From the IMG/VR virus record IMGVR_UViG_3300035183_000733, positions 186,001-250,000 of that record: a DNA stretch of 64,000 bases. The stretch is one strand, 5' to 3'. The notes below the pieces were generated by a model. That model had not been told where the DNA came from and searched no databases. It saw only the letters and a program-made list of their open reading frames with translations. Both the position numbers and the translations under genes were made by a program. Below are positions 1-64,000 of the stretch, piece by piece (position 1 is the stretch's first letter; each line of letters opens with the position of its first letter).

Positions 1-269
1 TTGGCCTCAGCATCGTTGGTCTCCCACCTCGCACGCCAAACTTCCTGTGTCGGGGATGTCTGTTGACCCAGTACTGGGAATGTGAGCGTGTCTGCTCCAG
101 GAGATCCGTATATTACGTTCTCGAGTATGAATATGTGTTCGTTTTCGTACAGGCCAATTGACACCTTGGAGAAGTACATATTGCCCTCCCAGTATCCGGT
201 CTCCTCGTTGAAGGAGAAGTTCAGGTTATTGCCGGTCTTATCGTAAAATTTCAGGTGCTTATATGACAT
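1..269 (-). CDS. Hypothetical protein, runs off the left edge (MSYKHLKFYDKTGNNLNF...), possibly structural
   Basis: Manual translation: ATG at 269, open to position 1; not in the ORF track. Confidence 0.6.
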   Translation of the reverse strand, partial: MSYKHLKFYDKTGNNLNFSFNEETGYWEGNMYFSKVSIGLYENEHIFILENVIYGSPGADTLTFPVLGQQTSPTQEVWRARWETNDAEA

Positions 270-285
270 GTATTATAATCCTTGC

Positions 286-1146
286 TTAATTATACCACTT
301 TATGTTCGGTAGTTCCATTATTTCCTTGCCCATTTCTGACAGCATCTTGCCCATGGAACTGTAAGTGAGCGCACGCCAGTGTAAAGGTGTCTTGCCCGTC
401 TTAGAGTTCAGCACGATTTTCAACCGTTCGCCGGATAGATTCTTCTCACTCATTCCGAGCGCTTTGAGCATATTCGGCTTGCTACTGAACCCGACCTTTT
501 GTGGCTTGATCTTACCGTCTTGTATTGTCAGCCTATAATAATCATCGCCAAGCAGAACCATGTTGGCATCCTGTGCATCGGTATTGTCTGCTTTTTTCCT
601 ACCGTATGATAATACTCTCTGTATCGGTATCGCGTAGAGCCTGGTCGTCCCATCCGGTTGTTTCTCCCCGGTCATTAGTATCATGCTCCCGAGTCCGGCC
701 TTCGTAAAATTCTCGTTGACATTCTCGTTCATTATCTCTGCATCATCTTGATCGAACACTGCAACCATGTTACCGTCGCGTACCGTGTGACCGTCGAACT
801 TCTGTAAACGTTCTTTGATGAACAGCGCGTCGTATCCCTGTGATATTAGCTTGGCCTTCCAATTTTTGAAAAACTCGGTATCCTTGGTGTGCTCCATTCG
901 TATTGCGTCCCACTCGTCCATAGTTATAACTTTCGGATTCTCGTAAGTCAGCTTGCATTTCATGATGTTCTCTCCGAACATCTTGGCAAGCTCTGCATCA
1001 TCAGCAAACCAAATACCGAAAGCCGATGGGCCGCTCTTAGTTTTTGACATATCAAACTTGTCAAACTTACTGTCGGTACCATGATACCAAACAGAACCAT
1101 CGGTATTCTCGGACTCAAATAAGCTATAAGTTTTTATGTGCTTCAT
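286..1146 (-). CDS. ADP-ribosyltransferase-like (ART-PolyVal-type) domain protein with internal-protein-like N-terminal tag
   Basis: WYHGT..KFDKFD....G..AFGIWFAD motif; start moved to MKHIKTYSLFES at 1146 (ATGA overlap with the upstream gene). Confidence 0.6.
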   Translation of the reverse strand: MKHIKTYSLFESENTDGSVWYHGTDSKFDKFDMSKTKSGPSAFGIWFADDAELAKMFGENIMKCKLTYENPKVITMDEWDAIRMEHTKDTEFFKNWKAKLISQGYDALFIKERLQKFDGHTVRDGNMVAVFDQDDAEIMNENVNENFTKAGLGSMILMTGEKQPDGTTRLYAIPIQRVLSYGRKKADNTDAQDANMVLLGDDYYRLTIQDGKIKPQKVGFSSKPNMLKALGMSEKNLSGERLKIVLNSKTGKTPLHWRALTYSSMGKMLSEMGKEIMELPNIKWYN

Positions 1147-2237
1147 ATCTTTGGTTTTCCCACCATTAGTTTTATGTGTTCTTTTCCGCCTATATCGCGA
1201 CCGTACCATCCGTCGCCTAGCATATCTGGGTCCGTAGGATGTTTGCCATAGAACATTATATCTTTACCTGGCATCAACTTTTTTATCTCGTCCTTGTCGT
1301 TGATGACGTTGATGTGATACTTGTTTATCAATATCTGCGCGAGCTTGCCGGACACCTCACTGTAGTAACCTATCTTAGATAAATCTTTAGCCTTATGCTC
1401 AAGATACACTTTCTTCGTGTCCTTCTGTCCGTCGTGTCCGACTCCGGAGAATTTTATACCGTATTTTGTCTTCTGTCCGAACACAATTAGATCGAGGTCG
1501 GGGCTTCCATGAATATCGACTCCGCTCCAGAAGTTCCAATCCTTGTCGGCAAAGACGTCCTCTGGCTTTTTGATTTTTGCATGACCACCTATTTCTGAGT
1601 ACGCTGTCGATATTAGATCGAAGAACTCCTTAGAAAGTTCCGGGTGTTCCTTTGGATTTATCTCCACCCACTGGTTTCTCTTCGGATCGAGTATCTCGCC
1701 AGACTTCTCGTCCATCTTAACGAGCTGCAGCACGTGTTTCTGGAATTCTTCGCGAGAAATACGGTGCTCGAGATCGTCCATTATTATCTCAGTGTTCCCG
1801 CTGTAATTATCGGCGAGCCACTTCTTCGTAATATTGGGGTCTATCCATGTATCCTTCTTGCCGAGTATAACAGTCATAGTCGGGGTGGCGCTTGCTGTTC
1901 GGTCCACTTGCACATCGGTCGATTGCTTATGCAAAGCCGGGTTGAATAATATGCCTGGAACGTTCAGCTTTCTGCACAGCCAAAACGCGAGGAACCCGCC
2001 CATCGAGTTGCCTATTATCAATGATACTTCCTTACCTTTTAAAAGATTTATTATTTGGTTGAATATGGTGGATCCTTCCCTCCTATAATCCACATGTGGC
2101 ATAATCACATTGCTGAAATGCGACGCGAGCCATTCCCCCTTATCGCCTGGATTGGAATCAAGTCCGTGCAGATATAATATAACTGGGCCGTCCTTTTGTT
2201 CGGCCTCGAATAGTCTGAAGTTTATTAGGTGTCTCAT
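1143..2237 (-). CDS. Alpha/beta hydrolase (YqiA/UPF0227-like esterase) fused to an unknown C-terminal domain
   Basis: LYLHGLDS, GNSMGG nucleophile elbow, LFNPAL. Confidence 0.7.
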   Translation of the reverse strand: MRHLINFRLFEAEQKDGPVILYLHGLDSNPGDKGEWLASHFSNVIMPHVDYRREGSTIFNQIINLLKGKEVSLIIGNSMGGFLAFWLCRKLNVPGILFNPALHKQSTDVQVDRTASATPTMTVILGKKDTWIDPNITKKWLADNYSGNTEIIMDDLEHRISREEFQKHVLQLVKMDEKSGEILDPKRNQWVEINPKEHPELSKEFFDLISTAYSEIGGHAKIKKPEDVFADKDWNFWSGVDIHGSPDLDLIVFGQKTKYGIKFSGVGHDGQKDTKKVYLEHKAKDLSKIGYYSEVSGKLAQILINKYHINVINDKDEIKKLMPGKDIMFYGKHPTDPDMLGDGWYGRDIGGKEHIKLMVGKPKI

Positions 2238-2240
2238 TGT

Positions 2241-3095
2241 TTATTTATTTGTATCTACGAACACGAACTCTATGTCAGATCCCGTCATCTCCGCTTTCAT
2301 CGATGGGTTGTCGTCATAGTGTCTTATAGAACCGAGCTTCTCAAGGAACGGTCTCTTCGGCCTATCATTGGTGCATATAATTCCATCCACTGGGAGGTTA
2401 TTCTCTTTTACGAATTGTTTAACCCATGGGTTTGGCCCGCCGTTCGGCATAGAATCTCTGGCAGTGACTATGTATATCGTGTGAGTCTTTGCCTCCTCGC
2501 GCATCTTGTCAATCATCTCGTCATTCGGAGTCCACAGTTCCGGACTCGGCAGAGGGTGTATTGTACCAGGGTAGATCCCAGTATGGAGCACACCATCAAA
2601 GTCGAATGTGACCACCGACTTTTTATTCTCCGATTCGTACACAAGCTGCCTGCTTATGTGTATTGTTTTCTTATCTCCCATCAGTTCCCATTTATATGTG
2701 TCTGGTAAATCCTTTATCATCATCTTGTATATGCGGTCCCTCTTAGAAGGTCCGTTGTCATCATCGTCCTTGACACCTATGAACTCCACCTCGTACTCCA
2801 CCTCGTACTCCGCATTCTCATCGAGAAACGCAATAACAATATCGAGAACCGTTGCGAGCACTCTCATAGCGTTGTCGGCATTACCGAACCCGGTGGCGTT
2901 GACTCCGTACTTATCGGACTCGAACGTCACCTTGTACGTGTTGTCGTACCCGCTCGACATGAACTCGACGAAGTATCTGTCGTCATCCGAATTGAACGTC
3001 GCGACCCTATTGGTGGTAGCAGGGATGGTCGTCCACTTCCACATGTATGGATTGGCGTTCATCTCGAACAGATTGTATGCGGTGAGGTGCCTCAT
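2241..3095 (-). CDS. Two-domain protein with C-terminal HAD-family phosphatase
   Basis: TFDFDGVL motif I, IVTAR motif II, HYDD motif IV. Confidence 0.65.
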   Translation of the reverse strand: MRHLTAYNLFEMNANPYMWKWTTIPATTNRVATFNSDDDRYFVEFMSSGYDNTYKVTFESDKYGVNATGFGNADNAMRVLATVLDIVIAFLDENAEYEVEYEVEFIGVKDDDDNGPSKRDRIYKMMIKDLPDTYKWELMGDKKTIHISRQLVYESENKKSVVTFDFDGVLHTGIYPGTIHPLPSPELWTPNDEMIDKMREEAKTHTIYIVTARDSMPNGGPNPWVKQFVKENNLPVDGIICTNDRPKRPFLEKLGSIRHYDDNPSMKAEMTGSDIEFVFVDTNK

Positions 3096-3340
3096 TAGTT
3101 CTTGTCGCGGTAGTTCTTGGGTACTATGTAGTTGGCGTGGTTCTTTATGGTCTTCACGCGCTCGATCAGCTCGTATACCACGTCTTCGAGGTACGTGAGT
3201 ATCTGTGTTCGCTTCTCCTCTGCGAACAGGAATTTGGACATAGTCCTCTCGAAGAGCCTGCCCTTGTAGTTGAATCCCTTGTGTAGAACGCGGCGCTTCC
3301 TGCTCTCCGCTATGTCGTATAAACTTTGCTTAAGCGGCAT
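3095..3340 (-). CDS. Hypothetical protein
   Basis: 81-aa ORF overlapping both neighbours in operon fashion. Confidence 0.5.
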   Translation of the reverse strand: MPLKQSLYDIAESRKRRVLHKGFNYKGRLFERTMSKFLFAEEKRTQILTYLEDVVYELIERVKTIKNHANYIVPKNYRDKN

Positions 3341-3881
3341 TTTGTACTATCGGCATTTTTGTTTGGTTCCTGTCGGCGTCTGAGTATATAAACTCTTTCG
3401 GCTTCACTTTGTACAATAGACCGTTAAAAAGCGCAACGTACTTCTGCCCGAGCCCTGGCTTCAGGTATGCGAGCGTGCAGTGAGGTTTGTAGTCTGGATA
3501 CTCGTTTGTGTGTGGCAGTTCCTTCAGCTCTCTGTTAGTGGCATGCAGCCAATCCCCGATGGCATCGAACTTTAGCACGTCGAACTTGTCGTTGGAGAAT
3601 ACTGAAACGGGCCCGAGCGTTATGTCGCCGCAGCCGTCCTCGCCCATGCAATTGCGCATGCACGCGAAGGCTTGTTCCGCCGTGACCTCGTCCTGGTGAA
3701 GGCCGAACAGCAGCGTTACGTGCGGCTCATCCTCGAATCCTTTCTCGTCGAGGTCCTCCTTGTCTATGGCAGAGTGCAGCGTCTTGAGAAGTGGCACGTC
3801 GAATGATACGAGCGCGCACGCGAGCTTCTTCTCACTATTCTCGCTCTCAAAGAGCCCGGCGTATGTCTTTAGAAATCTCAT
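3330..3881 (-). CDS. 2H phosphoesterase, Acb1/T4 gp57B-like
   Basis: Two HxT motifs (PHVTL, PHCTLAY); YPDYKPH resembles FDDYTPHITL of T4 57B. Confidence 0.7.
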   Translation of the reverse strand: MRFLKTYAGLFESENSEKKLACALVSFDVPLLKTLHSAIDKEDLDEKGFEDEPHVTLLFGLHQDEVTAEQAFACMRNCMGEDGCGDITLGPVSVFSNDKFDVLKFDAIGDWLHATNRELKELPHTNEYPDYKPHCTLAYLKPGLGQKYVALFNGLLYKVKPKEFIYSDADRNQTKMPIVQNAA

Positions 3882-5611
3882 TATCCTCTAAGATTAGATT
3901 TGGTGTTCTGGTTTACCCCCGTGTTGTACGTCTTCGGTATGACCTTCTTGATGACGATGTTAACCGAGCTCGGTACCTCGTCGTCTACGTCCTTCTCGTA
4001 TGTTATGCCTCTCCTGTCGGTCCATCCTCCGCGCACTATGGCGAGCTCGCCCGGCTGTATGAGTATGTCGCCGAACTCGTCAATGCGAGGCGGCTCCAAG
4101 TTGGCGGTCGAGCTCCTTCCCGACGTCAGCGAAAGCTGATACTGGCGCTCGTCTATCTCTGACACTATCGAGATGTTGACCGAGTCTATCCCCGGTATGT
4201 TCTCCAATATTGAGATGAGGTCGGAGCGCGGGATACGGTCCCTTCGCCTGATGTTCAAGAAGTAGTCGCTCAGCTTCTCTATGACGTCCTGCTTTATTAT
4301 ATCCTGCGGGATGTCGTCAAAAACTATCAGCGCTATGTTTATGACGAACCTGCTTATCTTGGGGTCCACTATCTGCAGCTCGGTGCTCACTATCTTCTGC
4401 CCGGATCTCTCAAACAACGTCAGCACCTTCTCCTTCTGGAAGTCGTTGAGTGTGAACCTCGACTCGTCTATGTTGAAGTAGTTCTCGTTAGACTTCAGCT
4501 TCTTCTTGACGTCTGGCACGAGGAACAGGTAGATTATCTTGTCGTCGGTCAGGTCCGCATCATTCGGCGTGGTGTACGCGTCTATGATGGAGAACTGGTT
4601 GAACTTCTCGAGGAACACGATGCAGTGGTCCTCGTTAGCGAGCGTGTACGACCTGGAAGTCTTCGGCGCTATGAGCCTGGTGAGCTCGAGCAGCTCCGGG
4701 TTGGACCCAAAGTCCGGTGCGTTGATACTCCTGACTGTCAGAAGTTCGTTTAGGTCGAGCTCCTCACCGTACAGATTGTACCCTACGTCGTCCCACTTGT
4801 ACACGGCCTCCTCGTCTGTGGCGAGCACGAGGTTACCGTTGAGACCGGATGACACCACGTACTCGACGAGTATCTCGGCGCCGAGCTCAGGCATCTTGCC
4901 GAAGTGACCGTTGCCGAATATAACGTCTATACCGGAATTTATGCCAGTCTTGACAAGGCATCCTTTAGCCTCGCGCGGCATGTCGTACATTGAGTCGTAC
5001 AGCTTCCACTTCTCCCCGTTGACGTACACGTTGACACGATAGTGTTCAACGAGCACTGTCTGGTTGAAGTTGGGAGAGAACGACTGTAATGGCTTGCCCG
5101 TACCGGTAGTGCTCTGCGATTCGAGCAGGCCCTGGATTATGTTCACTGGCGTGCCGTTCTTCGACCCGTCCAGAGGTATGCGCACCTCGTCGCCAGGTAG
5201 GTCGAGCATGTATGTCTGGCCGTTGTTCACACACTTTATCTTGGTCCAGTTCGGCAGTATGACGGTGCCCCCCGGTATGTCTATGTCCGCCCCGGCCTTT
5301 ATCGAGAGACCGATCTCGCCGACGGCAGAGATCGCCCTCGTAGAGTTGTGCCCGGCGAGACGCGCAAGACCGGTGACCGAGTTGGCCCTGGTAGCCGTGT
5401 TAATGTTTAGCTCGGTTATGGAGTCCTCAATGTAGTACAGTATCATCTGCGCCAGGTTGTGCAGGACAAAGATTATCTGGCCATAAGCGGATGCTACCGT
5501 GAAGTTGGTCCTGCTCTGGCGGAACTTGTCGACGGTGAAGTTTATCGAGTCCTCGATGAGCAGTTCTATCGCGAGTCGGTTCTTCTTGAATATGCTTGGT
5601 TGCTCTGCCAT
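3881..5611 (-). CDS. Baseplate wedge protein (T4 gp6-like)
   Basis: LARLAGHN, IFGNGHFGKMP and IDSVNI motifs of the baseplate J/gp6 family; length 576 aa. Confidence 0.75.
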   Translation of the reverse strand: MAEQPSIFKKNRLAIELLIEDSINFTVDKFRQSRTNFTVASAYGQIIFVLHNLAQMILYYIEDSITELNINTATRANSVTGLARLAGHNSTRAISAVGEIGLSIKAGADIDIPGGTVILPNWTKIKCVNNGQTYMLDLPGDEVRIPLDGSKNGTPVNIIQGLLESQSTTGTGKPLQSFSPNFNQTVLVEHYRVNVYVNGEKWKLYDSMYDMPREAKGCLVKTGINSGIDVIFGNGHFGKMPELGAEILVEYVVSSGLNGNLVLATDEEAVYKWDDVGYNLYGEELDLNELLTVRSINAPDFGSNPELLELTRLIAPKTSRSYTLANEDHCIVFLEKFNQFSIIDAYTTPNDADLTDDKIIYLFLVPDVKKKLKSNENYFNIDESRFTLNDFQKEKVLTLFERSGQKIVSTELQIVDPKISRFVINIALIVFDDIPQDIIKQDVIEKLSDYFLNIRRRDRIPRSDLISILENIPGIDSVNISIVSEIDERQYQLSLTSGRSSTANLEPPRIDEFGDILIQPGELAIVRGGWTDRRGITYEKDVDDEVPSSVNIVIKKVIPKTYNTGVNQNTKSNLRG

Positions 5612-5633
5612 CCTAAATGCGGTTCTATTTTCT

Positions 5634-5641
5634 TATATATC
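5634..5641 (-). promoter_or_regulatory. GATATATA putative late promoter
   Basis: Recurrent intergenic octamer, 22 nt upstream of the baseplate gene ATG. Confidence 0.6.
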
Positions 5642-5647
5642 ACTAAT

Positions 5648-5681
5648 AAAAAAGCCCGCCGTTTAAATGGGCGGGCTTTTT
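5648..5681. terminator. Bidirectional intrinsic terminator
   Basis: A6-GCCCGCC-loop-GGCGGGC-T5. Confidence 0.75.
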
Positions 5682-5811
5682 AACTTCAAAATTTACTCTT
5701 ATTTAGCGGCTATCTGCGGTGTCGTTTTTTGTGTACTCGCCCTTCTTGGCTTCCACGTAATCTACCACGGCCTTTGCTGCCGCGACTATGCCCCTCAGGT
5801 GTGTTTCATTG

Positions 5812-6183
5812 TTATTCTGGTTTTTGTTCGAGGACCGCGTCGAGTCCCTCCTGGTTCGGGCTTATCTCGTCGGTCTCGATCTTCTGGATCTTCTTGAGGC
5901 TCGCGACGTACGCTTTGGTAGAGTTCAGAACCTTCCCCTTGCCCTCCTGGTCCATGCCGAGCACCTTCTGGATGAACTTAGACTTATCGCGCTCCTTGTC
6001 GAAGTGCGAGTAAAGCGAATACGCAGCATTGAGTATGGCCTTCCTGACCGGCGTATCCTTGTCCCCAAAGTCTGCCACCTTAGCATCTTCCACGAACTTG
6101 ATGTCCTGCGGATCGACAGTGATGAACCTGGATATAAGCGACTCGTTCAGTTCGAAATCGGATATGTCCTTGATCTTGCGCAT
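5812..6183 (-). CDS. Hypothetical tagged protein (MRKIKDISDFELNES); probably extends to 5703 after correcting a +1 indel in an A-run near 5824
   Basis: The alternative frame continues NQNNNETHLRGIVAAAKAVVDYVEAKK...* to 5703. Confidence 0.6.
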   Translation of the reverse strand: MRKIKDISDFELNESLISRFITVDPQDIKFVEDAKVADFGDKDTPVRKAILNAAYSLYSHFDKERDKSKFIQKVLGMDQEGKGKVLNSTKAYVASLKKIQKIETDEISPNQEGLDAVLEQKPE

Positions 6184-6684
6184 TTACTTGAGCCTTGTTG
6201 CTTGTCCTGATAGTTCTTTGAGGATGGACTGGATTGCATCAACTATCATCTCGCGACGATCGTCCTCCATGTCATCGATGCCGTTGTCGGTGCAGATCTT
6301 GTCGAACGCCTCCTGCAATATCGTTCCATTTATTCCCCCATCCCTGTCGCTGGCCTTTGACATCTCGAACGCCTCGGCTATGATTGCCTTAGCGTGCTCC
6401 TCCGCGATGTCACCAACGTCGAGGTCCATCTCGTATCCCTCACCGATCATCTTGGTCTTGTACTGGTTGAGCTCTTCCTGGGTCTTGTAAAATGAGCCAA
6501 CGTTAGGTCCGGCCACTTCCTTCCAGCCTTTGCTTTCCTTGACGATCTTTATCTTCTTAGGCTCGTCAAGCGTGTTTGAGTAGTGATCGTCCACAACCTG
6601 GTCGCCCTTCTCAATCTTTACCTTGTTCTTGAGGAACTCCTCGAAGGACATGGTCTTTCTCTTTTTTACGTTGTTGTTATCCAT
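6184..6684 (-). CDS. Hypothetical protein
   Basis: 166-aa ORF; KTMSFEEFLK tag-like motif; GATATATA at 6706-6713 upstream. Confidence 0.6.
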   Translation of the reverse strand: MDNNNVKKRKTMSFEEFLKNKVKIEKGDQVVDDHYSNTLDEPKKIKIVKESKGWKEVAGPNVGSFYKTQEELNQYKTKMIGEGYEMDLDVGDIAEEHAKAIIAEAFEMSKASDRDGGINGTILQEAFDKICTDNGIDDMEDDRREMIVDAIQSILKELSGQATRLK

Positions 6685-6704
6685 ATTGAACGGGTTTGTT
6701 TGAT

Positions 6705-7640
6705 TTATATATCGAAGCTGTCTATGCTTTTTATGTGAATTCCCTCGTATATATTACTCGTCCCCGGGTCGAACCTGCCGTTGTTGTCGACGCTCTTTAT
6801 GTTCTTCGAGTCGAATACGCAGTACTGGCTCACCCTGGAGTTCTTACTCGGTGCGTCGTACCGGGTATCTACTATGGCAAAACCGTCGTGCTGGCTGTCG
6901 GTCAGCTCCTTCAATAGCTTAAGGTTTGCCTCCTTCTTGTTAGTGTTGATGTACCTCTCGAGCCATGCGCCAGGCTTCCCCTTCTGACCGTTTATGTATT
7001 CTGTGTATTTGTCCCTGTAGTTCATGAACTGCTCGAATGAATCCGTGTGCTTCAGCAGCCTGATCTGGTCGTGCAGGTCCTTCATCTGCCTCTCTATCTT
7101 GTAGAACTTCTCGCGCTTGTCTGGCGTCATATCGTTGACTGACCAGCCGAGTGAGACCTTGTCCACGTTCAAGTCGTGTATTGTCTGCTCCAGTGCGTCT
7201 ATCTCTGATTGGTTGAACAGAGCCGGCTTGAATACCTTGGGGTTCCTCATGTTTAGGAACACCTCGTAGATGCCACCCTTAGACGAATTGAACATGAATT
7301 CCTTTGCCACGCGCAGGTCGTTCGTGAACCAGATGCCGAGGTCGTTCGTCTCGTTGTCAGTCGCCCTTGCCATCTTGTAGTCATTCATGAACTCCTTGAA
7401 TCCAAATGACGGAGTTCCGTGGTACACGACCATGGGCTCGCCGTTCTTGTCCACAACCTTGCTCGAGTTCTCCGGGTCGTTCTCCCAGTCACCGAACCAG
7501 GTCTTGAACTCCGGCGTACGGACCATCGCGTGCAAATTCGCGGGCAGGGAGGACTTCTTGCCGTTCGGTGCTTTCAAAGCAGCGTCGAGCGCGGTCTCAC
7601 CAGGCCCCCCGAATTCTGATATGTCCTTCAGTTTCTTCAT
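6705..7640 (-). CDS. ADP-ribosyltransferase-like (ART-PolyVal-type) protein
   Basis: FKTWFGDWE...SKVVDKNGEPMVVYHGT, GIWFT, YEVFLNMRNP, VFDSKNIKSVDNNGRFD. Confidence 0.7.
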   Translation of the reverse strand: MKKLKDISEFGGPGETALDAALKAPNGKKSSLPANLHAMVRTPEFKTWFGDWENDPENSSKVVDKNGEPMVVYHGTPSFGFKEFMNDYKMARATDNETNDLGIWFTNDLRVAKEFMFNSSKGGIYEVFLNMRNPKVFKPALFNQSEIDALEQTIHDLNVDKVSLGWSVNDMTPDKREKFYKIERQMKDLHDQIRLLKHTDSFEQFMNYRDKYTEYINGQKGKPGAWLERYINTNKKEANLKLLKELTDSQHDGFAIVDTRYDAPSKNSRVSQYCVFDSKNIKSVDNNGRFDPGTSNIYEGIHIKSIDSFDI

Positions 7641-7661
7641 TTATTTGTAAGTTGCGCTGGA

Positions 7662-8024
7662 TTATTTTATCAGCACGCCGAACGCCGGCCTGTTGTTTAT
7701 GTATATGTCTATCAGGCACATGTCCCTGACCGTGCCCCTTGCGAACTTTACGTCGAAGTCGACGCTGTAGTTTACGGACCTCGGTATGAACTTGAGTGTC
7801 TGGTCCCTCAGCATTTGCCTCAGCGAGTACTCGTTCAGACCGAAGGTGAAGAGCATCTCCTCGAGGTTGGCGCCAAAGTCAGGCGCGCCGAGCACCTCAC
7901 CGCGGTTGGTATACAACATCATTTTAATTTCCGCGATCAAGGCCTCCATTTCGTCACTTATTTCGAGGATGCCTTCTTTGTAATTCGGATCCGTGGCAGG
8001 ATCCCTCATGTAAAGATCCCTCAT
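7662..8024 (-). CDS. Baseplate gp25-like protein
   Basis: MLYTNRGEVLGAPDFGANLEEMLF gp25/GPW motif. Confidence 0.75.
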   Translation of the reverse strand: MRDLYMRDPATDPNYKEGILEISDEMEALIAEIKMMLYTNRGEVLGAPDFGANLEEMLFTFGLNEYSLRQMLRDQTLKFIPRSVNYSVDFDVKFARGTVRDMCLIDIYINNRPAFGVLIK

Positions 8025-8191
8025 TATACTGATATATTATTTTTCCACTTTCGAGCAACTAAGTTATCTTGATCATCTGAGCCACTCATTGAGCGCATAA
8101 CAATATGGTGAGACTCATAGTAAACATCATCCATAAGAATTCTGTTCTCCCGAGTCTCGATAAGATTGTTATATGCCTTTAGATAATCCAT
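8024..8191 (-). pseudogene. Truncated HNH homing endonuclease remnant (55 aa)
   Basis: Manual translation MDYLKAYNNLIE...YYESHHIVMRSMSGSDDQDNLV then terminates; AT-rich; not in the ORF track. Confidence 0.65.
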
Positions 8192-8200
8192 GTAATAATG

Positions 8201-8623
8201 TTACTCCTCTGTATTTTCGGCTTTCTTGCCCTTGATCTCGTCAGCTGGTTCCTTTGGCTCATCCTCGATGGCCGCGAGCTTGTCGTAGTACTTAGGATCT
8301 TCCATCAGGTGGTCGAGCGCTATCTCGCACGCGACCTTCTCGTCGTCTGTGTGCTCGAGCTCAACCTTCTTGCCCCTTTCGAGCTGGACGTTTACCTCCT
8401 CCACAGAGACGTTGTGCTTTGACGCCACGTCGGCAGCGGTCTTGCCCGATGCGAGTCCACCTGGTATTTCCTCCCGCGGTGCTGCAGCAGCTACGGCTTC
8501 GGCACCCGGGATTTCGGCCGTCTGCGTTTGTTCGCCGCCCGCGCCCGCGAGGCCCTGGTCGACGAGTTCGTTCTCGTCGAGCCACTCGTTGAATCTCATA
8601 ACCTTTTTGTTCATCTTGTCCAT
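8201..8623 (-). CDS. DUF5661-like protein
   Basis: GKKVELEHTDD..VACEIALDHLMEDPKYYDKL. Confidence 0.65.
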   Translation of the reverse strand: MDKMNKKVMRFNEWLDENELVDQGLAGAGGEQTQTAEIPGAEAVAAAAPREEIPGGLASGKTAADVASKHNVSVEEVNVQLERGKKVELEHTDDEKVACEIALDHLMEDPKYYDKLAAIEDEPKEPADEIKGKKAENTEE

Positions 8624-8626
8624 TAT

Positions 8627-8944
8627 TTAGTCGGTTGTTTGTACCGGGGCTGATTGCGCTATCTCGATAACGTCCGTCTCCGACAGCTTCTTTTTCTTCT
8701 CTATCAGGTACTTCCTGAGTCCGGTGACGTCGTCGGGTGTGGACATTCCGCCGTCCTCGAGTATCTTGGGTGTTATCGTGAACACACACTTGCCGTCGCC
8801 GTCCCTGACCTCGCCGGAGAACCCCTCGGTGCTGCTGTCGAACATATACAGATAGTACGTGTTGCCTGATCCGCCCGTCTTTTCCGGGTATGGATCGGCG
8901 AAGTTCTCCACGATGAAGCTCTCGAATGTCTTAAGTCTTTTCAT
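8627..8944 (-). CDS. Hypothetical tagged protein (MKRLKTFESFIVEN)
   Basis: Start moved to the ATG at 8944, downstream of GATATATA at 8965-8972. Confidence 0.6.
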   Translation of the reverse strand: MKRLKTFESFIVENFADPYPEKTGGSGNTYYLYMFDSSTEGFSGEVRDGDGKCVFTITPKILEDGGMSTPDDVTGLRKYLIEKKKKLSETDVIEIAQSAPVQTTD

Positions 8945-9000
8945 CCTGTCGGAAGTAGTTTTTTTATATATCACAGATTTTTATTATCTTCGTACCAATT

Positions 9001-9453
9001 ATGGCAGACAACAACATACGATTCGAGAACCGCAAGGCGAAGTTCGAGTACGAATTCATAGAGGAGTACGAGGCCGGCATCATGCTGGTGGGCACGGAAA
9101 TCAAGTCTATACGCCAGGGCCACGCGAGCATAAACGAGGCGTACGCCTACATAGACGGGGGCGAGGTGTTCATCAAGGGGATGCGGGTGGACCCGCTCCA
9201 GGATGCCGCGGACAACCACGACCCATTGAGAGTTAGGAAGTTACTGCTGAACAAGACCGAAATAAAGAGGATTGCCGGCAAGCTCATAAAGGGCACTACC
9301 GTGGTGGTGAAGTCGATGTACCTCAACCAGAGGGGAATCTGCAAGCTCGGTATAGCCGTTGCCAAGGGCAAGAAGCTCCACGACAAGCGCGAGACGATAA
9401 AGAACCGCGAGGCGGATAGAGAGATGAACCGCTTAAATAAGCATAACCAGTAA
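9001..9453 (+). CDS. smpB: SsrA-binding protein
   Basis: NRKAKFEYEFIE.YEAGI.LVGTEIKSIR, RKLLL, KGKKLHDKRETIK.RE. Confidence 0.95.
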   Translation: MADNNIRFENRKAKFEYEFIEEYEAGIMLVGTEIKSIRQGHASINEAYAYIDGGEVFIKGMRVDPLQDAADNHDPLRVRKLLLNKTEIKRIAGKLIKGTTVVVKSMYLNQRGICKLGIAVAKGKKLHDKRETIKNREADREMNRLNKHNQ

Positions 9454-9454
9454 G

Positions 9455-9573
9455 TTATTTGGATTTCCAAATGCGTACGTTTAGCACACCGTCGCCCTTA
9501 TCCACATGATATTTTATGCCATCATGTTCGGATTCGGTTAACAGCCTTGGTCCAATATCTTGATGTGTCTCAT
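9455..9573 (-). pseudogene. Small tagged ORF (MRHIKILDQ..LLTESEHDG...) with a one-base frameshift
   Basis: 119 nt from ATG to stop; two frames join near 9545. Confidence 0.4.
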
Positions 9574-10008
9574 TTATTGTTGTGGCTGGAGTCCACCCAT
9601 TGCAAACGGCCTCTCTGCGAGCGCATTTAACCTGCCCTGAACTATAGTGTGGAACACGGTCTCGGCGCAATACTGCGTCCTGAAGTTCCTGTTCTTGCAG
9701 TTGAAGACTATCAGGTCGAACTCGTCCTGCCTCTCGTTGACAACCTTGTCGATGACCTCCTTTAGCCTGTCGAGCATGGTGAAGTTCTTCTCAGATATTG
9801 ACAAGAAGTCCATACCAATGTTGAAACAAGCGTCCCTCACTGTCTGGTAGTAGTCGTCTCGTATCGGTTCCAACTGCCCGGACATCATATAATAATTATT
9901 CAGCCCGAGTGGATTCTGCGGAGAACGTCTGCGAACGGCCACGGTAATATTGGTGGGTCCGCTCCCATTGAGCTGTATCGATTCGTTTATGTCCTTGATG
10001 TACTTCAT
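9574..10008 (-). CDS. Hypothetical tagged protein (MKYIKDINES)
   Basis: 144-aa ORF, coupled to neighbours. Confidence 0.6.
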   Translation of the reverse strand: MKYIKDINESIQLNGSGPTNITVAVRRRSPQNPLGLNNYYMMSGQLEPIRDDYYQTVRDACFNIGMDFLSISEKNFTMLDRLKEVIDKVVNERQDEFDLIVFNCKNRNFRTQYCAETVFHTIVQGRLNALAERPFAMGGLQPQQ

Positions 10009-10358
10009 TAGACCGATGCCTGCAGTAGCTTTATCAATTCTTCGAGGACGTACTGCGCCTTGTACTTAACCTCGCTCTTGCCGACCTTGCCGACCCTCGA
10101 GTTTATCTCGGTCTCCACGATCTTGCCAATTTCTTCCACTATGGCATCGAGCTCCGGAGCATCGTCCTTCACAATTCCTTCGGCAACAATGTGGTTCTGC
10201 GAGTACTCGCCGAACCTCTCCTTGTACTGCTCCTGTATCGCCTGGAGCGCAATCCTGGCTGCATCCTGTTGCGACTTGAGCGGATTGGTCTTGATGATGT
10301 GCATCATCTCGTTCATCTGTGTGACGAAACGGAGTCTGTCGAATTCTTTCTTTTCCAT
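10008..10358 (-). CDS. Hypothetical protein
   Basis: 116-aa ORF; GATATATA at 10379-10386. Confidence 0.6.
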   Translation of the reverse strand: MEKKEFDRLRFVTQMNEMMHIIKTNPLKSQQDAARIALQAIQEQYKERFGEYSQNHIVAEGIVKDDAPELDAIVEEIGKIVETEINSRVGKVGKSEVKYKAQYVLEELIKLLQASV

Positions 10359-10384
10359 TTATTTTCGGTTGGTTTCTTTATATA

Positions 10385-11017
10385 TCACTTGACCGCGGCC
10401 AATTTCTCGTTGGCTTCATACAGCACCTCTTGCGGGACTACCTGAGAAAGGGTCTCGTAGCTGTCCGCATCCGCCCTGGTTATCCCGAGCCACTTGAGGA
10501 ACTCGTCGGGATCCGACGTTATCTCAACCGACGACGACCATACGCTCTCCGCCTTCATTGCGCCCTTGTTGAGGTCGAACTTGACGCCCCTGCTCTTGGC
10601 GAGCGCACACAGCAACCAGTTCCTGTGTGCGCTCTTCGCCTTGCCGGTCACCTTCGCGTACACGAATTTGGACCATTCTGGGTAGTACACCGGTATGAGG
10701 TCTACCTGCACCATCCCGTTGATCGCCTTGCCACATATCGGGAATCCGAAGCTGTACACTGATATTCCCGGCATCGCCTTGCCCTGGACGGTCTTGCCAA
10801 GCTTGGCGCTCATGACCCATGTAAAGTCCTGCTTCGGATCGACTCTCACACCAAGATCCAGGTCGCCGGACAGTCCCTCCTCCCGGTGCCACGCTGATCC
10901 TATTAGCATGACCGTCTCGACCTTCGAGTGATCGAGGAACCTCTTTAATGGAGAGAGTGTCTGGCGTGCCTCGTCACCAGTTATCTTTCTAACACCTTGT
11001 ATCGCATATCCCCCCAT
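10385..11017 (-). CDS. Pol-beta superfamily nucleotidyltransferase
   Basis: IGSA.....SGDLDL signature and a third Asp in VQVDLI. Confidence 0.65.
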   Translation of the reverse strand: MGGYAIQGVRKITGDEARQTLSPLKRFLDHSKVETVMLIGSAWHREEGLSGDLDLGVRVDPKQDFTWVMSAKLGKTVQGKAMPGISVYSFGFPICGKAINGMVQVDLIPVYYPEWSKFVYAKVTGKAKSAHRNWLLCALAKSRGVKFDLNKGAMKAESVWSSSVEITSDPDEFLKWLGITRADADSYETLSQVVPQEVLYEANEKLAAVK

Positions 11018-11310
11018 TATCTTGTAGTTTCTGTCTTTGCAAGTTCCAATGCCTCCTTGTACGTATTATTGTCGGGGTATAGTCTGCAGAGCTTGCCTAT
11101 CCATGATACTATCTGGTCCTTCTTGTCCTTGGTGAATATGCCCTTGCCTACCGAGATGTAATGAAAATTGCTCAGGACATCCTCCTTGGAAATACTCGGA
11201 TGGTCCTCAAACGCGCTAAGCTCCTCTTCAGTCGGTTCTCTGTACAGAGTACGATCGAACACCATGATTGGTTTCTCATTGAAACTTTCGTATAGTTTTA
11301 GATGTTTCAT
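11017..11310 (-). CDS. Hypothetical tagged protein (MKHLKLYESFNE)
   Basis: Start moved to the ATG at 11310. Confidence 0.6.
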   Translation of the reverse strand: MKHLKLYESFNEKPIMVFDRTLYREPTEEELSAFEDHPSISKEDVLSNFHYISVGKGIFTKDKKDQIVSWIGKLCRLYPDNNTYKEALELAKTETTR

Positions 11311-11365
11311 ATTAGATTGCCACTCCAACCATGCCCCGCTTCATAGTCGTCCATCAACAAAATAT

Positions 11366-12515
11366 CTACTTTATAGTTTTAACACCCTTACCGTTATATA
11401 TCCAAAACTCGAACTTAATACCAAGTGCTTCTGCTGCTTGTTTTTTTAATAAGTTCAATGGAAGGTTTGTTTTTAATGTATAGTCGCACTTAACCTCCAC
11501 TATTCTATTCTCAGATATTATATAAATATCGGGGTAGTACTTGCGTTTAATTCCTACAGAATCGACATACCAGATGCGCCCCGTGTGCTTCTCTATCTCT
11601 GCGTTCGACACCACTATGTCGTCCTCCACATACCCCATGTTAAGCAGGTCGTTGATAGCAAACCCTTCGTACCCTTGGATCTTCTCGAGCCTACCAGACG
11701 GGAACATGTATAATTTCTTCTTGAACTGTGCTGACTTGTTAGCATCAAACGACGGAGCGTGCTGCATGATGTGCTCTACGCCATACCGCTCCACCATCGT
11801 CTCCCTGAACTTGGCCCTGAAATCCTTGGACTGTGTGTACCAGTCTGCACCGTGCTTTGACCTGTTTGTGTTGCGAGCCTTTTCTTTCACCACATCCGAA
11901 CACATCGATGACGCGCCTCCGTACCTCTCCTTGTTTGTATTTTGTAACTTCTTCATTACGGACTTGTTTTGTAGCACATGGTCTACACCGTACTTGGCAC
12001 GGACCGTATCGATCTTCCTCTTCTTTGACTGGTCGGATTGCGTGTGGTGCTCGACTCCGTACTTTTTGATATAAGTTAACTTTGACTTTATCCTTGAAGT
12101 TCTGAGATTGCGTCTGGTGATCACAACCGTACCGCTCGCGGTTTGTCGCTATGACCTTTTCTTTGCATTCTTTGGTCTCAAAATAATTGTCGACTCCATA
12201 CTTAGCTTTCACTGCTTCCTGCGTCTTATCTAAGTTATACTTCTTCTTGCATTCTATAGCAGTACATGTAGCGTAATAGTTAACTGCATTTGTTGGCTTG
12301 ATGCCATACCGATCGATGGAGAATTTTCTCATCTTTGAAAACTCTCGCGGGGCCGAACAATATGGACAAACCTCAATCTCATAGCTGGAAAACCACACGT
12401 GGTAGAACCGCTGTTGTATGGAAATATTTTCTGCTGGTGCATACATCTCGTCGAGAAACCGGGTCAGTTCTCGCAGCTCCGCCACATGTTCAGGGTTCTT
12501 CGATATACACTGCAT
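11366..12515 (-). mobile_element. Homing-type endonuclease with KYG/RYG repeats and a C-terminal PD-(D/E)XK domain, split by a +1 frameshift near 12078
   Basis: Zn-knuckle CPYC; repeated KYGV/RYG units in both ORFs; YYPDIYI..IVEVK; deleting one A from AAAGTTAACTTAT gives KVTYIKKYG. Confidence 0.7.
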
Positions 12516-12587
12516 GATTGAGCCAAAGGCCTTGCCTGTCTTGGATCTCCACTGATAAGTTTGTTTATCTATATATCTCTTAATTTT

Positions 12588-13319
12588 TCAACTCCACAGT
12601 AAAAACCATGCAGGAGAGTTCTCGCTGTCTATCTGTGCCAGAATTTTCTCGAGCTCCTCTTTGCCGTCCTGTTTGATGCCGTCGAAGTTTATCTGTACAC
12701 CGCCTGGCAGGTTGTAGTTGAATATGGATAACGTGCGTCCGAGGTTTATCTTGGCCATCGCCAGGCAGTAGCGAACGAACAGCTCGTCGTCATAAAGATT
12801 CTCTTCTGGTATCTTCACCATCGTGCGTATTACTGCGCTCCTGAACGGGTTGCGGCCCATAACAGTTATTCTCTTCGTGTTCTTGTTGAAGCTGTATGCT
12901 ATGGTCTCGAGAAGGTAAGCCCTTGCGAGGTCGAAGTAGCTGTACATCGCCGTCCTGTAAACGAGGTTGTCACCTTGGAATGGTGAAAGGAATATCTCGG
13001 CTCCGAGGAGCTTTGAGTCCGAGAAGTCTCTTTCCGGCTGGCCCACGAGTCCGAGACCGGTGATTTCGCGCATATCGTACACCGACATGACGCAGTCTGG
13101 AAGTATTATCTCGCGCTTGGTCTTGAAGCTCTCGTGCTGGAATATGCCCTCTGGTATCAGGATGAACCTGTCCTCGACGGCATATTGGTAGTTATCGTAG
13201 AAATACTCGCGGGCCCTCTTTATGATACGCTTGACTTCCGCCTCGTTGAGCGAGTACGGGAGCGCGCACGATAGGGTGAGCTCGTTGTTTATTTCTTGAA
13301 TTAGTTGCGCCTCTGTCAT
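12588..13319 (-). CDS. Neck/head-completion protein (T4 gp13-like)
   Basis: YCLAMAKINLGRTLS.F..NLPGGVQIN motif of gp13. Confidence 0.75.
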   Translation of the reverse strand: MTEAQLIQEINNELTLSCALPYSLNEAEVKRIIKRAREYFYDNYQYAVEDRFILIPEGIFQHESFKTKREIILPDCVMSVYDMREITGLGLVGQPERDFSDSKLLGAEIFLSPFQGDNLVYRTAMYSYFDLARAYLLETIAYSFNKNTKRITVMGRNPFRSAVIRTMVKIPEENLYDDELFVRYCLAMAKINLGRTLSIFNYNLPGGVQINFDGIKQDGKEELEKILAQIDSENSPAWFLLWS

Positions 13320-13387
13320 TTTTTAATAACCTTTTCTTTTTAGCTTGGCAATATATTTCGGGTCGTCAAGTTCCTTTATCCATCGTT

Positions 13388-14755
13388 TCATAGTTTATTT
13401 ATGCCGAGCTCGGTCTTGCCGTGAGTGTTTGGCGTTCCCTTGTCGTCTTTGTTGTCGGCCTTGAGCACCTGCTCTATGACCTCGGTCTCCTTTGATATTT
13501 TTGCCAGCTGGCCTATCTCGCCGGACCTTATGATACCACCCTCGACCTTACCGTTTATTATTCGCTTCTTGTTGTCGATGTAGCAACTGTGCGCTTCATT
13601 GTACGCGTGGAATGGCGTGTTAATTATCTTTGACTTCGACACGATATTGCCGGAGTACAGGTTGGAGTCTGCGACGTGCGCGTTAGTTATCACGCACCTG
13701 TACAGGTCGCACCCGAGTATGTTGCCCTGTAGCTTGGAGTCAAATAATTCAAGTTCCTTTATGTCGAATCCCTTCTGTATTATGGCGTCCTTGAGTTGAT
13801 ACCTTCCGGCATCTGCGTCGTAGTTTAGGATGCCCTTACGCATGCCACAGTTGACGATGAGATCGAACAGCTTCTCCCTCAGTACCGGGTAGTACGTCTT
13901 AATCACTTGCGGCTCACCCTTCAGGTCCACAAACAGCTTTATGTTCGGGTAGTTGTAGAAGAACGCCTCCATGTCCGAGAACGAGGATACCACCTTCTTG
14001 TGCTCGACTATGACGCTCTTGAGCCTCGACAGTTCCGCATCAGTATAGATGTTGTTGTTCTGTAGCACGTTATACGTGAACGTGCCGATATAATTTATTA
14101 TCTGGAGCAGGTCGTGTGCTTTCTTCTCGTAGCTTCGCCCGCCGCAGTACCTGACCTCGAAGTATCCCTTCGAGAGCTTGGAGAAATTGATGCCGTAGTA
14201 CTTGTCGCTCGGCAGCTTGTAGTTCTCTTTGTGTATCTGTGTGATGTTCTCGTTGAAAATGAACTTGTTTACCGGCAGTATCTGGTTGATGCTCCTGGCG
14301 TACATCGAGTTCTTCCTTTTCGGGAATCTGTCGTATATGAACTGCTCGTCGAACCCGAGTATGAACTTGAGCTTGTTTATGAACTGCAGCTTGTTCTTAA
14401 GGTCTATCTTGAACTCGTCGAACGACATGTTGACGTGCAGCGCGCACTTCTCGTCGGTCCACCCGTTGTCCCGTATCCACCCAAGCACCTTGGTCAAACA
14501 AGATATTGCCTCGTAGTACGGCATCGGTTCTGTGATGATCTCGTTCATGCGGACGCCGCCGGAGAAGTCAGGTTCGACCTTCCATTCGCCATCGCCGAGC
14601 GGAGTCTCGGAGTGGTACACCTCGCCGACCTTAATCTTCTTCCTGACGATGGCGCCGAGCTCCTTGGAGAGCTCCTTCCTCGTCTTGTTGGTGTACATCT
14701 CGAACTCGAACCCAATGACCAGGCCGTTCAGTATTTTGCTTTCTTGTATGTTCAT
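13388..14755 (-). CDS. Putative amidoligase (COOH-NH2 ligase type 2) domain protein
   Basis: IGFEFE, WKVEPD..G..NEIIT, CALHVN, KYYGIN, FEVRYCG. Confidence 0.65.
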   Translation of the reverse strand: MNIQESKILNGLVIGFEFEMYTNKTRKELSKELGAIVRKKIKVGEVYHSETPLGDGEWKVEPDFSGGVRMNEIITEPMPYYEAISCLTKVLGWIRDNGWTDEKCALHVNMSFDEFKIDLKNKLQFINKLKFILGFDEQFIYDRFPKRKNSMYARSINQILPVNKFIFNENITQIHKENYKLPSDKYYGINFSKLSKGYFEVRYCGGRSYEKKAHDLLQIINYIGTFTYNVLQNNNIYTDAELSRLKSVIVEHKKVVSSFSDMEAFFYNYPNIKLFVDLKGEPQVIKTYYPVLREKLFDLIVNCGMRKGILNYDADAGRYQLKDAIIQKGFDIKELELFDSKLQGNILGCDLYRCVITNAHVADSNLYSGNIVSKSKIINTPFHAYNEAHSCYIDNKKRIINGKVEGGIIRSGEIGQLAKISKETEVIEQVLKADNKDDKGTPNTHGKTELGINKL

Positions 14756-14901
14756 CTAAGACCCAATTTTAATAATAAGTCGGCACCCGTTCCCATCCTC
14801 GCAGCTGTTTGTGATAATGACATTCCTCATCATGTTATTTCGTTAGCTTGTTCTGGCTTCAGTTGTTCCATCTTCTTCATGTTTTATATATCGTGTAAAA
14901 T

Positions 14902-14932
14902 AAAAAGAGGGACCAGTTTTAATGGTCCCTCT
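14902..14932 (-). terminator. Intrinsic terminator downstream of the S1 gene
   Basis: AGAGGGACCA/TGGTCCCTCT stem followed by a T-run on the minus strand. Confidence 0.75.
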
Positions 14933-15065
14933 CATCTAAGATTGAGTGCCTAACAGTGAGCAGGCCGTATCTATCGTTCGCGATTTGGCCCCTGTGTCTG
15001 TACGTCGCGACTCGCTCAGGGTTCCTGGTTTACACTCGGTATTTCGACCCCTTATTCCCCTTAGA

Positions 15066-16163
15066 TTACTCTTCGTCGGCCTTCAGGTAGATCTTGCGAG
15101 CCGAAACATCCACGAATTTCACGTAAACGTCCACGTCGTCGCCGACTTTGAGACGTCCGAGTTTCTTTAGTTCCTTGGTAGGTAACAATCCAGTCACCTT
15201 GTTCTTCATCTCAACAAAGGCCCCGAACTGCTTGATGTCCTTGATCTCTCCCGTCACAATCTCTCCCTCGTACTTGGCCTTGAACTCGGTCAGCGCCATA
15301 ATCTCAGGCGATGGACCCTTCTGACTTAGTATGATACGGTTGTTCTCGCGTATCTCCTTTATGTAGAACTTCATCTGGTCTCCCGGCTTTATGTTCCTCC
15401 AGTCGCCGTCAGTAATCTCGGATTCGTGCAGGAGCCCTGTGAACATCTCGTCCCACTCCACGAACACGCCGTAGTCCACAGTCCCAGTTGCGATCCCGGT
15501 AAATTGCGCTCCGAGGTCGAGTTCCTTTATCTTCGAAGGGATTATCTTCTGTATGTACTTCTTGTTCGACACTACGAACATGTCGGACGATTCGAGGTAG
15601 TTTTCCACCATTACCATGACCTCCCTGCCGAGCATTGACTCGAAGTTGAGGACCTTGTTGGCGGCAGCCAGGGATCCTGGCATGAAGCAGTCGAGCCCGG
15701 CGATGTCGACCATGAAGCCGCCATCGTTTATGGACTTGATGGTGCCCTTGTAAGCGGTAAACTCTGTTTTCATAGAATCGAATAGGTCTCGCTTCAGGGT
15801 TATCATGTACGCCTTCTCTATAGAGCCGTAGTAATTGCCCCTGTTGATTGTCTCGAGCAGGACATCCACTTGCAGCCCCGGCTTGAGCGTGTGCCCGGTT
15901 TTCTCGAGGAATCTGCTTTCCTTCTGGTAGTCGAGGAATATGTTCGCGGACGATTCCGTTGTAACAACGACGATCGATCCGTCGACTTTGTCTACTCTGG
16001 CCTTGCATATCTGGCCCACAACCATGTCTTTGGGGACTATGGAGCGGCCCTCGAAGTAGGCCTGGTATTTGTCGTAAAGTTCTTGCGCGTATGGTTCCTG
16101 GCAGTATACCTTGTGGCTTGGGTCCTTGGTTATTACTGACTTGTTCTCTATGAGTCTGCCCAT
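15066..16163 (-). CDS. Ribosomal protein S1-like protein (multiple S1 domains, truncated)
   Basis: GGFMVDIAGLDCFMPGS, YGVFVE...TGLLHESEI, FGAFVE...GLLP. Confidence 0.8.
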   Translation of the reverse strand: MGRLIENKSVITKDPSHKVYCQEPYAQELYDKYQAYFEGRSIVPKDMVVGQICKARVDKVDGSIVVVTTESSANIFLDYQKESRFLEKTGHTLKPGLQVDVLLETINRGNYYGSIEKAYMITLKRDLFDSMKTEFTAYKGTIKSINDGGFMVDIAGLDCFMPGSLAAANKVLNFESMLGREVMVMVENYLESSDMFVVSNKKYIQKIIPSKIKELDLGAQFTGIATGTVDYGVFVEWDEMFTGLLHESEITDGDWRNIKPGDQMKFYIKEIRENNRIILSQKGPSPEIMALTEFKAKYEGEIVTGEIKDIKQFGAFVEMKNKVTGLLPTKELKKLGRLKVGDDVDVYVKFVDVSARKIYLKADEE

Positions 16164-16423
16164 TGAGATTTTAATTTTGGTGGTTAAACAATAGTTATCT
16201 GCGTATCGTATCTTTATTATATACTCAAACCTATAAAAGCTTCGGCTTTTTTAAGAATTATTTGAGCTTCTCCTCCAAAACGAGAGTGCCGTCCTTTTTT
16301 ATCTTATCCGCGAGCTCCCTCGTTATGACATACGTCTCCATTCTCTTGGGTGTCAACGATTTCTTCATCTTGAATTTGGCTATCTCCGGGTGGCTCGATT
16401 TGTACACGGACACCGTAAGCTTC

Positions 16424-16975
16424 CTAAAAATATGCAGACCGTATTTTTTTTAGCCACACAATAAAGTCCGCCAGGTTATTATCGGTTATCAGGTCTACCG
16501 GCACGACTACGAGACTGATAGCCTCGATTTCGTCAAATATGACGACCCCGTATTCCTTTATCCTCGCATAGCTCGAAACCTCGAACTCCTCGGCGTTCTC
16601 CGACTTGACTATGTTGTATTCTGGGAATTTTTTGTTCAGTTCCTCCCTCATCCTCATGAATCTCGGGCCGTGCGCGTCCCGCTCCCTCACCCCCGTTTGC
16701 TCAAGGTATGCGTGTATCATCTCGTGCGCGAGAACGTTCCTGAGCTCCTGGAGTGACATCTTGTAGTAGTACGATATGCCTATGTCTCGGATATTCTGCC
16801 CGTCGTAGCTCATGAGCCCTACGGTGTTCTTCGAGTTCATCCACCTCAGCGGCACCGGTTTAACTTTGCCGTCGAACTGGCGCGTATTGATATGGTCGAA
16901 TTCGGCACGGAGGTCGATTTTCTTGTAGTTAATGTGTTCGGCCTCAAACAGTCCTATGTCCTTGATGTATTTCAC
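16424..16975 (-). CDS. SprT-like zinc metalloprotease with internal-protein-like tag
   Basis: LAHEMIH and HGPRF motifs; N-terminus MKYIKDIGLFEAE. Confidence 0.75.
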   Translation of the reverse strand: MKYIKDIGLFEAEHINYKKIDLRAEFDHINTRQFDGKVKPVPLRWMNSKNTVGLMSYDGQNIRDIGISYYYKMSLQELRNVLAHEMIHAYLEQTGVRERDAHGPRFMRMREELNKKFPEYNIVKSENAEEFEVSSYARIKEYGVVIFDEIEAISLVVVPVDLITDNNLADFIVWLKKIRSAYF

Positions 16976-17354
16976 GCTTTATATCGCTCGAATCCACAGT
17001 AAGTGGGATCCTTACGATACCTTTGGCATTGAGCATCCTCGGATCCTGTGGAACTCCGTGCCGTGCGCTGCGTTGTCGCGTATGTCAAACTGTGCAAGAT
17101 ACTGATGGACATTTCGTGAGCGAGTATGCCACGCATGTCCTCTTCCGTTTTTGTGTAGAACCCGGACAGCTCTATGTACATCGGGGTCTTGGTAAATACT
17201 CGCTTGCCGTTGACGAAGCTGGAAGACGTCTTGGACACGAACAGACCGCCCCTGCTTTTAGTGTGATGCTTAGTTCTATCGGCTCGAGCACCCCGTCAAA
17301 CAGCACCGTATTTAGGTACGCGTGGTGCTCGTACAGGTCAAATTAGGTATTCAT
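16976..17354 (-). pseudogene. Disrupted SprT paralog (in-frame TAA plus about three one-base frameshifts)
   Basis: Frame-joined reading FDLYEHHAYLNTVLFDG..ILAHEM.HQYLAQFDIRDNAAHGTEFHR aligns with the adjacent SprT. Confidence 0.65.
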
Positions 17355-18760
17355 CGCCTCACAATATAGAGTAGGTCCGTTGGCCTGGTGTATGCCGTGT
17401 ATTTAATCCTATTCCTCTCGTACACGTTCCTGTTGTAGTTGATGTCGTCCTCTATTATGAATGTGTTGGTGTACGTAGAACCCTGCGCCTTGTGCGCCGT
17501 GATTGCGTAGTTGTAGCTCACGTCCGCGAACTTCCGTAAGAAATCGTAGTACTTGACCCAAGAGCGGTCCTTACCCTTTAGTTTGATGGCCTCACTCTTT
17601 AGGTACGCTGCGTGCCTGTTGAAGTCCCCCTCTGAATCCTCGTGCAGTATTTCTACTTCCCTTGTGATCTCGCGTCCGTCGATGTCGATATGTCTGACCT
17701 TGACCTCGTATATCTGGAGCTTCACCGCCTCGTCATAGTTATTCCTCGCGTAGTTCCTCGTGCGTATGTCGTACGATACAACCTCGAATTCATCGTTGGT
17801 GGTGAATATGATTGTGTCGTAATCCGACACCACCGGCTTGTTCGCTATCAGCTTCTCGCCAGGCATTATCTTAGCCAGGTCGGTCTGCTTGTATATTATA
17901 GAGCGTATAATGCGGTTTAGGTTGTCCACCGTTACGTTCCTCCACGCGATTATCTTGGCGTAGTCGGGGTTCGCGGTGAACTCAGGCGAATCGAACTTCT
18001 CAGTAAAGAGCTCGGTGAGTTTGTCGCGCTCCTCCTTTTTATTAGCATCTATTATCACGACGCCCTTGCCGTCGCATCCGAGCGTTGTCTGCCTCGGGAC
18101 GTCCGGGTGGACATCCGACTTCAGGTCATTCCTGATAGCGAAAGCCGCAGCGAGTATGGGGTTGCCCTCCGCCTGGCGCATGGTCTCCGTGAGCGTGCAC
18201 CTGTCCATGACGTACTTCTCCCTCTCCTCCGGTATAAATGGAATGCAGTCCGGCTTTCCTACCGGTGGAATCTGTGCCGGGTCGCCCATGTATAGCAGCT
18301 TAACGTGCCCGCTGTGCCTGTACAGCTCTACGAACAGCTCGTCGCTTAGCATGGACACCTCGTCGACTATGACGAAGTGGAAGTCCTCTATGGTCGAATC
18401 CTCCTCGTTCTGCCTTACGAATACTTGTTTGCCGTCATTGGTTATTTGCTCCTTCAGGCCGAGTAGCTTGTGTATGGTCTGAAACTCGAGCTTGCGGTCC
18501 TTCATGCTGCTCGATTTCTGCAGGACCTTCACCGCTTTGTTGGTAGGCGCGGTCACGGCTATCTTCCATCCTGGAAATTTGGTCAGCACGTGCCTGATTA
18601 TCTTGGATACGAGGTAGGTCTTGCCGGTGCCCGCGTATCCCTCGAGCAAGAACATAGAATCACCGCCGGCCTCGAGAAAGTGCACAATCTTCTTAAATGC
18701 CTCGCGCTGGCCGGTGTTAAGGTCTATCGGTATCAGTAATTTTTTGGTGTCTTCGCTCAT
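17351..18760 (-). CDS. Dda/RecD-like SF1B DNA helicase
   Basis: GYAGTGKT, APTNKA, VDEVSM, GDPAQIPPV, ITAHKAQGST; start moved to MSEDTKK. Confidence 0.85.
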   Translation of the reverse strand: MSEDTKKLLIPIDLNTGQREAFKKIVHFLEAGGDSMFLLEGYAGTGKTYLVSKIIRHVLTKFPGWKIAVTAPTNKAVKVLQKSSSMKDRKLEFQTIHKLLGLKEQITNDGKQVFVRQNEEDSTIEDFHFVIVDEVSMLSDELFVELYRHSGHVKLLYMGDPAQIPPVGKPDCIPFIPEEREKYVMDRCTLTETMRQAEGNPILAAAFAIRNDLKSDVHPDVPRQTTLGCDGKGVVIIDANKKEERDKLTELFTEKFDSPEFTANPDYAKIIAWRNVTVDNLNRIIRSIIYKQTDLAKIMPGEKLIANKPVVSDYDTIIFTTNDEFEVVSYDIRTRNYARNNYDEAVKLQIYEVKVRHIDIDGREITREVEILHEDSEGDFNRHAAYLKSEAIKLKGKDRSWVKYYDFLRKFADVSYNYAITAHKAQGSTYTNTFIIEDDINYNRNVYERNRIKYTAYTRPTDLLYIVRR

Positions 18761-18806
18761 GCGGGTTATACGGCAAAAGATACCCAATGTTGCCCCCAAT
18801 CTTCCA

Positions 18807-21800
18807 TCAAGGATTCTCAAAAAATCCGCACGTTTTCTTGCCCTGCCTGCACCACTCGTCGAGGAAGCACACGAACAGGAAGTTGTCGAGGGTGAACCTT
18901 TCCCATGGCGGGAGGTCGTCGCTCGTGAGCACTGGGTGCAGCTGCTTGAATAATTGCGGCGCTATCGCGACAGCTGGGTACGGGGTTAGCGATATGGTCT
19001 TAACCACCGCCATCGCAGCCGCCATCGCTTCCGGCGTGACAGTGGGTATGCGCGAGTGGTCGAGGTTCAGTTTCTTTAGGCCGAGCAGTTCGGCAAAGCT
19101 CTTATCTTTCGCATTCTGGAATCCCTGCGCTATGTCGAGGAACGGTCCGAGCTTATCCTCTACGGGCTTAAACGAATCCTCCACTATGGATACCATAATT
19201 TGTTTAAGATCTATCGGACTCAGCGTCGGGAATGGAACCGTCTGGGCAGGGAACGCGTTCATGATGCCCTCGACGCCGACCTTCAACGAACCTCTCAGCA
19301 GCTCGCCCGGCACGGATATTCTTATCTGCGGCGGCTTAGTAGGGTCCGGCAGGCTCGGCAGTTGCATCTTGACAACCATTTTAACCGAGTCCTTGAGCAT
19401 GTCCTTTATAGACACCTTCGACGGGTTTGGTACCTCCACGTTAGGCATGGTGCCGAGAACGTTCCTTGCCAGCTCTTTTAAATTACCCGGCAACGCCGGC
19501 CTGTTGCCAAGCAGCTTCAGCATGTTCTCGGTCGATATACCGTTGACTGCGGCGAGCGTCAGTTGGTCGAGCACGGCGAGTCCAATCAATACCGGCCCCG
19601 GTATTGGCGGCAACGATAAACCCTTAGTCGTGCCCTTGCACTGGTACGGGTTTACGAACACAACGCCCTCGATCCCTATCTCCGCGAGGATGCCGAGCCC
19701 TTCCGGTGTTATCTTTGATTTCGCTTTACCTATGAACTTCACCAATGCCTCGCGCACCTTCTTCAGATAATCGTTAAGCTCGTTCGGCACTTCCGGCAAC
19801 CGCGGTATCGAAGGCAGCTCTACGTCTTCCAGCCCAAGCTTGTCTATCTCCGCGAGCAACTTCGTCTTAAGATTCATCTTCTCGACGGACGGCACCATCA
19901 ACTGAGGCAGATTAAGCTTAGCCGCCTTCTTCAGCTGGTCAATGATCTCCGTTATCGGAGGTGGTTTCGGATTTACGGTTGATCCGTCTTTCGGGAACTT
20001 TAGGTCCGGTATTTTTATCTTGTCTATCTCGGCCAGTATTGCGTTCTTGAGCTCAGCACGCTTCTGGTCTATCGACGCGTTAGGATCGAGTGCGTTGAGC
20101 CGCGCCGTGCTTGGCAACTGCGGCAGCTTCTGTATGTTTTTTATTATCTTGTCCTTTATGTCCTCGAGCAATCCAGACGAACCGTCCGGGTTCAGCAGAG
20201 GCTGGAAGCCTGGCACCTGTATTTGATTTATCAGGTTTTTTATCGGGGCCTTGATGCCGACGCCGAGCTTGTCTATGGTCTTTATTATCGACTCCTCCGC
20301 GTTTGCTCCGAAGTCATCACCTGGCCTCAGCGATATTATGAACTTCTTCTCGCCGTTCGGCCCTATGTAGAACACGACCGGTGAAGGACATATACCACAC
20401 AGCCCAATGAATATTACGAATATTCCCACCTGCAGCGGTATAACGGCTATAGGTATCCAGATTATCGGGAGGGGTATTTTTATCAGTCCGCTCGGATTAG
20501 GTATTGTAAGCCCTATCGGCCAGTACCTGAAACCACCGCTACCAGGCAGCGGCAGTATATTGACGGCAGTTGCGTATGCAGCAAAGCGCACCCAGTAGCA
20601 CCACTTTGTAGGGTTGGGTTTTGACGGGTCCATACTCAGTAGAGACTCCGCACCGAGCGGGTCGCTGCCGGCTCCGTCCGGCTCCGTCTGTTCTGGCGGC
20701 GCGGTATTTAATGCGCATGGAACTGTCAAGTACTGGCCGCGCTTTGTCGTGATGTCCGCGATAACCTTCTTGTGCGATTCTTGCACGAACAGAAAATCGG
20801 ATCTCAGCTCCTGCGTCTTTGCCATGTACCGCTCGGACGACTGCCTAACATATTCTATTATGTTGCCGAGCCATTGCACGTCGGCTGGCAACTGTTCGTA
20901 TGCGTTTCCGTATGCGAGGAGGTACTCGACCTCACTAACAGCAAATAACTCGAGCGCGCTGATAAGATCGGCATGCGCCGGGTTTATCACGTTCTCTTTG
21001 GTAAACGACACCTTGTTCTCCCACTCCTGTGTGAAGTTCTCATAGAACGCCCTGAACTTGGACACGTCGCCTATGAAGCTGCCCTTGAATACTTCGGCGC
21101 CGGAGCCCTTAAGGTTTGACGCGGCGTCCGCGGCGTTTGCGGTTAATCCCCTCTCCTCCCTCGTGAAAAATTTCTCGTCGTCATCCCATATATTGTATAG
21201 CCTGTCATACAGAATACCGTGCGGTGTCTCGTTAGGCGGTACAGGCAATATGGTGGTGTCCTGGTCGGAGAACATGTAAGTCTTCGGTCGTCCGGCGAGA
21301 ATATTGGCCCTGTCTATGGGGGTGTATTTTATTTCGAGCCTGAACGATTCGTTTGTGTTAGAGTTGTTGCTGTTCTGCTGCTGCACAGCAGTCGTCCTGG
21401 TCGTGAACGTCGTTATCCTGGTGTATATTGAATCGCCTGCGCCGCTGAACAGCCCTGCGAGACGTTGCTCGAGGAACCTGAACCTCTCGTACTCTGCGTT
21501 GCTGCCGTACTGCTGCGTGTTGACTGTCGTGACGTCGGTGTTAAGGAACGGAGCTATCTTGTTCTGCTCCATTGTGAGGTTGTCCTTGGTGGTCTGCAAA
21601 TCCGCTTTCAGCTGATTCAGATATGCCTCGTCGTCCTCAAATAATTTCTTGGCGGCTTGCCAGTCTGAGTATTGTTGCTGCGAGTACTGAGGCGTATAAG
21701 TTGCGTTCGACGCGTTTTGCGCGGCGCCAGCAATCCCGCTTAACCCCGCGTCTCCGGCGGCCGTGGACACTGCACCAGCCACACTGCTCACAGCATTTGC

Positions 21801-22601
21801 TGTTGCGTTCCCTATGGCGTTAGCTATGCCGGACACGTTGGACGTATAGTTCTGGGGGTTTATTATCTTGTCGAGCTCGATGAACTTATCTCTGTCGTCG
21901 TCGCGGATGGGCTGGAACCTGTCTATCTCCGCCTCAAGCCTTCGCTTCTCTATGATTAACGGGTCGAATATGCCGAGTATCTCATCGAGCCTCTGTACAC
22001 GTTTTTTGTAGTACCGCTCGAATATGCTGAAGTTGTAGTAGAGTTCCTCGAGATTTATCTCGGTCTCCCTGACCTTTGTCTCCCTGTCTATCAGGACGTT
22101 CAGCTCGTCCGCTATGCTTTGCATCTTGCCGACGCAGTCGAGCATCTTATTCTTATCCTCGTCCTGAAGTTCGAGTATCTGGTCGAGCTCCTTCTCAAGC
22201 TGACTTATCTCCGCATTCAACTCGAGAAGATCCTTATCCGATGGTGCGGCGTCCGGGTCGTCGGAGTTAGGGTCCGGGAATTCGTTGGGCACCTCGCAGG
22301 ATATGGCGGCGTCAAGCTCCTCTTGTGTGTACACGAGCGGCACACCGTCCTCCGGGCATTCGAGCACCCCTATTTGCGCTTCCACTATCTTGGCCGTCTC
22401 GTTCTCGAGTGCTATCGCCTCCCTGCTCTGTTTATCGAAGTCTATGTCTACGTAAAGTATTTCGCCTGCCTCGAGCAGCAACGTATCGAGGTCGCGCGAG
22501 GTGTTTACGTTCGAATAGTCGAGGTCCGGGAATTTCTCCTTGGCGAGCGCCAATGCGGTCTCGTATGGAAAGTCCAGCGTATGTGAAAATGCAAGTATCA
22601 T
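18807..22601 (-). CDS. Large hypothetical protein (1264 aa; coiled coil plus Pro-rich half), possibly virion-associated
   Basis: Long uninterrupted ORF with strong codon bias. Confidence 0.8.
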   Translation of the reverse strand: MILAFSHTLDFPYETALALAKEKFPDLDYSNVNTSRDLDTLLLEAGEILYVDIDFDKQSREAIALENETAKIVEAQIGVLECPEDGVPLVYTQEELDAAISCEVPNEFPDPNSDDPDAAPSDKDLLELNAEISQLEKELDQILELQDEDKNKMLDCVGKMQSIADELNVLIDRETKVRETEINLEELYYNFSIFERYYKKRVQRLDEILGIFDPLIIEKRRLEAEIDRFQPIRDDDRDKFIELDKIINPQNYTSNVSGIANAIGNATANAVSSVAGAVSTAAGDAGLSGIAGAAQNASNATYTPQYSQQQYSDWQAAKKLFEDDEAYLNQLKADLQTTKDNLTMEQNKIAPFLNTDVTTVNTQQYGSNAEYERFRFLEQRLAGLFSGAGDSIYTRITTFTTRTTAVQQQNSNNSNTNESFRLEIKYTPIDRANILAGRPKTYMFSDQDTTILPVPPNETPHGILYDRLYNIWDDDEKFFTREERGLTANAADAASNLKGSGAEVFKGSFIGDVSKFRAFYENFTQEWENKVSFTKENVINPAHADLISALELFAVSEVEYLLAYGNAYEQLPADVQWLGNIIEYVRQSSERYMAKTQELRSDFLFVQESHKKVIADITTKRGQYLTVPCALNTAPPEQTEPDGAGSDPLGAESLLSMDPSKPNPTKWCYWVRFAAYATAVNILPLPGSGGFRYWPIGLTIPNPSGLIKIPLPIIWIPIAVIPLQVGIFVIFIGLCGICPSPVVFYIGPNGEKKFIISLRPGDDFGANAEESIIKTIDKLGVGIKAPIKNLINQIQVPGFQPLLNPDGSSGLLEDIKDKIIKNIQKLPQLPSTARLNALDPNASIDQKRAELKNAILAEIDKIKIPDLKFPKDGSTVNPKPPPITEIIDQLKKAAKLNLPQLMVPSVEKMNLKTKLLAEIDKLGLEDVELPSIPRLPEVPNELNDYLKKVREALVKFIGKAKSKITPEGLGILAEIGIEGVVFVNPYQCKGTTKGLSLPPIPGPVLIGLAVLDQLTLAAVNGISTENMLKLLGNRPALPGNLKELARNVLGTMPNVEVPNPSKVSIKDMLKDSVKMVVKMQLPSLPDPTKPPQIRISVPGELLRGSLKVGVEGIMNAFPAQTVPFPTLSPIDLKQIMVSIVEDSFKPVEDKLGPFLDIAQGFQNAKDKSFAELLGLKKLNLDHSRIPTVTPEAMAAAMAVVKTISLTPYPAVAIAPQLFKQLHPVLTSDDLPPWERFTLDNFLFVCFLDEWCRQGKKTCGFFENP

Positions 22602-22623
22602 CTCAACTTATATATTGAGATCT

Positions 22624-22857
22624 TTAGATAGTCGTTTTCAACGACACGGTCATTATGGGTACCATGTAGCTGGTACTGCCGAAGAAATCTATCTGGGTGT
22701 CGTGAACGTACCAGCGCTCGTTGCGGACCCAGTCCGGCACCTGGTCCACGTCATGAAACGTCATGACCGTTTTTTCGGCCGGCTGCATACCAAGCTCCGT
22801 ATCAATCTGGTATGATTGATCTCTCCCAGACCCCCTGAATATAATCTTTGTCTTCAT
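22624..22857 (-). CDS. Hypothetical protein
   Basis: 77-aa ORF. Confidence 0.5.
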   Translation of the reverse strand: MKTKIIFRGSGRDQSYQIDTELGMQPAEKTVMTFHDVDQVPDWVRNERWYVHDTQIDFFGSTSYMVPIMTVSLKTTI

Positions 22858-23374
22858 CGCTCAGCGTGTTTATGAATTCGTGGTATGTTTTTATTTCGTA
22901 CCCGAGGAGCTGTGCCTCCTCGACGTGGTGTTTGTACCGCTTGGCGAGTCTCTTGTGTGCTTCTTCGTCCATCCTCCGGTGGAGCTCGGCCTGTATGTTC
23001 TTAAAGTCGTACAGCTCGTTCTCTCGGCCGCGCATCACAGATATTACGTGATCTGCGAGATTCACCATGGACTCCACCATAACGAGCTTGTCGTCCGGGA
23101 ACGTCTCGAGTTCGTCGATGTCCAAGCCATTGTATACGACACGGTCGTTGGCGATGTCTATTACATATAGCAAGTTCTGCCCGTTCATGGGGTTAGCTGC
23201 GTTGTACTTTATCCTCAGCCGCACTTCGAGATCGTCATTGAACCACATTGGGTACACCGACATGTGCCAAGACATAGACTCTATGCCGAGGTACTTCTTG
23301 CCCATGCCCTCCGGCTTAAGGCGCCACTCATTTATCATGCGGAGCAGTCGCTCGTCTTCTCTTAGTCCCACCAT
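22802..23374 (-). CDS. Hypothetical protein
   Basis: 190-aa ORF; start uncertain. Confidence 0.55.
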   Translation of the reverse strand: MVGLREDERLLRMINEWRLKPEGMGKKYLGIESMSWHMSVYPMWFNDDLEVRLRIKYNAANPMNGQNLLYVIDIANDRVVYNGLDIDELETFPDDKLVMVESMVNLADHVISVMRGRENELYDFKNIQAELHRRMDEEAHKRLAKRYKHHVEEAQLLGYEIKTYHEFINTLSDEDKDYIQGVWERSIIPD

Positions 23375-23500
23375 AGTCTGAACCAGTTTTCGTTATCTTG
23401 CCTTGTGAATTCGTCCGGGCGCCACGCGTGTATGTGCACCATTAGGCTCGCCAGGTCCGTACTGTTGTTTATCCTGAAGAATATTGTATCGGCTGCCCCA

Positions 23501-23788
23501 TCATTCACGTCGAATCTCAGCAACACCAAGATTCTTGAATTTCTCGAGATACTCAATGGCATCACGCCTACCTTGTAAGTAGTTTGTCTCGAAGGAGAAT
23601 TCCTCGTTATCTATGAACTCCTCCAACGTTACGAGGTTGCCGTAATATGATCCTATGTCAGGGCGCATATCCGTGTCCTTATGTACCTGGACGATTGTTA
23701 GCAGCGAAACATCGGTGTCGTTGCCGTGCAGGATCTTGGGACCGCCGTTCGCGGATATGTCCCCTGTGTATATGAATCTTCTAAGCAT
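23501..23788 (-). CDS. Hypothetical protein
   Basis: 95-aa ORF directly after the RNase P RNA. Confidence 0.5.
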   Translation of the reverse strand: MLRRFIYTGDISANGGPKILHGNDTDVSLLTIVQVHKDTDMRPDIGSYYGNLVTLEEFIDNEEFSFETNYLQGRRDAIEYLEKFKNLGVAEIRRE

Positions 23789-23800
23789 GTTTTAAAAATA

Positions 23801-24032
23801 AGAAGGCCTATAATCGCGTTTCTGTTCCTCTTGCGAGGCGCCGTACATTTGACTATGCCCCAACCCGACCATCATCGACCTGCTCACCGCCTAAGTCTGT
23901 TTGGGTTGCATCTCGGAAGGACTTTCACTTACGGTGGTACTATACCGGCATTGCTGCCTCCCACTCCTCCTAAGCAGAGATGACGCGAATTTCCTCAGCG
24001 TGCAACAGCCCGCCGCGTACGACCGGCCTTCT
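23801..24032 (-). ncRNA. rnpB: RNase P RNA, minimal form (about 232 nt)
   Basis: P1 AGAAGGCC/GGCCTTCT; P2 GTCGTAC/GTACGGC; P3 hairpin; GAGGAAATTCGCGT pairs with ACAGAAACGCGATTA (P4 with bulge); P5 CATCTC/GAGATG; GCAACCCAAACAG; TAGTCAAATG; P19 CCTC-GCAA-GAGG. Confidence 0.85.
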
Positions 24033-24053
24033 ATAAATATAAATATAGCCGTT

Positions 24054-24785
24054 TTATTCGACAATGTCAAACGAGATGTACGGAAGAAAGTCTCCAATCT
24101 CCGTGATCGAGTACTTTACATCCACGCTCTCGATGTCATGACTCTCGTCGATCTTGTAATCCTCGACCTCCGGAGTATCGCATTTTATGAATATGCCGTT
24201 CTCCTCCATTGACCCCTTGCGACCCACGATTACACGATTGCCAACCGGGCTGATGAAAAACTTAAGGCCGCCTGCGTTCGGGTCCGGCTGGTAGAACTTG
24301 TTCTTGGTCTCTCCATCCGGGAAGAACAGACGTTTGTATGTGGATTCGCTGACGAGCGCGAAGTTTGCCGGCCCCCTCCTGCCCATTACCGCGATCATAT
24401 TGGAGACCGCGAGTATGCGGGCGAATATCTTGCGGTGCGCGTTACCGTCGAGCTTCAGGTTTATGCCGGTAGGAAACCTGTCGTTGACGAGCTTCCCGTT
24501 TTCTGCCGAGATCTCCAATAGCCTGTCAAACGCTTTGTCGATGACGTGCTCGGCAACATCTGCCATTGGATCGCCAGCAATCTTTATGTTCTCCGATATG
24601 GTCTCTATGTCTTTGACCGCTGTGGATAGGTGGACCTCAGTAACGCCCCGCAACTCGTGATCCGGCGGTGCGGACTTGGCCGGCGCCTCGTTGAATTTCA
24701 GGTGCATTATGCTGCTCTTGTCACTGGGCACGTAATTAAACACCCCGAAGTCAAAGAACGACGACATCTTGTCTTGCGTATTCAT
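24054..24785 (-). CDS. Protein with a major-capsid (gp23)-like C-terminal segment; truncated paralog
   Basis: RKIFARILAVSNMIAVMGRRGPANFALVS resembles the T4-like MCP motif IA..T.RG.GNF; start moved to 24785. Confidence 0.5.
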   Translation of the reverse strand: MNTQDKMSSFFDFGVFNYVPSDKSSIMHLKFNEAPAKSAPPDHELRGVTEVHLSTAVKDIETISENIKIAGDPMADVAEHVIDKAFDRLLEISAENGKLVNDRFPTGINLKLDGNAHRKIFARILAVSNMIAVMGRRGPANFALVSESTYKRLFFPDGETKNKFYQPDPNAGGLKFFISPVGNRVIVGRKGSMEENGIFIKCDTPEVEDYKIDESHDIESVDVKYSITEIGDFLPYISFDIVE

Positions 24786-24815
24786 ATTGTAAAATTTACT
24801 TATTATACCGCGCAG

Positions 24816-24846
24816 AAAAAAAAGTTCCGGATTTCTCCGGAACTTT
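24816..24846 (-). terminator. Intrinsic terminator
   Basis: AAAGTTCCGGA-GAAA-TCCGGAACTTT followed by a T-run. Confidence 0.75.
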
Positions 24847-24864
24847 CGAATATAAGATTTATCT

Positions 24865-25650
24865 TTAGGCCGCTGCTTGCGCGAGCTTCTCCATCTCCTC
24901 CGCATCCATGCCGACTTCCTTCTCGGCCTCGGCCTTCTTGTTGGCCGCGCTCTTGATGAGCTCATTCACTTCTTTGTAGATGTGCGCGAGCTCGGCCGAC
25001 TTGCCAACAAGGCCGGTCAACGAAAGAACCCACCAAAGTATTCCAGAACCCAGAACCGGGAAGTGTATAATGCCGAGTGTGAACAGGAATATTACGAGAG
25101 CACCCATTCCGAGAAGTGCCGACGTCTTCTGTCCGGTTTCATTGGCGCCGAGCTTCTTGGCAACCCATGAGAAAAATTTACCAATGGCCTTGCCGGGCAG
25201 TCCCGTTACTTTCTTCAATGCTCCGAAGATCTTGTTCATGGTGTCCTTGACCTTCTCGCCGTCGACCGGCTTACCGGTCAGCTTCTCGAGCTTCTTGAAC
25301 AAGAATTCGAGAAACGCAGAATTGCCGAGCAAGTTACCAGCGACCTCCACTACATGTATGATGCCACCTGCGTTCTCGTTAATAGGTTGGTCCCTGATGG
25401 TCATACCCTCCTTCACGTCCTTCTTAAGCTGTTCTGGATCTATCTCCTCGAGGTCCCCGTCATTCTCAATAGCCTGCAAAAGGATTGCGGCCTTGAGCTC
25501 GTCGTCCTTAGCGCCTTCCTTGCCGAGCTCGTCCATGACGTCCTTGACTTCGCCCTGAATGTCCTTGATGTCGCCTGTTACAGATTCACACAGGGCTTCA
25601 AATGCGCTCGCCGTGTTGAACTGCTCAAATAGCATTGTTCTCCTCTTCAT
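24865..25650 (-). CDS. Tagged hypothetical protein with C-terminal hydrophobic helices
   Basis: MKRRTMLFEQFN; two hydrophobic segments near the C-terminus. Confidence 0.65.
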   Translation of the reverse strand: MKRRTMLFEQFNTASAFEALCESVTGDIKDIQGEVKDVMDELGKEGAKDDELKAAILLQAIENDGDLEEIDPEQLKKDVKEGMTIRDQPINENAGGIIHVVEVAGNLLGNSAFLEFLFKKLEKLTGKPVDGEKVKDTMNKIFGALKKVTGLPGKAIGKFFSWVAKKLGANETGQKTSALLGMGALVIFLFTLGIIHFPVLGSGILWWVLSLTGLVGKSAELAHIYKEVNELIKSAANKKAEAEKEVGMDAEEMEKLAQAAA

Positions 25651-25812
25651 TGTATGATGATAATTTGTTTCTTTATATATTCGGAGGTTAATCCCAGTAT
25701 TCCCAAAATTCTCCGTTGACGTACATAACGCTGCCGTCCCAATCGAACTTTATGGATACTTCTTGAACATGTAGTGTTTTTTGATGTCTCCTCCACCTTC
25801 TCGCGCGGCATT

Positions 25813-26079
25813 TTAAGCGCGAGGTCGAGATCTGAGGAATCGAATTTTTTTAGTGATGTAGGTCACGGCTTGGCTGCCGAGTCCCCAATTCTGGGTGTCC
25901 TTGTGAGACTCTTTGTACTTGGATTTCTTCCAGCCGGCCAGTAGTAGTTTTAGGAGGTCCTCGTTCAGACCCTCCTTCACGCAGGTCTCTTTGAACTTCT
26001 TGAACGCTGCGTCGAATTTGCCGGTGATCAACTCGTTCTCGAAATCATAGCTGTAATTGAGGTAGCTGAGCGGGCTCAT
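25813..26079 (-). CDS. Hypothetical protein (MSPLSYLNY...)
   Basis: ATGA overlap at 26076-26079. Confidence 0.5.
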   Translation of the reverse strand: MSPLSYLNYSYDFENELITGKFDAAFKKFKETCVKEGLNEDLLKLLLAGWKKSKYKESHKDTQNWGLGSQAVTYITKKIRFLRSRPRA

Positions 26080-26263
26080 CCGCACGCCTCGAGTATCTTG
26101 GCGCTTTTCGGATCCACGCAATCCCATCCGCGAGACTCGCATGTAACCGGGTGCTCGACATATCCCTCCTTGTAGTTGTATATCTTCTCCTGATTACCGA
26201 ACCCCAGATGAGTTTCGCATCGGTAAAGACTTTCTTGAAGGCTTTCATGAAAGCCTGCTTCAT
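26076..26263 (-). pseudogene. Small ORF with a probable one-base frameshift (MKQAFMKAFKKVFTDAKLIW / GFGNQEKIYNYKEG...)
   Basis: 188 nt from ATG to stop; codon bias switches frame near 26200. Confidence 0.35.
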
Positions 26264-26306
26264 GTCCCTCGGACAGATCCGAAAACACGCGGCCAAATTT
26301 AGAAAG

Positions 26307-26380
26307 TGGAGCAGAAGGGACTCGAACCCTCATAAGCCTGCTTGCAAAGGCAGGTGACCAGCCAGTTGGACCACCGCCCC
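26307..26380 (-). tRNA. tRNA-Ala(TGC), 8-nt anticodon loop as sequenced
   Basis: Acceptor GGGGCGG/CTGCTCC with G3-U70; stem CCTGC/GCAGG; loop CTTTGCAA; T-arm GAGGG-TTCGAGT-CCCTT. Confidence 0.85.
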
Positions 26381-26385
26381 ATGAA

Positions 26386-26509
26386 AAACGAGAGCCTTGG
26401 AGAGGTGGAAGGAATCATCCGAACACTCGGTCCTGATGGGCAGCCAGACGGGTTTCCCGGACAATCAGATCCCTCTTTGTCCAACACTTTCCAGCGCGCG
26501 CTCTCGTTT
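26386..26509 (-). ncRNA. Unidentified structured RNA between tRNAs
   Basis: 10-bp closing stem AAACGAGAGC/GCTCTCGTTT enclosing several hairpins. Confidence 0.45.
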
Positions 26510-26511
26510 AG

Positions 26512-26585
<74 letters not shown>

Positions 26586-26633
26586 ATTTATCTGCGTCTT
26601 TCACCGCGGCGCGCTAATATAGCGTTTTTGTAG

Positions 26634-26717
26634 TACTCCCGACGGGGATCGAACCCGCTCACGGCTTGTAGCCTCCAGATTGAAAGTCTGGTGCCCTACC
26701 AAATAGGCGACAGGAGC
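26634..26717 (-). tRNA. tRNA-Glu(TTC) with a long variable arm
   Basis: CCAGA-CTTTCAA-TCTGG; V-arm AGGCTACAAGCCGTGA; T-arm GCGGG-TTCGATC-CCCGT. Confidence 0.85.
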
Positions 26718-26728
26718 ATGCCTTCTTG

Positions 26729-26807
26729 AGCACCTGGCCGGATTCGAACCGGCGGTCTTATGTACGGTTTTGCAGACCGTTGCTTTGGGCCTCTCAGCCA
26801 CAGGTGC
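26729..26807 (-). tRNA. tRNA-Cys(GCA)
   Basis: ACGGT-CTGCAAA-ACCGT; U73 discriminator; acceptor GCACCTG/CAGGTGC. Confidence 0.9.
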
Positions 26808-26830
26808 ATTTTAGTCGTTCTTGTAATATG

Positions 26831-26904
26831 TGGAGCCTATGGGACTCGAACCCGTGATCTCTTGCCTGCCAGGCAAACGCTTTAGCCATCTAAGCTAAGG
26901 CCCC
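26831..26904 (-). tRNA. tRNA-Ala(GGC)
   Basis: TTTGC-CTGGCAG-GCAAG; G3-U70; canonical D and T arms. Confidence 0.92.
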
Positions 26905-27021
26905 AAAATGGTCGCGGCACATCCAGCAAAGCAAGGACCCGGTGGCTCCACTAAGAGGATAGTCCTATGCGCGAGTTGTCTAATCTCGGCACGCCTTACC
27001 TCAGGCCCCACTTTTACACTA

Positions 27022-27036
27022 CCAATATCAAAGAAC
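27022..27036 (-). promoter_or_regulatory. boxA-like antitermination motif (GTTCTTTGATA)
   Basis: Resembles the rrn boxA consensus GYTCTTTRAMA; located just after the second tRNA of the operon. Confidence 0.35.
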
Positions 27037-27044
27037 AAACTCGG

Positions 27045-27113
27045 CGGTAGCGACGGGGATCGAACTCGCTATCCCGAGAGAGACAGTCCCGGACCTTGCC
27101 ATCAGGCGCCACC
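27045..27113 (-). tRNA. Degenerate tRNA-Asp(GTC)
   Basis: Acceptor GGTGGCG/CGCTACC, G73; loop CTGTCTC; shortened D-arm; T-stem mismatch. Confidence 0.55.
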
Positions 27114-27119
27114 AATTAA

Positions 27120-27235
27120 CACTCTCTGGCGGGATTCGGACAACAGTCATTTCCTACTGCGCCAGTATCGAGGACTCCCACCTCGGACCGTATTCCCTAC
27201 AGTGCCTTGCCTCCGTCGGCCATCGGCCTCGAGTG
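27120..27235 (-). ncRNA. Unidentified structured RNA between the two Asp tRNAs
   Basis: CACTC/GAGTG closure; hairpins CTGTA/TACGG, CGAGG/CCTCG, CTGGCG/CGCCAG with nested CAGT/ACTG. Confidence 0.35.
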
Positions 27236-27238
27236 TTG

Positions 27239-27315
27239 CGGTCTATGTCGGGATCGAACCGACCTGAATCTCCCGCGTGACAGGCGGGCGGCCACACCCT
27301 GCAGCCCCATAGACC
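27239..27315 (-). tRNA. tRNA-Asp(GTC), first gene of the operon
   Basis: CCCGC-CTGTCAC-GCGGG; G73; acceptor GGTCTAT/ATAGACC. Confidence 0.9.
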
Positions 27316-27321
27316 ATAAAT

Positions 27322-27349
27322 AAAAAAGCCCTGAATTTCTTCAGGGCTT
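27322..27349 (-). terminator. Attenuator terminator immediately upstream of the tRNA operon
   Basis: AAGCCCTGAA-GAAA-TTCAGGGC followed by T6, ending 6 nt before tRNA-Asp. Confidence 0.85.
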
Positions 27350-27402
27350 GTTAAGTATCGCGTGAATAAAATATCTTATCGCATCGTTAGCTCAACAAGC
27401 CC
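27344..27402 (-). promoter_or_regulatory. Antiterminator helix
   Basis: GGGCTTGTTGAG (27402-27391) pairs over 12 bp (one G-U) with CTTAACAAGCCC (27355-27344), which includes the terminator 5' arm. Confidence 0.8.
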
Positions 27403-27468
27403 AATGTTATCCTCTTCCGCGCAATCCGCAGCAGTAAGCATAAACAGGTATGTCGAGTTAGTTTTCAT
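27376..27468 (-). CDS. Leader peptide MKTNSTYLFMLTAADCAEEDNIGLVELTMR (30 aa) of the tRNA-operon attenuator
   Basis: Manual translation; control block GCT GCG GAT TGC GCG GAA GAG GAT at 27432-27409; below the ORF-track cutoff. Confidence 0.8.
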   Translation of the reverse strand: MKTNSTYLFMLTAADCAEEDNIGLVELTMR

Positions 27469-27482
27469 TGCTTGTTATATTC

Positions 27483-27490
27483 TATATATC
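27483..27490 (-). promoter_or_regulatory. GATATATA putative late promoter for the leader/tRNA operon
   Basis: Exact octamer 14 nt upstream of the leader ATG. Confidence 0.6.
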
Positions 27491-27578
27491 TTTTTGTTTC
27501 GTAATTGTACTGCAAATAAAGAACTTTTTCTGATACGTCCGACGAAGGCCCCCATAAATTTTTCCAGCGGGTCCTGGG

Positions 27579-27586
27579 GATATATA
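27579..27586 (+). promoter_or_regulatory. GATATATA putative late promoter for the lysin-like gene (divergent)
   Basis: Exact octamer 20 nt upstream of the ATG at 27607. Confidence 0.6.
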
Positions 27587-27606
27587 CCAAAACAACACCA
27601 AATTAC

Positions 27607-28338
27607 ATGAAAATAGACATACCAGCAATCCAGAAGGTTTTCCAGGCCAAATCATACACGTGGGACCCGCAGATCAACCTCGTCGGCGTGAGGACCACTC
27701 TACAGGTGGCGGACGTGTTCAACGACCTTATGTGCACCGTGTGGCGCCAGGAGGTCATGCCCGATGGATTGACTCCTGCGGAAAAACAGAACTGGCTGAA
27801 CATTAACCTGTTCGTCGGCAGCGACCTCAAGCCGCTGAAGGTGGACGGGGACTTCGGACCGAAGTCGCAGTATGCGATGGAACAGTACCTGCTCGTGGCG
27901 GGTAAGATGAGAATGAAATCGTACGTCATAACGACGGACCCGGGAATATACTGGCTTAACAACCCGATGAGCAAGCTCGGCACGGCCGTGCTCAAGCCGG
28001 GACAGTACGTGAACAGCCACGCCATTGGATTCCACCAGAACAAGCCGGAGCACAGGGCTCTCGTGCAGGTTGGGAAGGTCACGGTTTACCGCGACGGGGA
28101 CAAGGACGGCGTCGCAGAGGCGTCGGCCACTACGGAGACCGGACTGTTCGGCATCAATATCCACGGGGCCAACAAGGGGATGATCTCTTACAACATCGGG
28201 AAGTGGAGCGCAGGGTGCCAGGTATTCCAGAACTGGTTTCACAAGGAGGAGTTCCTCGGCATCTGCGACAAGTTCAGGGTGACGAAGGGCAACAAATTCA
28301 CGTATACGCTCATCGAGGAGAAAGACCTCGCAGCATAA
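27607..28338 (+). CDS. Putative endolysin/cell-wall enzyme: peptidoglycan-binding insert plus YkuD-like catalytic motif
   Basis: LKVDGDFGPKS PG-binding motif; GINIHGA...WSAGCQV. Confidence 0.6.
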   Translation: MKIDIPAIQKVFQAKSYTWDPQINLVGVRTTLQVADVFNDLMCTVWRQEVMPDGLTPAEKQNWLNINLFVGSDLKPLKVDGDFGPKSQYAMEQYLLVAGKMRMKSYVITTDPGIYWLNNPMSKLGTAVLKPGQYVNSHAIGFHQNKPEHRALVQVGKVTVYRDGDKDGVAEASATTETGLFGINIHGANKGMISYNIGKWSAGCQVFQNWFHKEEFLGICDKFRVTKGNKFTYTLIEEKDLAA

Positions 28339-28438
28339 ACTCATCTTTAGTGTGTCGGAGTCCAAGTTTCATATAAGTTTCATATTTACTGACTTCCTTT
28401 TTCTGAGTTACAAACCTGACACATAGGCTGATAGTTAT

Positions 28439-28702
28439 CTATGTGGTCCGGACCGCTGAGTATCCTCGGCTTGATATGATCCTTTCCTTCTTCGTAAGCC
28501 CCCGCTCCTTGGCGAAGAACTTGCCCTCTTCAGCTCGAACTTGTAGCGGTCGGACCCGAGCTTTATGGGACGCCGTCGAACACTGCCACGTCCTTCTTGG
28601 TGTGGTGCATCTCGACGAGCGCGCAGCAGGGCGTCGACCGGGTACCGGATGTATAGTTGCCAAATAGCACCCGAGCTCGTGCAGCTCGTATGTTTTATTC
28701 AT
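28439..28702 (-). pseudogene. Probable gene with several frameshifts
   Basis: Coding-like segments alternate among frames (YIRYPVDALL; LVEMHHTKKDVAVFDG; IKLGSDRYKFELK; EGKFFAKERG). Confidence 0.35.
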
Positions 28703-28815
28703 AAATTCTTTATTCTAAATTTTTTGGTTCCGTAAACGAACATGCTGTCGTTGCGAACGGGAGTCCACTCCGGACAATATTGTACGCACACATGCTCTGC
28801 ACCCTTGGGACGCAT

Positions 28816-28850
28816 AAAGGCCTGGTTATCTTATTGATAACCAGGCCTTT
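28816..28850. terminator. 15-bp perfect hairpin, likely terminator
   Basis: AAAGGCCTGGTTATC / GATAACCAGGCCTTT. Confidence 0.6.
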
Positions 28851-28884
28851 CCAATAAAGTTTCTAACAGCTTACTGTTTGGGCT

Positions 28885-28922
28885 GCGTTTCAATGATGTT
28901 TTAGCGTTTCAATGATGTTTTA
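28885..28922. repeat. 19-bp tandem duplication
   Basis: GCGTTTCAATGATGTTTTA x2, inside a short minus-strand ORF starting at 29002. Confidence 0.85.
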
Positions 28923-29001
28923 GTGACACCGGCCTTGACATGCTTACCAACATCGTCCATGTTCTTGAATCCCGGGTACTCGTACAACAGTATCTTGGCC
29001 A

Positions 29002-29517
29002 TCAGAACAGCTTCTTAATCTTCTTGGCCATAGCCTTAGCCACAAGCTCTTCCTTATCGAGTATGTCCGCCATCTGCTGTTTGGTGTCGGCATCTTTTAT
29101 GGTCTCATAGAACTCGGTCAGCGCGAAGTAGTTTATTATCGGCGAGCACAAGCTCCTAAGAGAGCTTATCATGGCGTACAGGTACTCCTTCTCCTGCTTG
29201 TGATTAGCCTTGGTGAAGTGCTGCAGGTTTGCATACACGTCGGAGCCGTTGGCCGCCTTAGCATGGCACAGTCCGCCCGTGCTCGGCTTTATTATTCGTA
29301 GCAGCTCTCCCGCGGGAACCTCTTCGTTGGTCTTGCCGGTCTGGTCGTGGTAGTGGTGCACAACGTCGCCCATCGGCACGTAAACCGATATGGTTCCCTC
29401 GCGTATGGTGTCCTTCCTCTCGAGGTCCGCTATAATTGTGTCCATCAGCTCACCTGGACCTATAGTCACTGCGAGCGTGTTCTTCAATTCTTCAATTGAG
29501 TAGTATGCTGCTTTCAT
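29002..29517 (-). CDS. Hypothetical protein
   Basis: 171-aa ORF. Confidence 0.6.
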   Translation of the reverse strand: MKAAYYSIEELKNTLAVTIGPGELMDTIIADLERKDTIREGTISVYVPMGDVVHHYHDQTGKTNEEVPAGELLRIIKPSTGGLCHAKAANGSDVYANLQHFTKANHKQEKEYLYAMISSLRSLCSPIINYFALTEFYETIKDADTKQQMADILDKEELVAKAMAKKIKKLF

Positions 29518-29527
29518 GTTACTAAAT

Positions 29528-29995
29528 TTACAACAAATATTTTAAAACGGTGTCCCAATTCGGAAACCTCTCTGTGCCAAAATGGATATGCTCACCATTG
29601 AACCTGTCGACGCCGTACTTTATACGGTCGTCAATCAACGCCCTGCCGGTGAACTGTCCCTTGTCGTGTGTCTGCGTTAACTTTTTATACACGGAGTCTC
29701 CGAGATACTTAACACACCACTGTTGCTTCTCGCCCCAACTGTGTGGATTGTCCCAGCTCGGGGCCGTGAGTATCTCGACGTGGTACTTGCTCCTCAGTGC
29801 GTGGTACGCCTCAATTGCGCCGTCTATCGGCTTCAGCGAGTAGTAGAACCCCTTGATCAGCTGACAGTCGTCAATCATCTTCTTGCGCTCTGGCGTATCC
29901 TCCGGCGGGAGTTCCTGCCCGAGGACCTCAATAGCTCTGCCGAGGAAGTCGCACATCACCCCGTCCATGTCTATGTAAATCTTTTCTAACATCAT
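29528..29995 (-). CDS. 5'(3')-deoxyribonucleotidase (NT5C, HAD family)
   Basis: IYIDMDGV, ILTAP, EKQQWC, LIDDR. Confidence 0.8.
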   Translation of the reverse strand: MMLEKIYIDMDGVMCDFLGRAIEVLGQELPPEDTPERKKMIDDCQLIKGFYYSLKPIDGAIEAYHALRSKYHVEILTAPSWDNPHSWGEKQQWCVKYLGDSVYKKLTQTHDKGQFTGRALIDDRIKYGVDRFNGEHIHFGTERFPNWDTVLKYLL

Positions 29996-30255
29996 GCTGT
30001 CCCCGTTCCTTCGATGTTAAACTTCGATTTCGCCTGGTTCTCCTCCGGCATCCCTGGTATTGACTTGTAGATGAAGCTCGGGACTTTGTTACATGCGCAA
30101 CAAACGAATACAGGCACAGGCACGTGCTGGTCCTCGCGCTGCCCGGTCCGCAGACCAGACACTCGCTTGAACATCATCTTCTCAACAAATATAGTCCCGC
30201 CACAATCGCACTGTTGCCATGGCTGGTCGCTTAGCTTTACTTTTGGTGTATCCAT
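29992..30255 (-). CDS. Small zinc-ribbon protein
   Basis: CDCGG...CCACN. Confidence 0.55.
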   Translation of the reverse strand: MDTPKVKLSDQPWQQCDCGGTIFVEKMMFKRVSGLRTGQREDQHVPVPVFVCCACNKVPSFIYKSIPGMPEENQAKSKFNIEGTGTA

Positions 30256-30257
30256 AA

Positions 30258-30527
30258 TTATTTCTTTTTAAAATATACACAGCCGAAGGTCTTGGAGTTG
30301 AACTCAACGTCTCTAAGCTCCGGCAAATTCTTGTTCCCGCATTTGCCCCAATCACTCTGATCCTGCTCAAACAAGCTGTGGTTGTCAACGAGCGTCTTGA
30401 TCTCATCCTCTGATAGAGTCGGATGCTTCGTCTTGACAAAGTCGTACCGGTCCTTCCACCCGAGCTTTGGACTCTTGTGGAACTTAAAGTACTTGCACTC
30501 GTGACACCTGTTGGTAATCGTGTCCAT
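30258..30527 (-). CDS. Small Cys-rich hypothetical protein
   Basis: CHEC...C...FGC; start moved to MDTIT. Confidence 0.5.
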   Translation of the reverse strand: MDTITNRCHECKYFKFHKSPKLGWKDRYDFVKTKHPTLSEDEIKTLVDNHSLFEQDQSDWGKCGNKNLPELRDVEFNSKTFGCVYFKKK

Positions 30528-30540
30528 CGGAAATCTTTGT

Positions 30541-31197
30541 TTAACTTGGTTTGTACTTTTTGAGCACCTCCGCAAATTTGTCTGCTATCTTCCAGTCGTA
30601 TTCTCCGGTCGACAAATAAGCTTGCGTCTCGTCCTTCCACACTTTCTTGGCATACCCAAGTTTCTTTAGGTAATCAAACATCTCGGCCTTCTCGTTCCCT
30701 GGCATCTTCTTAACGAGCGAATCCATCTCTTTGCGGTATGACTCGTTGAGGTAGTACAGTCCGTGCGCTATCTCGTGGTCTATGATGTCCCACTGTCCCT
30801 TTACAGCACCTATGAGATAGAACTTGCCTGCATTGCTCGAAGCGTAGGTCTTGCGACGCGAAGACAACTTTGTCTTTATGCTCGACACAATATTGCGCAT
30901 CTCGAGGTCGTACTTGTTGAAGTCGGGTATTCTATGCGACACATCATTGATGACCCAATCCGGAACGTTAAACCCGGCCCAATCCGACGGATACGTGAAC
31001 ACCCCTTCGTGCTTGCTCGCGTACCACTCCATAAAATCTACCAGAGTGAACATCTTCCCCTTGAATTTGGGGTTGGCAGACTCGTAGTACTCTTGGTACC
31101 TAAGGAACAGCATGGCGAGATCGTACTGGCTGTCGAACTCAGCCAGAAAGATTGCGTTGCAGTCAACCCAGATTATGTCCCTCAGTTTGTACTTCAT
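30541..31197 (-). CDS. Hypothetical protein (possible HEXXH metalloprotein)
   Basis: IDHEIAHGLYY. Confidence 0.55.
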   Translation of the reverse strand: MKYKLRDIIWVDCNAIFLAEFDSQYDLAMLFLRYQEYYESANPKFKGKMFTLVDFMEWYASKHEGVFTYPSDWAGFNVPDWVINDVSHRIPDFNKYDLEMRNIVSSIKTKLSSRRKTYASSNAGKFYLIGAVKGQWDIIDHEIAHGLYYLNESYRKEMDSLVKKMPGNEKAEMFDYLKKLGYAKKVWKDETQAYLSTGEYDWKIADKFAEVLKKYKPS

Positions 31198-31826
31198 TTG
31201 TCCTCTATGTTCGTCTCGTAGTCCTTGTCAAACTGCTCCTTGCCTATCTCGTTTATCAGCTCGTGCTTCCACTCCTCGTCGCTCGTCCAGAACCTCTTGA
31301 TGTCGTCAATTATGAACCTCCAGTCTACGAAGTCTATGTACAGGTCGTTGAGCTCGTGTTTCAGCATCTTAAGGTTGTCGCTGCCGCCCGTTGTAGATAT
31401 TAGAAGCTCGTTCAAAGATCCGAGCTTGTTCATCTCCACGAGCTGGCGCACCGCCCTTTCCGGGAGCATGTTGAAATTATTCACATACACGAGGTCAGCC
31501 TTCACTATGCCTATGGACATGAGCACATACGAGCCGTTGTCCATTATTATCATGTCATCGTCGAAGCTCGCCACCCGGTGCACAAGGTCATCGCGCTGTA
31601 TTATCTGCTTCATCATCGCTATGAGCTCCGTATCGTTGTACGCGCACGCACCAAAATAAGGTGTCCTCAACATCCTCTCGAGTATCAGGTGGCTCGCGGT
31701 GTAGGTCTTGCCCGCCCTGCGGCACCAATACATCCCCATCAAGCGGCGACGCTTAGTCATGTTCAAGAAGTGCTGCTGCCAGGTCTTGAACCTGTGTGGC
31801 CACTTAGATGATTGGGAGAACTCCAT
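31194..31826 (-). CDS. Terminase-large-subunit-like ATPase fragment, degenerate
   Basis: YWCRRAGKT Walker A; Walker B replaced by LVYVNN; no nuclease domain. Confidence 0.5.
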   Translation of the reverse strand: MEFSQSSKWPHRFKTWQQHFLNMTKRRRLMGMYWCRRAGKTYTASHLILERMLRTPYFGACAYNDTELIAMMKQIIQRDDLVHRVASFDDDMIIMDNGSYVLMSIGIVKADLVYVNNFNMLPERAVRQLVEMNKLGSLNELLISTTGGSDNLKMLKHELNDLYIDFVDWRFIIDDIKRFWTSDEEWKHELINEIGKEQFDKDYETNIEDK

Positions 31827-31859
31827 TTTTATTTTACGTAAATAGTTCGTTATGTTCCG

Positions 31860-32765
31860 CTACCGGTGGGCCAACGCCATGAGAGACAGCTCGTCATGTA
31901 TAGAATCGACCTGCTTGACCGTATCGTACGTACTGTAGTTATTTATCACAGCATCCGAAGTTCGCATTTTAAGCCTCGGGTTCAACTGGTTCTTCATGCG
32001 GGCCTCCTGCTGCTCTGGCGTTAGCTTGGACCTTTCTATGACTCTCTGTATACGCACGTCCTCTGGGGCATGCACGTATATGATGTAGTCGAAGTAATCA
32101 AACCACCCGCACTCGAACAATATGGCGGACTCGCACAACGTGTAGGCAGTATCGGCGTGTTCCTCGACAAACTTGTCGTACTCCAGCTTCACGTGGGAGT
32201 ACAATACATCGCCAATTATCTTCCTGACGTGGTCTTGTGTGTCGCTCTCGAACATCATCACCTGCAGGGCGTCCCTGTTTACGGTTCCGTCCTCATTGTA
32301 AATATCGGGTGAAATCTGGTCCTTCAGCTCCTGCTTCACGGCGGGGTTCTCCGCCGTGAGCTTCTTGGATACCACGTCAGTCAGAAAGACAGGGACGCCG
32401 AGAGACGCAAATAACGCCGCGCAGTGGCTCTTGCCGCTGCCCATATCTCCGGTTATCGCCACCTTCATCGCCCGCATTTTTTGCAAAGATCCCCTGCTAA
32501 GGGTCTTTAATGTTTGATTGACAAGCGCCTCAAGCTCTGTCTTAGCCTCCTCCACAGTCATTTCGTCGAGTTTGAGATTGTTGAGGTTTATACTGAAGCT
32601 GCCGTGCCAGCCGCCTTCCGTCTTTGTTAGCACGGAGGAGATGGCGAAATCCGCAGAATATGATTCTACGGCGGATACAGGCTCTCTGAAACCGTAAGTC
32701 TCGAACTTCTTGGTTCCGTCCTCGTTGTGTGAGGAGTTGTCTTTAAACTTCTCTTTGAAATTCAT
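31860..32765 (-). CDS. coaE: Dephospho-CoA kinase with N-terminal extension
   Basis: AITGDMGSGKS, GTVNRDAL, ESAILFE, ARMKNQ. Confidence 0.8.
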   Translation of the reverse strand: MNFKEKFKDNSSHNEDGTKKFETYGFREPVSAVESYSADFAISSVLTKTEGGWHGSFSINLNNLKLDEMTVEEAKTELEALVNQTLKTLSRGSLQKMRAMKVAITGDMGSGKSHCAALFASLGVPVFLTDVVSKKLTAENPAVKQELKDQISPDIYNEDGTVNRDALQVMMFESDTQDHVRKIIGDVLYSHVKLEYDKFVEEHADTAYTLCESAILFECGWFDYFDYIIYVHAPEDVRIQRVIERSKLTPEQQEARMKNQLNPRLKMRTSDAVINNYSTYDTVKQVDSIHDELSLMALAHR

Positions 32766-33439
32766 CGGTGGTCGAACTCGTTTGTGTTAATGAATTCCAC
32801 AATGGCGTCGAGGTCCATGTGCGGGTTGTATATCTGTTTGCCCTTGTATGTGAACTGTTCGTTGCACTCGTGTTCCTCTGCGGTCTTCACCGCGTAATGG
32901 AGCGTTAGGAACAGCTCGTTCAGTCCGGATTCGTAGTTGTATATGAATTTCCGGCAATGTTGCTCCTCTACGACTTCGGGATTGTCGTTATCTGCCGCCT
33001 CGAAAATTATTTGCACCATCAGGCCGCCATCGCGCTCTTCGGTACGGACCTTCCAGTTCTTGTACTTGAATGACACGAGCATTATCGCAGTCCTCTCTTT
33101 ATCACCGAGCTCCGTGTCGAAAGTCATCTCCGTGAACGTATCGAGGTCGATGAATTGGGCGTGTTCGACTATGAACATCTCGATGAACATTACGGCCTTG
33201 TAAGCCGTGCGTACAACCTCGGTGTCTGTGGCGAACCTGGATATGTACCACTCCTTTATCGCCAGCGGTTTTTTGAACCTGAGTTCCACTCGCTCGACTT
33301 CAGTCAACGTCCCCATGTCAGGGATTACGGACAGGATGAAACCGCCAGAGCCCTCACGCACCTTAAACGTCCAGTTCTTGTACGATACATCAGCAAGCAA
33401 CTTGTTGATGCTGTCTATGTTCTTAACTATGCTGCTCAT
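32762..33439 (-). CDS. Hypothetical protein with an internal duplication
   Basis: YKNWTFKVRE / YKNWKVRTEE repeats. Confidence 0.6.
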   Translation of the reverse strand: MSSIVKNIDSINKLLADVSYKNWTFKVREGSGGFILSVIPDMGTLTEVERVELRFKKPLAIKEWYISRFATDTEVVRTAYKAVMFIEMFIVEHAQFIDLDTFTEMTFDTELGDKERTAIMLVSFKYKNWKVRTEERDGGLMVQIIFEAADNDNPEVVEEQHCRKFIYNYESGLNELFLTLHYAVKTAEEHECNEQFTYKGKQIYNPHMDLDAIVEFINTNEFDHR

Positions 33440-34613
33440 ATTCTAAGATTGGTTGAATTTTTCCTTCGAGTAAATTATCGAGATAGTCCCACATCTCCTT
33501 GTACTTGTCGCCGCTTCTGAGCTTATTCCTGAAGTCTGGCTGCTCCTTGCGGTAGCCGTCGATCATCTTACCATTCCTCAAGCCGTTAGTTACATTTGCT
33601 ATGCGGTCGCACAATTTCTTAAACTCACCGAACTCGAACTCGAGTAGGCCATCGTAATACTTCTTCCCGGCTCTCTGCTGTCTGTTCTTGTCCTTGTCGT
33701 TGCTCATGGCGTAAGCGCCGTCGGCAACGAACTCGCCAAACCGCTTCTTGACGTCGTTGTACGTTTTGCGGGTGTCCTCAATTACATCGTGGTTCCACAA
33801 CGCAGCCTTTACCAACCTGTGGTACTTGACCGGTATCAAATGAGAAAACTTATCAAAGACATCCAGCACATCAAACAAATGTTTTGAATACATGTGGTCG
33901 TCATAATCTTGAAGTACTGAGTTGTGCGCGCCTATGGCAAACACCATGGCTCGCTCGTCAACCGGGTATTTTTCGGGATTCACCTCCATGTCCGCTGTAC
34001 GCGAAGCGCTGTACTCAAACATTACGCGGGGTGCGAGCTTGACGCGATTCTCTATGAATTGCGCCGGCATTGTTATCGGTCTCGACGTGAAGCTCGACAT
34101 CACCATCAACCAATCGTTATCCGTGCGGTGTAAAATGTGGTAGAGTTCGCCGGTTCTTTTGTGAATGTAGTAGTTGCCTGCCTGCAGCTTGGAATCGTTG
34201 ATGAATTTTTGATATAATTCATAAGCGTCCTTGTTGTATCCAGGGTGAGATTTGGACATCCTAATGAACTCTGGCCAATCCATCCACTTGACACGGCCCG
34301 TCTCGTTGTTCTTGGTCGGCCACAAATGTGGATCGAAATAGTTATTGGGTGCGTAGTAATCGCAGACAAACAATCCGCATACGTACCCGTGCTCATCGGT
34401 TTGTTCGGTCAAGTACCTCGGATTGACCACGTGGAGTCCAGTCTCCTCATATACTTCGCGGCGGAGTGTGTCCTCAGGCGTCTCATTCGGTTCGGCCTTC
34501 CCTCCAGGAAATCCAAAATCGTACAGGTCGTTCTTCCTCGACACGGCCAGCACCTGACCATCCTTGTTGATGATTAGGGCCAGTGCAACTTTAGGTTTAT
34601 CATTATTCTCCAT
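33423..34613 (-). CDS. Nudix hydrolase fused to a RelA/SpoT-type HD hydrolase (Mesh1/SAH-like)
   Basis: GGKAEPNE....LRREVYEETGL; Y..HL..V, WNHDVIEDT, KLCDRIANV. Confidence 0.75.
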   Translation of the reverse strand: MENNDKPKVALALIINKDGQVLAVSRKNDLYDFGFPGGKAEPNETPEDTLRREVYEETGLHVVNPRYLTEQTDEHGYVCGLFVCDYYAPNNYFDPHLWPTKNNETGRVKWMDWPEFIRMSKSHPGYNKDAYELYQKFINDSKLQAGNYYIHKRTGELYHILHRTDNDWLMVMSSFTSRPITMPAQFIENRVKLAPRVMFEYSASRTADMEVNPEKYPVDERAMVFAIGAHNSVLQDYDDHMYSKHLFDVLDVFDKFSHLIPVKYHRLVKAALWNHDVIEDTRKTYNDVKKRFGEFVADGAYAMSNDKDKNRQQRAGKKYYDGLLEFEFGEFKKLCDRIANVTNGLRNGKMIDGYRKEQPDFRNKLRSGDKYKEMWDYLDNLLEGKIQPILEYEQHS

Positions 34614-34617
34614 GGTT

Positions 34618-34625
34618 CAAAGGTA
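34618..34625 (-). promoter_or_regulatory. Bacteroidota-type -7 promoter element TACCTTTG
   Basis: Exact TAnnTTTG 4 nt upstream of the ATG at 34613. Confidence 0.4.
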
Positions 34626-34650
34626 CGAATAAAAATTGATTAACGAAAAC

Positions 34651-35460
34651 TTAGGTCGCGGTAACTTCCACGAACTTGGATACCTTGGAACGATCAACGG
34701 AAAATATAGGGATCGTCTTGCTTGAAACCCAATGACTTCTGGTCGCCCCGTCCTTTTCGTAGTACTCTCTCTCCACTATGTGACCGCGTTGCAGAACCTC
34801 TGGCAGTTCGTGCCAGAGTATACCCCTTTCCGCGAGCATCTGTTTCATGGTCTCCACGTTCTTTTTGTTGAGTTCTTTGTGCGAGAATTCGGATTGTGCC
34901 AACGCCGAAACCGAGTTTCTTATGGCGTCCTGCTGCCTCCACACGAATACGTTGTTGACTTCGTCGAAAGGGACGCTCCACGCGCGAGCGTCGAATACTG
35001 CGAGCTTGCGTTTCGGCGCGTCACCTACCACCTCGGCGGCAAGTATCCGCGGGTTCCAGTACATCTTGTCCATGTAATCGTTGAAGTGCGCAGATGCCAT
35101 CGATGCGGACACTGACACTATCTTGTCGACCTTGCCCTTGAACCAGTGCTCCGCTTCTGGGTTCTGGTGCGTGGTCATCAGCAAGGAAATCTCGTCAGAC
35201 TGCATGTACGCAATCTTAACGTTCTGTATCTCCTCGCACAATTTTATAGTGGTGTAAAGCATAGCACCGGATATGTGCTCGTCGAACGGCTTCTCGAACC
35301 CGTTGGTGTATGTATGGAAGGCCTTGCCGTCTATTCTTATTATGGCGGGATAACCTTCCGAGAGCACCTTGCCAACGTTCTTCTCGTACCACTTCATCCT
35401 GTCGCCAAGCGACAATGCCCTCACCTCATCCTCGGTATATACGTCCCTTATGTTTATCAT
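34651..35460 (-). CDS. tRNA(His) guanylyltransferase Thg1-like 3'-5' polymerase
   Basis: IRIDGKAFHTYT, YMQSDEISL, FDARA, WRQQDAIRNS. Confidence 0.9.
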   Translation of the reverse strand: MINIRDVYTEDEVRALSLGDRMKWYEKNVGKVLSEGYPAIIRIDGKAFHTYTNGFEKPFDEHISGAMLYTTIKLCEEIQNVKIAYMQSDEISLLMTTHQNPEAEHWFKGKVDKIVSVSASMASAHFNDYMDKMYWNPRILAAEVVGDAPKRKLAVFDARAWSVPFDEVNNVFVWRQQDAIRNSVSALAQSEFSHKELNKKNVETMKQMLAERGILWHELPEVLQRGHIVEREYYEKDGATRSHWVSSKTIPIFSVDRSKVSKFVEVTAT

Positions 35461-35461
35461 A

Positions 35462-35992
35462 TTACGCTAATTTGAACTGTGATAGAAAATAACGGAGAAA
35501 CGCGTTCGTCTCGCCGCCGACCGACTTGACCCAATTTTTGTACTCTCCGACAGGATCTCGCTGATCGATGACCTGATTCTTCAGCCAGCGCTCACGGTCC
35601 GCATACGGCACCCCGTGGAATCCTGAAATATCGTCTACCGGACACGGGTATGTCTCGCGGTCCCACACCCTTGAGTCGACGAGAAACGCTATGCCACTGA
35701 GCGCGTCATTTAAGTCCGGTTCGTTGAACACGGCGAACTTGAATTTGGCAGGCAGCTGGCTCAGCTCCTCCGCGATATTGCTCATGCCGCTCGGCTCGTT
35801 GTTGTTCGTGGTCCCGCCGTTCAAGATGATGAACGTCTTGTCTTCCCTTGCGAACTCCTTGAACTCCTTGGTTCCGGAGTATTGGAACGCGTACTCGACC
35901 ACCGCGTGGCCGAACTGGATCCCCTTCTGTATGTCGGAGATGTTGTACGGGACGAACCCGTACATCCTGTATTTAATCCTTTCCTTCTTCAT
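35462..35992 (-). CDS. Peptidyl-tRNA hydrolase Pth2-like protein
   Basis: GIQFGHA, TFIILNGG, VFNEPDLNDALSGIAF. Confidence 0.5.
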   Translation of the reverse strand: MKKERIKYRMYGFVPYNISDIQKGIQFGHAVVEYAFQYSGTKEFKEFAREDKTFIILNGGTTNNNEPSGMSNIAEELSQLPAKFKFAVFNEPDLNDALSGIAFLVDSRVWDRETYPCPVDDISGFHGVPYADRERWLKNQVIDQRDPVGEYKNWVKSVGGETNAFLRYFLSQFKLA

Positions 35993-36788
35993 TATCTTTT
36001 TTAATTATAGGTCCTTCATCATTTATCCACGCTTCGAGGTCCGCGAGCGTGAACCACCCGTAATGGTGCTTTCTCTGCTCGACCGGATTCAACCAGAATA
36101 TTACGTCAGTTTTGTCGTCGTTCCAACTCGGAGACAACGCATAATAATCTTTGCCGGCGGTCTTCAGCTTTTCGTAGATTCCCATAGCCTCTACCTTCTT
36201 ACTCAACTCGAACGATGATTTGTCGGCCACATACATGGCATCCGTTATAGATTTGTCAAGCTTGGTCGCTATTGCTATAACGAACCCGCGATTGCTTATG
36301 AAGTTGCTGTTACCGAGAAATATCGCGATGTTGCGGGCGTAAAACGCCTCTTTGAGTTCGAGTATTTTTGACTGGTCGTCCGATACTATTAAGAATCCCC
36401 TGTCGCACCAGTACGCCACGAAATCAGATCCCTTGCGCAACCGCATGTCGCGAACCGCGTCCTTGACGAGCGTATCTATCCACTTGGCGAACATTGAGTC
36501 GTAGAATCCTATGAACCTGTGCTTGCCTGCTATACCATGGACGAACTGCTTTGGTATGGTGTTTATCAATCTCGCGGACAGTCCGAAGTTCGGCTCGTCC
36601 TTGGTGCGCACGGGCAGGCCGAATATCTTGGTGACCTTTTTCTTGACGATGCCGTCGATATTAAAGGCTGCCTTGATCAGGTCGATGCCCGACTCGTGCT
36701 CGGCGCAAAAGTCAGACCCAAGGTCCACCCCGCAGAACTCACCTTTCTCGTTGGTGAGCCAAGCTTTATTTAGTACAGTCTTCTTCAT
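35973..36788 (-). CDS. Hypothetical protein
   Basis: 271-aa ORF. Confidence 0.65.
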   Translation of the reverse strand: MKKTVLNKAWLTNEKGEFCGVDLGSDFCAEHESGIDLIKAAFNIDGIVKKKVTKIFGLPVRTKDEPNFGLSARLINTIPKQFVHGIAGKHRFIGFYDSMFAKWIDTLVKDAVRDMRLRKGSDFVAYWCDRGFLIVSDDQSKILELKEAFYARNIAIFLGNSNFISNRGFVIAIATKLDKSITDAMYVADKSSFELSKKVEAMGIYEKLKTAGKDYYALSPSWNDDKTDVIFWLNPVEQRKHHYGWFTLADLEAWINDEGPIIKKDNEEGKD

Positions 36789-36835
36789 CTGTGCGTTTGT
36801 TACAATAATAACAAAAAGCTCGTAATGGAAGAAAT

Positions 36836-36861
36836 AAAAAACCCTCGACTTAGCGAGGGTT
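36836..36861 (-). terminator. Intrinsic terminator
   Basis: AACCCTCG/CGAGGGTT stem with a T-run. Confidence 0.7.
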
Positions 36862-36883
36862 CTGTGAATTATTACCGCGGATT

Positions 36884-37258
36884 TTATACCGACTTTCTCT
36901 CGAGGAAGTCCTTCTTGAGTCGCTCCAGATTTCTCTGCAGCCTTTTGGAGTTGTCAATAACCCCTGTGTTTGTGCCGCTCTTGCGCTCGCGCTTGAGTGC
37001 GCCGACCATATTGTCTATGTTGTACTTCATGTTGGTGAGGATATTCATAGACTCAGGATCCAGGTTGGTGTAAGTCGTCTTGAGTAGGACTATTTCGTCC
37101 GACATCTCCGTTAGGAGCTGCGAGAGGTCAATGAGGGTCTTCTGGATTTTGGCTACCTTCTTCAGGTTGTCGGAAATCTCGAAGCTGCCGCTGACCTTAG
37201 GTGACTTAACTTTCTCGTTGACAGTTTCAAACTTATCAAGTGATTGTATTTTTTTCAT
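36884..37258 (-). CDS. Tagged hypothetical coiled-coil protein (MKKIQSLDKFETVNE)
   Basis: Start moved to 37258; GATATATA at 37280-37287. Confidence 0.6.
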   Translation of the reverse strand: MKKIQSLDKFETVNEKVKSPKVSGSFEISDNLKKVAKIQKTLIDLSQLLTEMSDEIVLLKTTYTNLDPESMNILTNMKYNIDNMVGALKRERKSGTNTGVIDNSKRLQRNLERLKKDFLERKSV

Positions 37259-37292
37259 CGAACGTGGCGATATTTTATTTATATATCCGGCT

Positions 37293-38066
37293 TTATTTGG
37301 ATATTTTGCAAGTCTGCGACAGAGTAAGCTGTTCTGCCAAGGCACAGGCCGAGGCCATGGCCGATGGTGTCGGGTAAAGCTTAGCGTCGACAGCTGCCGA
37401 TAACGTCTTCAGAAAGGCAAACAGAGGCTCGCCAAGAACCTGGCTGTACGATGCAACGTGACCGGTTTTAGTCTCTTTGCCGTCAATCCAGACCTCTGGG
37501 GCGGTGACCTTGACCCTCGATCCGGCTGTCGCGTTTATCTCGGAATCCGCCGTTATCGTGATGTTGTTGCCCCTGAGTTCTATGATAGCACTTGTGCCCT
37601 TGTGCTCTATGACTATTGCGTTATCGCTCTCTATTGTCACCCTCGATTCATCGAGGATGAAATTGAGACCCTTCTCCCTGGTGTAAAAAACCTTCAGACC
37701 CTTCTCGTCTTTATCATATATGAGCGCGTGCGCACCTTCGTAGGAATTCTTTATCTCTTCGAGCAGATCCGGCGACGCCTCCTGTATGTTATAGAAATAT
37801 GGCGAATACAGATTTCCGTTGTCGAACATGACGTTGACGACAGCGCCCTTCCTCGGTATGGATATGGCGCCGCTACCGCCGGCCGTCCCAAACGTTATAC
37901 CCATCTGCTGGTTGGCCCAAGGTATCTCGTCGTCCGCGAGGTCGTCGAACTTTCCGAACACGCGCACCCTGGCGCGACCCTGCTTGATGGGGTCCTCTAT
38001 GTCCACAACCTCACCCATGAACACCATGCTCTTGAGGTCGTCGTTCTTTAGTTCTCTTACTTTCAT
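37293..38066 (-). CDS. Baseplate hub/spike protein, gp5/VgrG OB-fold
   Basis: GEVVDIEDPIKQGRARVRV, IPRKGAVVNVMFDNG. Confidence 0.75.
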   Translation of the reverse strand: MKVRELKNDDLKSMVFMGEVVDIEDPIKQGRARVRVFGKFDDLADDEIPWANQQMGITFGTAGGSGAISIPRKGAVVNVMFDNGNLYSPYFYNIQEASPDLLEEIKNSYEGAHALIYDKDEKGLKVFYTREKGLNFILDESRVTIESDNAIVIEHKGTSAIIELRGNNITITADSEINATAGSRVKVTAPEVWIDGKETKTGHVASYSQVLGEPLFAFLKTLSAAVDAKLYPTPSAMASACALAEQLTLSQTCKISK

Positions 38067-38072
38067 GATTTA

Positions 38073-39386
38073 TTATTTGAATACGTTGCCTAAATCTGTC
38101 GGACTGTCCTTAGGAGGTTCCGGTACGTTAGGGTACACGTCCTCCTTGCCAAGTGTAGGCGGCACAGGCTGTTGCGCCGGATAGACGTTGTCACCTGCTG
38201 GTACCGTGAACTGATCCTCCCTATTTAGGAACCCGTTAAGTATGGCGCCGAGTGATGACTGGCTGCGGGCGTCGCCGTATACATTACCGAGAACCCGATC
38301 TCTCACCCGCTCTTGTAATTGGTTCAATCCACGCGCGACCAAGTCGCCAGGGGCTCTCTCGAGTTTCTTCTGAAGGTCACTTATGGAACCGCCGACGAGC
38401 GTGCCGAGCGTGCTGTAATTTGACGACTTACTGAAGGCAGAGCCGAGCTCGTTGGGGCTCTTGATCTGGTCCTTAAGCAATGTGCGATCTGGAACGTTGC
38501 CGTCCTTGATGTTTACCCGGCTTCGGTCATCAACACCGTATGAATCGGCAAGGGCCACGTATGAGTCATCAAAGCTCTTTATTTGGGAATACATGTTGTA
38601 CTCGCGTATTCTACCAACCTTGATTTTGAATTTCTGCTTTGCCATCTCCATCTCCGCATGTGAAAGGTTTTCGGTCGGCCAGCTCTCGTCGAAATCAAAC
38701 TCGCAGTACTCGAGCTTGAACTGTAATATGGATATTAGATCGGTGACCTCCTCGAGCGATACCTGTAAGGTGCCATTGGTTGGGTTTTCTATAACGCCCT
38801 GATCGGTCGTCGATACATTTTCTACCGCGCTCTTAATCCTGTGAAACTTACGCATCTCCGCCACCTGCAACACCATGGTAAAGTGCCTCAAATTTTCAGG
38901 GAGCAGTTCTCTCATGGCCACATAATCAAATGTAGCTTTCCTGTACATATCGGCAAGCGAGGTTATCCTCATGTCTATACTCTCCAGACAATTGATGGTT
39001 AGCACCTTGTCCTTACCCCTGAAACTATTGAACGTCTCGCCCTTCTCGACCTTCCATAGATCGCCGACACCCTCAACTGATTGGAAATAATAAGGCGTCT
39101 TGTTGTTTATGTACTCGAGGTTTTGTTTGAACGCTCTCAGCATTTTTGCCTTCTCCACATATCCAATGTTCATCAAGTATTCTTCGGCGGACTCAAGACC
39201 GTGTGGGTTGTCAGCCTCGGCAAATAGCGCGTCATGCGTCATTTTATCGAGCGGATCCCTATGCGACGGATGGAATTCAAATATGAATTTAAACCCAAGG
39301 TAAGTCGGGTCCTCGGTCTCTCCTTGTGGTGTATTCTTGAACCCCTTGTGAAAGTTCTGTACTATTTGGTCGTAGCTTGCAAACAT
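38073..39386 (-). CDS. Putative tail/baseplate structural protein
   Basis: 437-aa ORF within the baseplate operon; function inferred from context only. Confidence 0.5.
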   Translation of the reverse strand: MFASYDQIVQNFHKGFKNTPQGETEDPTYLGFKFIFEFHPSHRDPLDKMTHDALFAEADNPHGLESAEEYLMNIGYVEKAKMLRAFKQNLEYINNKTPYYFQSVEGVGDLWKVEKGETFNSFRGKDKVLTINCLESIDMRITSLADMYRKATFDYVAMRELLPENLRHFTMVLQVAEMRKFHRIKSAVENVSTTDQGVIENPTNGTLQVSLEEVTDLISILQFKLEYCEFDFDESWPTENLSHAEMEMAKQKFKIKVGRIREYNMYSQIKSFDDSYVALADSYGVDDRSRVNIKDGNVPDRTLLKDQIKSPNELGSAFSKSSNYSTLGTLVGGSISDLQKKLERAPGDLVARGLNQLQERVRDRVLGNVYGDARSQSSLGAILNGFLNREDQFTVPAGDNVYPAQQPVPPTLGKEDVYPNVPEPPKDSPTDLGNVFK

Positions 39387-39387
39387 C

Positions 39388-40845
39388 TTATCCTTGTGCT
39401 ATATTTTCAGAGGTCTGCGGCGGAATAGGCCACTCCCTCCTTGTTAGTATGAGCTCTTGCCTGAACACAGTATCGTCCGCGTTCCAGGATACGGTCATAC
39501 CCTTTATGTAATAGTATCCGCTGAGGAACCTATCAAATGTCAAACGCTCCTCCTCAGCCTGCTCTGGCTGCTTTGTAACCTGCAGCCTCGATTGAGACCC
39601 CGTATTCAATATCAATACAGGAACCCGCATGCCACGGTAAAGGTTAAAGTTGCATCTTGGCAACCACACCCTCAGTTCATACTTGTCTATCTCCTGACGG
39701 TTCTGCCAATTTTGAATAATCGCGTGCATGTAATTCTTATGGGCGTTGCCATCCGGCAGCGACTCGTGTATGCCGAGCCACTTGTACTTGTTGGTGTTCT
39801 TGTATATCTCCGGCTCCTTCATCCTGCCCCTCTGTAGTATCTTGTCGTCACCCACATTCTTAGTATTGGACGGCTCTATGAAGTGCGACTGGTATTTGTC
39901 CGCAGGATTACTCGCAGAGCCATGTGCATCGTAGAATTGCACGTATCTCCTGTAGCCGTTTGTTATTATCACTTCGCCCGCATTGCTGACAAGCGTATAA
40001 TTAGAAATCCAGTTACCCTGACCCCTCAGATTCTTGTGGTTGCTCAGTAGCAACTTAGTATCGAACTTCTCAAGCACGTGGCCAGCGTTATAGTCACGCT
40101 GTGCCTGGAAGTTATCAAGCGCTTCGTCAAGCTCGAACTCTTCGCCGAACTGGTTGTTTACGTTTACGAAGTTCAGGTTGTAGTACTTGTCTATGAAGAA
40201 ATCGAAGAAGCTGTCCTCGTCCTTATACGATGCCAGAGTCACGTCATTTATGAACTTCAAGTACGTGTCGAACGGGCAGATCCAAGTCATCTTGTCATCA
40301 GTCATCGTTTCATTCGAGGCGAAACCGAGCTGCAATTCTGTGGCCACGTCCATCAACACGTCCATGGAACCCTTATCCTTGAAAGCCCTGCAATGGTCGT
40401 AATACAAACCCGGAACCCGCAACACACCATTAAAAGTATACTTAGCGACCTCACCGTCACTATCTGTGCTCTTGCCTGACTGAACATTGGTTATCTCGAA
40501 GTCGAGGCGTATTGGGTTGAACTCGTCCAGCTTGCTTCGTACGAATATGGATATTGGGTCGCCGTCCTTGGGGTACGACTTCGATAGAAAAACACCATCA
40601 GAACTCACTACGGTCACCGACAAGGTGGGATATTCCCCGGTCTCATCGAGCCTGAACCGCGTTAGCTCGTTCTCGGTAAACTTGTACTTGTTTATTTGCA
40701 CGAGCGGGAACAGCGAGCCCATCTGCTTGTGCTTGCGCTCTGTGGACTGCACGGGCGAGTTTGGATCGTCCGTATTGATGTGGTCCATCTGGTCAAGCGC
40801 GATGGTCGGCTTGGCGAGTTTTATTATTTTCTTCTCTACTGCCAT
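39388..40845 (-). CDS. Putative baseplate hub (gp27-like)
   Basis: Position between the gp53- and gp5-like genes; SGYYYIKGM C-terminal motif. Confidence 0.5.
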   Translation of the reverse strand: MAVEKKIIKLAKPTIALDQMDHINTDDPNSPVQSTERKHKQMGSLFPLVQINKYKFTENELTRFRLDETGEYPTLSVTVVSSDGVFLSKSYPKDGDPISIFVRSKLDEFNPIRLDFEITNVQSGKSTDSDGEVAKYTFNGVLRVPGLYYDHCRAFKDKGSMDVLMDVATELQLGFASNETMTDDKMTWICPFDTYLKFINDVTLASYKDEDSFFDFFIDKYYNLNFVNVNNQFGEEFELDEALDNFQAQRDYNAGHVLEKFDTKLLLSNHKNLRGQGNWISNYTLVSNAGEVIITNGYRRYVQFYDAHGSASNPADKYQSHFIEPSNTKNVGDDKILQRGRMKEPEIYKNTNKYKWLGIHESLPDGNAHKNYMHAIIQNWQNRQEIDKYELRVWLPRCNFNLYRGMRVPVLILNTGSQSRLQVTKQPEQAEEERLTFDRFLSGYYYIKGMTVSWNADDTVFRQELILTRREWPIPPQTSENIAQG

Positions 40846-41453
40846 TATGAGTTCTTCTTAAAGATCTTGTTCTCGAGCAATTTGGCCTTGACTCTGGCGC
40901 GCGATGCGGGTTCCGGACAATTGTTTTTGTTTACAACCACATCCCCACCAAATATTATCTTGCCGTCCACGACCTTCATCTCCTGCGATCCCGGTTCCGC
41001 AAAATTAGGCGGAAGGGCCTGGGCGGAAGCATTTGGCAAGGTGCTTGATTTCTTCTTTATGAAATCGAGCCTCTTCTGGTCCTTCTTGCTGAGCCTCTTA
41101 GGGTCGAAGAACCTCTTCCTTATATCCTCTTTCTTGTTCTCTGTTCCTGTGGATGCCCTCGAAAGTTTCATGCTCGATTCGTCTATGAGTAGCAGGATGT
41201 CACCCGCGTCAACAGAGAACGGATTGGATACACTGTTAAACTTTAACAGGTAGTCAAAGTTATTCTGATTGCCCAGGACGTGCTTTGCTACCAGGTCCGG
41301 GCGCATAGCAAAATCCTCAGTGACCAGCACGGTACCTGTAATCAGCTGCTGACCGGTGAACTTGAAAGACGCCTCGGTCAGGTCTATGATTATTTCGTTG
41401 CTCACCGGGTTGGTGAACTCGCTCTTCCTTCTTAGTGTGTCAATCAGCAGCAT
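40845..41453 (-). CDS. Baseplate wedge protein (T4 gp53/LysM-like)
   Basis: MRPDLVAKHVLG...LLKFNSVSNPF. Confidence 0.6.
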   Translation of the reverse strand: MLLIDTLRRKSEFTNPVSNEIIIDLTEASFKFTGQQLITGTVLVTEDFAMRPDLVAKHVLGNQNNFDYLLKFNSVSNPFSVDAGDILLLIDESSMKLSRASTGTENKKEDIRKRFFDPKRLSKKDQKRLDFIKKKSSTLPNASAQALPPNFAEPGSQEMKVVDGKIIFGGDVVVNKNNCPEPASRARVKAKLLENKIFKKNS

Positions 41454-43186
41454 TATTTGTTACCGTTTGTTTTAGAATCTTTGAAACCTTCACCAGCCCA
41501 CGTGCGGGCTATGTTGATCTCAGTTATGTCGAACTTGTTGCCGTACATTGACGAGCCTTGTATCTTGGCGTTGTTTCCTCCGTTAGCATAAACTTCATTT
41601 ATGGCGGTAGAGGTCTGGAATCCTCTGCGTCCGGTTTCTGTATTATTGGCCACCTCACCCTTGGTGCCGGACGTGTCTATAACAGAGTTGTGTGTGGATG
41701 AGAATACTGAGTCGTCCTTGATACCATAATATAGACGACCGTTACCGAGGTTGAACATAGATTCAATATCGCCCTTGTCACGCGGCTTACCGTGCTTCAG
41801 CTTTATAGTGACCTTCATCTCCGTAGGGAAATCATCAGCACCGAGCAATTCGCCGAATTCAAACTCGACGTCTGTGCATATAAGGTTGCCAATCATCGCT
41901 ATCGGGTTCATCGGGTTACCAACCACGAGGTGCCACTCGCCCACCGGCCTACCGGTCAACAGCGAGTTCATGGCGAGGATCTGCGGACGGTCCTTAGCGG
42001 CTATCTCGCCCATAGCGAACTTAGCTCCACCGGTCGCAAGCTCCTTGAGCGCGCTGATGGGGTCCTGTAGCAATTTAGAGAAGGTGTCCATGAATGTGTT
42101 TCCGAGACTTTTGAATTCCTTGATCACGGAGTCGATATATCCTTCGACATCACCGGCGTAGAACGCTTTCTGATCGCCGAAGAAACTAACATTGGGGTGC
42201 TGCGGGAAGTACCTGATGGCACCGCCCCAGAACTTGGCGTTGTTGTAAGTGAGTGTCAATATGTTGGCGAGTATGTCGAGCATCGCCGCCTTCGGGTTGA
42301 TGCCGCCTATAGACTTCAAGCTATAGTGGAAGTTTAGCGCTATGTCGTGCTCGAACTTGAGACCCATGTCTCTTGCCATAGTCTTGTTAACGGAGTTAAC
42401 CGGTCCGTAAACTTTATTGGCGTACGGGCCTTCCGATCCATAAACCTGCTTAGCATAATCGGATTCGGCCTGCGCCTGTCCAGAATATTCTTTCGGATTA
42501 AGGAACCCCTTTATACCCGCGAGGATATTACCGCCAGGCACCGTAGCGAACGGGCTCGACTCGAATCCACGTTCATTACCGGTAACCTCCTGAACCTTGG
42601 CCTCTATCTCCTTCCAGTTAAGACCTGCGGCAAATTTCAAAATGTCCCCAACCTTATTGCCTGTCTCCTCTCCCATCCATGTGACGGCCTGTGCTATTGG
42701 CGGAACCTTCTTCTCGTCAGGTGTGCGCAAGTTATCGAGCATCGGAATTGGGAAGCGTCTGAGCGTCACCAGGTAATTGTTTGGGATCAGACCGTAGTAT
42801 TTACAATATAAGAAATCGGCGTATGCGTACGGGGTCGAGCCAAACGGGCTGTAACCATTGGAGTTCTCCTGCGACCAAGTAATTATTTGGCTTGCCGACG
42901 GATTCCTTGATTCTACCGGTGTCAGCTTGGCATTGTTCTTATCGTATAGGGCGTTGAAATCTCCCGCTGCCGATGAGTACCTGAATACCGAATAGTCATT
43001 AAATAAAGACTTGGTGCCTTGACCCGGCATTTCCTTTAAAGTGAGGTTGTCCGAGTAAGCGTAGCTGAAAAAATCAAGCGACTTAACGCTCCTGCTCTCG
43101 AAGTTCTGAGAAGAGAATACACTCTTCTTAGGATCCGGTGAGGTTGCGTTAGCCGTTGTTGTTACGTTTGTGCCTTCTCCTGCCAT
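41453..43186 (-). CDS. Putative baseplate/tail-tube-associated protein
   Basis: 577 aa; GNPMNPIAMIGNLICTDV...FPTEMKVTIKL resembles a tube-initiator fold; context. Confidence 0.45.
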   Translation of the reverse strand: MAGEGTNVTTTANATSPDPKKSVFSSQNFESRSVKSLDFFSYAYSDNLTLKEMPGQGTKSLFNDYSVFRYSSAAGDFNALYDKNNAKLTPVESRNPSASQIITWSQENSNGYSPFGSTPYAYADFLYCKYYGLIPNNYLVTLRRFPIPMLDNLRTPDEKKVPPIAQAVTWMGEETGNKVGDILKFAAGLNWKEIEAKVQEVTGNERGFESSPFATVPGGNILAGIKGFLNPKEYSGQAQAESDYAKQVYGSEGPYANKVYGPVNSVNKTMARDMGLKFEHDIALNFHYSLKSIGGINPKAAMLDILANILTLTYNNAKFWGGAIRYFPQHPNVSFFGDQKAFYAGDVEGYIDSVIKEFKSLGNTFMDTFSKLLQDPISALKELATGGAKFAMGEIAAKDRPQILAMNSLLTGRPVGEWHLVVGNPMNPIAMIGNLICTDVEFEFGELLGADDFPTEMKVTIKLKHGKPRDKGDIESMFNLGNGRLYYGIKDDSVFSSTHNSVIDTSGTKGEVANNTETGRRGFQTSTAINEVYANGGNNAKIQGSSMYGNKFDITEINIARTWAGEGFKDSKTNGNK

Positions 43187-43245
43187 GGTTAAAATATTTA
43201 ATTTCGGGTCCTTTGCGGTCCTTACTATTATATATTCTCACCAAT

Positions 43246-43608
43246 TTAAGGCTGTATTTCGTCGAATAGACGGTAGATGGGTTTAAGTTCTTGTCCAGGG
43301 TCGAACAAGATATATTCGAATTTGGTCCCGTTGGCCCTGAAGAAGGCCTTTACGTTCTTTACGAGGGTACCGGTGATGTTGTAGTGGAAGTATATCACCT
43401 GGGTAGACTTCTTATTATTCATGGCCTGCATCAGGCGCTTCTCTATCTCATTGTTAGATATGAAGTCCTGGGCCGTCGATATTATGCCGGCGTCCGTGTA
43501 GTCGGACTCCAATATAATCTCACGGGCATCTATGATATAGCTCTGCCTGAAGTTGTCGACCTGCTTACGGACGGTCTTCCTGTCCTCCTTGGTGAATATG
43601 AATCTCAT
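43246..43608 (-). CDS. Hypothetical protein
   Basis: Start moved to MRFIFTKE. Confidence 0.5.
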   Translation of the reverse strand: MRFIFTKEDRKTVRKQVDNFRQSYIIDAREIILESDYTDAGIISTAQDFISNNEIEKRLMQAMNNKKSTQVIYFHYNITGTLVKNVKAFFRANGTKFEYILFDPGQELKPIYRLFDEIQP

Positions 43609-43650
43609 GTAAATAGGTGCCGGACGCCTTATCCACGCCCGGCACATTAT

Positions 43651-44121
43651 TTATCTGCGCTTTCCGGCGCGCATTATTTTGATGCGGTCCCTCTTCTCGG
43701 ACTCTTTCTGACGCTTTCTTGCCACAGCCCTCTTTCGCCTCTCGCCTGCTTTAACCTGCTCGGCAGCCTTGGCAGCCTTCTGTCTCTCGACGGATTCTTT
43801 GGCCAGAGTCAACGTCGCCTGCCTCGATTTAGAACGCTCCTCCTGACGCGCCCTATCGTGTGCGAGATTGTTCGCCATTATCTCCTTGGCACGGTCGGAC
43901 CCGTACGTGGCGGTGAGATTCTCGAGCATGCGGGCCTCCCTGTCAGCACGGGCCTCCCTTAAGCGTACCTCGTTCTCCGCCAGAAACTGCCTGTGTATCT
44001 GGTCGCCAGCCTCTCTTGAACGCTTGCGTCTCTCGGCCGCTTGCGCCTGGTTTTCATTCTTAGTTGACAGGAGGCCAAGCTGCTTGGCCAATCTGCGACG
44101 TTCTCTTCTGTTGTAGTGCAT
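43651..44121 (-). CDS. Basic coiled-coil hypothetical protein
   Basis: NRRERRRLAK motif; Arg/Lys-rich. Confidence 0.55.
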   Translation of the reverse strand: MHYNRRERRRLAKQLGLLSTKNENQAQAAERRKRSREAGDQIHRQFLAENEVRLREARADREARMLENLTATYGSDRAKEIMANNLAHDRARQEERSKSRQATLTLAKESVERQKAAKAAEQVKAGERRKRAVARKRQKESEKRDRIKIMRAGKRR

Positions 44122-44129
44122 CTGTATCT

Positions 44130-44441
44130 TTATTTACGGTTTTTTCTTCGTGCTTGCTTCTGCATGCGGCGGTTCTTCTTGCGCTTCTGCTCGGTTTTTT
44201 TGGACATCTGCTTTTTAGGCACACTCCTCCTGAAAGGATTAAAGGACACGGACTTAGGCTCAGCAAGCACCTCCAAATTAGATTGCGGGTTTATGTCCGC
44301 GGCGTTCTTATCCGGATCGAGGAACCCGTCCTTGTTCTCGTCGTTCTGCATCAATCCCTCGAGAAATACAGAATCTCCAAACCCCTTCTCCCCGTTTGCG
44401 TGCCCACCTACGAAATTGGGCTGTTCTTTTTTCTGTTCCAT
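44130..44441 (-). CDS. Hypothetical protein with a basic C-terminus
   Basis: 103-aa ORF. Confidence 0.5.
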   Translation of the reverse strand: MEQKKEQPNFVGGHANGEKGFGDSVFLEGLMQNDENKDGFLDPDKNAADINPQSNLEVLAEPKSVSFNPFRRSVPKKQMSKKTEQKRKKNRRMQKQARRKNRK

Positions 44442-44590
44442 TATTTAGTGAGTGTTAATTTCTCCTACAACTTCAACCTTGTATTCTTGCCCGAGTTTAG
44501 AAAAGATCCCGTCGAGCGCCGCCTTGTTCTCCTCGGATGGCTCCACCTTTGAGTAAACCACAGCCACGTTGTCGATACCTACTCCAGCGC

Positions 44591-45196
44591 CTATGATGCC
44601 CTCTTGAGAACATCATCTTTTACGTCGGCAGGCAGCGGCTGTTTCGCCGTTGTTTTTGTTTTTGTTTTTGTTTCTTCTTCCGGCTGTTGCTGTCCGGTGA
44701 ATCCGAATATGTACCTGAACACCTTCATAAACAACGAGGGTATGAAGCAGTCGTCGGTATTTAATGCGTCCTTGACCGGGACCATGCTGAAACCTGATTT
44801 GTCTTCGCCCTCTGTCGCCAGACGCTCGAGGCCGGTAACATCGCATGCGAAGCACGGATGCGAGCATGCGTCATGCTTGCTCGTTGTGAGAAACCCGAGG
44901 AACGTCCACCTATCGGGATCAAGCACATCAAAGCCGCCGTCCTCCTTGAGCATCCTCTGTGCAGTGCTCAATACATCGGGGTCCTCGTCAGTGGACGATC
45001 CAGTAAGCAGCGTAACCGACTTACCTCCGTCCCTAAATGGGTTCGTCTCTTCTACAACGCCTATTGTCGCGGGGAGCCCGCGTACAGAAGTATACGGCAT
45101 TATCACTATGCTGAGACCGTTCATCTCGGTACCAACACGTCCGTCCTTCTTTATGACGGAGAACCAATCGTTTGAATGTAAAATCTCTTTTTCCAT
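44591..45196 (-). CDS. Degenerate Nudix-fold protein; probably extends to about 44445 after frameshift correction
   Basis: GSSTDED.....AQRMLKEDGGF (altered Nudix box); downstream frames read GIIGAGVGIDNVAVV...KLGQEYKVEVVGEINTH*. Confidence 0.5.
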   Translation of the reverse strand: MEKEILHSNDWFSVIKKDGRVGTEMNGLSIVIMPYTSVRGLPATIGVVEETNPFRDGGKSVTLLTGSSTDEDPDVLSTAQRMLKEDGGFDVLDPDRWTFLGFLTTSKHDACSHPCFACDVTGLERLATEGEDKSGFSMVPVKDALNTDDCFIPSLFMKVFRYIFGFTGQQQPEEETKTKTKTTAKQPLPADVKDDVLKRAS

Positions 45197-45762
45197 TATT
45201 CGTAGAATTTTTTTATCGCGTCCTTGACCGCAGCACGGATATTTTCTATATTTATATCGGCCACGATGTACTCAACTATCTCCTCCTGCGCGTTCTCAAA
45301 AGAGTTCTCCAAAACCTTGTAGAGCTCCTTGGGCGGCATATTGAGGTCGAGCGATATGTCAACGCCCACCCTGTTTGGCTTTTGCTTCTTAAGCAGGCTG
45401 TGTATGGGACTATCCTTTACAGTAGCGACCGACGCGTTGCGTATGGTTGCTTTTCCTATTGTGTTCAACGGCTGGTCAAGAGATATTGGGTCTCCTCCCA
45501 GTTGCATGGCTTCTTGCTCCGAATTGAGCTTCACGAGCATCTCCTCGAGCAGATTGTAGTTTACCCTGCTGCCATCGTCGAACCCTACGAACAGAAGACC
45601 ATCATCCTCCATAACATCCTGGAATCGGCAAACCGTACCCGCGCGCTCCGTCTTCACCCACTGGTAAAGAGGCACCGCCGATAAGGTTTCGCGCAGAGAT
45701 TGTAATTGTTCTGGCGTCATCTTATTTGTATCTTTTTTTAATAAATTCCTTAACCATTTCAT
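45196..45762 (-). CDS. Hypothetical protein
   Basis: 188-aa ORF. Confidence 0.6.
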   Translation of the reverse strand: MKWLRNLLKKDTNKMTPEQLQSLRETLSAVPLYQWVKTERAGTVCRFQDVMEDDGLLFVGFDDGSRVNYNLLEEMLVKLNSEQEAMQLGGDPISLDQPLNTIGKATIRNASVATVKDSPIHSLLKKQKPNRVGVDISLDLNMPPKELYKVLENSFENAQEEIVEYIVADINIENIRAAVKDAIKKFYE

Positions 45763-45777
45763 CTTATCCGTTTAAGA

Positions 45778-46359
45778 CTATTTTCGAGGTCTTGTGAGTA
45801 CTGTGCTGCCGGCCTTTGGATCTTTGTCGGCGAGCATGGACCAGCGTCTGTGCGACTCTATCTTCTCGTACATCTCGTCCGCGCTGAACTCGGGGTCCGT
45901 TATGTGCCAATCGAAATCCTTGAACCCGGCAAAATCAGCACGGTCGGTAGCAAGACGCCTTTCCGGGTCGTCAGCGTCCTTCCTTGATGCAAGTCTCTGT
46001 CTGCGCACATCCTCGGGCGCGTCGATGTATATAACCAACGATTCCGAGCGCTCCTCGTCGGTCAACGCCTTGATCCCCGACGGGGTCATTATGAACAGGT
46101 TGGCGCCGTCGAAGTGCTTCTTTGGCGTGCCGTAATACCACTTATCGGCGAACTTGTTCCACTCACGGAACTCATCGTTATTTATCATCCCCAGAAACTG
46201 CTCCTCGGATATGTAGTAATAGTTTACGCCCTCCACCTCGCCAGGCCTCGGCGGCCTCGTCGTGAACGATACGGAGCACTTGAACCCCTTCCGTTCGAGC
46301 TCGTGTTTCAAAAAATCCTTGCCGGATGCGCCCGGACCGATGAGTATTACCCTTTTCAT
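45778..46359 (-). CDS. gmk: Guanylate kinase
   Basis: GPGASGK, SFTTRPPRPGEVEGVNYYY, WYYGT. Confidence 0.85.
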   Translation of the reverse strand: MKRVILIGPGASGKDFLKHELERKGFKCSVSFTTRPPRPGEVEGVNYYYISEEQFLGMINNDEFREWNKFADKWYYGTPKKHFDGANLFIMTPSGIKALTDEERSESLVIYIDAPEDVRRQRLASRKDADDPERRLATDRADFAGFKDFDWHITDPEFSADEMYEKIESHRRWSMLADKDPKAGSTVLTRPRK

Positions 46360-46422
46360 CTAAATGCTTTTGATATTATACATGTCCTTGAAACTTTGTT
46401 GCGCCGGCTGTAAAACTTAATG

Positions 46423-46492
46423 TTTGGTGAGCAGTATATAATAAAAGCCGTAACTTATTTGGTGAGCAGTATATAATAAAAGCCATAACTTA
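46423..46492 (+). repeat. 35-bp tandem duplication containing TATAAT (probable duplicated promoter)
   Basis: TTTGGTGAGCAGTATATAATAAAAGCCRTAACTTA x2, one mismatch. Confidence 0.85.
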
Positions 46493-46499
46493 TAGATAG

Positions 46500-47456
46500 A
46501 TGAGGACCCTGCACATAGGATTTACCGTACCCGCACTCTGCAAGGCGTTATCGGACGCATCGAGCGAATACCTGTTCCTCGACTGGACTCTGTGGACCTC
46601 CGTGCCCAACAACACGGCGGCTCTTCACGCGAAGACGTTAGAGACGGCCGAGCGGTTCAAACCAGACCTGATATTCCTGCACGTGCAATCACCGGGTGTC
46701 TACACGCCGGAGGTGCTCGCCAAGCTACCGGGGTTTAAGGTGAACTGGACCTGGGACTTTCGAAAACTTACGCCTCAGTGGATGATTGATTGTGGGAGGT
46801 CCGTGGACGTAACCGCGTTCACCAACGATGAGGATGTTATGTTCATGCGCGCCCTCGGCATGAACGCCGAGTTCATCCAGAGCGGATTCAACGATGATAT
46901 ATTCAGGCCAGACGGTGGCGTGGGAGAATACCCACAGATAGTTTTCATGGGCAACAACTACCCAAAGGAAGACTACGATTTCCCCCTGGCAGACTATAGA
47001 ATCAAGATGGTCAACACGCTGTCGTCCAAGTACGGTACAAATTTCGGAGTGTACGGATTCGGGTGGGGTAACGACATGCGTAACTTCATGTACAGGGAGG
47101 CCAAGGAGGCCGAGTGCTACAGGAGCTCTAAGGTGGCCATAAACGTGTCACACTTCGACGCGCTCAGGTACACATCAGACCGCATGCTACGCCTAATGGG
47201 CAGCGGGGCACTGTGCTTGTCTAAGTGGTACCCCGGCATAGAACTCGATTTTGAAGACAAGATCAATATAAGAGTATGGCACGATTTGGATGAACTCGAT
47301 GAACTTATAGAATACTACCTTGACGAGAGGAACAAGGACGAGAGGATAAGAATATCGCAGGCAGGTTGCGAACTGGTTCACCGCAACTATACGTGGAACC
47401 ACATGGCGGACAAAATTAAAAACCTGGTAACTAATGATTCATACGTTCGGAGATAG
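46500..47456 (+). CDS. CgeB-family/GT-B glycosyltransferase
   Basis: FMGNNY, YRSSKVAINVSH...TSDRMLRLMGSG. Confidence 0.7.
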   Translation: MRTLHIGFTVPALCKALSDASSEYLFLDWTLWTSVPNNTAALHAKTLETAERFKPDLIFLHVQSPGVYTPEVLAKLPGFKVNWTWDFRKLTPQWMIDCGRSVDVTAFTNDEDVMFMRALGMNAEFIQSGFNDDIFRPDGGVGEYPQIVFMGNNYPKEDYDFPLADYRIKMVNTLSSKYGTNFGVYGFGWGNDMRNFMYREAKEAECYRSSKVAINVSHFDALRYTSDRMLRLMGSGALCLSKWYPGIELDFEDKINIRVWHDLDELDELIEYYLDERNKDERIRISQAGCELVHRNYTWNHMADKIKNLVTNDSYVRR

Positions 47457-48018
47457 TCACGCTTGGTTCGCCTGGGACCAGATCGAGGGGGTTTCTACAA
47501 ACAGGATAGGACCGATAACGGCGCAGAGTTTCGGCCGTAAGAAATTGGAGATACTGGATATATCCGAGCCGAGGTTCAATGTGGCGCCCGGCGATTACGT
47601 ATGCTTCTCGTTCGGAGAGATAGACTGCAGGTGCCACATAGGCAAATTCAGGTCGAGCAGCAGGATGCTGATGGACAGTATCGCAAAAAATTACTTCGAG
47701 GCCATAAATGCCAACATCGAAAAGATGCCAGGGGTGAAGGTCATGGTGTACAACATCCCTCCGACCCTCAGGAAGGCGGATGCTAAAGAGAACGTGGATT
47801 TCCCATTTTATGGGGAAGATGCGGAGCGCGCAGAGTACATAAGGTACATGAACGAAAGGTACAAAGAACTGTGTGGCGCCAACGATTTCTTATTTGTGGA
47901 TGTTTACAATGATTATGCGGACAAATACGGGTTCCTTCAGAAGGAACTTAGCGACAACATGATACACATACAAGACCCTGTGTACATAAGGGAGTTCGTA
48001 AAAAATAATATAGTGTGA
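47434..48018 (+). CDS. SGNH/GDSL hydrolase-like protein
   Basis: FGDSH, FGEIDCR, DNMIH. Confidence 0.65.
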   Translation: MIHTFGDSHAWFAWDQIEGVSTNRIGPITAQSFGRKKLEILDISEPRFNVAPGDYVCFSFGEIDCRCHIGKFRSSSRMLMDSIAKNYFEAINANIEKMPGVKVMVYNIPPTLRKADAKENVDFPFYGEDAERAEYIRYMNERYKELCGANDFLFVDVYNDYADKYGFLQKELSDNMIHIQDPVYIREFVKNNIV

Positions 48019-48332
48019 TGAAGGATATAATCCTTAACTACATAAAGAAAGAATTCGGTAGTCAAGACCGCAGCGAAAACAGGAGGCACCACTACTCGTA
48101 CTGCTATGCTCCATTTGAGAAGTGTACGTGCAACGATTTGTTCGATGTCAATTATGATACGTCACTGATAAACGGCGGATACATCGACTCGTTTTCGATG
48201 GTGGTCGTGCTGGTGTTCATAGAGAATGAGTTCGACATACAGGTGCCGGACGCTCTCGCGATACCGGAGAACTTTGATACGGTCAATAAAATGGTGGATC
48301 TGATAAAAAGAATAAAAGACAAAGATGAATAA
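48015..48332 (+). CDS. Acyl/aminoacyl carrier protein with a His/Cys-rich insert
   Basis: GGYIDSF phosphopantetheine motif; IENEFDIQVP...ENFDTV. Confidence 0.7.
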   Translation: MMKDIILNYIKKEFGSQDRSENRRHHYSYCYAPFEKCTCNDLFDVNYDTSLINGGYIDSFSMVVVLVFIENEFDIQVPDALAIPENFDTVNKMVDLIKRIKDKDE

Positions 48333-48945
48333 GTACTTCGACAAGATATTCTGCGTCAACCTTGATAAGCGTACTGACAAATGGGAACTGTGCCTGAAGG
48401 AATTCGAGCAGGCCGGCATCGACGTCGTACGGTTCTCCGCAGTCGACGGAAGCACCATTGCATTGCCGCCAAACTGTGCAATAACGCCTGGCGAAGTCGG
48501 GTGTTCGCTAAGTCACACCACCATTCTAAAGAGAATGCTGCACGAGGGATGGGAGAGGATTCTGATCCTCGAGGACGACATAGAGTTCTCCGTGCACGCG
48601 CCGGCCCAGTTCCACCAATGGATCGGTCAGGTGCCTGCCGATTGGGACATGCTGTATCTCGGGGGCAACCACATAGCCCACCCGATACCGGTGACGCAAA
48701 ATGTGTCCAAGATAGTTAGGACGTACACGACGAGCCACTACGGCATAACCAAGAAGATGGCGGCCGAGGTGATAGCAGAGGTGGAGAAGTTCAAATCCCA
48801 GATAGACGTCACGTATACCGATTTTCAGAAAACACACAACTGCTACGTGTTCAATCCGAGCATAGCGTGGCAGAAGCCGGGGCACAGCGACATACAGAAC
48901 GCATATATGGACTACACCAGACTAATGAAACCTCCAGGACAATAA
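48325..48945 (+). CDS. GT25-family glycosyltransferase
   Basis: CVNLDKRTDKW, RFSAVDG, GCSLSH, ILEDDI. Confidence 0.8.
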   Translation: MNKYFDKIFCVNLDKRTDKWELCLKEFEQAGIDVVRFSAVDGSTIALPPNCAITPGEVGCSLSHTTILKRMLHEGWERILILEDDIEFSVHAPAQFHQWIGQVPADWDMLYLGGNHIAHPIPVTQNVSKIVRTYTTSHYGITKKMAAEVIAEVEKFKSQIDVTYTDFQKTHNCYVFNPSIAWQKPGHSDIQNAYMDYTRLMKPPGQ

Positions 48946-49850
48946 TGTATCCACTGATAAACGGCAATAGAAAATTCATACTGTACTGGAACGCGAGGTG
49001 CGCCTGCACGTCTCTCAAAAACTGGTTCTACTTCGTCGACCGCGATACCTACTCGCACGTGGCATTGATAAACGGCAACGGGGTTTCTCTGCCCTCCAAC
49101 AGGGTGCACATGGTCGTACCCTACATAGAAATCCCGTTCAAAATATCCAACGACGAAAATTTAAAGGACTACGTAAGCATCCTCGTGACCCGCAACCCAG
49201 TGGACAGACTTGTGTCGGTTTTGAACCATTCTGTTCTTGAAGTGCTCGGTGTGACAAACCTGAACAAACACAAGATTGAGCGGATGGAGGACCTGCTGAG
49301 GTTTCTGGAAGAACGGGACATGGACTCCAATATAGAGCACCATCTAAATCTGCAGTGCCTGTTTCCGGACAACCACAACTGCCACAAAGGACCGATAAGG
49401 GACCGGTTCAACCACATACTGCGGATAGAAGACGGCCCTGTCATACCACGAATAAACCAGATCCTCGGCACAAACGTTCCGGACTTCAGGGAGAACATAT
49501 CTGACAAGGACTCGTACGTCCCATTCCCGGAGCAGGTTGAACGAATTAAAAAATTATACGCGTGGGACTACTTCCACTTCTACCCGGACGATGACGGCAT
49601 AATAAACAATTCGTACTACAAGTTCTACCCGTACGAACAACCTTCAGAATACATCCCAAAGTTCGGAGACTGTAACACCGATATAATAATAATGCAAAAC
49701 CGAATGATACATCTCGGCATGAACGTGTCCTGCACTGGTGTATACGACGAACAGACAAGAGCGGCCATAATACAGTGGCAATCGGATAACGGCATGGACA
49801 TAACTGGAGAGCTTGACGATAAAACTAAGAAATACATTAGAGGTCTATGA
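48945..49850 (+). CDS. Sulfotransferase-family protein with a C-terminal peptidoglycan-binding domain
   Basis: NARCACTSLK, RNPVDRLVS; GVYDEQTRAAIIQWQSDNGMDITGELD; start moved to 48945. Confidence 0.55.
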   Translation: MYPLINGNRKFILYWNARCACTSLKNWFYFVDRDTYSHVALINGNGVSLPSNRVHMVVPYIEIPFKISNDENLKDYVSILVTRNPVDRLVSVLNHSVLEVLGVTNLNKHKIERMEDLLRFLEERDMDSNIEHHLNLQCLFPDNHNCHKGPIRDRFNHILRIEDGPVIPRINQILGTNVPDFRENISDKDSYVPFPEQVERIKKLYAWDYFHFYPDDDGIINNSYYKFYPYEQPSEYIPKFGDCNTDIIIMQNRMIHLGMNVSCTGVYDEQTRAAIIQWQSDNGMDITGELDDKTKKYIRGL

Positions 49851-50590
49851 TAACATTCAGCAATCTCGGCAAATACGGCCGCCTCGGCAACCAGATGTTC
49901 CAGATAGCATCCGTTATTGGAATAGCTCGCGCCAACGGACACGAATACATATTCCCAGAGTGGAAGTACTCACACTACATGAAAAAAGAGCTCCCTGCCG
50001 GAATAGTGCCGGCTACGAAGGTGGACGAGGTAGGGTTTCATTACGGCGAGATAAAGGTCGGCGAGGGCATCTTTGATATTGTAGGATACCTGCAGTCATG
50101 GCGGTACTTCGACAAGTACAAAGAGGAGGCTCTCGGGTACTTCGAGCTAAAGCCAGAGCACGCCGAAAAAATAGACGCGCTCGCGGCATCGTTCGGAGAC
50201 AATACCTGTTCTTTGCATATAAGGAGGACGGACTATGTGAATCTGTCGCAACACCATCCGGTCATGCCCATGGCATATTACACCAGGGCTATGGAGGTGA
50301 TGGGTGATTGTACGTTTGTCATATTCTCTGACGATATAAACTGGTGTAGGGAGAATTTTGTAGGTAATAAGTTTGTTTTTGTAGACGAGCAGCACCCGGA
50401 CGTATACGACCTGATGTTGATGTCCAAGTGCAAGCACAACGTCATAGCAAACTCGAGCTTCAGCTGGTGGGGCGCGTACCTTAATAAAAACCCCAACAAA
50501 CGAGTTATAGCGCCTGGCAAATGGTTCGGACCTGCGTACGACAACCTCGATACAAAGGACTTGTTGCCAGAGAACTGGTCAAAAATATAA
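49847..50590 (+). CDS. GT11 alpha-1,2-fucosyltransferase-like
   Basis: GRLGNQMFQ, SLHIRRTDY, IANSSFSWWGAYL. Confidence 0.85.
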   Translation: MITFSNLGKYGRLGNQMFQIASVIGIARANGHEYIFPEWKYSHYMKKELPAGIVPATKVDEVGFHYGEIKVGEGIFDIVGYLQSWRYFDKYKEEALGYFELKPEHAEKIDALAASFGDNTCSLHIRRTDYVNLSQHHPVMPMAYYTRAMEVMGDCTFVIFSDDINWCRENFVGNKFVFVDEQHPDVYDLMLMSKCKHNVIANSSFSWWGAYLNKNPNKRVIAPGKWFGPAYDNLDTKDLLPENWSKI

Positions 50591-50604
50591 AGAATAAATA
50601 TACT

Positions 50605-51126
50605 ATGCCAATAAAGAAAGATACATTCAAGAAATACCTAAATCCCTGCCTCGTAGAAACGGGTTCTTACATGGGTGATGGTATACAAGGGGCGCTTGAC
50701 GCCGGGTTCAAAAGGGTCATATCTATAGAGCTGTCCGAGAAATTCTACAACCACTGCGTTGCAAGATTCAAGGATAATCCAAACGTCAAGATAGTGCAGG
50801 GCGACTCCGCCGACGTGCTATACGATGCGATAAAGGATGTCGATACTCCCATAACGTTCTGGCTCGACGGGCACTGGTCCGCCGGTGAGACTGCGTACGG
50901 CAAGAAGAACTGCCCGCTCATAGAGGAGTTCGAGCAGATCCAGCGGCACGGCATCAAGAACCACATAATTCTCGTGGACGATATGCGCTGCTGGCAGGTA
51001 GAGGACCCGGAGATCAAGTTCGGAGAGAACGACATAAAGGAGAAAATCCTACAAATAAATGAAGGATACAAATTCTCGTACGAGGACGGACACATACCGA
51101 ATGATATTTTAGTCGCAAAACTATGA
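50605..51126 (+). CDS. Class I SAM-dependent methyltransferase-like
   Basis: VETGSYMGDG, SIELS, FWLDGHWS. Confidence 0.7.
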   Translation: MPIKKDTFKKYLNPCLVETGSYMGDGIQGALDAGFKRVISIELSEKFYNHCVARFKDNPNVKIVQGDSADVLYDAIKDVDTPITFWLDGHWSAGETAYGKKNCPLIEEFEQIQRHGIKNHIILVDDMRCWQVEDPEIKFGENDIKEKILQINEGYKFSYEDGHIPNDILVAKL

Positions 51127-51740
51127 TGACACCAGAACAGCTACACAACCACTTCATGTCGGAGATACGAAGGTGGTTCGACAACAGGGGAGACCAGACG
51201 CACAGGGTAAACTATGCGCTAACGCAGGATTCTGTAGTCATCGATCTCGGCGGGTACGAGGGCAAATGGGGTAAGACCATCAGCGACATGTACGGATGCA
51301 CGATACACGTGTTCGAGCCAGTGGCCTCGTTCTGCCAGAACATCAAAGCGATGTTCGCCAACAGCCCAAAGGTGCACGTTTACCAGACCGCGCTCGGTCA
51401 CGAGAAAAGCGATGCAACCATAACGATGTCGGCAGATGGATCGGGCATGTTCGCGGAGGGCGACGAGAAGGTGCCTATAACTATAGACTCGGTGCACGAG
51501 TTCCTCGCAAACATACAGAAGGTGGACCTGATAAAGATAAACATAGAGGGCGCCGAATACGACCTACTTGACTGCCTGACTACAGATGAACTTTTGAAGC
51601 TCGATAATATTCAAGTACAATTCCATACGTTTTATCCGGAGTGCCAGCAGCGCAGGGACGCTATAAGGACACGCCTATCAAGGACACACGTACTTACATA
51701 CAATTACGATTTTGTTTGGGAAAATTGGAAACTAAAATAA
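51123..51740 (+). CDS. FkbM-family methyltransferase
   Basis: DLGGYEG, FEP, KINIEGAEY. Confidence 0.8.
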   Translation: MMTPEQLHNHFMSEIRRWFDNRGDQTHRVNYALTQDSVVIDLGGYEGKWGKTISDMYGCTIHVFEPVASFCQNIKAMFANSPKVHVYQTALGHEKSDATITMSADGSGMFAEGDEKVPITIDSVHEFLANIQKVDLIKINIEGAEYDLLDCLTTDELLKLDNIQVQFHTFYPECQQRRDAIRTRLSRTHVLTYNYDFVWENWKLK

Positions 51741-51741
51741 C

Positions 51742-53397
51742 ATGGGATATTTCAGCAAACAGTACAAAAGCAAGTTGGTACATTTTGTACAGAAGAAACT
51801 GAACCAGCAACAAAAACAAGAAGAAGTGAGCACACCACAATCACCAGTCAGCCAGGAGGATTTGGATGATTTCAAGCCAGAGCAGGTAGTCGGCAGCTTG
51901 CCGGCTCCGCTAACCCCGCCGGCAACTAAGAAGAAGGTGCCGCTTGCCGACACTCTGTTCGGGCACGTGCCGGACGACAGACGTTATTTCGACTGGGATC
52001 GTAACGTTAACGCGTACAACTATGTGTTCATGACGGATGCGAGCATCAAGAATCACGGGATGTTTAACGGCAAGACTAAGTACGCATGGATGATTGAGTC
52101 ACCAGAGATAACAACAGACGAGTATGGGTGGCTTGCTCAGAATGCAACGCAGTTCAACAAGGTATTTACGTTCAAGCGATCATTGCTCGACTCCGATCCT
52201 GTCAGGTTCAAGTTTGTTCCGGGCGGGTCATGCTGGATAAAGGAGAAGGATTGGGGACTGCACCCCAAGACCAAACTGGTGTCGATGATAACGTCAAACA
52301 AGAACTTCACAAGCGGACATCATCTACGCCACAGAATCGTGCAACGCCTGCGCTCTAAGATTGACTTATACGGGCGCGGGTTCAACGACATACCGGATAA
52401 GATAGAGGGTTTGAAAGATTACATGTTCTCCTTTGCGATAGAGAACACGAAGGAGGATTATTACTTCACGGAGAAGCTGATAGATTGCTTCATGACCGGC
52501 ACTGTTCCGATATACTACGGATGCCCGTCCATTGCTCAGTTCTTTAATCCGAACGGCATAATACAGATAGACAACCTGGCCGAGGCCGAGACGATGCTTA
52601 ACTCCCTGACGCCTGATATGTACCAGAAGATGCTGCCGGCGATAAGGGACAACTATGAGCGCTGCATAAGGCAGTTCCTATCATACGAAGACTTCATGTA
52701 CTTCAACTACCCTGAACTTCTGTTCGGACTCGGGTCTTCTCCAAGTCCATTAAACGATGTGGTGGACGAAGTGTACTGCATAAACCTCGAGAGAAGGCAC
52801 GATAGATGGCTCGAGGTTTCTCAGCAATTTGACGTGCACAACATCAAGGTGACGCGCTGGCTTGCGGTGGACGGATGGAAGATCGAGGGCACGCACCACA
52901 TGAGGCACGGAGATATGCAAGGCGACAAGATAAAAGGTGCCGTCGGATGTCTGCGTTCGCATCGCAATGCCATAAAGGACGCGCTCGACAAAGGTCACAA
53001 TTCTATATGTGTGTTTGAGGATGACGTTGTACTGCAGCCCGACTTCAACAAAAGATTCGTGAAGCTAATGTCCACTGTTCCCAAAGACTGGGAAATGCTG
53101 TACATTGGATGCCACTGGCACGGACTACCAAACCCGAGACACATAGGCAATAACGTATATTCGCTCAACTGCTTCGGAGTGTTCGGCGTATTGATACGCG
53201 GTCAGCACATGCTACAGAGGATATACGAAGTCACTAAGGGAGAGGAGATGACGCTCGACGATTACCTGTGCTACAGGGTACAACCTGGTCACAAGGTGTA
53301 TACGACCATACCATTCTTGGTCAAAGTAAAGGAGGACTTTTCTGATATTGCCAACCAGTTTGCCGACTACAAAATAGTCAGCAAGTATTTCTACTAA
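51742..53397 (+). CDS. Fusion: GT10-like fucosyltransferase plus GT25 glycosyltransferase
   Basis: YMFSFAIEN..YFTEKLIDCF..GTVPIYYG; CINLERRHDRW, GCLRSH, VFEDDV. Confidence 0.75.
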   Translation: MGYFSKQYKSKLVHFVQKKLNQQQKQEEVSTPQSPVSQEDLDDFKPEQVVGSLPAPLTPPATKKKVPLADTLFGHVPDDRRYFDWDRNVNAYNYVFMTDASIKNHGMFNGKTKYAWMIESPEITTDEYGWLAQNATQFNKVFTFKRSLLDSDPVRFKFVPGGSCWIKEKDWGLHPKTKLVSMITSNKNFTSGHHLRHRIVQRLRSKIDLYGRGFNDIPDKIEGLKDYMFSFAIENTKEDYYFTEKLIDCFMTGTVPIYYGCPSIAQFFNPNGIIQIDNLAEAETMLNSLTPDMYQKMLPAIRDNYERCIRQFLSYEDFMYFNYPELLFGLGSSPSPLNDVVDEVYCINLERRHDRWLEVSQQFDVHNIKVTRWLAVDGWKIEGTHHMRHGDMQGDKIKGAVGCLRSHRNAIKDALDKGHNSICVFEDDVVLQPDFNKRFVKLMSTVPKDWEMLYIGCHWHGLPNPRHIGNNVYSLNCFGVFGVLIRGQHMLQRIYEVTKGEEMTLDDYLCYRVQPGHKVYTTIPFLVKVKEDFSDIANQFADYKIVSKYFY

Positions 53398-53398
53398 T

Positions 53399-54049
53399 AT
53401 GAAGACACTCGTTTACTGTGGTATTCATAATTGCAATACCATCATGCAGCTCATAGATAAGTTTGACGTCATCATTGGATTCGATGCTAATCCCCGAAAG
53501 ATTGCGCGCGCAGCCAAGATACTCCCACCAAAGGTGAAGAAGGTATTCGGCGCCCTGTGCGACAAAGATACCGGACATATCGAGTTCAACATAATGAAGA
53601 AGTGGGACGCATCATCATCCATGGGCACGTTCAACCCAGAGTTTCACCACATGAAAGATCCCAACTCGGTGTTATACAATACGGGTATAAAGAAGTTGAA
53701 AGTTCCTTGCATAAACTTGTCAGAGTACCTAAAGCGTCGTGGAATAGAGAAGATAGACCTTCTCGTCACCGATCTACAGGGTATGGACTTGACCGTACTA
53801 AAGACCATGGAGTCTTGGATAAAAGAAAAACGCATTGTGAATATACAATGCGAGGTTGAAAAGGATGACAAGCCAAACATTTACGATGGGCTTGGCGGCA
53901 ACAAAATGAAAGATTTCATGGAACTGCTATCTGAAAACTACGACTTCATAGCATACCATACGGTCAACGACTGGTGGGAGGGCGACGGCGTATGGCGGTT
54001 GAAAGGCGTCGACGAACCCATAGAAATCGTGCCAGAGATTATCGAGTAA
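53399..54049 (+). CDS. FkbM-like methyltransferase
   Basis: FDANP, IDLLVTDLQGMD. Confidence 0.65.
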   Translation: MKTLVYCGIHNCNTIMQLIDKFDVIIGFDANPRKIARAAKILPPKVKKVFGALCDKDTGHIEFNIMKKWDASSSMGTFNPEFHHMKDPNSVLYNTGIKKLKVPCINLSEYLKRRGIEKIDLLVTDLQGMDLTVLKTMESWIKEKRIVNIQCEVEKDDKPNIYDGLGGNKMKDFMELLSENYDFIAYHTVNDWWEGDGVWRLKGVDEPIEIVPEIIE

Positions 54050-54494
54050 AGAACTTGTCGAACGACAATATCTTGCGCTTCTTCTTCTTCTTTGTCGGTG
54101 CAACACTTGGAACGTCACCAGAACCAGTCACGCCTCGAGATGCAAGAACCGGAGCACCCATTCCATTTACTGAATCAACAGTACCGAATCCGGAATCTGG
54201 TCCAGGACCTCCGCCTTCTCCGTCTTCGCTAACTTCGTGTTTAACTTCGTCGTACTTATTCACGTATCCCTCTTTAACTGGGAACCATCCCTCGTTCTTG
54301 AATTTCTCGAACATTTCGGATTCTGTGACAGCGAGTTCACCGGTCTCCTCGTCGTAGTGCGCGAGGCCTATCGGTTTGTCAAGCTTGAAATACTTGCCTT
54401 CGTCAAGATGTCCAAATTCCCGTATAACTACGGTCTTCTCGTCGAGTTCGGCCGGAAGCTGTGCGAGTAAATCTCTTAGGTCTTTTATGCGCAT
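54039..54494 (-). CDS. Hypothetical protein with a Gly-rich linker and tag-like C-terminus
   Basis: Ends KKKKRKILSFDKFFTR. Confidence 0.55.
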   Translation of the reverse strand: MRIKDLRDLLAQLPAELDEKTVVIREFGHLDEGKYFKLDKPIGLAHYDEETGELAVTESEMFEKFKNEGWFPVKEGYVNKYDEVKHEVSEDGEGGGPGPDSGFGTVDSVNGMGAPVLASRGVTGSGDVPSVAPTKKKKKRKILSFDKFFTR

Positions 54495-55267
54495 TGGTCC
54501 TGTATGTTGAATTTATTGTCCACTCTCTTGACGTCGTACATCCTTCTCTCCTTGCCGGCGAACAGGCACTTCTGCCCGTACTGCCAGTTCTCGTAGTGCT
54601 GGGCTATCTCCTCAATCCTGTCCTTGAAATTAACAGAAGCGGACGAGTTTATCAGCTTTGCACGTATATCCTTGCGAACATACGAGAAGTGGTGCATCTG
54701 TATCTCATTTCGCTCAAACAGCTTGATGTTGCCTGGCAGCATCCTTCTTGTAGGATCTGCAGCAACCGGCCACCGCGAACTCATCGAGAATACACGACCG
54801 TCTATTTTATATATCAGCGGGACGTAATATTCTTCGGGCGGATCCACTATGAACTCTCCGGACCGGTAGTACGTGAGCATCTTGCACGCGCTCGATTGGA
54901 ACCCGCCTGCCTCGACCATCTGCCTGGCGAACATGAGCTCGTCCTTATCGTACAGCTCGTCCACGTCCATCGTCATGAAGTGTGTGCACCCGACTGACTT
55001 GGCGAGGTCGAGCCCCCAGTTGCGCTTGGCCAGTTCGTTAACGTGACCCCCATTAACCTTAGGAACGTACCGAGCCATCTCATCTATCTTGCCAGACATC
55101 CTCAGTCTGCGCACTTCCGCCTCTACATCCGCGTTTATGAAATTGCCGAGGTTCGAGGTTGTCTGGTATATTACACAGATATAATCGGCAACCGGACGAA
55201 CACTGTCGATCGACGATTCGAGTAGTTCGATACCGTCAAAAACGTTGTATGCCACTCCTAAACGCAT
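54485..55267 (-). CDS. GT-A (GT2-like) glycosyltransferase
   Basis: GIELLESSIDSVR, TMDVDE, MHHFSYVR. Confidence 0.65.
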   Translation of the reverse strand: MRLGVAYNVFDGIELLESSIDSVRPVADYICVIYQTTSNLGNFINADVEAEVRRLRMSGKIDEMARYVPKVNGGHVNELAKRNWGLDLAKSVGCTHFMTMDVDELYDKDELMFARQMVEAGGFQSSACKMLTYYRSGEFIVDPPEEYYVPLIYKIDGRVFSMSSRWPVAADPTRRMLPGNIKLFERNEIQMHHFSYVRKDIRAKLINSSASVNFKDRIEEIAQHYENWQYGQKCLFAGKERRMYDVKRVDNKFNIQDQCA

Positions 55268-55277
55268 AATTTAAAAG

Positions 55278-56116
55278 TCATACCATTTTTAGATTTACCG
55301 GAAACACACAATTTTTTATAGTATTTTTATGTAAACCACTGTGCTTAACAGCAAGATTTAAACTATCGAAGTGAATTATTTGGTCATCTTCGGTACGCAT
55401 GTCAATCGGCATTAAATTTTTCTTAGTTTTTCGTATCTTATCTCTGGTATCTTTATTATGAGTTTTTCCATAAAATGGATTGGCTTTACCAAATTTTTTA
55501 ATACCGAACATTGGATTGTTGGTACCCGACATCGATTCTGATATTTTAGTTTTTGTTTCATCTGACATAACCCAACCTTTATTAGCATCACTAATTATCT
55601 TCTTAGTTTCTACAGAATGTTGTTTACCAAAAATGGATTAGCACTACCAATAAACCGACCTTTATTAGCATCACTAATTATCTTCTTAGTTTCTACAGAA
55701 TGTTGTTTACCAAAAAATCCGTTATCAGTACCAACGCATTTACCAGTTCTCGATTTACTAATTTTATTCTTTATCTCATCAGATAATATCGTACCATACC
55801 TGCTGCCGGCTGTGGGGTTTATATTATATCCATATTCACATGCTCTCAGTATATCTATAAAAAATTGTTCGCGTTCAAGCAACTTATGTACATCTTCTAT
55901 TTTTTCTATAATATCAAATACGAAGTCGATTTGTCCGTATTTGTTCCAAGCACGTTGTAGGTAGATATTATGGTGTAATCCCTTATTTAACTTAGCAAGA
56001 TGTCCAGAACTTTTATGGTAGAATCGTTGATAATAGTTTATAGCAGAACCTACATAAAATTTAGAGGTAGTTAAATTTTTAATTATATAAACAGCTGCTC
56101 CCGTATATATTTCCAT
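55278..56116 (-). mobile_element. GIY-YIG homing endonuclease with NUMOD3 repeats; -1 frameshift in a T-run near 55630
   Basis: VYIIKN..KFYVGSA; NGFFGKQHSVETK repeats; AT-rich versus flanks; adding one T joins both ORFs. Confidence 0.8.
55575..55717. repeat. About 59-bp direct repeat encoding duplicated NUMOD3 units
   Basis: Copies at 55575-55633 and 55658-55717 are identical except A5 versus A6 at the end. Confidence 0.85.
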
Positions 56117-56125
56117 ATCTTATAT

Positions 56126-56812
56126 CTACTTGGTACCGGTATTTCTGGCGAGATCGGACATTTTTTTATAAAACTCGAAACTTGTACTATCTACTTTATC
56201 TTTAAGCCAATTCAGTTCTTCATCATTTATTTTATACTGACATAGGTCCCATCTATGACCTATACCTCCAAATAAAGCACCTTCTTTATATCCCTTAATA
56301 CCTATGGATATTGGCTTGTCCGGAATGAATGTCTTGCCAGTCAACTTCTTCCATATCTCTATGTCGGTGAACACGTAGTTATCATCAGGCCACCGCATCT
56401 TGGAGGCGCCAGCTGCAGACATGAGCGTGCTCATGGCCGAGGCCCTTGGTAAATGCGTGTACTTCAACCAGGCGCGCATACCGAGATGGTAGTAGATTGT
56501 CTCACCTATGCCGTACACGAGCGGGCGACCTGCGTTAATCCAGTTGTTGTACATGGTCTCAATGTAATTGTGCGCATACCAGTCGTCGTCCTCTATGAGC
56601 ACGATGGCCTCGGTATTCGGGTTGGCCGCGAGGATGCGTTCACACCCAATGCGGTATCTCCAGGTAATATCCTTCTTGGCCGCGTCCTTAGGCGGATCGT
56701 CAACGACTTCAACGTGGGTCGGCTTCAGCGTCTGAGCTTCGAGCAACCTGTGTGCATTGGATAGAAATTGCGGTCGGTCGCCGCGGGTCGGAATTAAAAC
56801 CGAAATGTTCAT
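56126..56812 (-). CDS. GT2-family glycosyltransferase
   Basis: ISVLIPTRG, LIEDDDWY. Confidence 0.7.
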   Translation of the reverse strand: MNISVLIPTRGDRPQFLSNAHRLLEAQTLKPTHVEVVDDPPKDAAKKDITWRYRIGCERILAANPNTEAIVLIEDDDWYAHNYIETMYNNWINAGRPLVYGIGETIYYHLGMRAWLKYTHLPRASAMSTLMSAAGASKMRWPDDNYVFTDIEIWKKLTGKTFIPDKPISIGIKGYKEGALFGGIGHRWDLCQYKINDEELNWLKDKVDSTSFEFYKKMSDLARNTGTK

Positions 56813-57945
56813 ATCTTCTTCTTTTTAGCGCGGTCCTTAATACTATTCAGCGTCTGGCCAAAGCTCTTCTCAACATCGAATTTAACGTTAGATGTCTTGC
56901 GACCGTCCTCCTTATAGGTCCAATCCATCCTTCTTCCCATCGATGCGGAGTGCGAAAACTTTACCTTGGACTTGCTCGCGCGTACAAGCTCGTCGCGCAT
57001 CTGCTTTATCTTCTTCATAGTGACCTCGTCTGGTTTGCGGCCATAGAAGTCTTCAAATATCTCCAAGTATATCCTGACTATCTGGTCCTTGTTTAGACCC
57101 GGGCACGTGTTGGCTTCTATAATCCACACCTTGCCTTTCGAGTCGAGACCGAAGTCGAGACCCATAACCTGCAGCTTCAGTTTCTCACAGACAGTCGGCA
57201 TGATGGACTCCATCTGCTTCCACACCTTATCGTCGAGGTCCGAGTTCTTTATCTCGACCCACTTATAGCTGCTACGACCGTCAAGTGTTCCCTTCTTACC
57301 AAATAGGTCCTTGCTCGGGAATATGTTGGCACTCTCCCTCAGACTCTTGGCCTTCTCATTTATCGGGATCCTTTCGGCGATGTACACCCTCTTGCCATTT
57401 ACGGTTATCACCCTGAATTCCCTCTTCAGATCGAACTTCTCGCTGAACAAATCAAGTTTGAATTCTTCGTCCTCCGGTTTAAAACTGTCAAGTTCTTCCT
57501 TGGTTTTAAATACGGTGATGCCCTCTCCTTTGCTACCATCCTTGGGTTTGGCTATTATGGGGAACTTAAGCTTCGATACGTCCTCTTGCTTGAACACGGT
57601 ATTCGGCACGAAGTCAAGACCATCCATCGCCTTGTGGAACTCTATCTTGTCGTTGGCGTACTTAAGGTTATCGGGGTGGTTGTATATGTTCTTCTTTTTG
57701 AAAACGCCGCTCTCTATCAGGTCGTATATCTCATCATGATTACCATAGTTGTAAACCGGCAGCTCGGAGTTTATGGAGTCTTTAAAAATACCTGGCGCCA
57801 TCACGAGATCGAACAGATTCTCCGCCACACGTCGGACAAGGTGGTCGATGTGACTGAAAGAGAACCGATCCGAGTGCGGAATCAGGTATATTTTCCGCAA
57901 GTCTTTCGGGGTTGCATACTCCCCAAACTTCATCAACTTTTTCAT
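56809..57945 (-). CDS. ATP-grasp ligase (RimK-like) with internal-protein-like tag
   Basis: FPIIAKPKDGSKGEGI, REFRV, GLDFGLD, WIIEANTCPG; N-terminus MKKLMKFGEY; GATATATA at 57965-57972. Confidence 0.8.
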   Translation of the reverse strand: MKKLMKFGEYATPKDLRKIYLIPHSDRFSFSHIDHLVRRVAENLFDLVMAPGIFKDSINSELPVYNYGNHDEIYDLIESGVFKKKNIYNHPDNLKYANDKIEFHKAMDGLDFVPNTVFKQEDVSKLKFPIIAKPKDGSKGEGITVFKTKEELDSFKPEDEEFKLDLFSEKFDLKREFRVITVNGKRVYIAERIPINEKAKSLRESANIFPSKDLFGKKGTLDGRSSYKWVEIKNSDLDDKVWKQMESIMPTVCEKLKLQVMGLDFGLDSKGKVWIIEANTCPGLNKDQIVRIYLEIFEDFYGRKPDEVTMKKIKQMRDELVRASKSKVKFSHSASMGRRMDWTYKEDGRKTSNVKFDVEKSFGQTLNSIKDRAKKKKI

Positions 57946-57978
57946 TAACGAACTCTTGTTTTCTTATATATCAAAGAG

Positions 57979-58006
57979 AAAAGCCCGACCTGCTAAGATC
58001 GGGCTT
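57979..58006 (-). terminator. Probable intrinsic terminator
   Basis: AAGCCCGA/TCGGGCTT stem with a short T-run. Confidence 0.5.
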
Positions 58007-58025
58007 GTTTCTTGAAAGCCGGCGC

Positions 58026-58268
58026 TTAAGCCTTAGCTTCTGCCACAGGAGCTGTTTCTGCTGTCGCAGGAGTTGCTGTGGCCTCAGGCTTCTGCTCTAC
58101 AGCGAACACTGATACCGCTTTGTCGAGGAGAGCTGCATCCTTGAGGGTGTATACTCCTTTAGACTGTGCGAAGTGAACGCCTTGGATAAGAAGACCAAGT
58201 GCTTGCTGTGGCGTCAGATTCTCAGGAACCTGGTTGTTTGCCGCCGGTTGTTGAACGTTGTTTTCCAT
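58026..58268 (-). CDS. Small hypothetical protein
   Basis: 80-aa ORF. Confidence 0.55.
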   Translation of the reverse strand: MENNVQQPAANNQVPENLTPQQALGLLIQGVHFAQSKGVYTLKDAALLDKAVSVFAVEQKPEATATPATAETAPVAEAKA

Positions 58269-58395
58269 GGAAACGTTTGGTTTAAGTTACTATTGGATCA
58301 TTATATGCAGGCAGAACTTAGATGTTTCATCGACGGCGGCACGTTTTTCGTTAAGCACCGCCACCGTAAGGGTCATACAAATTATGGAATAATTT

Positions 58396-60939
58396 TTACG
58401 AACATTTCGAACTTCCACACGAAGTACAGGTCAAACACCCCTCCTGGAATATTACAGACTCGGACCCGCAGTCCTTGCACTTCTTATCGGTCGCCCGAGT
58501 GCCGTCCGGGATGTACTTCTTGATCATCCTCTGGATGCCACCCTTCCACGTGGTTATCACCTCGTCATCGAGATTCAATGAAGTGATAAGATCTACCACA
58601 TAAGGCAGGGGCATTCCATGCCTCAGAATTCCTGACAGCATCTTGGCGTAATTCCAGTAATGCGGGTCGAAAGACTTGTTCAACCACTCAACCACAACTT
58701 CCTCACCCTTGTCCACGTAGATGAAGTCGTACTTTGATCCACTGTCGGTTTTGGTTTTGCGTATACGGCCAGTATCGATCTTTCCGGGCACCTTTATGTG
58801 CTCGGCCTTACCTGTGAACACTTCATAAGGTCTGCCATCAAACAGCCCAACAAAACCTATCCACTGTTCGCCCTTGTTCATGAACCTGTGAATGTCGCAC
58901 TCGAGAGTCTTCGGACGGCGAGGCGCATTATTGTCCTTGGCCTTAGGCTTGTCCTCCTCCTTCTCCTTCTTCTCCACAAGAACTCCGGAACGTGACCCGT
59001 CCCTGTATATGGTGCAACCCTTGCAGCCGGCCTTCCAAGCCGCGACGTAAACCTCGTTTACGAGTTCCTCCGTCACGTGATTGGGCAGGTTAACCGTAAC
59101 CGATATTGAGTGGTCAATCCATTTCTGTATCGCACCCTGCATGTTAACCTTCTCCACCCAGTCAACATCATTAGCCATGGCCTTGTAGTAAGGTGACTTC
59201 TCAATTACTTTATTGAGCTCCTCGGTAGACATGTGAGCAACCGCATCTGGATCGTATCCGTTGACAATCATCCAGGTTTTGAAGTGGTGGTGGAACACGT
59301 TATACTCCTCCCAGCTATCTCCGACCTCATCAACGAAATCGACCCTCGCGCTCTTGTCGTTAGGGTTGATCTTCTTACGACGCATGTACGCAGCCATGAA
59401 CGCGCACTCTACACCTGACGTTGTCTGCGTCATCAAAGACACAGTGCCGGTAGGAGCTATGGTCAACAGAGCGATATTTCTACGACCGTACTTGGCGAGC
59501 AATTCGCGCAACTCCGGGTCTGCTTCCTTGAGCCTGTTCAAGAACGGATTGTTGACCTCGAGCTTCTCATCATAAATAGGAAACGCGCCGCGTTCCTTCG
59601 CCATAATTGCCGAACTCTTGTATGCGGATATGGCGAGTGCCTTGTGCACAGACTCGGCAAATGCAGTTGCCTCCTTTGTACCATAACGAAGTCCAAGCGC
59701 TGCAAGCATATCACCCTCGGCCGTAACACCAGTTCCAGTCCTGCGACCATTAGCGCACTTCTGACGAATCTCCTCCCACATAGAAAGCTCGTTGAACTTA
59801 ATCTCTGCGCTCTCTGGATCAGATTTGATTTTGGTTATAATATCATCAATCTTCTCGAGCTCAAGCTCGACAATATTGTCCATCATCCTCTGCGCTATGC
59901 GAACGTGCTTGTCGAACAACTCAAAATCGAAGTAAGCATCCGGAGTGAACGGATTACGAACATACGCATAAAGATTCAAAGCAAGTAATCGGCAAGAATC
60001 GCCAGAACATAATGGCAACTCACCACACGGGTTAGTAGATACGGTCCTGAACCCGAATGCAGAATAGCAATCGGCCGGAGATTCCTTAATGATCTTATCC
60101 CAGAACAAAACGCCCGGCTCCGCAGACTTCCACGCATTATGAATGATCTTCTTCCATAATGCAGCGGCGTCGATCTCCTTGTGAATGCGCCCATCGCCGT
60201 ATATCGGCCACTGCTGCTTGTACATCCGGCCCGCAAGTACGGCATCCATGAAATCATCGTGGATCTTCACAGAAACGTTAGCTCCGGTGACCTTCGTGCT
60301 ATCCATCTTAGCATCGATGAAAGCCTCGGACTCCGGGTGCCGGATAGAAACGGACAACATAAGTGCCCCACGACGCCCATCCTGCGCGACCTCTCGGGTT
60401 GTGTTCGAATAGCGCTGCATGAATGGAACTATACCAGTGGACGTGATTGCTGCATTATTGACGGCAGTGCCCGCTGGCCTAATGTCGGACAAGTCCGTGC
60501 CCACGCCACAACGCCTCTTCTGTAGCTGTGCAATGCGCTCGTCTATCCTCATGATGCCACCGTAAGAATCACCCATTCCGTCTGGGTTACCAACCACGAA
60601 ACAGTTGGACAAAGAAATCTTCTGCAGGTTGTTGCCGATACCTGCCATCGGGCTGCCTTGAGGTATTATGTACCTGAACCTATCGAGTAGAGAAAAGAAC
60701 TCTTCCTCACTCACAGGGTTCGGGAACTTGGCCTCGACCCTGGCGATCTCCGACGCAATCCTACGGTGCATGTCCTCCGGGGTCAGCTCGTAGATGTTGC
60801 CATCGGAATCCTTCAATGCGTACTTGTTAATCCAAACACTCGCCGCCAACTCGTCGCCACCGAAGTAGCTTTTTGCCTTCTCGAGCACCTCAGCGTAGCT
60901 GTAGGATTTTTTCTCTGTTTTAGTTTCGATTACTTCCAT
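58396..60939 (-). CDS. nrdJ: Class II (adenosylcobalamin-dependent) ribonucleotide reductase, Bacteroidota-like
   Basis: SNCFV, STNPCGELPL, IAPTGT, GCTIYRDGSR, C-terminal CxxC...CxxCG.SKC; AASVWINKYALKD N-terminus. Confidence 0.92.
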   Translation of the reverse strand: MEVIETKTEKKSYSYAEVLEKAKSYFGGDELAASVWINKYALKDSDGNIYELTPEDMHRRIASEIARVEAKFPNPVSEEEFFSLLDRFRYIIPQGSPMAGIGNNLQKISLSNCFVVGNPDGMGDSYGGIMRIDERIAQLQKRRCGVGTDLSDIRPAGTAVNNAAITSTGIVPFMQRYSNTTREVAQDGRRGALMLSVSIRHPESEAFIDAKMDSTKVTGANVSVKIHDDFMDAVLAGRMYKQQWPIYGDGRIHKEIDAAALWKKIIHNAWKSAEPGVLFWDKIIKESPADCYSAFGFRTVSTNPCGELPLCSGDSCRLLALNLYAYVRNPFTPDAYFDFELFDKHVRIAQRMMDNIVELELEKIDDIITKIKSDPESAEIKFNELSMWEEIRQKCANGRRTGTGVTAEGDMLAALGLRYGTKEATAFAESVHKALAISAYKSSAIMAKERGAFPIYDEKLEVNNPFLNRLKEADPELRELLAKYGRRNIALLTIAPTGTVSLMTQTTSGVECAFMAAYMRRKKINPNDKSARVDFVDEVGDSWEEYNVFHHHFKTWMIVNGYDPDAVAHMSTEELNKVIEKSPYYKAMANDVDWVEKVNMQGAIQKWIDHSISVTVNLPNHVTEELVNEVYVAAWKAGCKGCTIYRDGSRSGVLVEKKEKEEDKPKAKDNNAPRRPKTLECDIHRFMNKGEQWIGFVGLFDGRPYEVFTGKAEHIKVPGKIDTGRIRKTKTDSGSKYDFIYVDKGEEVVVEWLNKSFDPHYWNYAKMLSGILRHGMPLPYVVDLITSLNLDDEVITTWKGGIQRMIKKYIPDGTRATDKKCKDCGSESVIFQEGCLTCTSCGSSKCS

Positions 60940-60993
60940 CTCTCTTCTGAAAAATTGTTTGTTTTTTTTTATAGAACAATCCCCGAAAAAGTC

Positions 60994-62916
60994 TCACTTT
61001 CTTTCGGGCAGCTCTGTATATATTTCCGCATCTTTTAAGATTTCCAAAACACCCGCAACTACCTCATTTGGAGTCACAAAGGCTGATTTATCTAAGGCAA
61101 CATCGCGCCACCATCTGAACTGGTCCGGGCGCAAATATTCTCTTGATTTTAAGAGGTTTAGGTGGATGGAATGTCCAAAAATTTTTGGGTCCGACTTCGA
61201 AAAAATAACCACACCTTTTTTGTTGTGGTACGCTGCAAAATGAGGGAAGAACGAGTCCACCGACACGAACGTATCGCATGCGTTGAGGATCTTTAGGAGT
61301 TTATCGGGCGCCGCGTTCAGTATGACTTCGTCGCATCCGACCAACTTCTCGCCAGCAACACCTACCTGTATGGTGTAAGCGCCGAGTGCGCGAAGCATGC
61401 CAACCACCTCCGGCCAGTCCTGGTAATTCTTGGCGTTTTCCATCCCCGGCAACTTAGCAGCCCATGGGGCTATCACTATGACTTTACCATCGAGTGAGCC
61501 CTTCTCGAAATCCGATACATCAGGAGTCAACTCTAACTTTGGTTCATTGCTCGGGATAGTATCAACGCTGGATGTCATCCCAGCGAACTTGATAGCGAGG
61601 TCGAACCTCCTCTCTGCGGTAACTGTCACCTTCGCTATTGTATCGACGAGTTCGTCAGGGCCGCCAAATAACTCGTTGACGCACCTGACAACACCCGGCC
61701 AGTCGCGCTCGAAGTAGTCGTGAAACATTATCACGGCGCCGTCCTTCAGCTTGGGCAGGTAGTTCTTTACATCGTTCATGACCGACTCGTAATCGTGCAT
61801 GCTATCTATGAATATGAAGTCGAACTCGTCGTTCTTCAGCAACTGGTGCACGTTCTGCGACATACCAATGAGCGGTGTGACGTTGTTGAGATGCGCGGTG
61901 TTCCTTGCGAAATCAACGTAGGTGGTGAGCGACTGCATCTGAGTCTGTCCGCCGTTGTCCGCCTTGAACGTGTCTATGCACACGATGCTCGTCGCCTTCG
62001 GCGCCATAAAACAAGCGCTCTTGCCCTTGTACGAGCCTATCTCTATACATCTGCGGCCCTCGGCGTTTTTTGCGAGGAACTCGCCCTCCGCCCTGGAGAG
62101 CCATCCCTCGACATTCATTGGATCTTGTAAATTCATCTTCCGTTGTATTCTTAATTTAGCGGCATGCGAGTCCTCTGCCGTATAGTACGAGCCCGTGCTC
62201 TTCCATGTGTAGATTATGCTCGGCTTCTTTGCGTGTACGTGTTTGACCCGATACTTCGCGGCAACGCGCAACCAGTACTCCCAGTCCTCCATCGGGACGG
62301 CATCCTCGGAGAACTGACCGACGTCTATACACTCCCTCTTCATGACCACGGTTGATATGAAGATATAATTGCCCTGCTTGAGCAACTCATAATCGAACTC
62401 CTCCGGATTCGGTATGCCGAATATCTGCAAAGGCTCGCCCTTCTCGTTCTCGCACTCGACGTTCGAATACACCATATCATACCCGTCATCAATGGCCTGC
62501 AAGCTACGGGCCAGGTGCCATGGGAACCACATGTCGTCGCTATCACAAAATGCCACGTGAGTGAAAGCTTCCGGCGTGTTGTCCAAACTCCTTATGTACT
62601 CGAGTGCAACATTTCGTGCAGCGGCCGGTCCGCGGCCGCTGCCATTAAGGATTACGAGCCTCCGAGTGTGCTCTTGCACGATACTCTCGAGAAGTTCCCG
62701 GCTCCCGTCGGTGGCTCCGTCGTCGATGGCGAGAAGTATAATCTCGTTCGGACCGCGCATCTCGGTGGGGTTCAATGCCACGGCGGCGGACCTGAGAATT
62801 AGGCTGTTGCCATCCGCGTCTTTGGTATTCTTGAACGGCATGACTATTGCAATGCGTCCGGCAAAATACGGCGGATCTGGCTTGTCGCATCTCTGGCTCT
62901 CAATATCATTTATCAT
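60994..62916 (-). CDS. Three-domain fusion: GT2 glycosyltransferase, class I methyltransferase, GT9-like domain
   Basis: DDGATDG, FCDSDD; EIGSYKGKS, FIDSMHDY; VSVDSFFPHFA. Confidence 0.75.
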   Translation of the reverse strand: MINDIESQRCDKPDPPYFAGRIAIVMPFKNTKDADGNSLILRSAAVALNPTEMRGPNEIILLAIDDGATDGSRELLESIVQEHTRRLVILNGSGRGPAAARNVALEYIRSLDNTPEAFTHVAFCDSDDMWFPWHLARSLQAIDDGYDMVYSNVECENEKGEPLQIFGIPNPEEFDYELLKQGNYIFISTVVMKRECIDVGQFSEDAVPMEDWEYWLRVAAKYRVKHVHAKKPSIIYTWKSTGSYYTAEDSHAAKLRIQRKMNLQDPMNVEGWLSRAEGEFLAKNAEGRRCIEIGSYKGKSACFMAPKATSIVCIDTFKADNGGQTQMQSLTTYVDFARNTAHLNNVTPLIGMSQNVHQLLKNDEFDFIFIDSMHDYESVMNDVKNYLPKLKDGAVIMFHDYFERDWPGVVRCVNELFGGPDELVDTIAKVTVTAERRFDLAIKFAGMTSSVDTIPSNEPKLELTPDVSDFEKGSLDGKVIVIAPWAAKLPGMENAKNYQDWPEVVGMLRALGAYTIQVGVAGEKLVGCDEVILNAAPDKLLKILNACDTFVSVDSFFPHFAAYHNKKGVVIFSKSDPKIFGHSIHLNLLKSREYLRPDQFRWWRDVALDKSAFVTPNEVVAGVLEILKDAEIYTELPERK

Positions 62917-64000
62917 GACCAGGCCCTCCCCTTCACGTAAAGCTCCCTGAATGCGTCGAGCAACGTACCGTTCCAGTTCTCTTCAACCCCGAACTGATAC
63001 ACGTTCATCTTGCTAATACGTTTTTCGTCGAACATCTGCTTGGCGTCCGCGATGCTCATCAGATCCACGCCGGAATCGTCGAACACGTGGGGGAAGCACG
63101 CAGCTATGGTTATGCGGTCATCCGGGTACTTGGCCTTGACCTCTGGTAGAATCATCTTAAAGCTCCAGTGATCTCCGAGCCCGCAATCGAGAACGATATA
63201 TCTGCGTCCCTTCAGCTTCACCCCCCACTCCTCCATCTTGCGCCTGAATACGGCCTCGTCGGCCTCCCATAGTTTGGAATCGTCGAAACTGCGTATTCCA
63301 CCCACGGTCTCCCTCAAATGATGAGTCACGGCAGAGCGGTCTATCAGGAGCTGCCACCCCGCACGTTTCATCTCGTGCGTGAATATAGTCTCCTCCCTGT
63401 GGCCAACTGTAGACAGCTCCTTACAGTACCCGTGCGCGGCTGCCACCTTCCTGAACACGAAGGTGCTGTACAGATGGTCTGCCGGTATAATGCCAGTTCC
63501 GACAGACCACTGTATGTTGCTGGACGAGCATATCTCCGATATTTTTGTGGAGCAAGGGCCGGGCACATTCTGCCCCGGAGTCGGGACGCTGCCCCCAACG
63601 GCGCCTACCCCTTCGTCGAAGCATGCCATCAGTTTCTCGAGGACATCCGGCTCGGCGGAGTTGTCGTCGTCGAGCCTCCATAGAAACTCGGTGCCCGCCA
63701 TGTCGATGGCCTTCTGGTGGTTTAGCACCTGACCCTTTCCCTCGCCGAACACCACGTCCCAATTTATGCCGGCATCGAGGAGCATCTTGAACAGATGCTG
63801 GTATACGCTGTACTTGCGCAGGTCGACCGGCTTCTCGTTGTAGTCGTCCATGAATATGATCAGACGCTTTGGCTTCAGCTTCTGGTTTATCACTGACATT
63901 ATGGCGAGCGGCAGCGTTGAGAAGTACCTGCCCCTGGTAGATATGTAGCAGGTCACGTCCGCGTGCGTAGCGTAATAAGCATTCTTGGTGCGATGCTCCA
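62913..64000 (-). CDS. GT2-family glycosyltransferase, start beyond the right edge
   Basis: WRLDDD, HREETIF; frame stays open upstream of the track start at 63956. Confidence 0.75.
   Translation of the reverse strand, partial: EHRTKNAYYATHADVTCYISTRGRYFSTLPLAIMSVINQKLKPKRLIIFMDDYNEKPVDLRKYSVYQHLFKMLLDAGINWDVVFGEGKGQVLNHQKAIDMAGTEFLWRLDDDNSAEPDVLEKLMACFDEGVGAVGGSVPTPGQNVPGPCSTKISEICSSSNIQWSVGTGIIPADHLYSTFVFRKVAAAHGYCKELSTVGHREETIFTHEMKRAGWQLLIDRSAVTHHLRETVGGIRSFDDSKLWEADEAVFRRKMEEWGVKLKGRRYIVLDCGLGDHWSFKMILPEVKAKYPDDRITIAACFPHVFDDSGVDLMSIADAKQMFDEKRISKMNVYQFGVEENWNGTLLDAFRELYVKGRAWS

What the first reader, a model, noticed from the sequence alone, without database searches (positions are those of the whole stretch)
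286..57945. About 15 unrelated proteins share a T4-internal-protein-like N-terminal tag: a candidate injected effector cargo
Seen: MKHIKTYSLFES (1146), MRHLINFRLFEA (2237), MRHLTAYNLFEM (3095), MRFLKTYAGLFES (3881), MRKIKDISDFELNES (6183), MKKLKDISEF (7640), KKVMRFNEWLDEN (in 8623), MKRLKTFESFIVEN (8944), MRHIKILDQ (9573), MKYIKDINES (10008), MKHLKLYESFNE (11310), MKYIKDIGLFEAE (16975), MKRRTMLFEQFN (25650), MKKIQSLDKFETVNE (37258), MKKLMKFGEY (57945). The domains behind the tag differ: two ARTs, an esterase, a HAD phosphatase, a 2H phosphoesterase, an SprT protease and an ATP-grasp ligase. Similar text also ends two proteins (HIKSIDSFDI at 6705; KILSFDKFF at 54039). Established: T4 IPII/IPIII carry the capsid-targeting sequence MKTYQEFIAE, removed by prohead protease cleavage after Glu. 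Inference: a modular head-packaging signal that delivers host-takeover and anti-defence enzymes together with the DNA.
Basis: partly seen in the sequence, partly recalled or inferred. Interest (0 to 1): 0.7.

Follow-up and report, generated by a model that had tools for sequence, protein, structure and literature searches.

The report
Head-packaging tag on many phage enzymes
A 374-kb uncultivated phage puts the same 11-15-residue N-terminal peptide, a longer version of phage T4's capsid-targeting sequence, on about 37 unrelated proteins. This most likely marks them for loading into the head and injection with the DNA, so a huge phage's injected enzyme set could be read from its sequence.

Summary
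In the window, 11 genes start with M-[KR]-x-[ILV]-[KQ]-x-[FY]-x-x-[FW]...E. Across the 373,759-bp genome, 32 of 518 called N-termini score at least 12; with start-corrected and borderline cases I count 37 tagged genes. Internal control windows give 0-1. The 37 proteins fall into 35 unrelated families.

No tagged HAD phosphatase was found.

The head-packaging reading is supported but unproven.
- The phage has a T4-type capsid protein, portal and prohead protease.
- The tag ends in the protease's hydrophobic-x-Glu site.
- The nearest relative's tag consensus, MKYIKEYEEF[LI]NE, is the T4 sequence MKTYQEFIAE plus three residues.
- Codons vary synonymously, so selection acts on the protein.
- Tagged genes are enriched behind the promoter motif that drives head and tail genes.
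- Cargo domains (four ADP-ribosyltransferases, 2H/Acb1-like, SprT, NUDIX, ParB-like, GNAT) match those of injected "polyvalent proteins".

The tag occurs 14-38 times per genome in related huge phages. No virion or cleavage data exist. I rate it a new variant of a known kind.

The parts
286..1146 (-). Tagged gene: MKHIKTYSLFE|S, then an ART-PolyVal ADP-ribosyltransferase from residue 19. The true start is the Met at 1146, not the upstream ATG at 1209.
1143..2237 (-). Tagged gene: MRHLINFRLFE|A, then a UPF0227 esterase-type domain from residue 20.
2241..3095 (-). Tagged gene: MRHLTAYNLFE|M, 284 aa, no family match.
   Evidence: a near-identical wastewater relative stops matching about 19-22 codons into this gene
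3330..3881 (-). Tagged gene: MRFLKTYAGLFE|S (one extra residue in the tag), then a 2H phosphoesterase / Acb1-like domain.
   Evidence: absent between the two flanking conserved genes in relative L194
5812..6183 (-). Tagged gene: MRKIKDISDFELNE|S, 123 aa, no family match.
6705..7640 (-). Tagged gene: MKKLKDISE|F, then ART-PolyVal. The C-terminal ...SFDI-stop is encoded by the next late promoter.
   Evidence: Orthologues in L022-L024 keep the tag. Homologues in other phages sit inside 750-3344-aa proteins.
8627..8944 (-). Tagged gene: MKRLKTFESFIVE|N, 105 aa, with the late promoter 27 nt upstream.
9574..10008 (-). Gene with a partial tag: MKYIKDINE|S, 144 aa.
   Evidence: (score 6.2)
11017..11310 (-). 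Tagged gene: MKHLKLYESFNE|K, 97 aa. It has the highest matrix score in the genome.
16424..16975 (-). Tagged gene with a GTG start: (M)KYIKDIGLFE|A, then an SprT-like zinc protease domain from residue 24.
36884..37258 (-). Tagged gene: MKKIQSLDKFETVNE|K, 124 aa, with its own late promoter, just downstream of a baseplate hub gene.
8201..8623 (-). Marginal case: a DUF5661 protein. The motif-like MRFNEWLDE follows an internal Met at 8599.
   Evidence: score 8.9
9538..9573 (-). Orphan tag stub: MRHIKILDQGC then a stop, beside the oppositely oriented smpB gene. It is not a protein-coding gene.
24865..25650 (-). Weak case: MKRRTMLFEQFN, 261 aa, no family match, with a late promoter 30 nt upstream.
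56809..57945 (-). ATP-grasp ligase starting MKKLMKFGEY. It fits the matrix poorly and is probably not tagged, although it has a late promoter.
   Evidence: score 4.2
5633..5640 (-). Late-promoter core ATATATAA (fuller form GATATATAAGAAAA). It heads the unit 5611 -> 286, which holds four tagged genes.
6705..6712 (-). Late-promoter core heading genes 6684 -> 5812. It overlaps the last codons of the ART gene.
8964..8971 (-). Late-promoter core heading genes 8944 -> 6705.
10378..10385 (-). Late-promoter core heading genes 10358 -> 9574.
11394..11401 (-). Late-promoter core 91 nt upstream of the tagged gene at 11310.
37279..37286 (-). Late-promoter core 28 nt upstream of the tagged gene at 37258.
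54039..54080 (-). C-terminal tag-like text KKKKKRKILSFDKFFTR-stop at the end of a 151-aa protein. Meaning unknown.

Best explanation
The shared N-terminus is a capsid-targeting propeptide of the T4 kind.

Proposed mechanism
1. Tagged genes are transcribed late, from the promoter that also drives head and tail genes.
2. The amphipathic tag (Met, a basic residue, then hydrophobic or aromatic residues at positions 4, 7 and 10) carries each protein into the assembling scaffold core of the prohead.
3. The T4-type prohead protease, here fused to the scaffold protein, cuts after the Glu of a hydrophobic-x-Glu site at residues 8-16.
4. The tag peptide leaves the head and the mature enzyme stays inside.
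5. The enzyme is ejected with the DNA and acts before any phage gene is expressed.

The cargo includes ADP-ribosyltransferases, a 2H/Acb1-like phosphoesterase, an SprT-like protease, NUDIX, a ParB-like nuclease, GNAT and topoisomerase IB. These point to host takeover and anti-defence roles.

Shown here
- The motif and its statistics.
- Protein-level conservation.
- The site motif.
- The T4-type head genes.
- The promoter association.
- The cargo domains.
- Spread of the tag across the clade.

Inferred
- Binding to the core, cleavage, retention in the head and injection.
For: (1) Motif statistics. 32/518 N-termini against 0-1 in controls. The unseeded test agrees. There are 35 unrelated families among 37 tagged proteins.

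(2) Protein-level selection. Synonymous codons vary and the upstream DNA is not conserved. The tag persists across genomes of 24-50% GC whose cargo sets share no BLAST hit.

(3) T4-type head genes.
- A Peptidase_S77 prohead protease, 40.6 bits, above the Pfam cut-off.
- A Gp23-family capsid protein, E = 7e-43, which also matches solved T4 gp23.
- A portal protein.

(4) Likeness to the T4 sequence. In the nearest relative, LR756500, 31/682 proteins carry M-K-Y-I-K-E-Y-E-E-F-[LI]-N-E-[SAN], and no internal site does. The T4 capsid-targeting sequence is MKTYQEFIAE, cut once beside it (PMC8442874). T4 head proteins gp24, the internal proteins and Alt have 10-20-residue propeptides of this role (PMC5694885).

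(5) Cleavage-site motif. A hydrophobic-x-Glu site with Glu at residues 8-17 occurs in 33/37 tagged against 109/482 untagged proteins (p = 3e-16). The same LNE|S sits where the capsid-protein propeptide should end by alignment to T4 gp23. The relative has LYE|N at that position. LAE|N recurs in the scaffold repeats.

(6) Promoter link. GATATATAA occurs 69 times against 11 expected. It precedes the protease-scaffold plus capsid genes, the portal, the tail sheath and the fibres. It lies within 120 nt of 11/37 tagged against 33/482 untagged genes (p = 8e-5). At transcription-unit level the counts are 23/37 against 91/482 (p = 4e-8).

(7) Domain boundaries. Pfam domains begin at residues 19-30, just after the tag.

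(8) Cargo of the injected kind. The ART-PolyVal domain is stand-alone and tagged only in this clade. In other phages its homologues lie inside 750-3344-aa polyvalent proteins, crAss RNAP-associated proteins and a DarB-like protein. These are predicted or known to be packaged (PMC5512222). T4 Alt, an ART, is packaged and injected (PMC5512222).

(9) Clade-wide use. More than 118 IMG/VR stretches matched one strict pattern. Near-complete 313-483-kb genomes have 14-38 hits against 0-1 in the control. Three of the four near-complete ones have a sub-threshold S77 match (19.6-22.5 bits, below the 27-bit cut-off) inside a frame of about 700 aa.

(10) Accessory nature. A tagged gene is an insertion between conserved neighbours.
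Against: - There is no proteomic, cleavage or injection evidence, and no cultured member of the tag-bearing clade was found.
- The tagged proteins are acidic (median pI 5.5 against 6.7 for the rest). T4 internal proteins are highly basic.
- Fourteen of 37 tagged genes, including five at the left end of the contig, have no late-promoter motif in reach.
- That the motif is late-specific is inferred only from the genes it precedes.
- A complex prediction of the tag with the protease-scaffold gave no answer.
- The related Tenacibaculum phage PTm1 has a protease-scaffold fusion but no tag, so the fusion alone does not imply the system.
- Some cargo, such as topoisomerase IB and a weak AAA-like ATPase, are not obvious early effectors.
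Confidence: 0.7

Rival explanations
1. The tag is a protein-level address, but for another destination or partner. Candidates are a phage chaperone or AAA+ translocase, the tail or baseplate, a site in the infected cell, or a timing or degradation signal. It would not load proteins into the head.
For: - Nothing here shows physical presence in the head.
- One tagged gene lies next to a baseplate hub gene.
- One tagged protein has weak AAA-type ATPase matches, below the Pfam cut-offs.
- BCS1-like and Clp-type ATPases have been proposed to move folded proteins into heads in related jumbo phages (PMC7824862).
- The cargo is acidic, unlike T4 internal proteins.
Against: - The likeness to the experimentally defined T4 sequence (PMC8442874).
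- The hydrophobic-x-Glu site shared with the capsid-protein propeptide and the scaffold repeats.
- The T4-type protease.
- Together these point specifically to the prohead core.
Confidence: 0.15
2. The tag loads proteins into the scaffold core, but they serve assembly. They would be core or scaffold accessories that are degraded or expelled at maturation, not delivered to the next host.
For: - The tag core (aromatic-x-x-aromatic-hydrophobic-x-Glu) resembles the scaffold's own 14-residue repeat YSEYLAENLDKNIS.
- In T4, core proteins gp22, gp67 and gp68 are cut to fragments and leave the head (PMC5694885).
Against: - The cargo are enzymes of host-modifying and anti-defence types.
- They make little sense as expendable scaffold parts.
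- Their homologues elsewhere sit in proteins that are known or predicted to be injected (PMC5512222).
Confidence: 0.07
3. The shared N-termini are leftovers of duplication or of recombination at a common 5' cassette. They would be a DNA-level mosaic joint with no function of their own.
For: - An orphan 11-codon stub.
- Complete tag copies at two C-termini.
- Tagged genes behave as insertions and vary between close relatives.
- Tandem arrays of up to seven tagged paralogues occur in IMG/VR contigs.
Against: - Codons differ synonymously throughout, and the upstream DNA is unrelated.
- The peptide is kept from 24% to 50% GC with wholly different cargo.
- The conserved positions are the hydrophobic and Glu residues, not nucleotides.
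- Recombination at tags may still occur alongside a real function.
Confidence: 0.05
4. The motif reflects translation-initiation needs in a host that lacks Shine-Dalgarno use, such as A-rich Lys/Arg second codons or a 'downstream box'.
For: Upstream regions are A-rich and show no Shine-Dalgarno sequence. Second codons are AAA/AAG/AGA/AGG.
Against: - This does not explain the conserved aromatic residues at positions 7 and 10, or the Glu site.
- It does not explain why only about 7% of genes have the motif.
- Codon choice within the tag is free.
Confidence: 0.03

Closest known systems
Phage T4 capsid-targeting sequence on internal proteins IPI-III, and the propeptide of Alt
   Same: - A short N-terminal peptide on otherwise unrelated proteins.
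- Nearly the same text (T4 MKTYQEFIAE against the relative's MKYIKEYEEF[LI]NE).
- It ends in a hydrophobic-x-Glu site for a gp21-type protease.
- The phage has a gp23-type capsid protein and a portal.
- An ADP-ribosyltransferase is among the cargo.
- Cargo genes are variable and accessory.
   Different: - The tag is three residues longer.
- About 37 cargo genes per genome, against a handful in T4.
- The cargo is mostly enzymes and is acidic rather than small basic proteins.
- The protease is fused to a scaffold with 14-residue repeats that resemble the tag.
- Tag copies also occur at two C-termini.
- The host is probably Bacteroidota. This is inferred from the nearest capsid relatives (Prevotella Lak phages and Tenacibaculum phages) and from the lack of Shine-Dalgarno sites.
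- Function is untested here.
Polyvalent proteins of phages and conjugative elements (Iyer et al. 2017, PMC5512222)
   Same: The domain repertoire is the same: ART, zincin/SprT-type protease, ParB-like nuclease, 2H phosphoesterase, GNAT and NUDIX. So is the proposed role, delivery with the DNA for early conflict with the host.
   Different: There, 2-15 domains are strung in one giant polypeptide. Here, nearly all are single-domain proteins, each with its own tag; only genome 4330-5580 combines GNAT with a weak ART match. ART homologues lie at residues 469-1556 of 750-3344-aa frames in other phages.
Propeptide-bearing ejection proteins of phiKZ, 201phi2-1 and SPN3US giant phages (PMC5694885)
   Same: Many inner-head proteins are processed by the prohead protease after Glu, and are thought to be targeted by their propeptides and ejected.
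   Different: Those propeptides are mostly longer than 100 residues and are not a shared short motif. Their sites are S/A-x-E and their protease belongs to family S80. The head lineage is different.
Phage P1 Dar (defence against restriction) head proteins
   Same: Anti-defence proteins are loaded into the head and injected. A DarB-like protein is among the ART homologues.
   Different: Loading in P1 depends on a hierarchy of Dar/Hdf proteins, not on a common cleavable N-terminal tag.

Membership tests
T4-type capsid-targeting sequence (CTS) system | A conserved peptide of about 10-20 residues at the extreme N-terminus of otherwise unrelated proteins | tested here: met
   32/518 N-termini against 0-1 in controls. 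35 families among 37 tagged proteins. Alignment A1.
T4-type capsid-targeting sequence (CTS) system | Sequence likeness to the T4 CTS MKTYQEFIAE | tested here: met
   The relative's consensus is MKYIKEYEEF[LI]NE[SA]. This genome has M[KR]H[IL]Kx[FY]xxF..E. The T4 sequence is from PMC8442874. The comparison was made by eye, with a 3-residue gap.
T4-type capsid-targeting sequence (CTS) system | The tag ends at a site for the gp21-type prohead protease (Glu at P1, hydrophobic residue at P3) | tested here: met
   33/37 tagged against 109/482 untagged. The same site type occurs in the capsid-protein propeptide and in the scaffold repeats. This is sequence only; cleavage was not shown.
T4-type capsid-targeting sequence (CTS) system | The phage has a T4-type head module: an S77 protease, a gp23-family capsid protein and a portal | tested here: met
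T4-type capsid-targeting sequence (CTS) system | Tagged proteins are made while heads assemble | tested here: inconclusive
   A promoter motif shared with structural genes is enriched at tagged genes. Timing is inferred, and 14/37 tagged genes have no such motif in reach.
T4-type capsid-targeting sequence (CTS) system | The tag is cleaved off, and the mature protein is present in virions and injected | not testable with these tools
   The phage is uncultivated and comes from a microbial-mat metagenome. No proteome exists.
T4-type capsid-targeting sequence (CTS) system | The tag is sufficient to package a foreign protein | not testable with these tools
   This needs an experiment.
T4 internal proteins (IPI-III) in the narrow sense | Small, highly basic DNA-associated proteins | tested here: not met
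   The tagged proteins have a median pI of 5.5, are 40-423 aa long, and many are enzymes.
Polyvalent proteins | Two to fifteen effector domains in one polypeptide | tested here: not met
   Tagged proteins have one recognisable domain each, except GNAT plus a weak ART match at genome 4330-5580.
Polyvalent proteins | Effector domain repertoire (ART, zincin protease, ParB-like, 2H, GNAT, NUDIX) | tested here: met
   PMC5512222
phiKZ/SPN3US-type ejection-protein propeptides | Long (usually more than 100 aa) individual propeptides cut at S/A-x-E by an S80 protease | tested here: not met
   The tag is 11-15 residues and shared. The protease matches S77 (PMC5694885).

The most novel reading that the evidence does not exclude
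The tag is a single-unit mimic of the scaffold's own 14-residue repeat (aromatic-x-x-aromatic-[LIV]-x-Glu). A tagged protein would co-assemble with the protease-scaffold fusion and be cut at the same site as the scaffold.

On this reading, a whole clade of uncultivated huge phages replaced giant polyvalent proteins with a plug-in address label. The clade comprises hundreds of protease-scaffold clusters, with dozens of tagged genes per genome. The complete injected effector set of each phage could then be read from sequence alone.
Probability: 0.3. Interest if true: 0.8.

Novelty: new variant of a known kind. Interest (0 to 1): 0.66.

Why it matters
If the tag works as in T4, it acts like a signal peptide for virion cargo. 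A simple sequence scan would then list the proteins that a huge, uncultivated phage injects ahead of its own gene expression. About 37 are found here, and dozens per genome in relatives.

Many of these proteins have no known family. Among the families that are recognised are ADP-ribosyltransferase and Acb1-like domains, so the list is a focused hunting ground for new anti-defence and host-takeover functions.

The finding also suggests that phages solve effector delivery in two ways: by fusing domains into one giant protein, or by giving each its own tag. Finally, it offers a candidate tag for loading foreign proteins into the heads of phages of this clade, whose hosts are probably Bacteroidota.

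Tried and rejected
- Complex prediction of the 26-residue tag alignment with the 662-aa protease-scaffold gave no answer: score 0.00, and the partner was poorly folded. It counts neither for nor against binding.
- A megablast of the structural region against the phage collection found nothing.
- I looked for a cultured relative with the tag. Tenacibaculum phage PTm1 has no shared N-terminal motif (12 pairs against 10 in the control). PTm1, pT24 and Lak-A1 give only background hits to the strict pattern.
- A protein search with a widespread tagged family returned only unnamed metagenomic proteins.
- Pfam scans of ten widespread tagged families from IMG/VR found no domains.
- Literature searches for the tag in huge phages found only T4, SPN3US and P1 work.
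- I considered a DNA-cassette origin and rejected it as the main cause.
- I considered amber recoding because of two tRNA-CUA genes. TAG still ends 29 of 265 long genes, so the standard code was kept.
- The wastewater 'RNA-Seq' runs are flagged 'probably DNA' by the tool and held only short contigs without direction. They gave no transcription start sites.

Full report
**What the window is.** The window is bases 186001-250000 of a 373,759-bp IMG/VR virus record that CheckV rates complete. The genome is near-identical to contigs from two microbial-mat metagenome runs, which may be its own source sample. A relative about 97% identical occurs in wastewater.

Its major capsid protein is of the T4 gp23 family (Pfam Gp23, E = 7e-43) and also matches solved T4 gp23 structures. 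The nearest database relatives of that protein are:
- an uncultured 462-kb phage, LR756500, at 45% identity;
- the Prevotella Lak megaphages, at 40%;
- Tenacibaculum phages, at 31-36%.

The genome also encodes a portal, a tail sheath and tail fibres. Its Peptidase_S77 (T4 gp21-type) prohead protease is fused to a scaffold region in one 662-aa protein. Gene starts lack Shine-Dalgarno sites and have A-rich leaders. Together with the relatives, this suggests a Bacteroidota host; that is an inference.

**The observation.** I called genes crudely as the longest non-overlapping ATG frames, which gave 518 genes covering 90% of the genome.
- A position matrix built from clear cases and iterated over residues 2-11 splits the N-termini in two. 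Thirty-two score 12 or more, and the next scores 9.5.
- Four internal 24-residue control windows give 0-1 hits each.
- Only about three of 2609 internal Met positions score comparably. One of these is the real start of the gene at window 1146.
- An unseeded test counted BLOSUM62 pairs between residues 2-13 of all proteins. It gives 35 pairs against 5-11 in controls.
- After correcting starts and adding gapped cases, I count 37 tagged genes. They are spread over the whole genome. The largest cluster is at window 286-11310.
- Without their first 18 residues they form 35 BLAST families. In an alignment, similarity stops at about column 13-15.

Two (8623, 25650) are marginal and one (57945) is unlikely. 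One (9573) is an 11-codon stub followed by a stop.

**Protein or DNA signal?** Synonymous codons differ freely within the tag, for example AAA/AAG, CAC/CAT, six Leu/Ile codons, TTC/TTT and GAA/GAG. The DNA upstream of the ATG is unrelated between genes. The conserved units are therefore residues:
- Met1;
- Lys/Arg2;
- a hydrophobic residue at position 4;
- Lys/Gln5;
- Phe/Tyr7;
- Phe/Trp10;
- a Glu within residues 8-16 that is preceded two positions earlier by a hydrophobic residue.

**Link to the head protease.** A hydrophobic-x-Glu site with Glu at residues 8-17 occurs in 33/37 tagged against 109/482 untagged proteins (p = 3e-16). This test is partly circular, because position 11 is in the matrix. 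The residue after the Glu is mostly Ser, Ala, Gly, Lys or Asn.

The same site type appears in three other places:
- It appears where the capsid-protein propeptide should end. Residue 77 aligns to about residue 84 of T4 gp23, whose propeptide is 65 residues (PMC5694885). That places the cut at HSLNE43|S.
- LR756500 has HELYE|N at the aligned place.
- It recurs as LAE|N about 11 times in the scaffold repeats YSEYLAENLDKNIS.

Cutting after Glu with Leu or Ile at P3 is the specificity I recall for T4 gp21. [quoted passage not shown]

**Likeness to the T4 tag.** In LR756500 (GC 24%), 31 of 682 proteins begin with a tighter version of the motif, and none of 2173 internal Met positions does. The consensus is M-K-Y-I-K-E-Y-E-E-F-[LI]-N-E-[SAN]. 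The T4 capsid-targeting sequence is MKTYQEFIAE. It is cut once beside the tag, and it carries any fused protein into the head (PMC8442874; PMC3012670). Allowing a three-residue gap after MK, the two read:
- relative: MK YIK E YEEF[LI]NE [SA]
- T4: MK --- T YQEFIAE A

None of our 37 tagged proteins has a BLAST hit (E < 1e-5) in LR756500. The label is kept while the cargo is entirely different. [quoted passage not shown]

**Timing.** The motif GATATATAA(A/G)AAA occurs 69 times against about 11 expected. It lies 11-60 nt upstream of the protease-scaffold gene (with the capsid gene directly downstream), the portal, the tail sheath and tail-fibre genes. It resembles the T4 late promoter TATAAATA, which I cite from memory.
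- It lies within 120 nt upstream of 11/37 tagged against 33/482 untagged genes (p = 8e-5).
- Counting tightly packed same-strand units, the figures are 23/37 against 91/482 (p = 4e-8).
- The whole window cluster 286-11310 hangs on five such promoters.

Late synthesis of ADP-ribosyltransferases and of an Acb1-like enzyme makes most sense if they are loaded into particles for the next infection. Timing itself is inferred, and 14 tagged genes have no motif in reach.

**Cargo.** Pfam finds the following among tagged proteins:
- ART-PolyVal four times, one of them a weak match below the Pfam cut-off in a protein that also has a GNAT domain;
- a UPF0227 esterase;
- a 2H/Acb1-like phosphoesterase;
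- an SprT-like protease;
- NUDIX;
- a ParBc_2-like nuclease (match just below the Pfam cut-off);
- topoisomerase IB;
- weak AAA-type ATPase matches in one protein (below the Pfam cut-offs);
- a borderline DUF6496 match, just under the cut-off.

A DUF5661 domain sits in the marginal case at window 8201-8623, which is not among the 37. About half of the tagged proteins have no family. Domains start at residues 19-30.

Homologues of the window's ART in unrelated phages lie deep inside open frames of 750-3344 aa and carry no tag. Orthologues in three related contigs are stand-alone and tagged, for example MKRIKNISEF. In annotated phages the homologues are crAss-like "RNAP-associated protein fused to zincin protease", a DarB-like protein and similar. 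All of them align only from query residue 14-22 onward. These are the polyvalent proteins, predicted to be packaged and injected (PMC5512222).

**Spread.**
Nearly all hits are real N-termini such as MKHLKTYKIFES.
- Many of these contigs are fragments of 300-480-kb phages.
- Four near-complete genomes have 14-38 strict hits against 0-1 for the backwards control.
- Three of those four have a sub-threshold S77 match (19.6-22.5 bits, below the 27-bit cut-off) inside a frame of about 700 aa.
- The protease-scaffold fusion has 301 cluster representatives at E of 1e-30 or better.

**Turnover.**
- In relative L194, the 576-aa and 81-aa genes that flank the tagged 2H gene are adjacent. The tagged gene is therefore an insertion.
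- A wastewater relative is collinear over window 3039-5685 and stops matching about 19-22 codons into the tagged gene at 3095. It also carries 523 nt in place of 114 nt at 5685-5800. At the 90% likeness threshold used, I cannot tell replacement from fast divergence.
- A tag stub lies beside an inserted smpB gene.

**A further idea.** The tag core, aromatic-x-x-aromatic-[ILVM]-x-Glu, resembles the scaffold repeat.
- With that pattern, the protease-scaffold is the top protein in both genomes, with 12 and 3 copies. N-termini account for 7 and 23 further matches. About 35 matches are scattered through the rest of each proteome.
- The repeat YxxYLAE is kept in the consensus of 75 homologues.
- Of 150 homologues, 112 have three or more copies.
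- The tag-less Tenacibaculum phages have other repeats, with 0 and 1 copies.

This fits a model in which the tag mimics one scaffold unit. The sample is small and the pattern was chosen after seeing the data.

**Verdict.** The best explanation is a T4-type capsid-targeting propeptide system, expanded to dozens of mostly enzymatic cargo proteins in a clade of uncultivated huge phages (confidence about 0.7). It is a new variant of a known kind. Packaging, cleavage and injection remain to be shown.

Noticed in passing
window 9001-9453 (+): A full-length SmpB gene (Pfam E = 6.5e-49) lies on the opposite strand inside the tagged-gene cluster, next to the 11-codon tag stub. ARAGORN, run with tmRNA detection on, listed only tRNAs in the genome.
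   Followed up: partly
genome 19877-19952 and 42187-42258 (outside the window; loci L003, L004): Two tRNAs with a CUA (amber-reading) anticodon are among 49 tRNA genes. TAG still ends 29 of 265 long genes, so the genome is not simply recoded.
   Followed up: partly
window 26306-26380 (-): ARAGORN reports a tRNA with a four-base anticodon (ttgc) in the tRNA cluster at 26.3-27.3 kb. It could be a frameshift-suppressor-like tRNA or an artefact.
   Followed up: no
window 24054-24965 (-): The C-terminal two-thirds of this frame is homologous to the C-terminal half of the major capsid protein (BLASTP E = 5e-12). It is a capsid-fold paralogue and may be a vertex protein. Its real start, and its relation to the overlapping frame 24865-25650, are unclear.
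   Followed up: partly
genome 34925-35809 (-) and 348871-349332 (+) (loci L003, L017): Two proteins end in complete tag copies, including the Met, each preceded by Tyr-Glu...YEMRHLKMFENFNKDTK-stop and ...YEMRNLKGFGDYGQV-stop. Non-coding DNA follows. They could be remnants of lost downstream genes or working C-terminal tags.
   Followed up: partly
whole genome; in the window at 5633-5640, 6705-6712, 8964-8971, 10378-10385, 11394-11401, 37279-37286, 43228-43235 and 57964-57971 (-): A strong promoter-like motif, GATATATAA(A/G)AAA, occurs 69 times against about 11 expected. It lies upstream of head, tail and tagged genes and resembles the T4 late promoter.
   Followed up: yes
genome 111219-113207 (-) (locus L007 17719-19707): The prohead protease is fused to a scaffold region with about 11 tandem 14-residue repeats, YSEYLAENLDKNIS. 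The fusion family has 301 cluster representatives at E of 1e-30 or better.
   Followed up: yes
L095 1691-5996 (IMGVR_UViG_3300041003_000302); also L066, L103, L108, L132: Tandem arrays of four to seven tagged paralogues of about 222 aa (MKHIKPYKIFES.SPNFPTTREEVI...), with no Pfam match.
   Followed up: partly
window 2725-6189: A wastewater phage about 97% identical is collinear over 3039-5685. It is unlike to the left of about 3030, and it carries 523 nt in place of 114 nt at 5685-5800. The tagged-gene cluster is therefore a variable region.
   Followed up: partly
window 46500-54049 (+) and 54485-57945 (-): The only long plus-strand block in the window lies at 46.5-54 kb. On the minus strand just beyond it is an ATP-grasp gene (56809-57945). 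By the look of the translations, the frames here may be glycosyltransferases and sugar-modifying enzymes. None of the plus-strand genes was searched against any family library.
   Followed up: no

Follow-up and report, generated by a model that had tools for sequence, protein, structure and literature searches.

A candidate miniaturised RNase P RNA encoded by a large phage and linked, in its relatives, to tRNA gene arrays

RNase P, the enzyme by which tRNA 5' ends are trimmed, counts among the two universal ribozymes, and huge phages take over translation functions in the form of tRNAs, synthetases, ribosomal proteins and tmRNA/SmpB. A 232-nt interval in an uncultivated phage genome raises the question of whether such a virus may also encode an RNase P RNA of its own, and whether that RNA would act on phage tRNA precursors. 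The interval lies in a stretch of 64,000 nucleotides, here called the window, of the IMG/VR record UViG 3300035183_000733, which spans 373,759 bp. The description of the element as phage-encoded is borne out by the contig and its genes: ORFs in the window include baseplate wedge and baseplate proteins, a Dda-type helicase, ribonucleotide reductase (RNR), homing endonucleases and many glycosyltransferases. Genes related to translation are present as well, namely SmpB, an S1-domain protein, a Thg1-family tRNA-His guanylyltransferase on the minus strand (34651..35460; Pfam PF04446, E 1.4e-30; phrog_4717, E 2.5e-88) and six phage tRNAs, also on the minus strand, arrayed at 26306..27315 (ARAGORN and Rfam). 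The proximity of the Thg1 gene to the RNA gene would be compatible with a tRNA 5'-end pathway run by the phage. The tRNA array is located 2,273 nt upstream of the RNA gene on the same strand. None of the six tRNA genes encodes CCA, as read from their 3' ends. Unusual tRNAs of the window are a 4-base anticodon call, a tRNA-Glu with a long variable arm and a tRNA-like element that was left uncalled; a search near the array and the RNA element gave no tmRNA. Near-identical DNA is found in microbial-mat, wastewater and soil runs, and a protein search with the 303-aa ORF upstream of the RNA gene returned the source contig as its sole match.

Scanning of positions 23700-24150 with Rfam cmscan in E-value mode aligned the full archaeal model (RNaseP_arch, positions 1-288) to 24032..23801 with 46.2 bits and an E-value of 4.8e-12. 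This places the gene on the minus strand, with RNA nucleotide 1 at 24032, and confirms to the base the 232-nt element at 23801-24032 that had been proposed from the letters alone. The match is statistically clear, yet its score is well below the gathering score of 84 bits for RNaseP_arch, and it is for this reason that a scan of the whole window at curated Rfam thresholds reports five tRNAs and no RNase P match. Among the models of the RNase P clan the archaeal one scores best for the window copy, ahead of RNaseP-T and type A, and the RNaseP_bact_a gathering threshold of 100 bits is not reached either. In the RNaseP_arch alignment the archaeal specificity domain is mostly skipped (about 117 model positions). 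The single-sequence fold energy of the RNA (z = -0.38) is uninformative for a pseudoknotted molecule. The interval had also been called gene-free and the RNA hidden under spurious ORFs. The flanking ORFs do end at 23788 and 24054, although three mechanically called ORFs overlap the interval; since the overlapping ORFs, in the form listed, are absent from the public protein collection, the idea of an RNA hidden under spurious ORFs is not borne out.

All of the helices named in the initial annotation (P1, P2, P3, P5, P19 and both halves of P4) are present in the Rfam alignment, in the sequence itself and in the match to the family model described below. The 5' strand of P1, AGAAGGCC (nt 1-8; 24025..24032), pairs with GGCCUUCU (nt 225-232; 23801..23808), both read directly from the sequence, and P1 is followed at once by a U-rich tail, UAUUUUUAAA (23800-23791), which was judged by eye, a terminator scan being blind to long-range stems. 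P2 is formed by GUCGUAC (nt 10-16; 24017..24023) and GUACGGC (nt 187-193; 23840-23846), and the P3 hairpin (nt 18-37; 23996..24015), seen in the Rfam alignment, is recovered by RNAalifold with compensatory changes. Conserved region I (CR-I, GAGGAAA) and the 5' strand of P4, AAU-U-CGCGU, occupy nt 37-50 (23983..23996); in both the Rfam and family alignments they face CR-V (AACAGAA) and the 3' strand of P4, ACGCGAUU (nt 207-221; 23812..23826), the latter placed by family pair counts. In the window copy A42-U44 and C46-U50 pair with A214-U221, with U45 bulged, so that all eight P4 pairs can form. P5 pairs CAUCUC (nt 51-56; 23977..23982) with GAGAUG (nt 119-124; 23909-23914).

The region that follows P5 (nt 125-174; 23859..23908) was interpreted by comparison with E. 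coli rnpB. It holds J5/15 (CAA) and then, in nt 128-174, P15 (CCC/GGG), the L15 loop AAACAG...GGGUU with its GGU motif, and P16 with a tip helix. The L15 layout is the same in both RNAs, GGCC-AAAUAG-G...C-GGGUA-GGCU in E. coli and CCC-AAACAG-A...C-GGGUU-GGG in the window, and the GGU motif itself reads GGUC-GGGUU-GGG in the window against ACCC-GGGUA-GGCU in E. coli rnpB. In bacterial RNAs the GGU motif of L15 pairs with the 3'-CCA of the tRNA. Judged from these sequences, the L15 region of the phage RNAs is bacterial in style. J15/2, with CR-IV, is the 13-nt strand GCAUAGUCAAAUG (nt 175-187; 23846..23858), which by Rfam alignment contains no hairpin at the place of P18. Between the 3' strand of P2 and CR-V the sequence forms a GNRA-capped hairpin of P19 type, CCUC-GCAA-GAGG (nt 195-206; 23827..23838), which both the Rfam and the family model treat as an insertion and which has counterparts in two relatives (L061 and L208). 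The core thus framed by P1, P2 and P3 retains GAGGAAA, the bulged U, GCAA in J5/15, CC-AAACAG...GGGUU-GG, AGUCAAAUG in CR-IV and AACAGAA. CR-I (GAGGAAA..UC), CR-IV (AG....AUG) and CR-V (ACAGAA....G..UA) align to the Rfam consensus and are invariant in the family alignments, in agreement with the conservation of the GAGGAAA and ACAGAA flanks noted earlier.

Relatives of the RNA were collected with motifs taken from the window RNA. A pattern combining CR-I, CR-IV and CR-V led to a second viral contig (L052), whose RNA matches RNaseP_bact_a with 50.1 bits and an E-value of 8e-14. A motif common to these two RNAs, CCAAAnAG..GGTCGGGTnGGnGC, then retrieved 23 IMG/VR stretches from contigs of 14-465 kb, 22 of them RNase P-like. 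With a longer pattern 65 metagenome stretches were obtained, 64 of which pass the motif filter; P4 forms 8/8 or a near-maximal number of pairs in 62 of these, and the other two (L221 and L258) are genes split by an endonuclease, in which the script had taken a false CR-V. Altogether the motif scans of IMG/VR contigs (up to 465 kb) and metagenomes yielded more than 60 distinct relatives of 177-315 nt. Because the core served as the search pattern, conservation of the P15/16 core is partly imposed by the search. Two other probes were set aside: an exact 15-mer, GAGGAAATTCGCGTC, returned 50 stretches that were taken as nearly all chance, one of which (L048) later proved to be a real member, and the pattern GTCGGGT..AGTCAAATG..ACAGAA added L053 and L054, chance matches without RNase P features. 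L048 is a more divergent member that does not have the GGTCGGGT motif, which implies that the family is wider than the search patterns reach. No close relative of the window copy was found, and its likeness to every other member is limited to the P15/16 core. A blastn search of 50,697 GenBank phage records gave tRNA matches only, apart from one chance match for the RNA.

Do these relatives share a selected structure? The covariation check proposed for phage homologs gave a clear answer for P4. In RNAalifold runs with 17 and 27 sequences P4 emerges as a long-range helix that shows compensatory changes, together with P3, P5, two internal-domain helices, P15, P16 and the P16 tip. A script that fixes the register finds P4 99.4% paired across 64 distinct sequences, a level that none of 500 shuffles attains at six positions, and in an alignment of 61 sequences to the family model it is 100% paired, with seven of its eight pairs changed on both sides. 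The claim that pairing is preserved while the sequence departs from the E. coli type therefore stands, with 8/8 pairs in nearly all relatives. Across the same 61 sequences standard pairs fill 98.5% of paired cells (74.6% when shuffled), compensatory changes occur in 25 of 30 pairs (shuffled mean 16.7), and the covariation score is 0.593, compared with 0.164 for shuffled alignments (0/500 reaching it) and no more than 0.083 for slid partners. The 61-sequence alignment was fitted to the model and so favours structure; the MAFFT-based and fixed-register results agree with it. P5, which has 4 bp in the family, covaries at 4/4 pairs, and the P16 tip helix also covaries (pair counting, helix 7). By script, P1 has 6-20 bp in relatives, with differing sequences and maintained complementarity, and the partner strands of P2 likewise vary and remain complementary. 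The evidence for P2 is weaker than that for P4, since this helix was selected for its match once the 3' register had been fixed.

From 27 relatives, excluding the window copy, a covariance model was made, which we term R1; it gives a single hit in the 64-kb window, at 24031..23802 (model 1-196), with 108.8 bits and an E-value of 2e-27. R1 also detects E. coli rnpB from end to end, albeit weakly (23.4 bits, E 6e-4). The Rfam match, the compensatory changes across 61 relatives and this independent hit together uphold the identification as an RNase P RNA. By threshold the phage family belongs to no curated Rfam RNase P family, and the recommended check against Rfam models thus succeeded in significance and fell short in score.

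The part of the molecule that departs most from the bacterial plan is the specificity domain, which in the window copy is reduced to 62 nt (23915..23976). Its elements are, in order, UGCUUAG, a GGAGGA/UCCUUC helix, a GUGG/CCAC helix resembling P10/11, GAG, a GCA-GCAA-UGC hairpin resembling P12, GGUAUAGUA and a 12-nt bulge, CGUAAGUGAAAG. Relatives, in which the domain measures 48-77 nt, share a plan that runs P5, nCUGCUnAA, a 5-bp stem, GAG, a short hairpin, CGUUnnnA, the return strand of the stem, GAG and P5. The window copy obeys this plan with GUGG-GAG-GCAGCAAUGC-GGUAUAGUA-CCAC; its outer GGAGGA/UCCUUC helix and 12-nt bulge are private to it and without comparative support. The P10/11-like and P12-like helices covary among relatives (RNAalifold; pair counts, helices 3 and 4). 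Both stems named in the initial annotation are present in the sequence, but the domain is better described as a family-wide plan than as leftover stems. Similarly, elements sized like P13/P14 are indeed missing, as are those sized like P8/P9 and P18 and the P6/P17 pseudoknot, whereas a short P12-like hairpin with conserved junction strands is present, although P12 had not been apparent at first. The order of elements resembles the P10/11, J11/12, P12 and J12/11 succession of RNase P RNAs that have no P13/P14, and the junction strands of the family may correspond to CR-II and CR-III. The specificity domain of bacterial enzymes reads the T and D loops of the tRNA, and its trimming in engineered bacterial RNAs leads to weaker tRNA binding.

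Further variation concerns the site of P18 and the order of the gene itself. At the P18 position one or two hairpins, often GNRA-capped, are seen in about half of the relatives; such hairpins are absent from the window copy and from the shortest members, which measure about 180-205 nt. The genes of at least six distinct relatives are circularly permuted, which the window copy is not. Their 5' end falls within the 3' strand of P3, and the permuted order continues from the 3' strand of P4 through a short loop replacing P1, the 5' strand of P2 and GC to the 5' strand of P3. In one of them (L074) P3 forms 16/16 pairs across the two gene ends; L222 is also permuted. We know of no description of a natural circular permutation of RNase P RNA. 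The same kind of rearrangement is known from two-piece (circularly permuted) tmRNA genes and from engineered circular permutants of RNase P RNA; in the phage relatives the ends lie in the P3 loop and P1 is closed by a loop. In addition, the RNA gene is interrupted by two independent GIY-YIG homing-endonuclease genes, one following the 5' strand of P4 with replacement of the 5' strand of P5 (L062/L073), the other lying between the 3' strand of P2 and CR-V (L221/L258).

The genomic setting of the relatives points to a role in tRNA processing. tRNA genes are present at 42 of 67 distinct loci, and 22 of the 67 have one no more than 10 nt away, without exception on the strand of the RNA gene. Strand agreement also holds for the closest tRNA at all 42 loci, and for 461 of 462 tRNAs overall. 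The most extensive example has 43 tRNAs in 14 kb (L072), and further arrays surround the gene at L070, L069, L058 and L075. This embedding in same-strand arrays substantiates the proposed link to the phage's own tRNAs. As for the protein partner, the 37 small ORFs scanned in the 64-kb window (17% of the genome) include none of the RnpA-type/Ribonuclease_P family or of an archaeal RNase P protein family, and neither an ORF with an RNRxKR motif nor a neighbour conserved across the family was found within 4 kb of the 67 relative loci.

Expression of the window copy is suggested by two observations. A predicted sigma-70-type promoter precedes the gene on the minus strand (24042..24070), with TTGACA at 24070-24065, a 17-nt spacer and TATATT at 24047-24042 (11/12 matches to consensus); the A at 24034, 8 nt past the -10 hexamer and 2 nt ahead of P1, is the putative start. 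In one wastewater metatranscriptome a 151-nt unitig covers 23884-24034 without mismatch, while the flanking genes are uncovered. This unitig is suggestive of a discrete RNA from the window, with the reservation that it is a single unitig of read length from a library that could contain DNA. In a second RNA-type library the pieces extend into the upstream ORF and may be DNA.

Comparison with known systems helps to place the RNA. With type A (RF00010), exemplified by the 377-nt E. coli M1 RNA encoded by rnpB, it has in common P1-P5, P4 with its bulged U, CR-I, CR-IV and CR-V, and GCAA in J5/15; at 232 nt it is about 145 nt shorter, which justifies calling it stripped-down, is phage-encoded and is without the P6/P17 pseudoknot, P8/P9- or P13/P14-sized elements and P18. 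Some phage relatives come closer, having GNRA-capped hairpins at the P18 site, and the L052 RNA scores best on RF00010. The archaeal family RF00373 is the best Rfam match of the window copy, yet with 46.2 against 84 bits. Archaeal and eukaryal RNase P RNAs are laid out as P10/11, junction, P12, junction, with no P13/P14, a specificity-domain plan that the phage plan resembles; on the other side, the promoter in the window is bacterial-type and its small ORFs include no archaeal RNase P proteins. Type T RNAs (Thermoproteaceae, Pyrobaculum; ~200 nt; RF02357) are natural, drastically shortened forms that keep the catalytic domain and have no recognisable specificity domain. The phage RNAs differ from them in their covarying P10/11-P12 module and bacterial-type L15 loop, and since a specificity module is retained the family is not type T.

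Taken together, these observations favour reading 24032..23801 (minus strand) as the gene of a genuine RNase P RNA in miniature, belonging to a family of large phages that existing models do not describe and active on phage pre-tRNAs; we put the probability of this at roughly three in four. As far as can be told from sequence, the phage carries a known ribozyme in a new, miniaturised form. An active ribozyme of tRNA 5' maturation is the most likely function, because the conserved parts are those of catalysis and docking, not merely of protein binding, and because the genes travel with tRNA arrays. During infection the RNA would fold as an RNase P core and bind pre-tRNAs from the large phage arrays, and 5' leaders would be removed by the usual metal-dependent hydrolysis at P4. 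The holoenzyme would most likely form with the host RnpA, or else with a phage protein. Where the gene abuts tRNAs, RNase P cleavage at the downstream tRNA together with 3' processing of the upstream tRNA would free the ribozyme from the array transcript. As the tRNAs of the window have no CCA, the GGU loop would find no encoded partner on primary transcripts, and would act only after CCA addition or on other substrates. Counted against this explanation are the low Rfam score, the precedent of an inactive orthopoxvirus RNA, the cut specificity domain, the missing CCA, the lack of a cofactor gene among the small ORFs of the window and in the 4-kb surroundings of the relatives, the single unitig and the retrieval of the relatives by motif. 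A bolder version holds that the phages possess a self-contained tRNA-maturation module, in which an active mini RNase P works without the host RNase P RNA, possibly without RnpA or with a new phage protein, and whose gene tolerates permutation and splitting by endonucleases; for this the balance appears even.

The orthopoxvirus precedent bears on the rival that we take most seriously, namely that the RNA is a non-catalytic decoy or regulator whose RNase P fold would sequester host RnpA or pre-tRNAs and thereby shut down or redirect host tRNA maturation. The RNase P-like RNA of orthopoxviruses (camelpox) resembles bacterial and archaeal RNAs and is reported to be inactive on pre-tRNA in vitro, and a decoy role has been discussed for it (PMC3001073). 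It was the only viral precedent that we found in open-access papers and preprints, and the full text of these, including surveys of huge and jumbo phages and a 2024 review of RNase P, yielded no report of a phage-encoded RNase P RNA. A decoy would also accommodate the reduced specificity domain and the negative search for a phage cofactor gene, which covered 37 small ORFs of the window and the 4 kb around the 67 relatives. However, the orthopoxvirus RNA belongs to a eukaryotic virus and has no tRNA-array context, whereas the phage family is large, diverse and under structural selection. A decoy of a protein needs neither a P4 with a bulged U nor GCAA in J5/15, GGU in L15 or a covarying P10/11-P12 module, all of which are kept in more than 60 divergent sequences, and placement on the same strand within the phage's own tRNA arrays fits transcript processing. 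We therefore regard a decoy as unlikely.

The second rival accepts an active ribozyme of RNase P type and changes its main substrates, which would be non-canonical tRNA-like elements, precursors of tmRNA or mRNAs of the phage; trimming of the specificity domain would then shift the choice of substrate. That the specificity domain is the most changed part of the molecule, and that the window carries SmpB beside its 4-base anticodon, long-variable-arm tRNA-Glu and tRNA-like element, would fit such a shift; against this, the tRNAs neighbouring the genes of relatives are mostly ordinary, no tmRNA was detected near the element, and the junction strands of the P10/11-P12 module show the conservation that retained T-loop recognition would lead one to expect. 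This alternative seems improbable to us, slightly more so than the decoy.

A non-phage origin, by which the gene would sit on a cellular contig (a small-genome symbiont), in a misassembly or in a recent capture of host rnpB without a role in the phage, is very improbable: huge-phage bins can be confused with small cellular genomes and the window does carry SmpB, an S1 domain and Thg1, but baseplate wedge, baseplate, Dda-type helicase and homing endonuclease genes are there too, the contig is in IMG/VR, 22 of the 23 stretches first retrieved by the core motif carry a member on contigs of 14-465 kb, and the family is highly diverged with a conserved architecture of its own, which speaks against recent capture. 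In a scan of 185,579 species genomes, judged only among the matches listed for the first motif (at least 120), no family member was found; these matches lie in GC-rich genomes without surrounding CR-I, CR-V or P4 and are chance, and R1 gives the 120 listed at most 20 bits, confined to the segment forced by the pattern.

The phage family is of interest in several respects. Current pipelines miss the phage RNAs because they score under every Rfam threshold, which R1 or an equivalent model would remedy. The family shows how far trimming of a bacterial-type ribozyme can go with its core kept, which is of use in structure-function studies and in engineering small RNase P tools, while the genes that are permuted or split by endonucleases allow the two-domain folding model of the ribozyme to be tested on natural cases. 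If the bolder version is true, no active RNase P encoded by a virus would have preceded this one, nor any permuted or two-piece RNase P RNA of natural origin. A phage-borne, structurally selected family of this kind would add tRNA 5' processing to the translation functions of huge phages.

Among the stretches that carry relatives of the window's miniature RNase P RNA, L074 holds a circularly permuted gene (3740-4036, minus strand), and the same sequence is present in L256. The permuted genes have their 5' end within the 3' strand of P3 and carry a short loop behind the 3' strand of P4 in place of P1; at the 3' end, the 5' strand of P2 is followed by GC and then by the 5' strand of P3. In L074 the gene starts immediately 3' of a tRNA with a CCA end, P3 pairs across the ends at 16 of 16 positions, and P2 is complete (7/7 pairs). 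The genes of L222, L215, L228 and L249 are also permuted, and those of L207/L237 and L201 probably are as well.

Other relatives are interrupted by homing endonuclease ORFs. A SegE-like GIY-YIG ORF of 199 aa (Pfam E 4.9e-6) lies inside the RNase P RNA gene of L062 (2853-3452, minus strand) and of L073 (1525-2124, minus strand), where it occupies an insertion of about 610 nt directly 3' of the P4 5' strand and replaces the P5 5' strand; an uninterrupted orthologue is found in L072 (1544-1829, minus strand). Because the insertion leaves too little space for a group I intron core, the L062/L073 gene is either dead or divided in two where the catalytic domain meets the specificity domain. A second, unrelated type of endonuclease ORF, GIY-YIG with NUMOD3 and LEM-3-like, is present in L221 (1745-2338, minus strand; E 6.8e-11) and at the corresponding place in L258. 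This insertion, of about 640 nt, sits at the position of P19, between the P2 3' strand and CR-V, and beyond it CR-V, the P4 3' strand (8/8 pairs) and P1 continue.

The uninterrupted L072 gene is flanked by tRNA-Gly and tRNA-Ile in a 14 kb stretch (1-14363) with 43 tRNA genes, almost all on the same strand. By eye, a histidyl-tRNA-synthetase-like ORF recurs near the RNase P RNA in this lineage.

None of the six tRNAs of the window encodes CCA. Two are odd (26306-26380 and 26633-26717, both minus strand): one has a four-base anticodon call, UUGC (Rfam tRNA 42.9 bits), and the second, a tRNA-Glu(UUC), has a variable arm of 13 nt. Between tRNA-Asp and tRNA-Ala, in about 330 nt of GC-rich non-coding sequence, we read by eye a tRNA-like element (27113-27045, minus strand). 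Its acceptor stem has 7 bp (GGUGGCG/CGCUACC) and its T arm (GAGUUCGAUCCCC) is canonical, but its anticodon arm is irregular, and neither ARAGORN nor Rfam called the element.

The same 64 kb encode a Thg1-family tRNA-His guanylyltransferase (34651-35460, minus strand; E 1.4e-30), an S1-domain protein (15066-16163, minus strand) and, among the small ORFs, SmpB (E 6.5e-49); the window yielded no tmRNA. An ART-PolyVal ADP-ribosyltransferase domain match was obtained for two further ORFs, one at 286-1209 (minus strand), with a best E of 1.9e-19, and a small ORF resembles 2'-5' RNA ligase/Acb1 (E 3e-6 to 8e-6).

A more divergent family member, in L048 (7734-7915, plus strand; from the 119-kb IMGVR_UViG_3300031772_000004), scores 127 bits with R1, the covariance model built from 27 relatives without the window copy, and its CR-I/P4 15-mer is identical to that of the window copy. 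The GGTCGGGT motif is missing from its L15 region, which reads UCU-AAAUUAG...UGGUU-AGA, so the family is wider than the pattern scans reveal.

Follow-up and report, generated by a model that had tools for sequence, protein, structure and literature searches.

A likely leader-peptide attenuator before a phage tRNA array, and leaders with matching codon runs on the tRNA arrays of other large phages

The DNA analysed here (the window) is a 64,000-nt stretch of IMG/VR record IMGVR_UViG_3300035183_000733, from a phage known only from metagenomes. On its minus strand a 30-codon open reading frame (ORF) stands before an array of tRNA genes (table 1), and we consider it likely that this leader attenuates transcription by way of a translating ribosome (leader-peptide attenuation), in the manner of trp, his and ilv. 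Because the same design recurs, with other codon runs, before the tRNA clusters of other phages, sequence comparison suggests that the phage probably makes the tRNAs of its array only when the cell is decoding their cognate codons slowly.

Table 1. Features of the leader and of the tRNA array behind it, in window positions.
Feature	Positions	Strand	Remarks
Phage promoter motif GATATATA	27483..27490	-	ATG of leader 14 nt downstream
Leader ORF, 30 codons + TAA, MKTNSTYLFMLTAADCAEEDNIGLVELTMR	27376..27468	-	ATG 27468-27466, TAA 27378-27376
Region 1 (CTCGACA..CCTG)	27445..27457	-	pairs with region 2 in untranslated RNA; putative anti-antiterminator or pause hairpin
Codon block GCT GCG GAT TGC GCG GAA GAG GAT (AADCAEED)	27409..27432	-	codons 13-20
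Region 2 GGGCTTGTTGAG	27391..27402	-	codons 23-26; putative antiterminator 5' strand
Region 3 CTTAACAAGCCC	27344..27355	-	putative antiterminator 3' strand
Intrinsic terminator, stem + T-run	27316..27349	-	terminator scan
tRNA-Asp (GTC), first gene of array	27238..27315	-	ARAGORN; weak against Rfam tRNA models
Decayed copy of tRNA-like structured RNA	27117..27237	-	limits approximate
Second tRNA-Asp-like gene	27043..27113	-	anticodon loop CTGTCTC (GTC, U at position 37)
tRNA-Ala (GGC)	26830..26904	-	ARAGORN
tRNA-Cys (GCA)	26728..26807	-	ARAGORN
tRNA-Glu (TTC)	26633..26717	-	ARAGORN
tRNA-Glu (CTC)	26511..26585	-	ARAGORN
tRNA-Ala type, G3:U70	26306..26380	-	TGC inside 8-nt anticodon loop; ARAGORN 'ttgc'

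The protein gene upstream (27607-28338, plus strand) is divergent, and the leader therefore has its own promoter. A sequence-only reading of the window had taken GATATATA for a phage promoter motif, and the motif is real: the window holds 12 copies against 1.67 expected, a count reached in none of 100 shuffles, and it also sits 4-22 nt 5' of the ATG in many ordinary genes of the window, with three copies directly following a hairpin-plus-T terminator. It is kept in the related sequences L002, L003 and L013. The 30-codon ORF given in the same reading was recovered from ATG to TAA when the minus strand was read directly, as were all of its other coordinates. The leader peptide is laid out as MKTNSTYLFMLT-AADCAEED-NIGLVELTMR and is predicted as a 30-aa gene by gene callers in independent assemblies; as with this phage's other genes, the ORF lacks a Shine-Dalgarno sequence. 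In the window, a short ORF lies between the promoter and the genes to be regulated, as expected of a leader attenuator.

The codons at the centre of this ORF are those that the array would serve. Eight consecutive codons, 13-20, specify Ala, Asp, Cys or Glu and are cognate to the operon's supply, and only one of the other 22 codons of the leader (GAG, codon 26) belongs to this set, just as the sequence-only reading had described. All tRNAs called in the window array decode Ala, Asp, Cys or Glu codons, and no promoter motif lies between the terminator and the first tRNA, so that the array depends on read-through. The tRNA list of that reading holds for the presence of six tRNAs, the sixth of which reads 'ttgc' and not plain TGC; its claim that the block samples all six anticodons stands once wobble is allowed (GCT, GCG and GAT are read in this way), with the reservation that one of the tRNAs has an abnormal anticodon loop. 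The latter gene (26380-26306) scores 42.9 bits with the Rfam tRNA model, and its counterparts in L003 and L013 have normal 7-nt anticodon loops. Across lineages the GCT codon and the Ala-GGC tRNA co-occur inconsistently: L003 has GCT, yet no GGC tRNA is called there, and L013 has an Ala-GGC tRNA without a GCT codon. The codon block also contains a small conserved hairpin (CUGCG/CGCGG).

The 333-nt gap past the first tRNA contains further tRNA-like genes that were absent from the sequence-only reading. One is a decayed copy of a conserved tRNA-like RNA of 130-150 nt that matches no Rfam family; L002, L003 and L013 have intact copies with a common fold, in which 15 of 39 pairs differ at both positions. 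The other, the second tRNA-Asp-like gene, is not called by ARAGORN; its near-identical copy in L013 (980-1048) scores 23.5 bits with the Rfam tRNA model.

Could the leader instead be a small protein-coding gene of the ordinary sort that has a promoter and terminator to itself? The match between AADCAEED and the tRNAs would then be a coincidence, and the tRNAs would be expressed through constitutive leakage past the terminator or from a promoter that escaped notice. The peptide is conserved over its whole length in three lineages, the promoter and terminator resemble those of other genes in the window, and an unrelated 8-residue A/C/D/E run does occur elsewhere in the window by chance. Runs of at least eight such codons are rare, however: the approximately 128,000 codon positions of the six frames hold two, the second being an out-of-frame string within a large gene, which gives a given 30-codon ORF a chance of approximately 4e-4 of containing one. 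The coincidence would moreover have to recur, down to the codon-anticodon level, for the Gln, Phe/Val/Leu and Leu/Arg/Ile/Glu arrays described below, and the twenty chance sites in IMG/VR that encode ADCAEED have no tRNAs nearby. Taken with the synonymous-site conservation described below, these observations make an ordinary gene very improbable.

A leader attenuator also needs alternative RNA structures, and these can be read in the sequence. The 12-bp helix previously proposed between GGGCTTGTTGAG (region 2) and CTTAACAAGCCC (region 3) comprises 11 Watson-Crick pairs and one G.U, and region 2 begins 6 nt past the codon block. The terminator, situated between the ORF and the first tRNA gene, likewise has the form that had been claimed for it: a 10-bp GC-rich stem capped by GAAA (AAGCCCTGAA-GAAA-TTCAGGGCTT, 27349-27326) is followed by TTTTATTTAT, in which T6 occupies 27327-27322, and tRNA-Asp begins at 27315, 6 nt past the T-run. 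As the plus strand has no T-run, the terminator would act on the minus strand only. Its 5' arm begins with the last 6 nt of region 3 (AAGCCC), and the 2:3 helix and the terminator are mutually exclusive. An antiterminator sharing the terminator 5' arm is thus present, with substitution support that is one-sided.

Region 1 supplies a third alternative, its pairing with region 2 being found in the minimum-free-energy fold of the full leader. By energy prediction only, this 1:2 hairpin takes the same register in the window and L003 and another register in L013 (ACAAGCU with GGCUUGU); one 1:2 pair is G.U in the window and A-U in L003. The predicted energies in the window, L003 and L013 are -15.6, -15.6 and -17.2 kcal/mol for the terminator, -21.4, -20.5 and -22.8 kcal/mol for the antiterminator hairpin, and -23.4, -21.8 and -16.1 kcal/mol for the 1:2 hairpin, respectively.

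The spacing of these elements was examined by placing a ribosome footprint on the leader. Pairing across the ribosome was judged unphysical, and the final model was hence confined to the nascent transcript and the RNA on the 3' side of the ribosome. With the A site on any of codons 13-19, at least 11 of the 12 nucleotides of region 2 are free in this model, and nascent RNA that still lacks the terminator 3' arm folds into the 2:3 helix, as the sequence-only reading had proposed for stalling in the block; with the A site at codon 21 onward the 2:3 helix is lost. The modelled spacing is accordingly that of a leader attenuator. For full-length RNA at equilibrium the terminator is still favoured in L003 (P 0.79-0.93), and when pairs spanning the ribosome are allowed it is favoured at equilibrium in all lineages. 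Since the terminator is ahead at equilibrium, the switch would have to be kinetic, as in trp.

The leader ORF is retained in two diverged lineages, L003 and L013, in which a flanking 243-aa protein is 61-68% identical across the three-lineage comparison (window, L003 and L013). ORF, codon block and alternative helices are all kept in these lineages, as had been predicted of a functional leader, and the ORF start, frame and stop are unchanged in L002, L003 and L013. Substitutions are scarce in the core that runs from the codon block through region 2: only 2 of its 42 alignment columns vary, whereas in codons 1-12 the count is 14 of 36 (Fisher p = 2e-4). Within the codon block 21 of 24 nt are identical in the three lineages, every third position included, and this freezing of the core at synonymous sites is left unexplained by protein constraint, contrary to what an ordinary gene would lead one to expect. 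The N-terminal codons 1-12 drift, mostly at third positions, and six of the eight differences between the window and L003 leader ORFs fall at third codon positions.

Region 2 is invariant in all lineages, and the 2:3 helix therefore shows one-sided changes only. Region 3 varies by lineage and keeps its complementarity to region 2: the helix has 12 bp in the window and, with a different G.U, also in L013, and it shrinks to 9+1 bp in L003. Two terminator pairs have undergone compensatory change in L013, one from T-A to A-T and the other from A-T to G-C. The arrays of the lineages are reshuffled and duplicated, and all tRNAs called in them are A/C/D/E readers. Other homologues of the flanking protein (P0004, P0006, P0009, P0010 and P0011) lie in a baseplate-like operon without an A/C/D/E array.

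Such conservation also bears on whether a ribosome is needed at all, for the leader RNA might bind a tRNA or a protein directly, in a T-box-like or protein-mediated manner, with the ORF incidental. Terminator and antiterminator alternatives alone are no proof of a ribosome, and the small hairpin within the codon block could belong to an RNA element of this kind. A T-box riboswitch or another catalogued leader family was considered as a candidate and rejected: neither the window nor the leader region, when scanned with the Rfam models, matched the T-box or any other leader family, whether judged by the gathering threshold or by E<=1. The predominance of third-position substitutions in codons 1-12, the retention of frame, start and stop in all lineages, and the start and stop common to the leaders of other arrays (described below) all speak against this reading, and the rows of six or seven identical codons found in some of those leaders would suit a ribosome and not a single specifier. 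We therefore give an RNA-only switch very little credence.

The attenuator interpretation is also supported by other large phages, in which the same design precedes other tRNA arrays and the codon run is altered to match. Five distinct leaders of the form MKT..QQQQQQ(Q) stand before two to four tRNA-Gln genes. In L045 (14512-14651), MKTFVNIQQQQQQSYIVGCHSIV is followed by a terminator and three tRNA-Gln genes, and in four IMG/VR contigs (L050, L051 at 1892-2027, L052 and L057) MKT..Q6-7 leaders each lie 61-72 nt before two to four tRNA-Gln genes; tRNAs were found at none of the 21 long-ORF or out-of-frame matches of the MKT..Q pattern. Before Phe/Val/Leu tRNAs the run is ..LVLVVFLQLFF..: this leader, MKNLINISNRNTQLVLVVFLQLFFNS in L045, leads through a terminator to Phe, Phe, Val, Leu, Val, Arg and Leu tRNAs. 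In L050 (9429-9604) and L051, ..RQLSLEQLI.. leaders precede Leu(taa), Arg(tct), Leu(caa), Ile(tat) and Glu(ttc) tRNAs; their codons AGA, ATA, TTA, TTG, GAA and CAA match the array anticodons, and AGA, ATA and TTA do so exactly. The expectation that the block should change with cluster content is thus upheld by the Gln, Phe/Val/Leu and Leu/Arg/Ile/Glu leaders.

The match is specific to the array that each leader precedes. The longest cognate run is 3-8 residues for a leader's own array and at most 3 for the other array sets; for every leader the own array does at least as well as any other set, and better in all but one, although the own set is only narrowly ahead in L050 (4 vs 3) and L051 is a tie on run length (3, with none higher). 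All 11 leaders begin ATG AAA, and the distance from their stop to the first tRNA is 58-145 nt (58-101 nt in most). In 10 of the 11 the nascent RNA is predicted to pair a segment 6-14 nt past the codon run with the terminator 5' arm, the L052 Gln leader having no clear antiterminator in its minimum-energy fold. A leader is missing from some arrays of related phages, such as the first one in L045, and from the tRNA array of Sphingomonas phage PAU. On balance we favour the view that the window leader belongs to a widespread, undescribed class in large phages, composed of MKT/MKN leaders with a codon run tailored to the array.

These sister leaders also bear on what would stall the ribosome. An attenuator could respond to the nascent peptide itself, or to ion or drug conditions, and not to tRNA supply; acidic stretches can destabilise translating ribosomes, as in mgtL or erm type leaders. 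The window block is rich in Asp and Glu, and the alternative-helix geometry would serve any stall signal. However, the poly-Gln, Leu/Val/Phe and Leu/Arg/Gln/Glu/Ile runs share no chemistry and match their own tRNAs, and it is the codon choice too (AGA, ATA, TTA), not just the amino acid, that fits the anticodons. A peptide- or ion-driven stall is hence highly unlikely in our view.

Close relatives of the leader were also sought in several sequence collections. Among GenBank phages, blastn matched single tRNAs only and tblastn with the leader peptides matched nothing. In IMG/VR, the terminator 28-mer, block 20-mer and region-2 17-mer found only the source contig and chance sites without tRNAs, and a degenerate ADCAEED pattern found the source contig and the twenty chance sites mentioned above. 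The region-2 19-mer gave 12 chance matches only in JGI metagenomes, the block 21-mer a single chance match in GTDB genomes (a Coriobacteriales MAG), and a degenerate RQLSLEQLI pattern no loci beyond the known leaders.

We infer leader translation, transcription-translation coupling, termination and read-through, which would combine as follows. Transcription would begin at the GATATATA promoter, and a ribosome would load on the 30-codon leader while RNA polymerase advances. With charged tRNA-Ala, -Asp, -Cys and -Glu in good supply, the ribosome would clear codons 13-20 and mask region 2, the terminator hairpin would form, and transcription would stop at the T-run, short of the first tRNA by 6 nt. 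Were any codon of the block decoded slowly, the ribosome would wait within the block with region 2 just beyond its footprint; the free region 2 would then pair with region 3, occupying the terminator 5' arm, and the polymerase would reach the tRNA genes. In RNA that is not translated, region 1 would hold region 2 and the terminator would form. As the tRNA products read the sensing codons, the circuit would be a closed negative-feedback loop that supplies tRNAs on demand and shuts off once decoding is fast again. A shortage could arise because the host tRNA pool is poorly suited to the codon demand of the phage, because host tRNAs are lost in infection, or because a defence system cleaves tRNAs.

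The trp, his, leu, thr, pheA and ilvGMEDA leaders provide the closest parallels: they too consist of a short ORF with a run of regulatory codons, and in trp/his-type leaders 1:2, 2:3 and 3:4 helices precede the first gene, with a terminator that is avoided when a stall frees region 2. Several amino acids are sensed in one block in the ilvGMEDA (Ile/Leu/Val) and thr (Thr/Ile) leaders; the phage leader differs from amino-acid operon leaders in mixing four amino acids and five or six isoacceptors. Those operons encode biosynthetic enzymes, whereas here the genes are tRNAs, in a phage, such that the regulated product itself decodes the sensing codons and would feed back directly on tRNA supply. 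With tRNAs downstream and no match to a catalogued family, the leader falls outside the classical amino-acid operon attenuators. In the pheST attenuator of E. coli, a leader with Phe codons controls phenylalanyl-tRNA synthetase. This is likewise leader-peptide attenuation of a component of the translation apparatus and not of biosynthesis, but it concerns a synthetase protein gene, a single amino acid and a cellular genome, and not the tRNAs themselves. T-box elements similarly use a terminator/antiterminator switch to report the state of a specific tRNA and control translation-related genes; unlike the ORF-bearing phage leader, they use no ribosome and bind the uncharged tRNA directly, by means of a specifier codon and the conserved T-box motif.

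More than 50 years after phage tRNA genes became known, opinion is still divided on whether they serve codon compensation or evasion of tRNA-targeting defence. Phage-encoded tRNAs replace depleted or cleaved host tRNAs (PMC10264068, PMC11555353, PMC11464382), and some tRNA-Asp copies of the arrays described here have unusual anticodon loops, a type of change that PMC10264068 discusses. These studies describe tRNA function, however, and not a cis-acting sensor that switches the tRNAs on (PMC10264068, PMC11555353, PMC11464382). The sequence-only reading knew of no described attenuator of this kind on a tRNA array; we found none in a collection of 8.4 million full texts, nor any description of cis-regulatory control of phage tRNA genes.

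If the proposed mechanism is correct, textbook attenuation would extend to RNA genes whose product closes the loop directly, and leaders of this type might serve as small, programmable sensors that report how available a chosen tRNA is. Phage tRNAs would be supplied on demand, when their own codons are read slowly, and the codon run would reveal, from sequence alone, which codons each phage treats as limiting. Codon by codon, the phage would measure how well the infected cell decodes, and it would transcribe just the tRNA genes that match. In the strongest form of the hypothesis, such phages would in this way detect that particular host tRNAs are being lost and respond to it, be the cause host shut-off, a poor match to the host or a defence system that cleaves tRNAs.

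The leader preceding the tRNA array carries each of its elements where the sequence-only reading had placed it (table), and sequence comparison and folding models make it probable that this leader is functional and attenuates the array by codon sensing, as that reading had proposed. Runs of at least eight Ala, Cys, Asp or Glu (A/C/D/E) codons occur only twice in the six frames of the 64 kb, and with the second run (DDCCAAAE) taken as chance background, the probability of such a run falling inside the leader ORF is ~4e-4. The full leader folds much better than shuffled sequences (z = -4.4), with a predicted structure that combines the terminator and a hairpin of regions 1 and 2 (1:2, the anti-antiterminator); once the terminator 3' arm is left out, the hairpin of regions 2 and 3 (2:3, the antiterminator) is predicted. 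Because the neighbouring upstream gene is divergent, the leader has its own promoter. The promoter-like motif GATATATA is strongly over-represented in the window (12 copies against 1.67 expected), standing 4-22 nt ahead of ATG start codons and, in three copies, immediately 3' of a hairpin-and-T terminator.

Features of the leader, the tRNA array and related loci
Feature	Locus	Position	Strand	Remark
Leader promoter motif	window	27490-27483	-	
Leader ORF	window	27468-27376	-	
Codon block GCT GCG GAT TGC GCG GAA GAG GAT	window	27432-27409	-	
Region 2	window	27402-27391	-	GGGCTTGTTGAG
Region 3	window	27355-27344	-	CTTAACAAGCCC
Terminator	window	27349-27326	-	AAGCCCTGAA-GAAA-TTCAGGGCTT
Terminator tail	window	to 27316	-	TTTTATTTAT
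tRNA-Asp start	window	27315	-	
Second run, DDCCAAAE	window	21373-21396	-	out of frame within 1264-aa ORF 18807-22601
Upstream protein gene	window	27607-28338	+	divergent from leader
GATATATA, example sites	window	57972, 14892, 5641	-	12 sites in window
GATATATA, example site	window	27579	+	
tRNA-Ala (TGC), G3:U70	window	26306-26380	-	8-nt anticodon loop CTTTGCAA, one extra C
tRNA-Asp(GTC), odd loop	window	27043-27113	-	
tRNA-Asp(GTC), odd loop	L013	980-1048		
tRNA-Asp(GTC), odd loop	L003	2411-2484, 2638-2713	-	
Structured RNA, 130-150 nt	window	27117-27237	-	directly after first tRNA-Asp, inside array
Structured RNA, intact	L002	466-616	-	
Structured RNA, intact	L003	2486-2637	-	
Structured RNA, intact	L013	1140-1273	+	
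Second long tRNA-like element	L002	270-440	-	acceptor GGTAGTG/CGCTACC, T-arm, insert ~90 nt
Its counterpart	window	about 26905-27042	-	T-arm lost

Homologues of the flanking 243-aa protein number thousands, and the leader adjoins its gene in three lineages: the window with L002 (a 97% relative), L003/L004/L012 (68% flanking-protein identity) and L013 (about 64%), the last located by searching the 30-aa leader peptide against 1.84 billion protein representatives. Also common to all three is a 261-aa protein encoded downstream of the array. Both the ORF and its codon block are retained throughout (peptides MKTNSTYLFMLTAADCAEEDNIGLVELTMR, MKTNSTYLFILTAADCAEEDNIGLVELSVR and MKTTATYKLLLTADCAEEDYIGLVELTMR); eight differences separate the window and L003 ORFs, six of them at third codon positions, and variable columns number 2/42 in the stretch running from the block through region 2 versus 14/36 in codons 1-12 (p = 2e-4). 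The L013 terminator has two compensatory pair changes plus one A-T to G.T, and region 1 has acquired an A-U pair in L003 and a different register in L013. The covariation anticipated for the antiterminator helix is one-sided: complementarity is kept (12, 9+1 and 12 bp in window, L003 and L013), but region 3 alone varies by lineage and region 2 is invariant. An RNA-only switch in which the ORF is incidental is very unlikely, since it explains neither the retained frame and third-position drift nor the runs of identical codons.

The expectation that the block should track cluster content is borne out in other large phages by Gln, Phe/Val/Leu/Arg and Leu/Arg/Ile/Glu leaders. L045, an ENA contig of 20.9 kb, comes from a related phage, with 61% identity between its 242-aa protein and the window's counterpart. 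It holds 25 tRNAs and two further leaders, each followed by a terminator: MKTFVNIQQQQQQSYIVGCHSIV ahead of three tRNA-Gln, and MKNLINISNRNTQLVLVVFLQLFFNS ahead of Phe, Phe, Val, Leu, Val, Arg and Leu tRNAs. A scan of IMG/VR for six CAR codons behind ATGAAAAC returned 29 loci; 2-4 tRNA-Gln lie within 61-72 nt of short in-frame Gln-run ORFs in L050 (=L056, L072), L051, L052 (=L063) and L057, and tRNAs were found neither near one more such ORF (L073) nor near the 21 long-ORF or out-of-frame matches. The fourth class emerged when ORFs lying upstream of tRNAs were scanned across the loci collected for comparison: MKNITTYNSLRQLSLEQLIEEKSVWPDNVRL of L050 precedes Leu(taa), Arg(cct), Arg(tct), Leu(caa), Ile(tat) and Glu(ttc), and MKNVNTYTASQRQLSLEQLILSCKAGLCSFIK of L051 precedes Leu(taa), Arg(tct), Leu(caa), Glu(ttc), Ile(tat), Leu(tag) and more, with 10 of its 11 run codons (AGA, CAA, TTG, TTA, GAA, CTA, ATA) Watson-Crick cognate to tRNAs of the locus. 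When leaders are tabulated against array sets, each fits its own array at least as well as any other, the longest own-set runs being 8, 8 and 7 (A/C/D/E), 6, 6, 7, 6 and 7 (Gln), 7 (Phe/Val/Leu/Arg) and 4 and 3 (Leu/Arg/Ile/Glu), against at most 3 in other sets. In 10/11 leaders the terminator 5' arm is predicted to pair in nascent RNA with a segment 6-14 nt past the codon run. Leaders are absent from some arrays (the first array of L045 lies directly behind an ORF).

Because the codon match recurs across four amino-acid classes, chance and the reading as an ordinary small gene are for practical purposes excluded. Stalling caused by a nascent-peptide or ion sensor also has very little probability, leaving unexplained both the chemically unrelated runs, each matching its own tRNAs, and the match at codon level. 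Similar starts across codon classes (MKTNSTY, MKTTATY, MKNITTY, MKNVNTY, MKNLINI and MKTVININ in window, L013, L050, L051, L045 and L057) suggest a single leader family diversified by swapping the codon run, not independent inventions. The 25 tRNAs of L045 occupy 16.5 kb (1-16520), grouped by amino acid (Asn, His x2, Thr x2, Lys x4, Ile x3 ...); related AT-rich phages (L046, L026, L042) show arrays of this type, which have homing-endonuclease-like ORFs between tRNAs and a class I aminoacyl-tRNA synthetase gene nearby.

Predicted energies for window, L003 and L013 are -15.6, -15.6 and -17.2 kcal/mol for the terminator, -21.4, -20.5 and -22.8 for the antiterminator and -23.4, -21.8 and -16.1 for the 1:2 hairpin. 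We modelled a ribosome with a footprint reaching 12 nt beyond the first A-site codon base, folding only downstream RNA. While the A site sits on codons 13-19, the ribosome leaves 11 or all 12 of the region-2 bases free and 2:3 folds in the nascent transcript, but it cannot form from codon 21 onward; in this model the block (codons 13-20) is therefore the last stretch that exposes region 2 under a waiting ribosome. At equilibrium the full-length RNA often still favours the terminator over the antiterminator, which in the model requires a kinetic switch of the trp kind.

Every tRNA called in A/C/D/E-leader arrays decodes Ala, Cys, Asp or Glu codons, and the arrays of the window, L003 and L013 lineages differ by shuffled order, duplications and intervening ORFs. 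The block was said to sample all anticodons of the array; cognate tRNAs are present, but three block codons need wobble and the last tRNA has an 8-nt loop. The tRNA genes originally listed stand, but the array contains further tRNA-like genes. The 8-nt-loop tRNA-Ala, with ordinary 7-nt loops in its L003 and L013 counterparts, could be a quadruplet-reading tRNA, a defective tRNA or an assembly indel. Several tRNA-Asp(GTC) copies have the anticodon loop CUGUCUC or CUGUCUA, in which position 37, usually a purine, is a pyrimidine (the window copy is called neither by ARAGORN nor by Rfam at threshold); these loops could reflect decay or a nuclease-evading change of the type proposed in PMC10264068. 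The 130-150-nt structured RNA matches no Rfam family and has a predicted acceptor-like closing stem, T-arm and several internal hairpins, with 15/39 predicted pairs altered on both sides across three lineages; the window copy has lost part of the T-arm. A second long tRNA-like element is present in L002 and, degraded, in the window.

The window belongs to the IMG/VR contig IMGVR_UViG_3300035183_000733 (373,759 bp), and 50,697 GenBank phage records contain no close relative. Most window proteins lack an assigned family, and a ribonucleotide reductase, a NUDIX/HD protein and a 5'-nucleotidase are consistent with a large phage. The absence of Shine-Dalgarno sequences from window genes is a hint of a Bacteroidota-type host.

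These data would be best explained by classical ribosome-mediated attenuation acting on tRNA genes, the leader operating in the manner of the trp/his/leu attenuators and most closely resembling the multivalent ilvGMEDA and thr leaders; we infer the trigger and every step in living cells. Attenuation acts on the translation apparatus in pheST. A T-box or catalogued leader family was rejected, with no Rfam match to the window leader. Since, in addition, catalogued attenuators regulate biosynthetic or synthetase proteins whereas the genes regulated here would be tRNAs, we class the leader apart from them. About 8.4 million papers and preprints, searched in full text, yielded no account of leader-peptide attenuation of tRNA genes, whether in phages or elsewhere, which is absence of evidence only; as far as this search shows, the computational evidence supports a known mechanism with a previously undescribed target. 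Phage tRNAs as counter-defence provide a functional context (PMC10264068, PMC11555353, PMC11464382), and the codons sensed in AT-rich phages, which include AGA, ATA and TTA, are equally compatible with defence and with a simple mismatch to the host tRNA pool.
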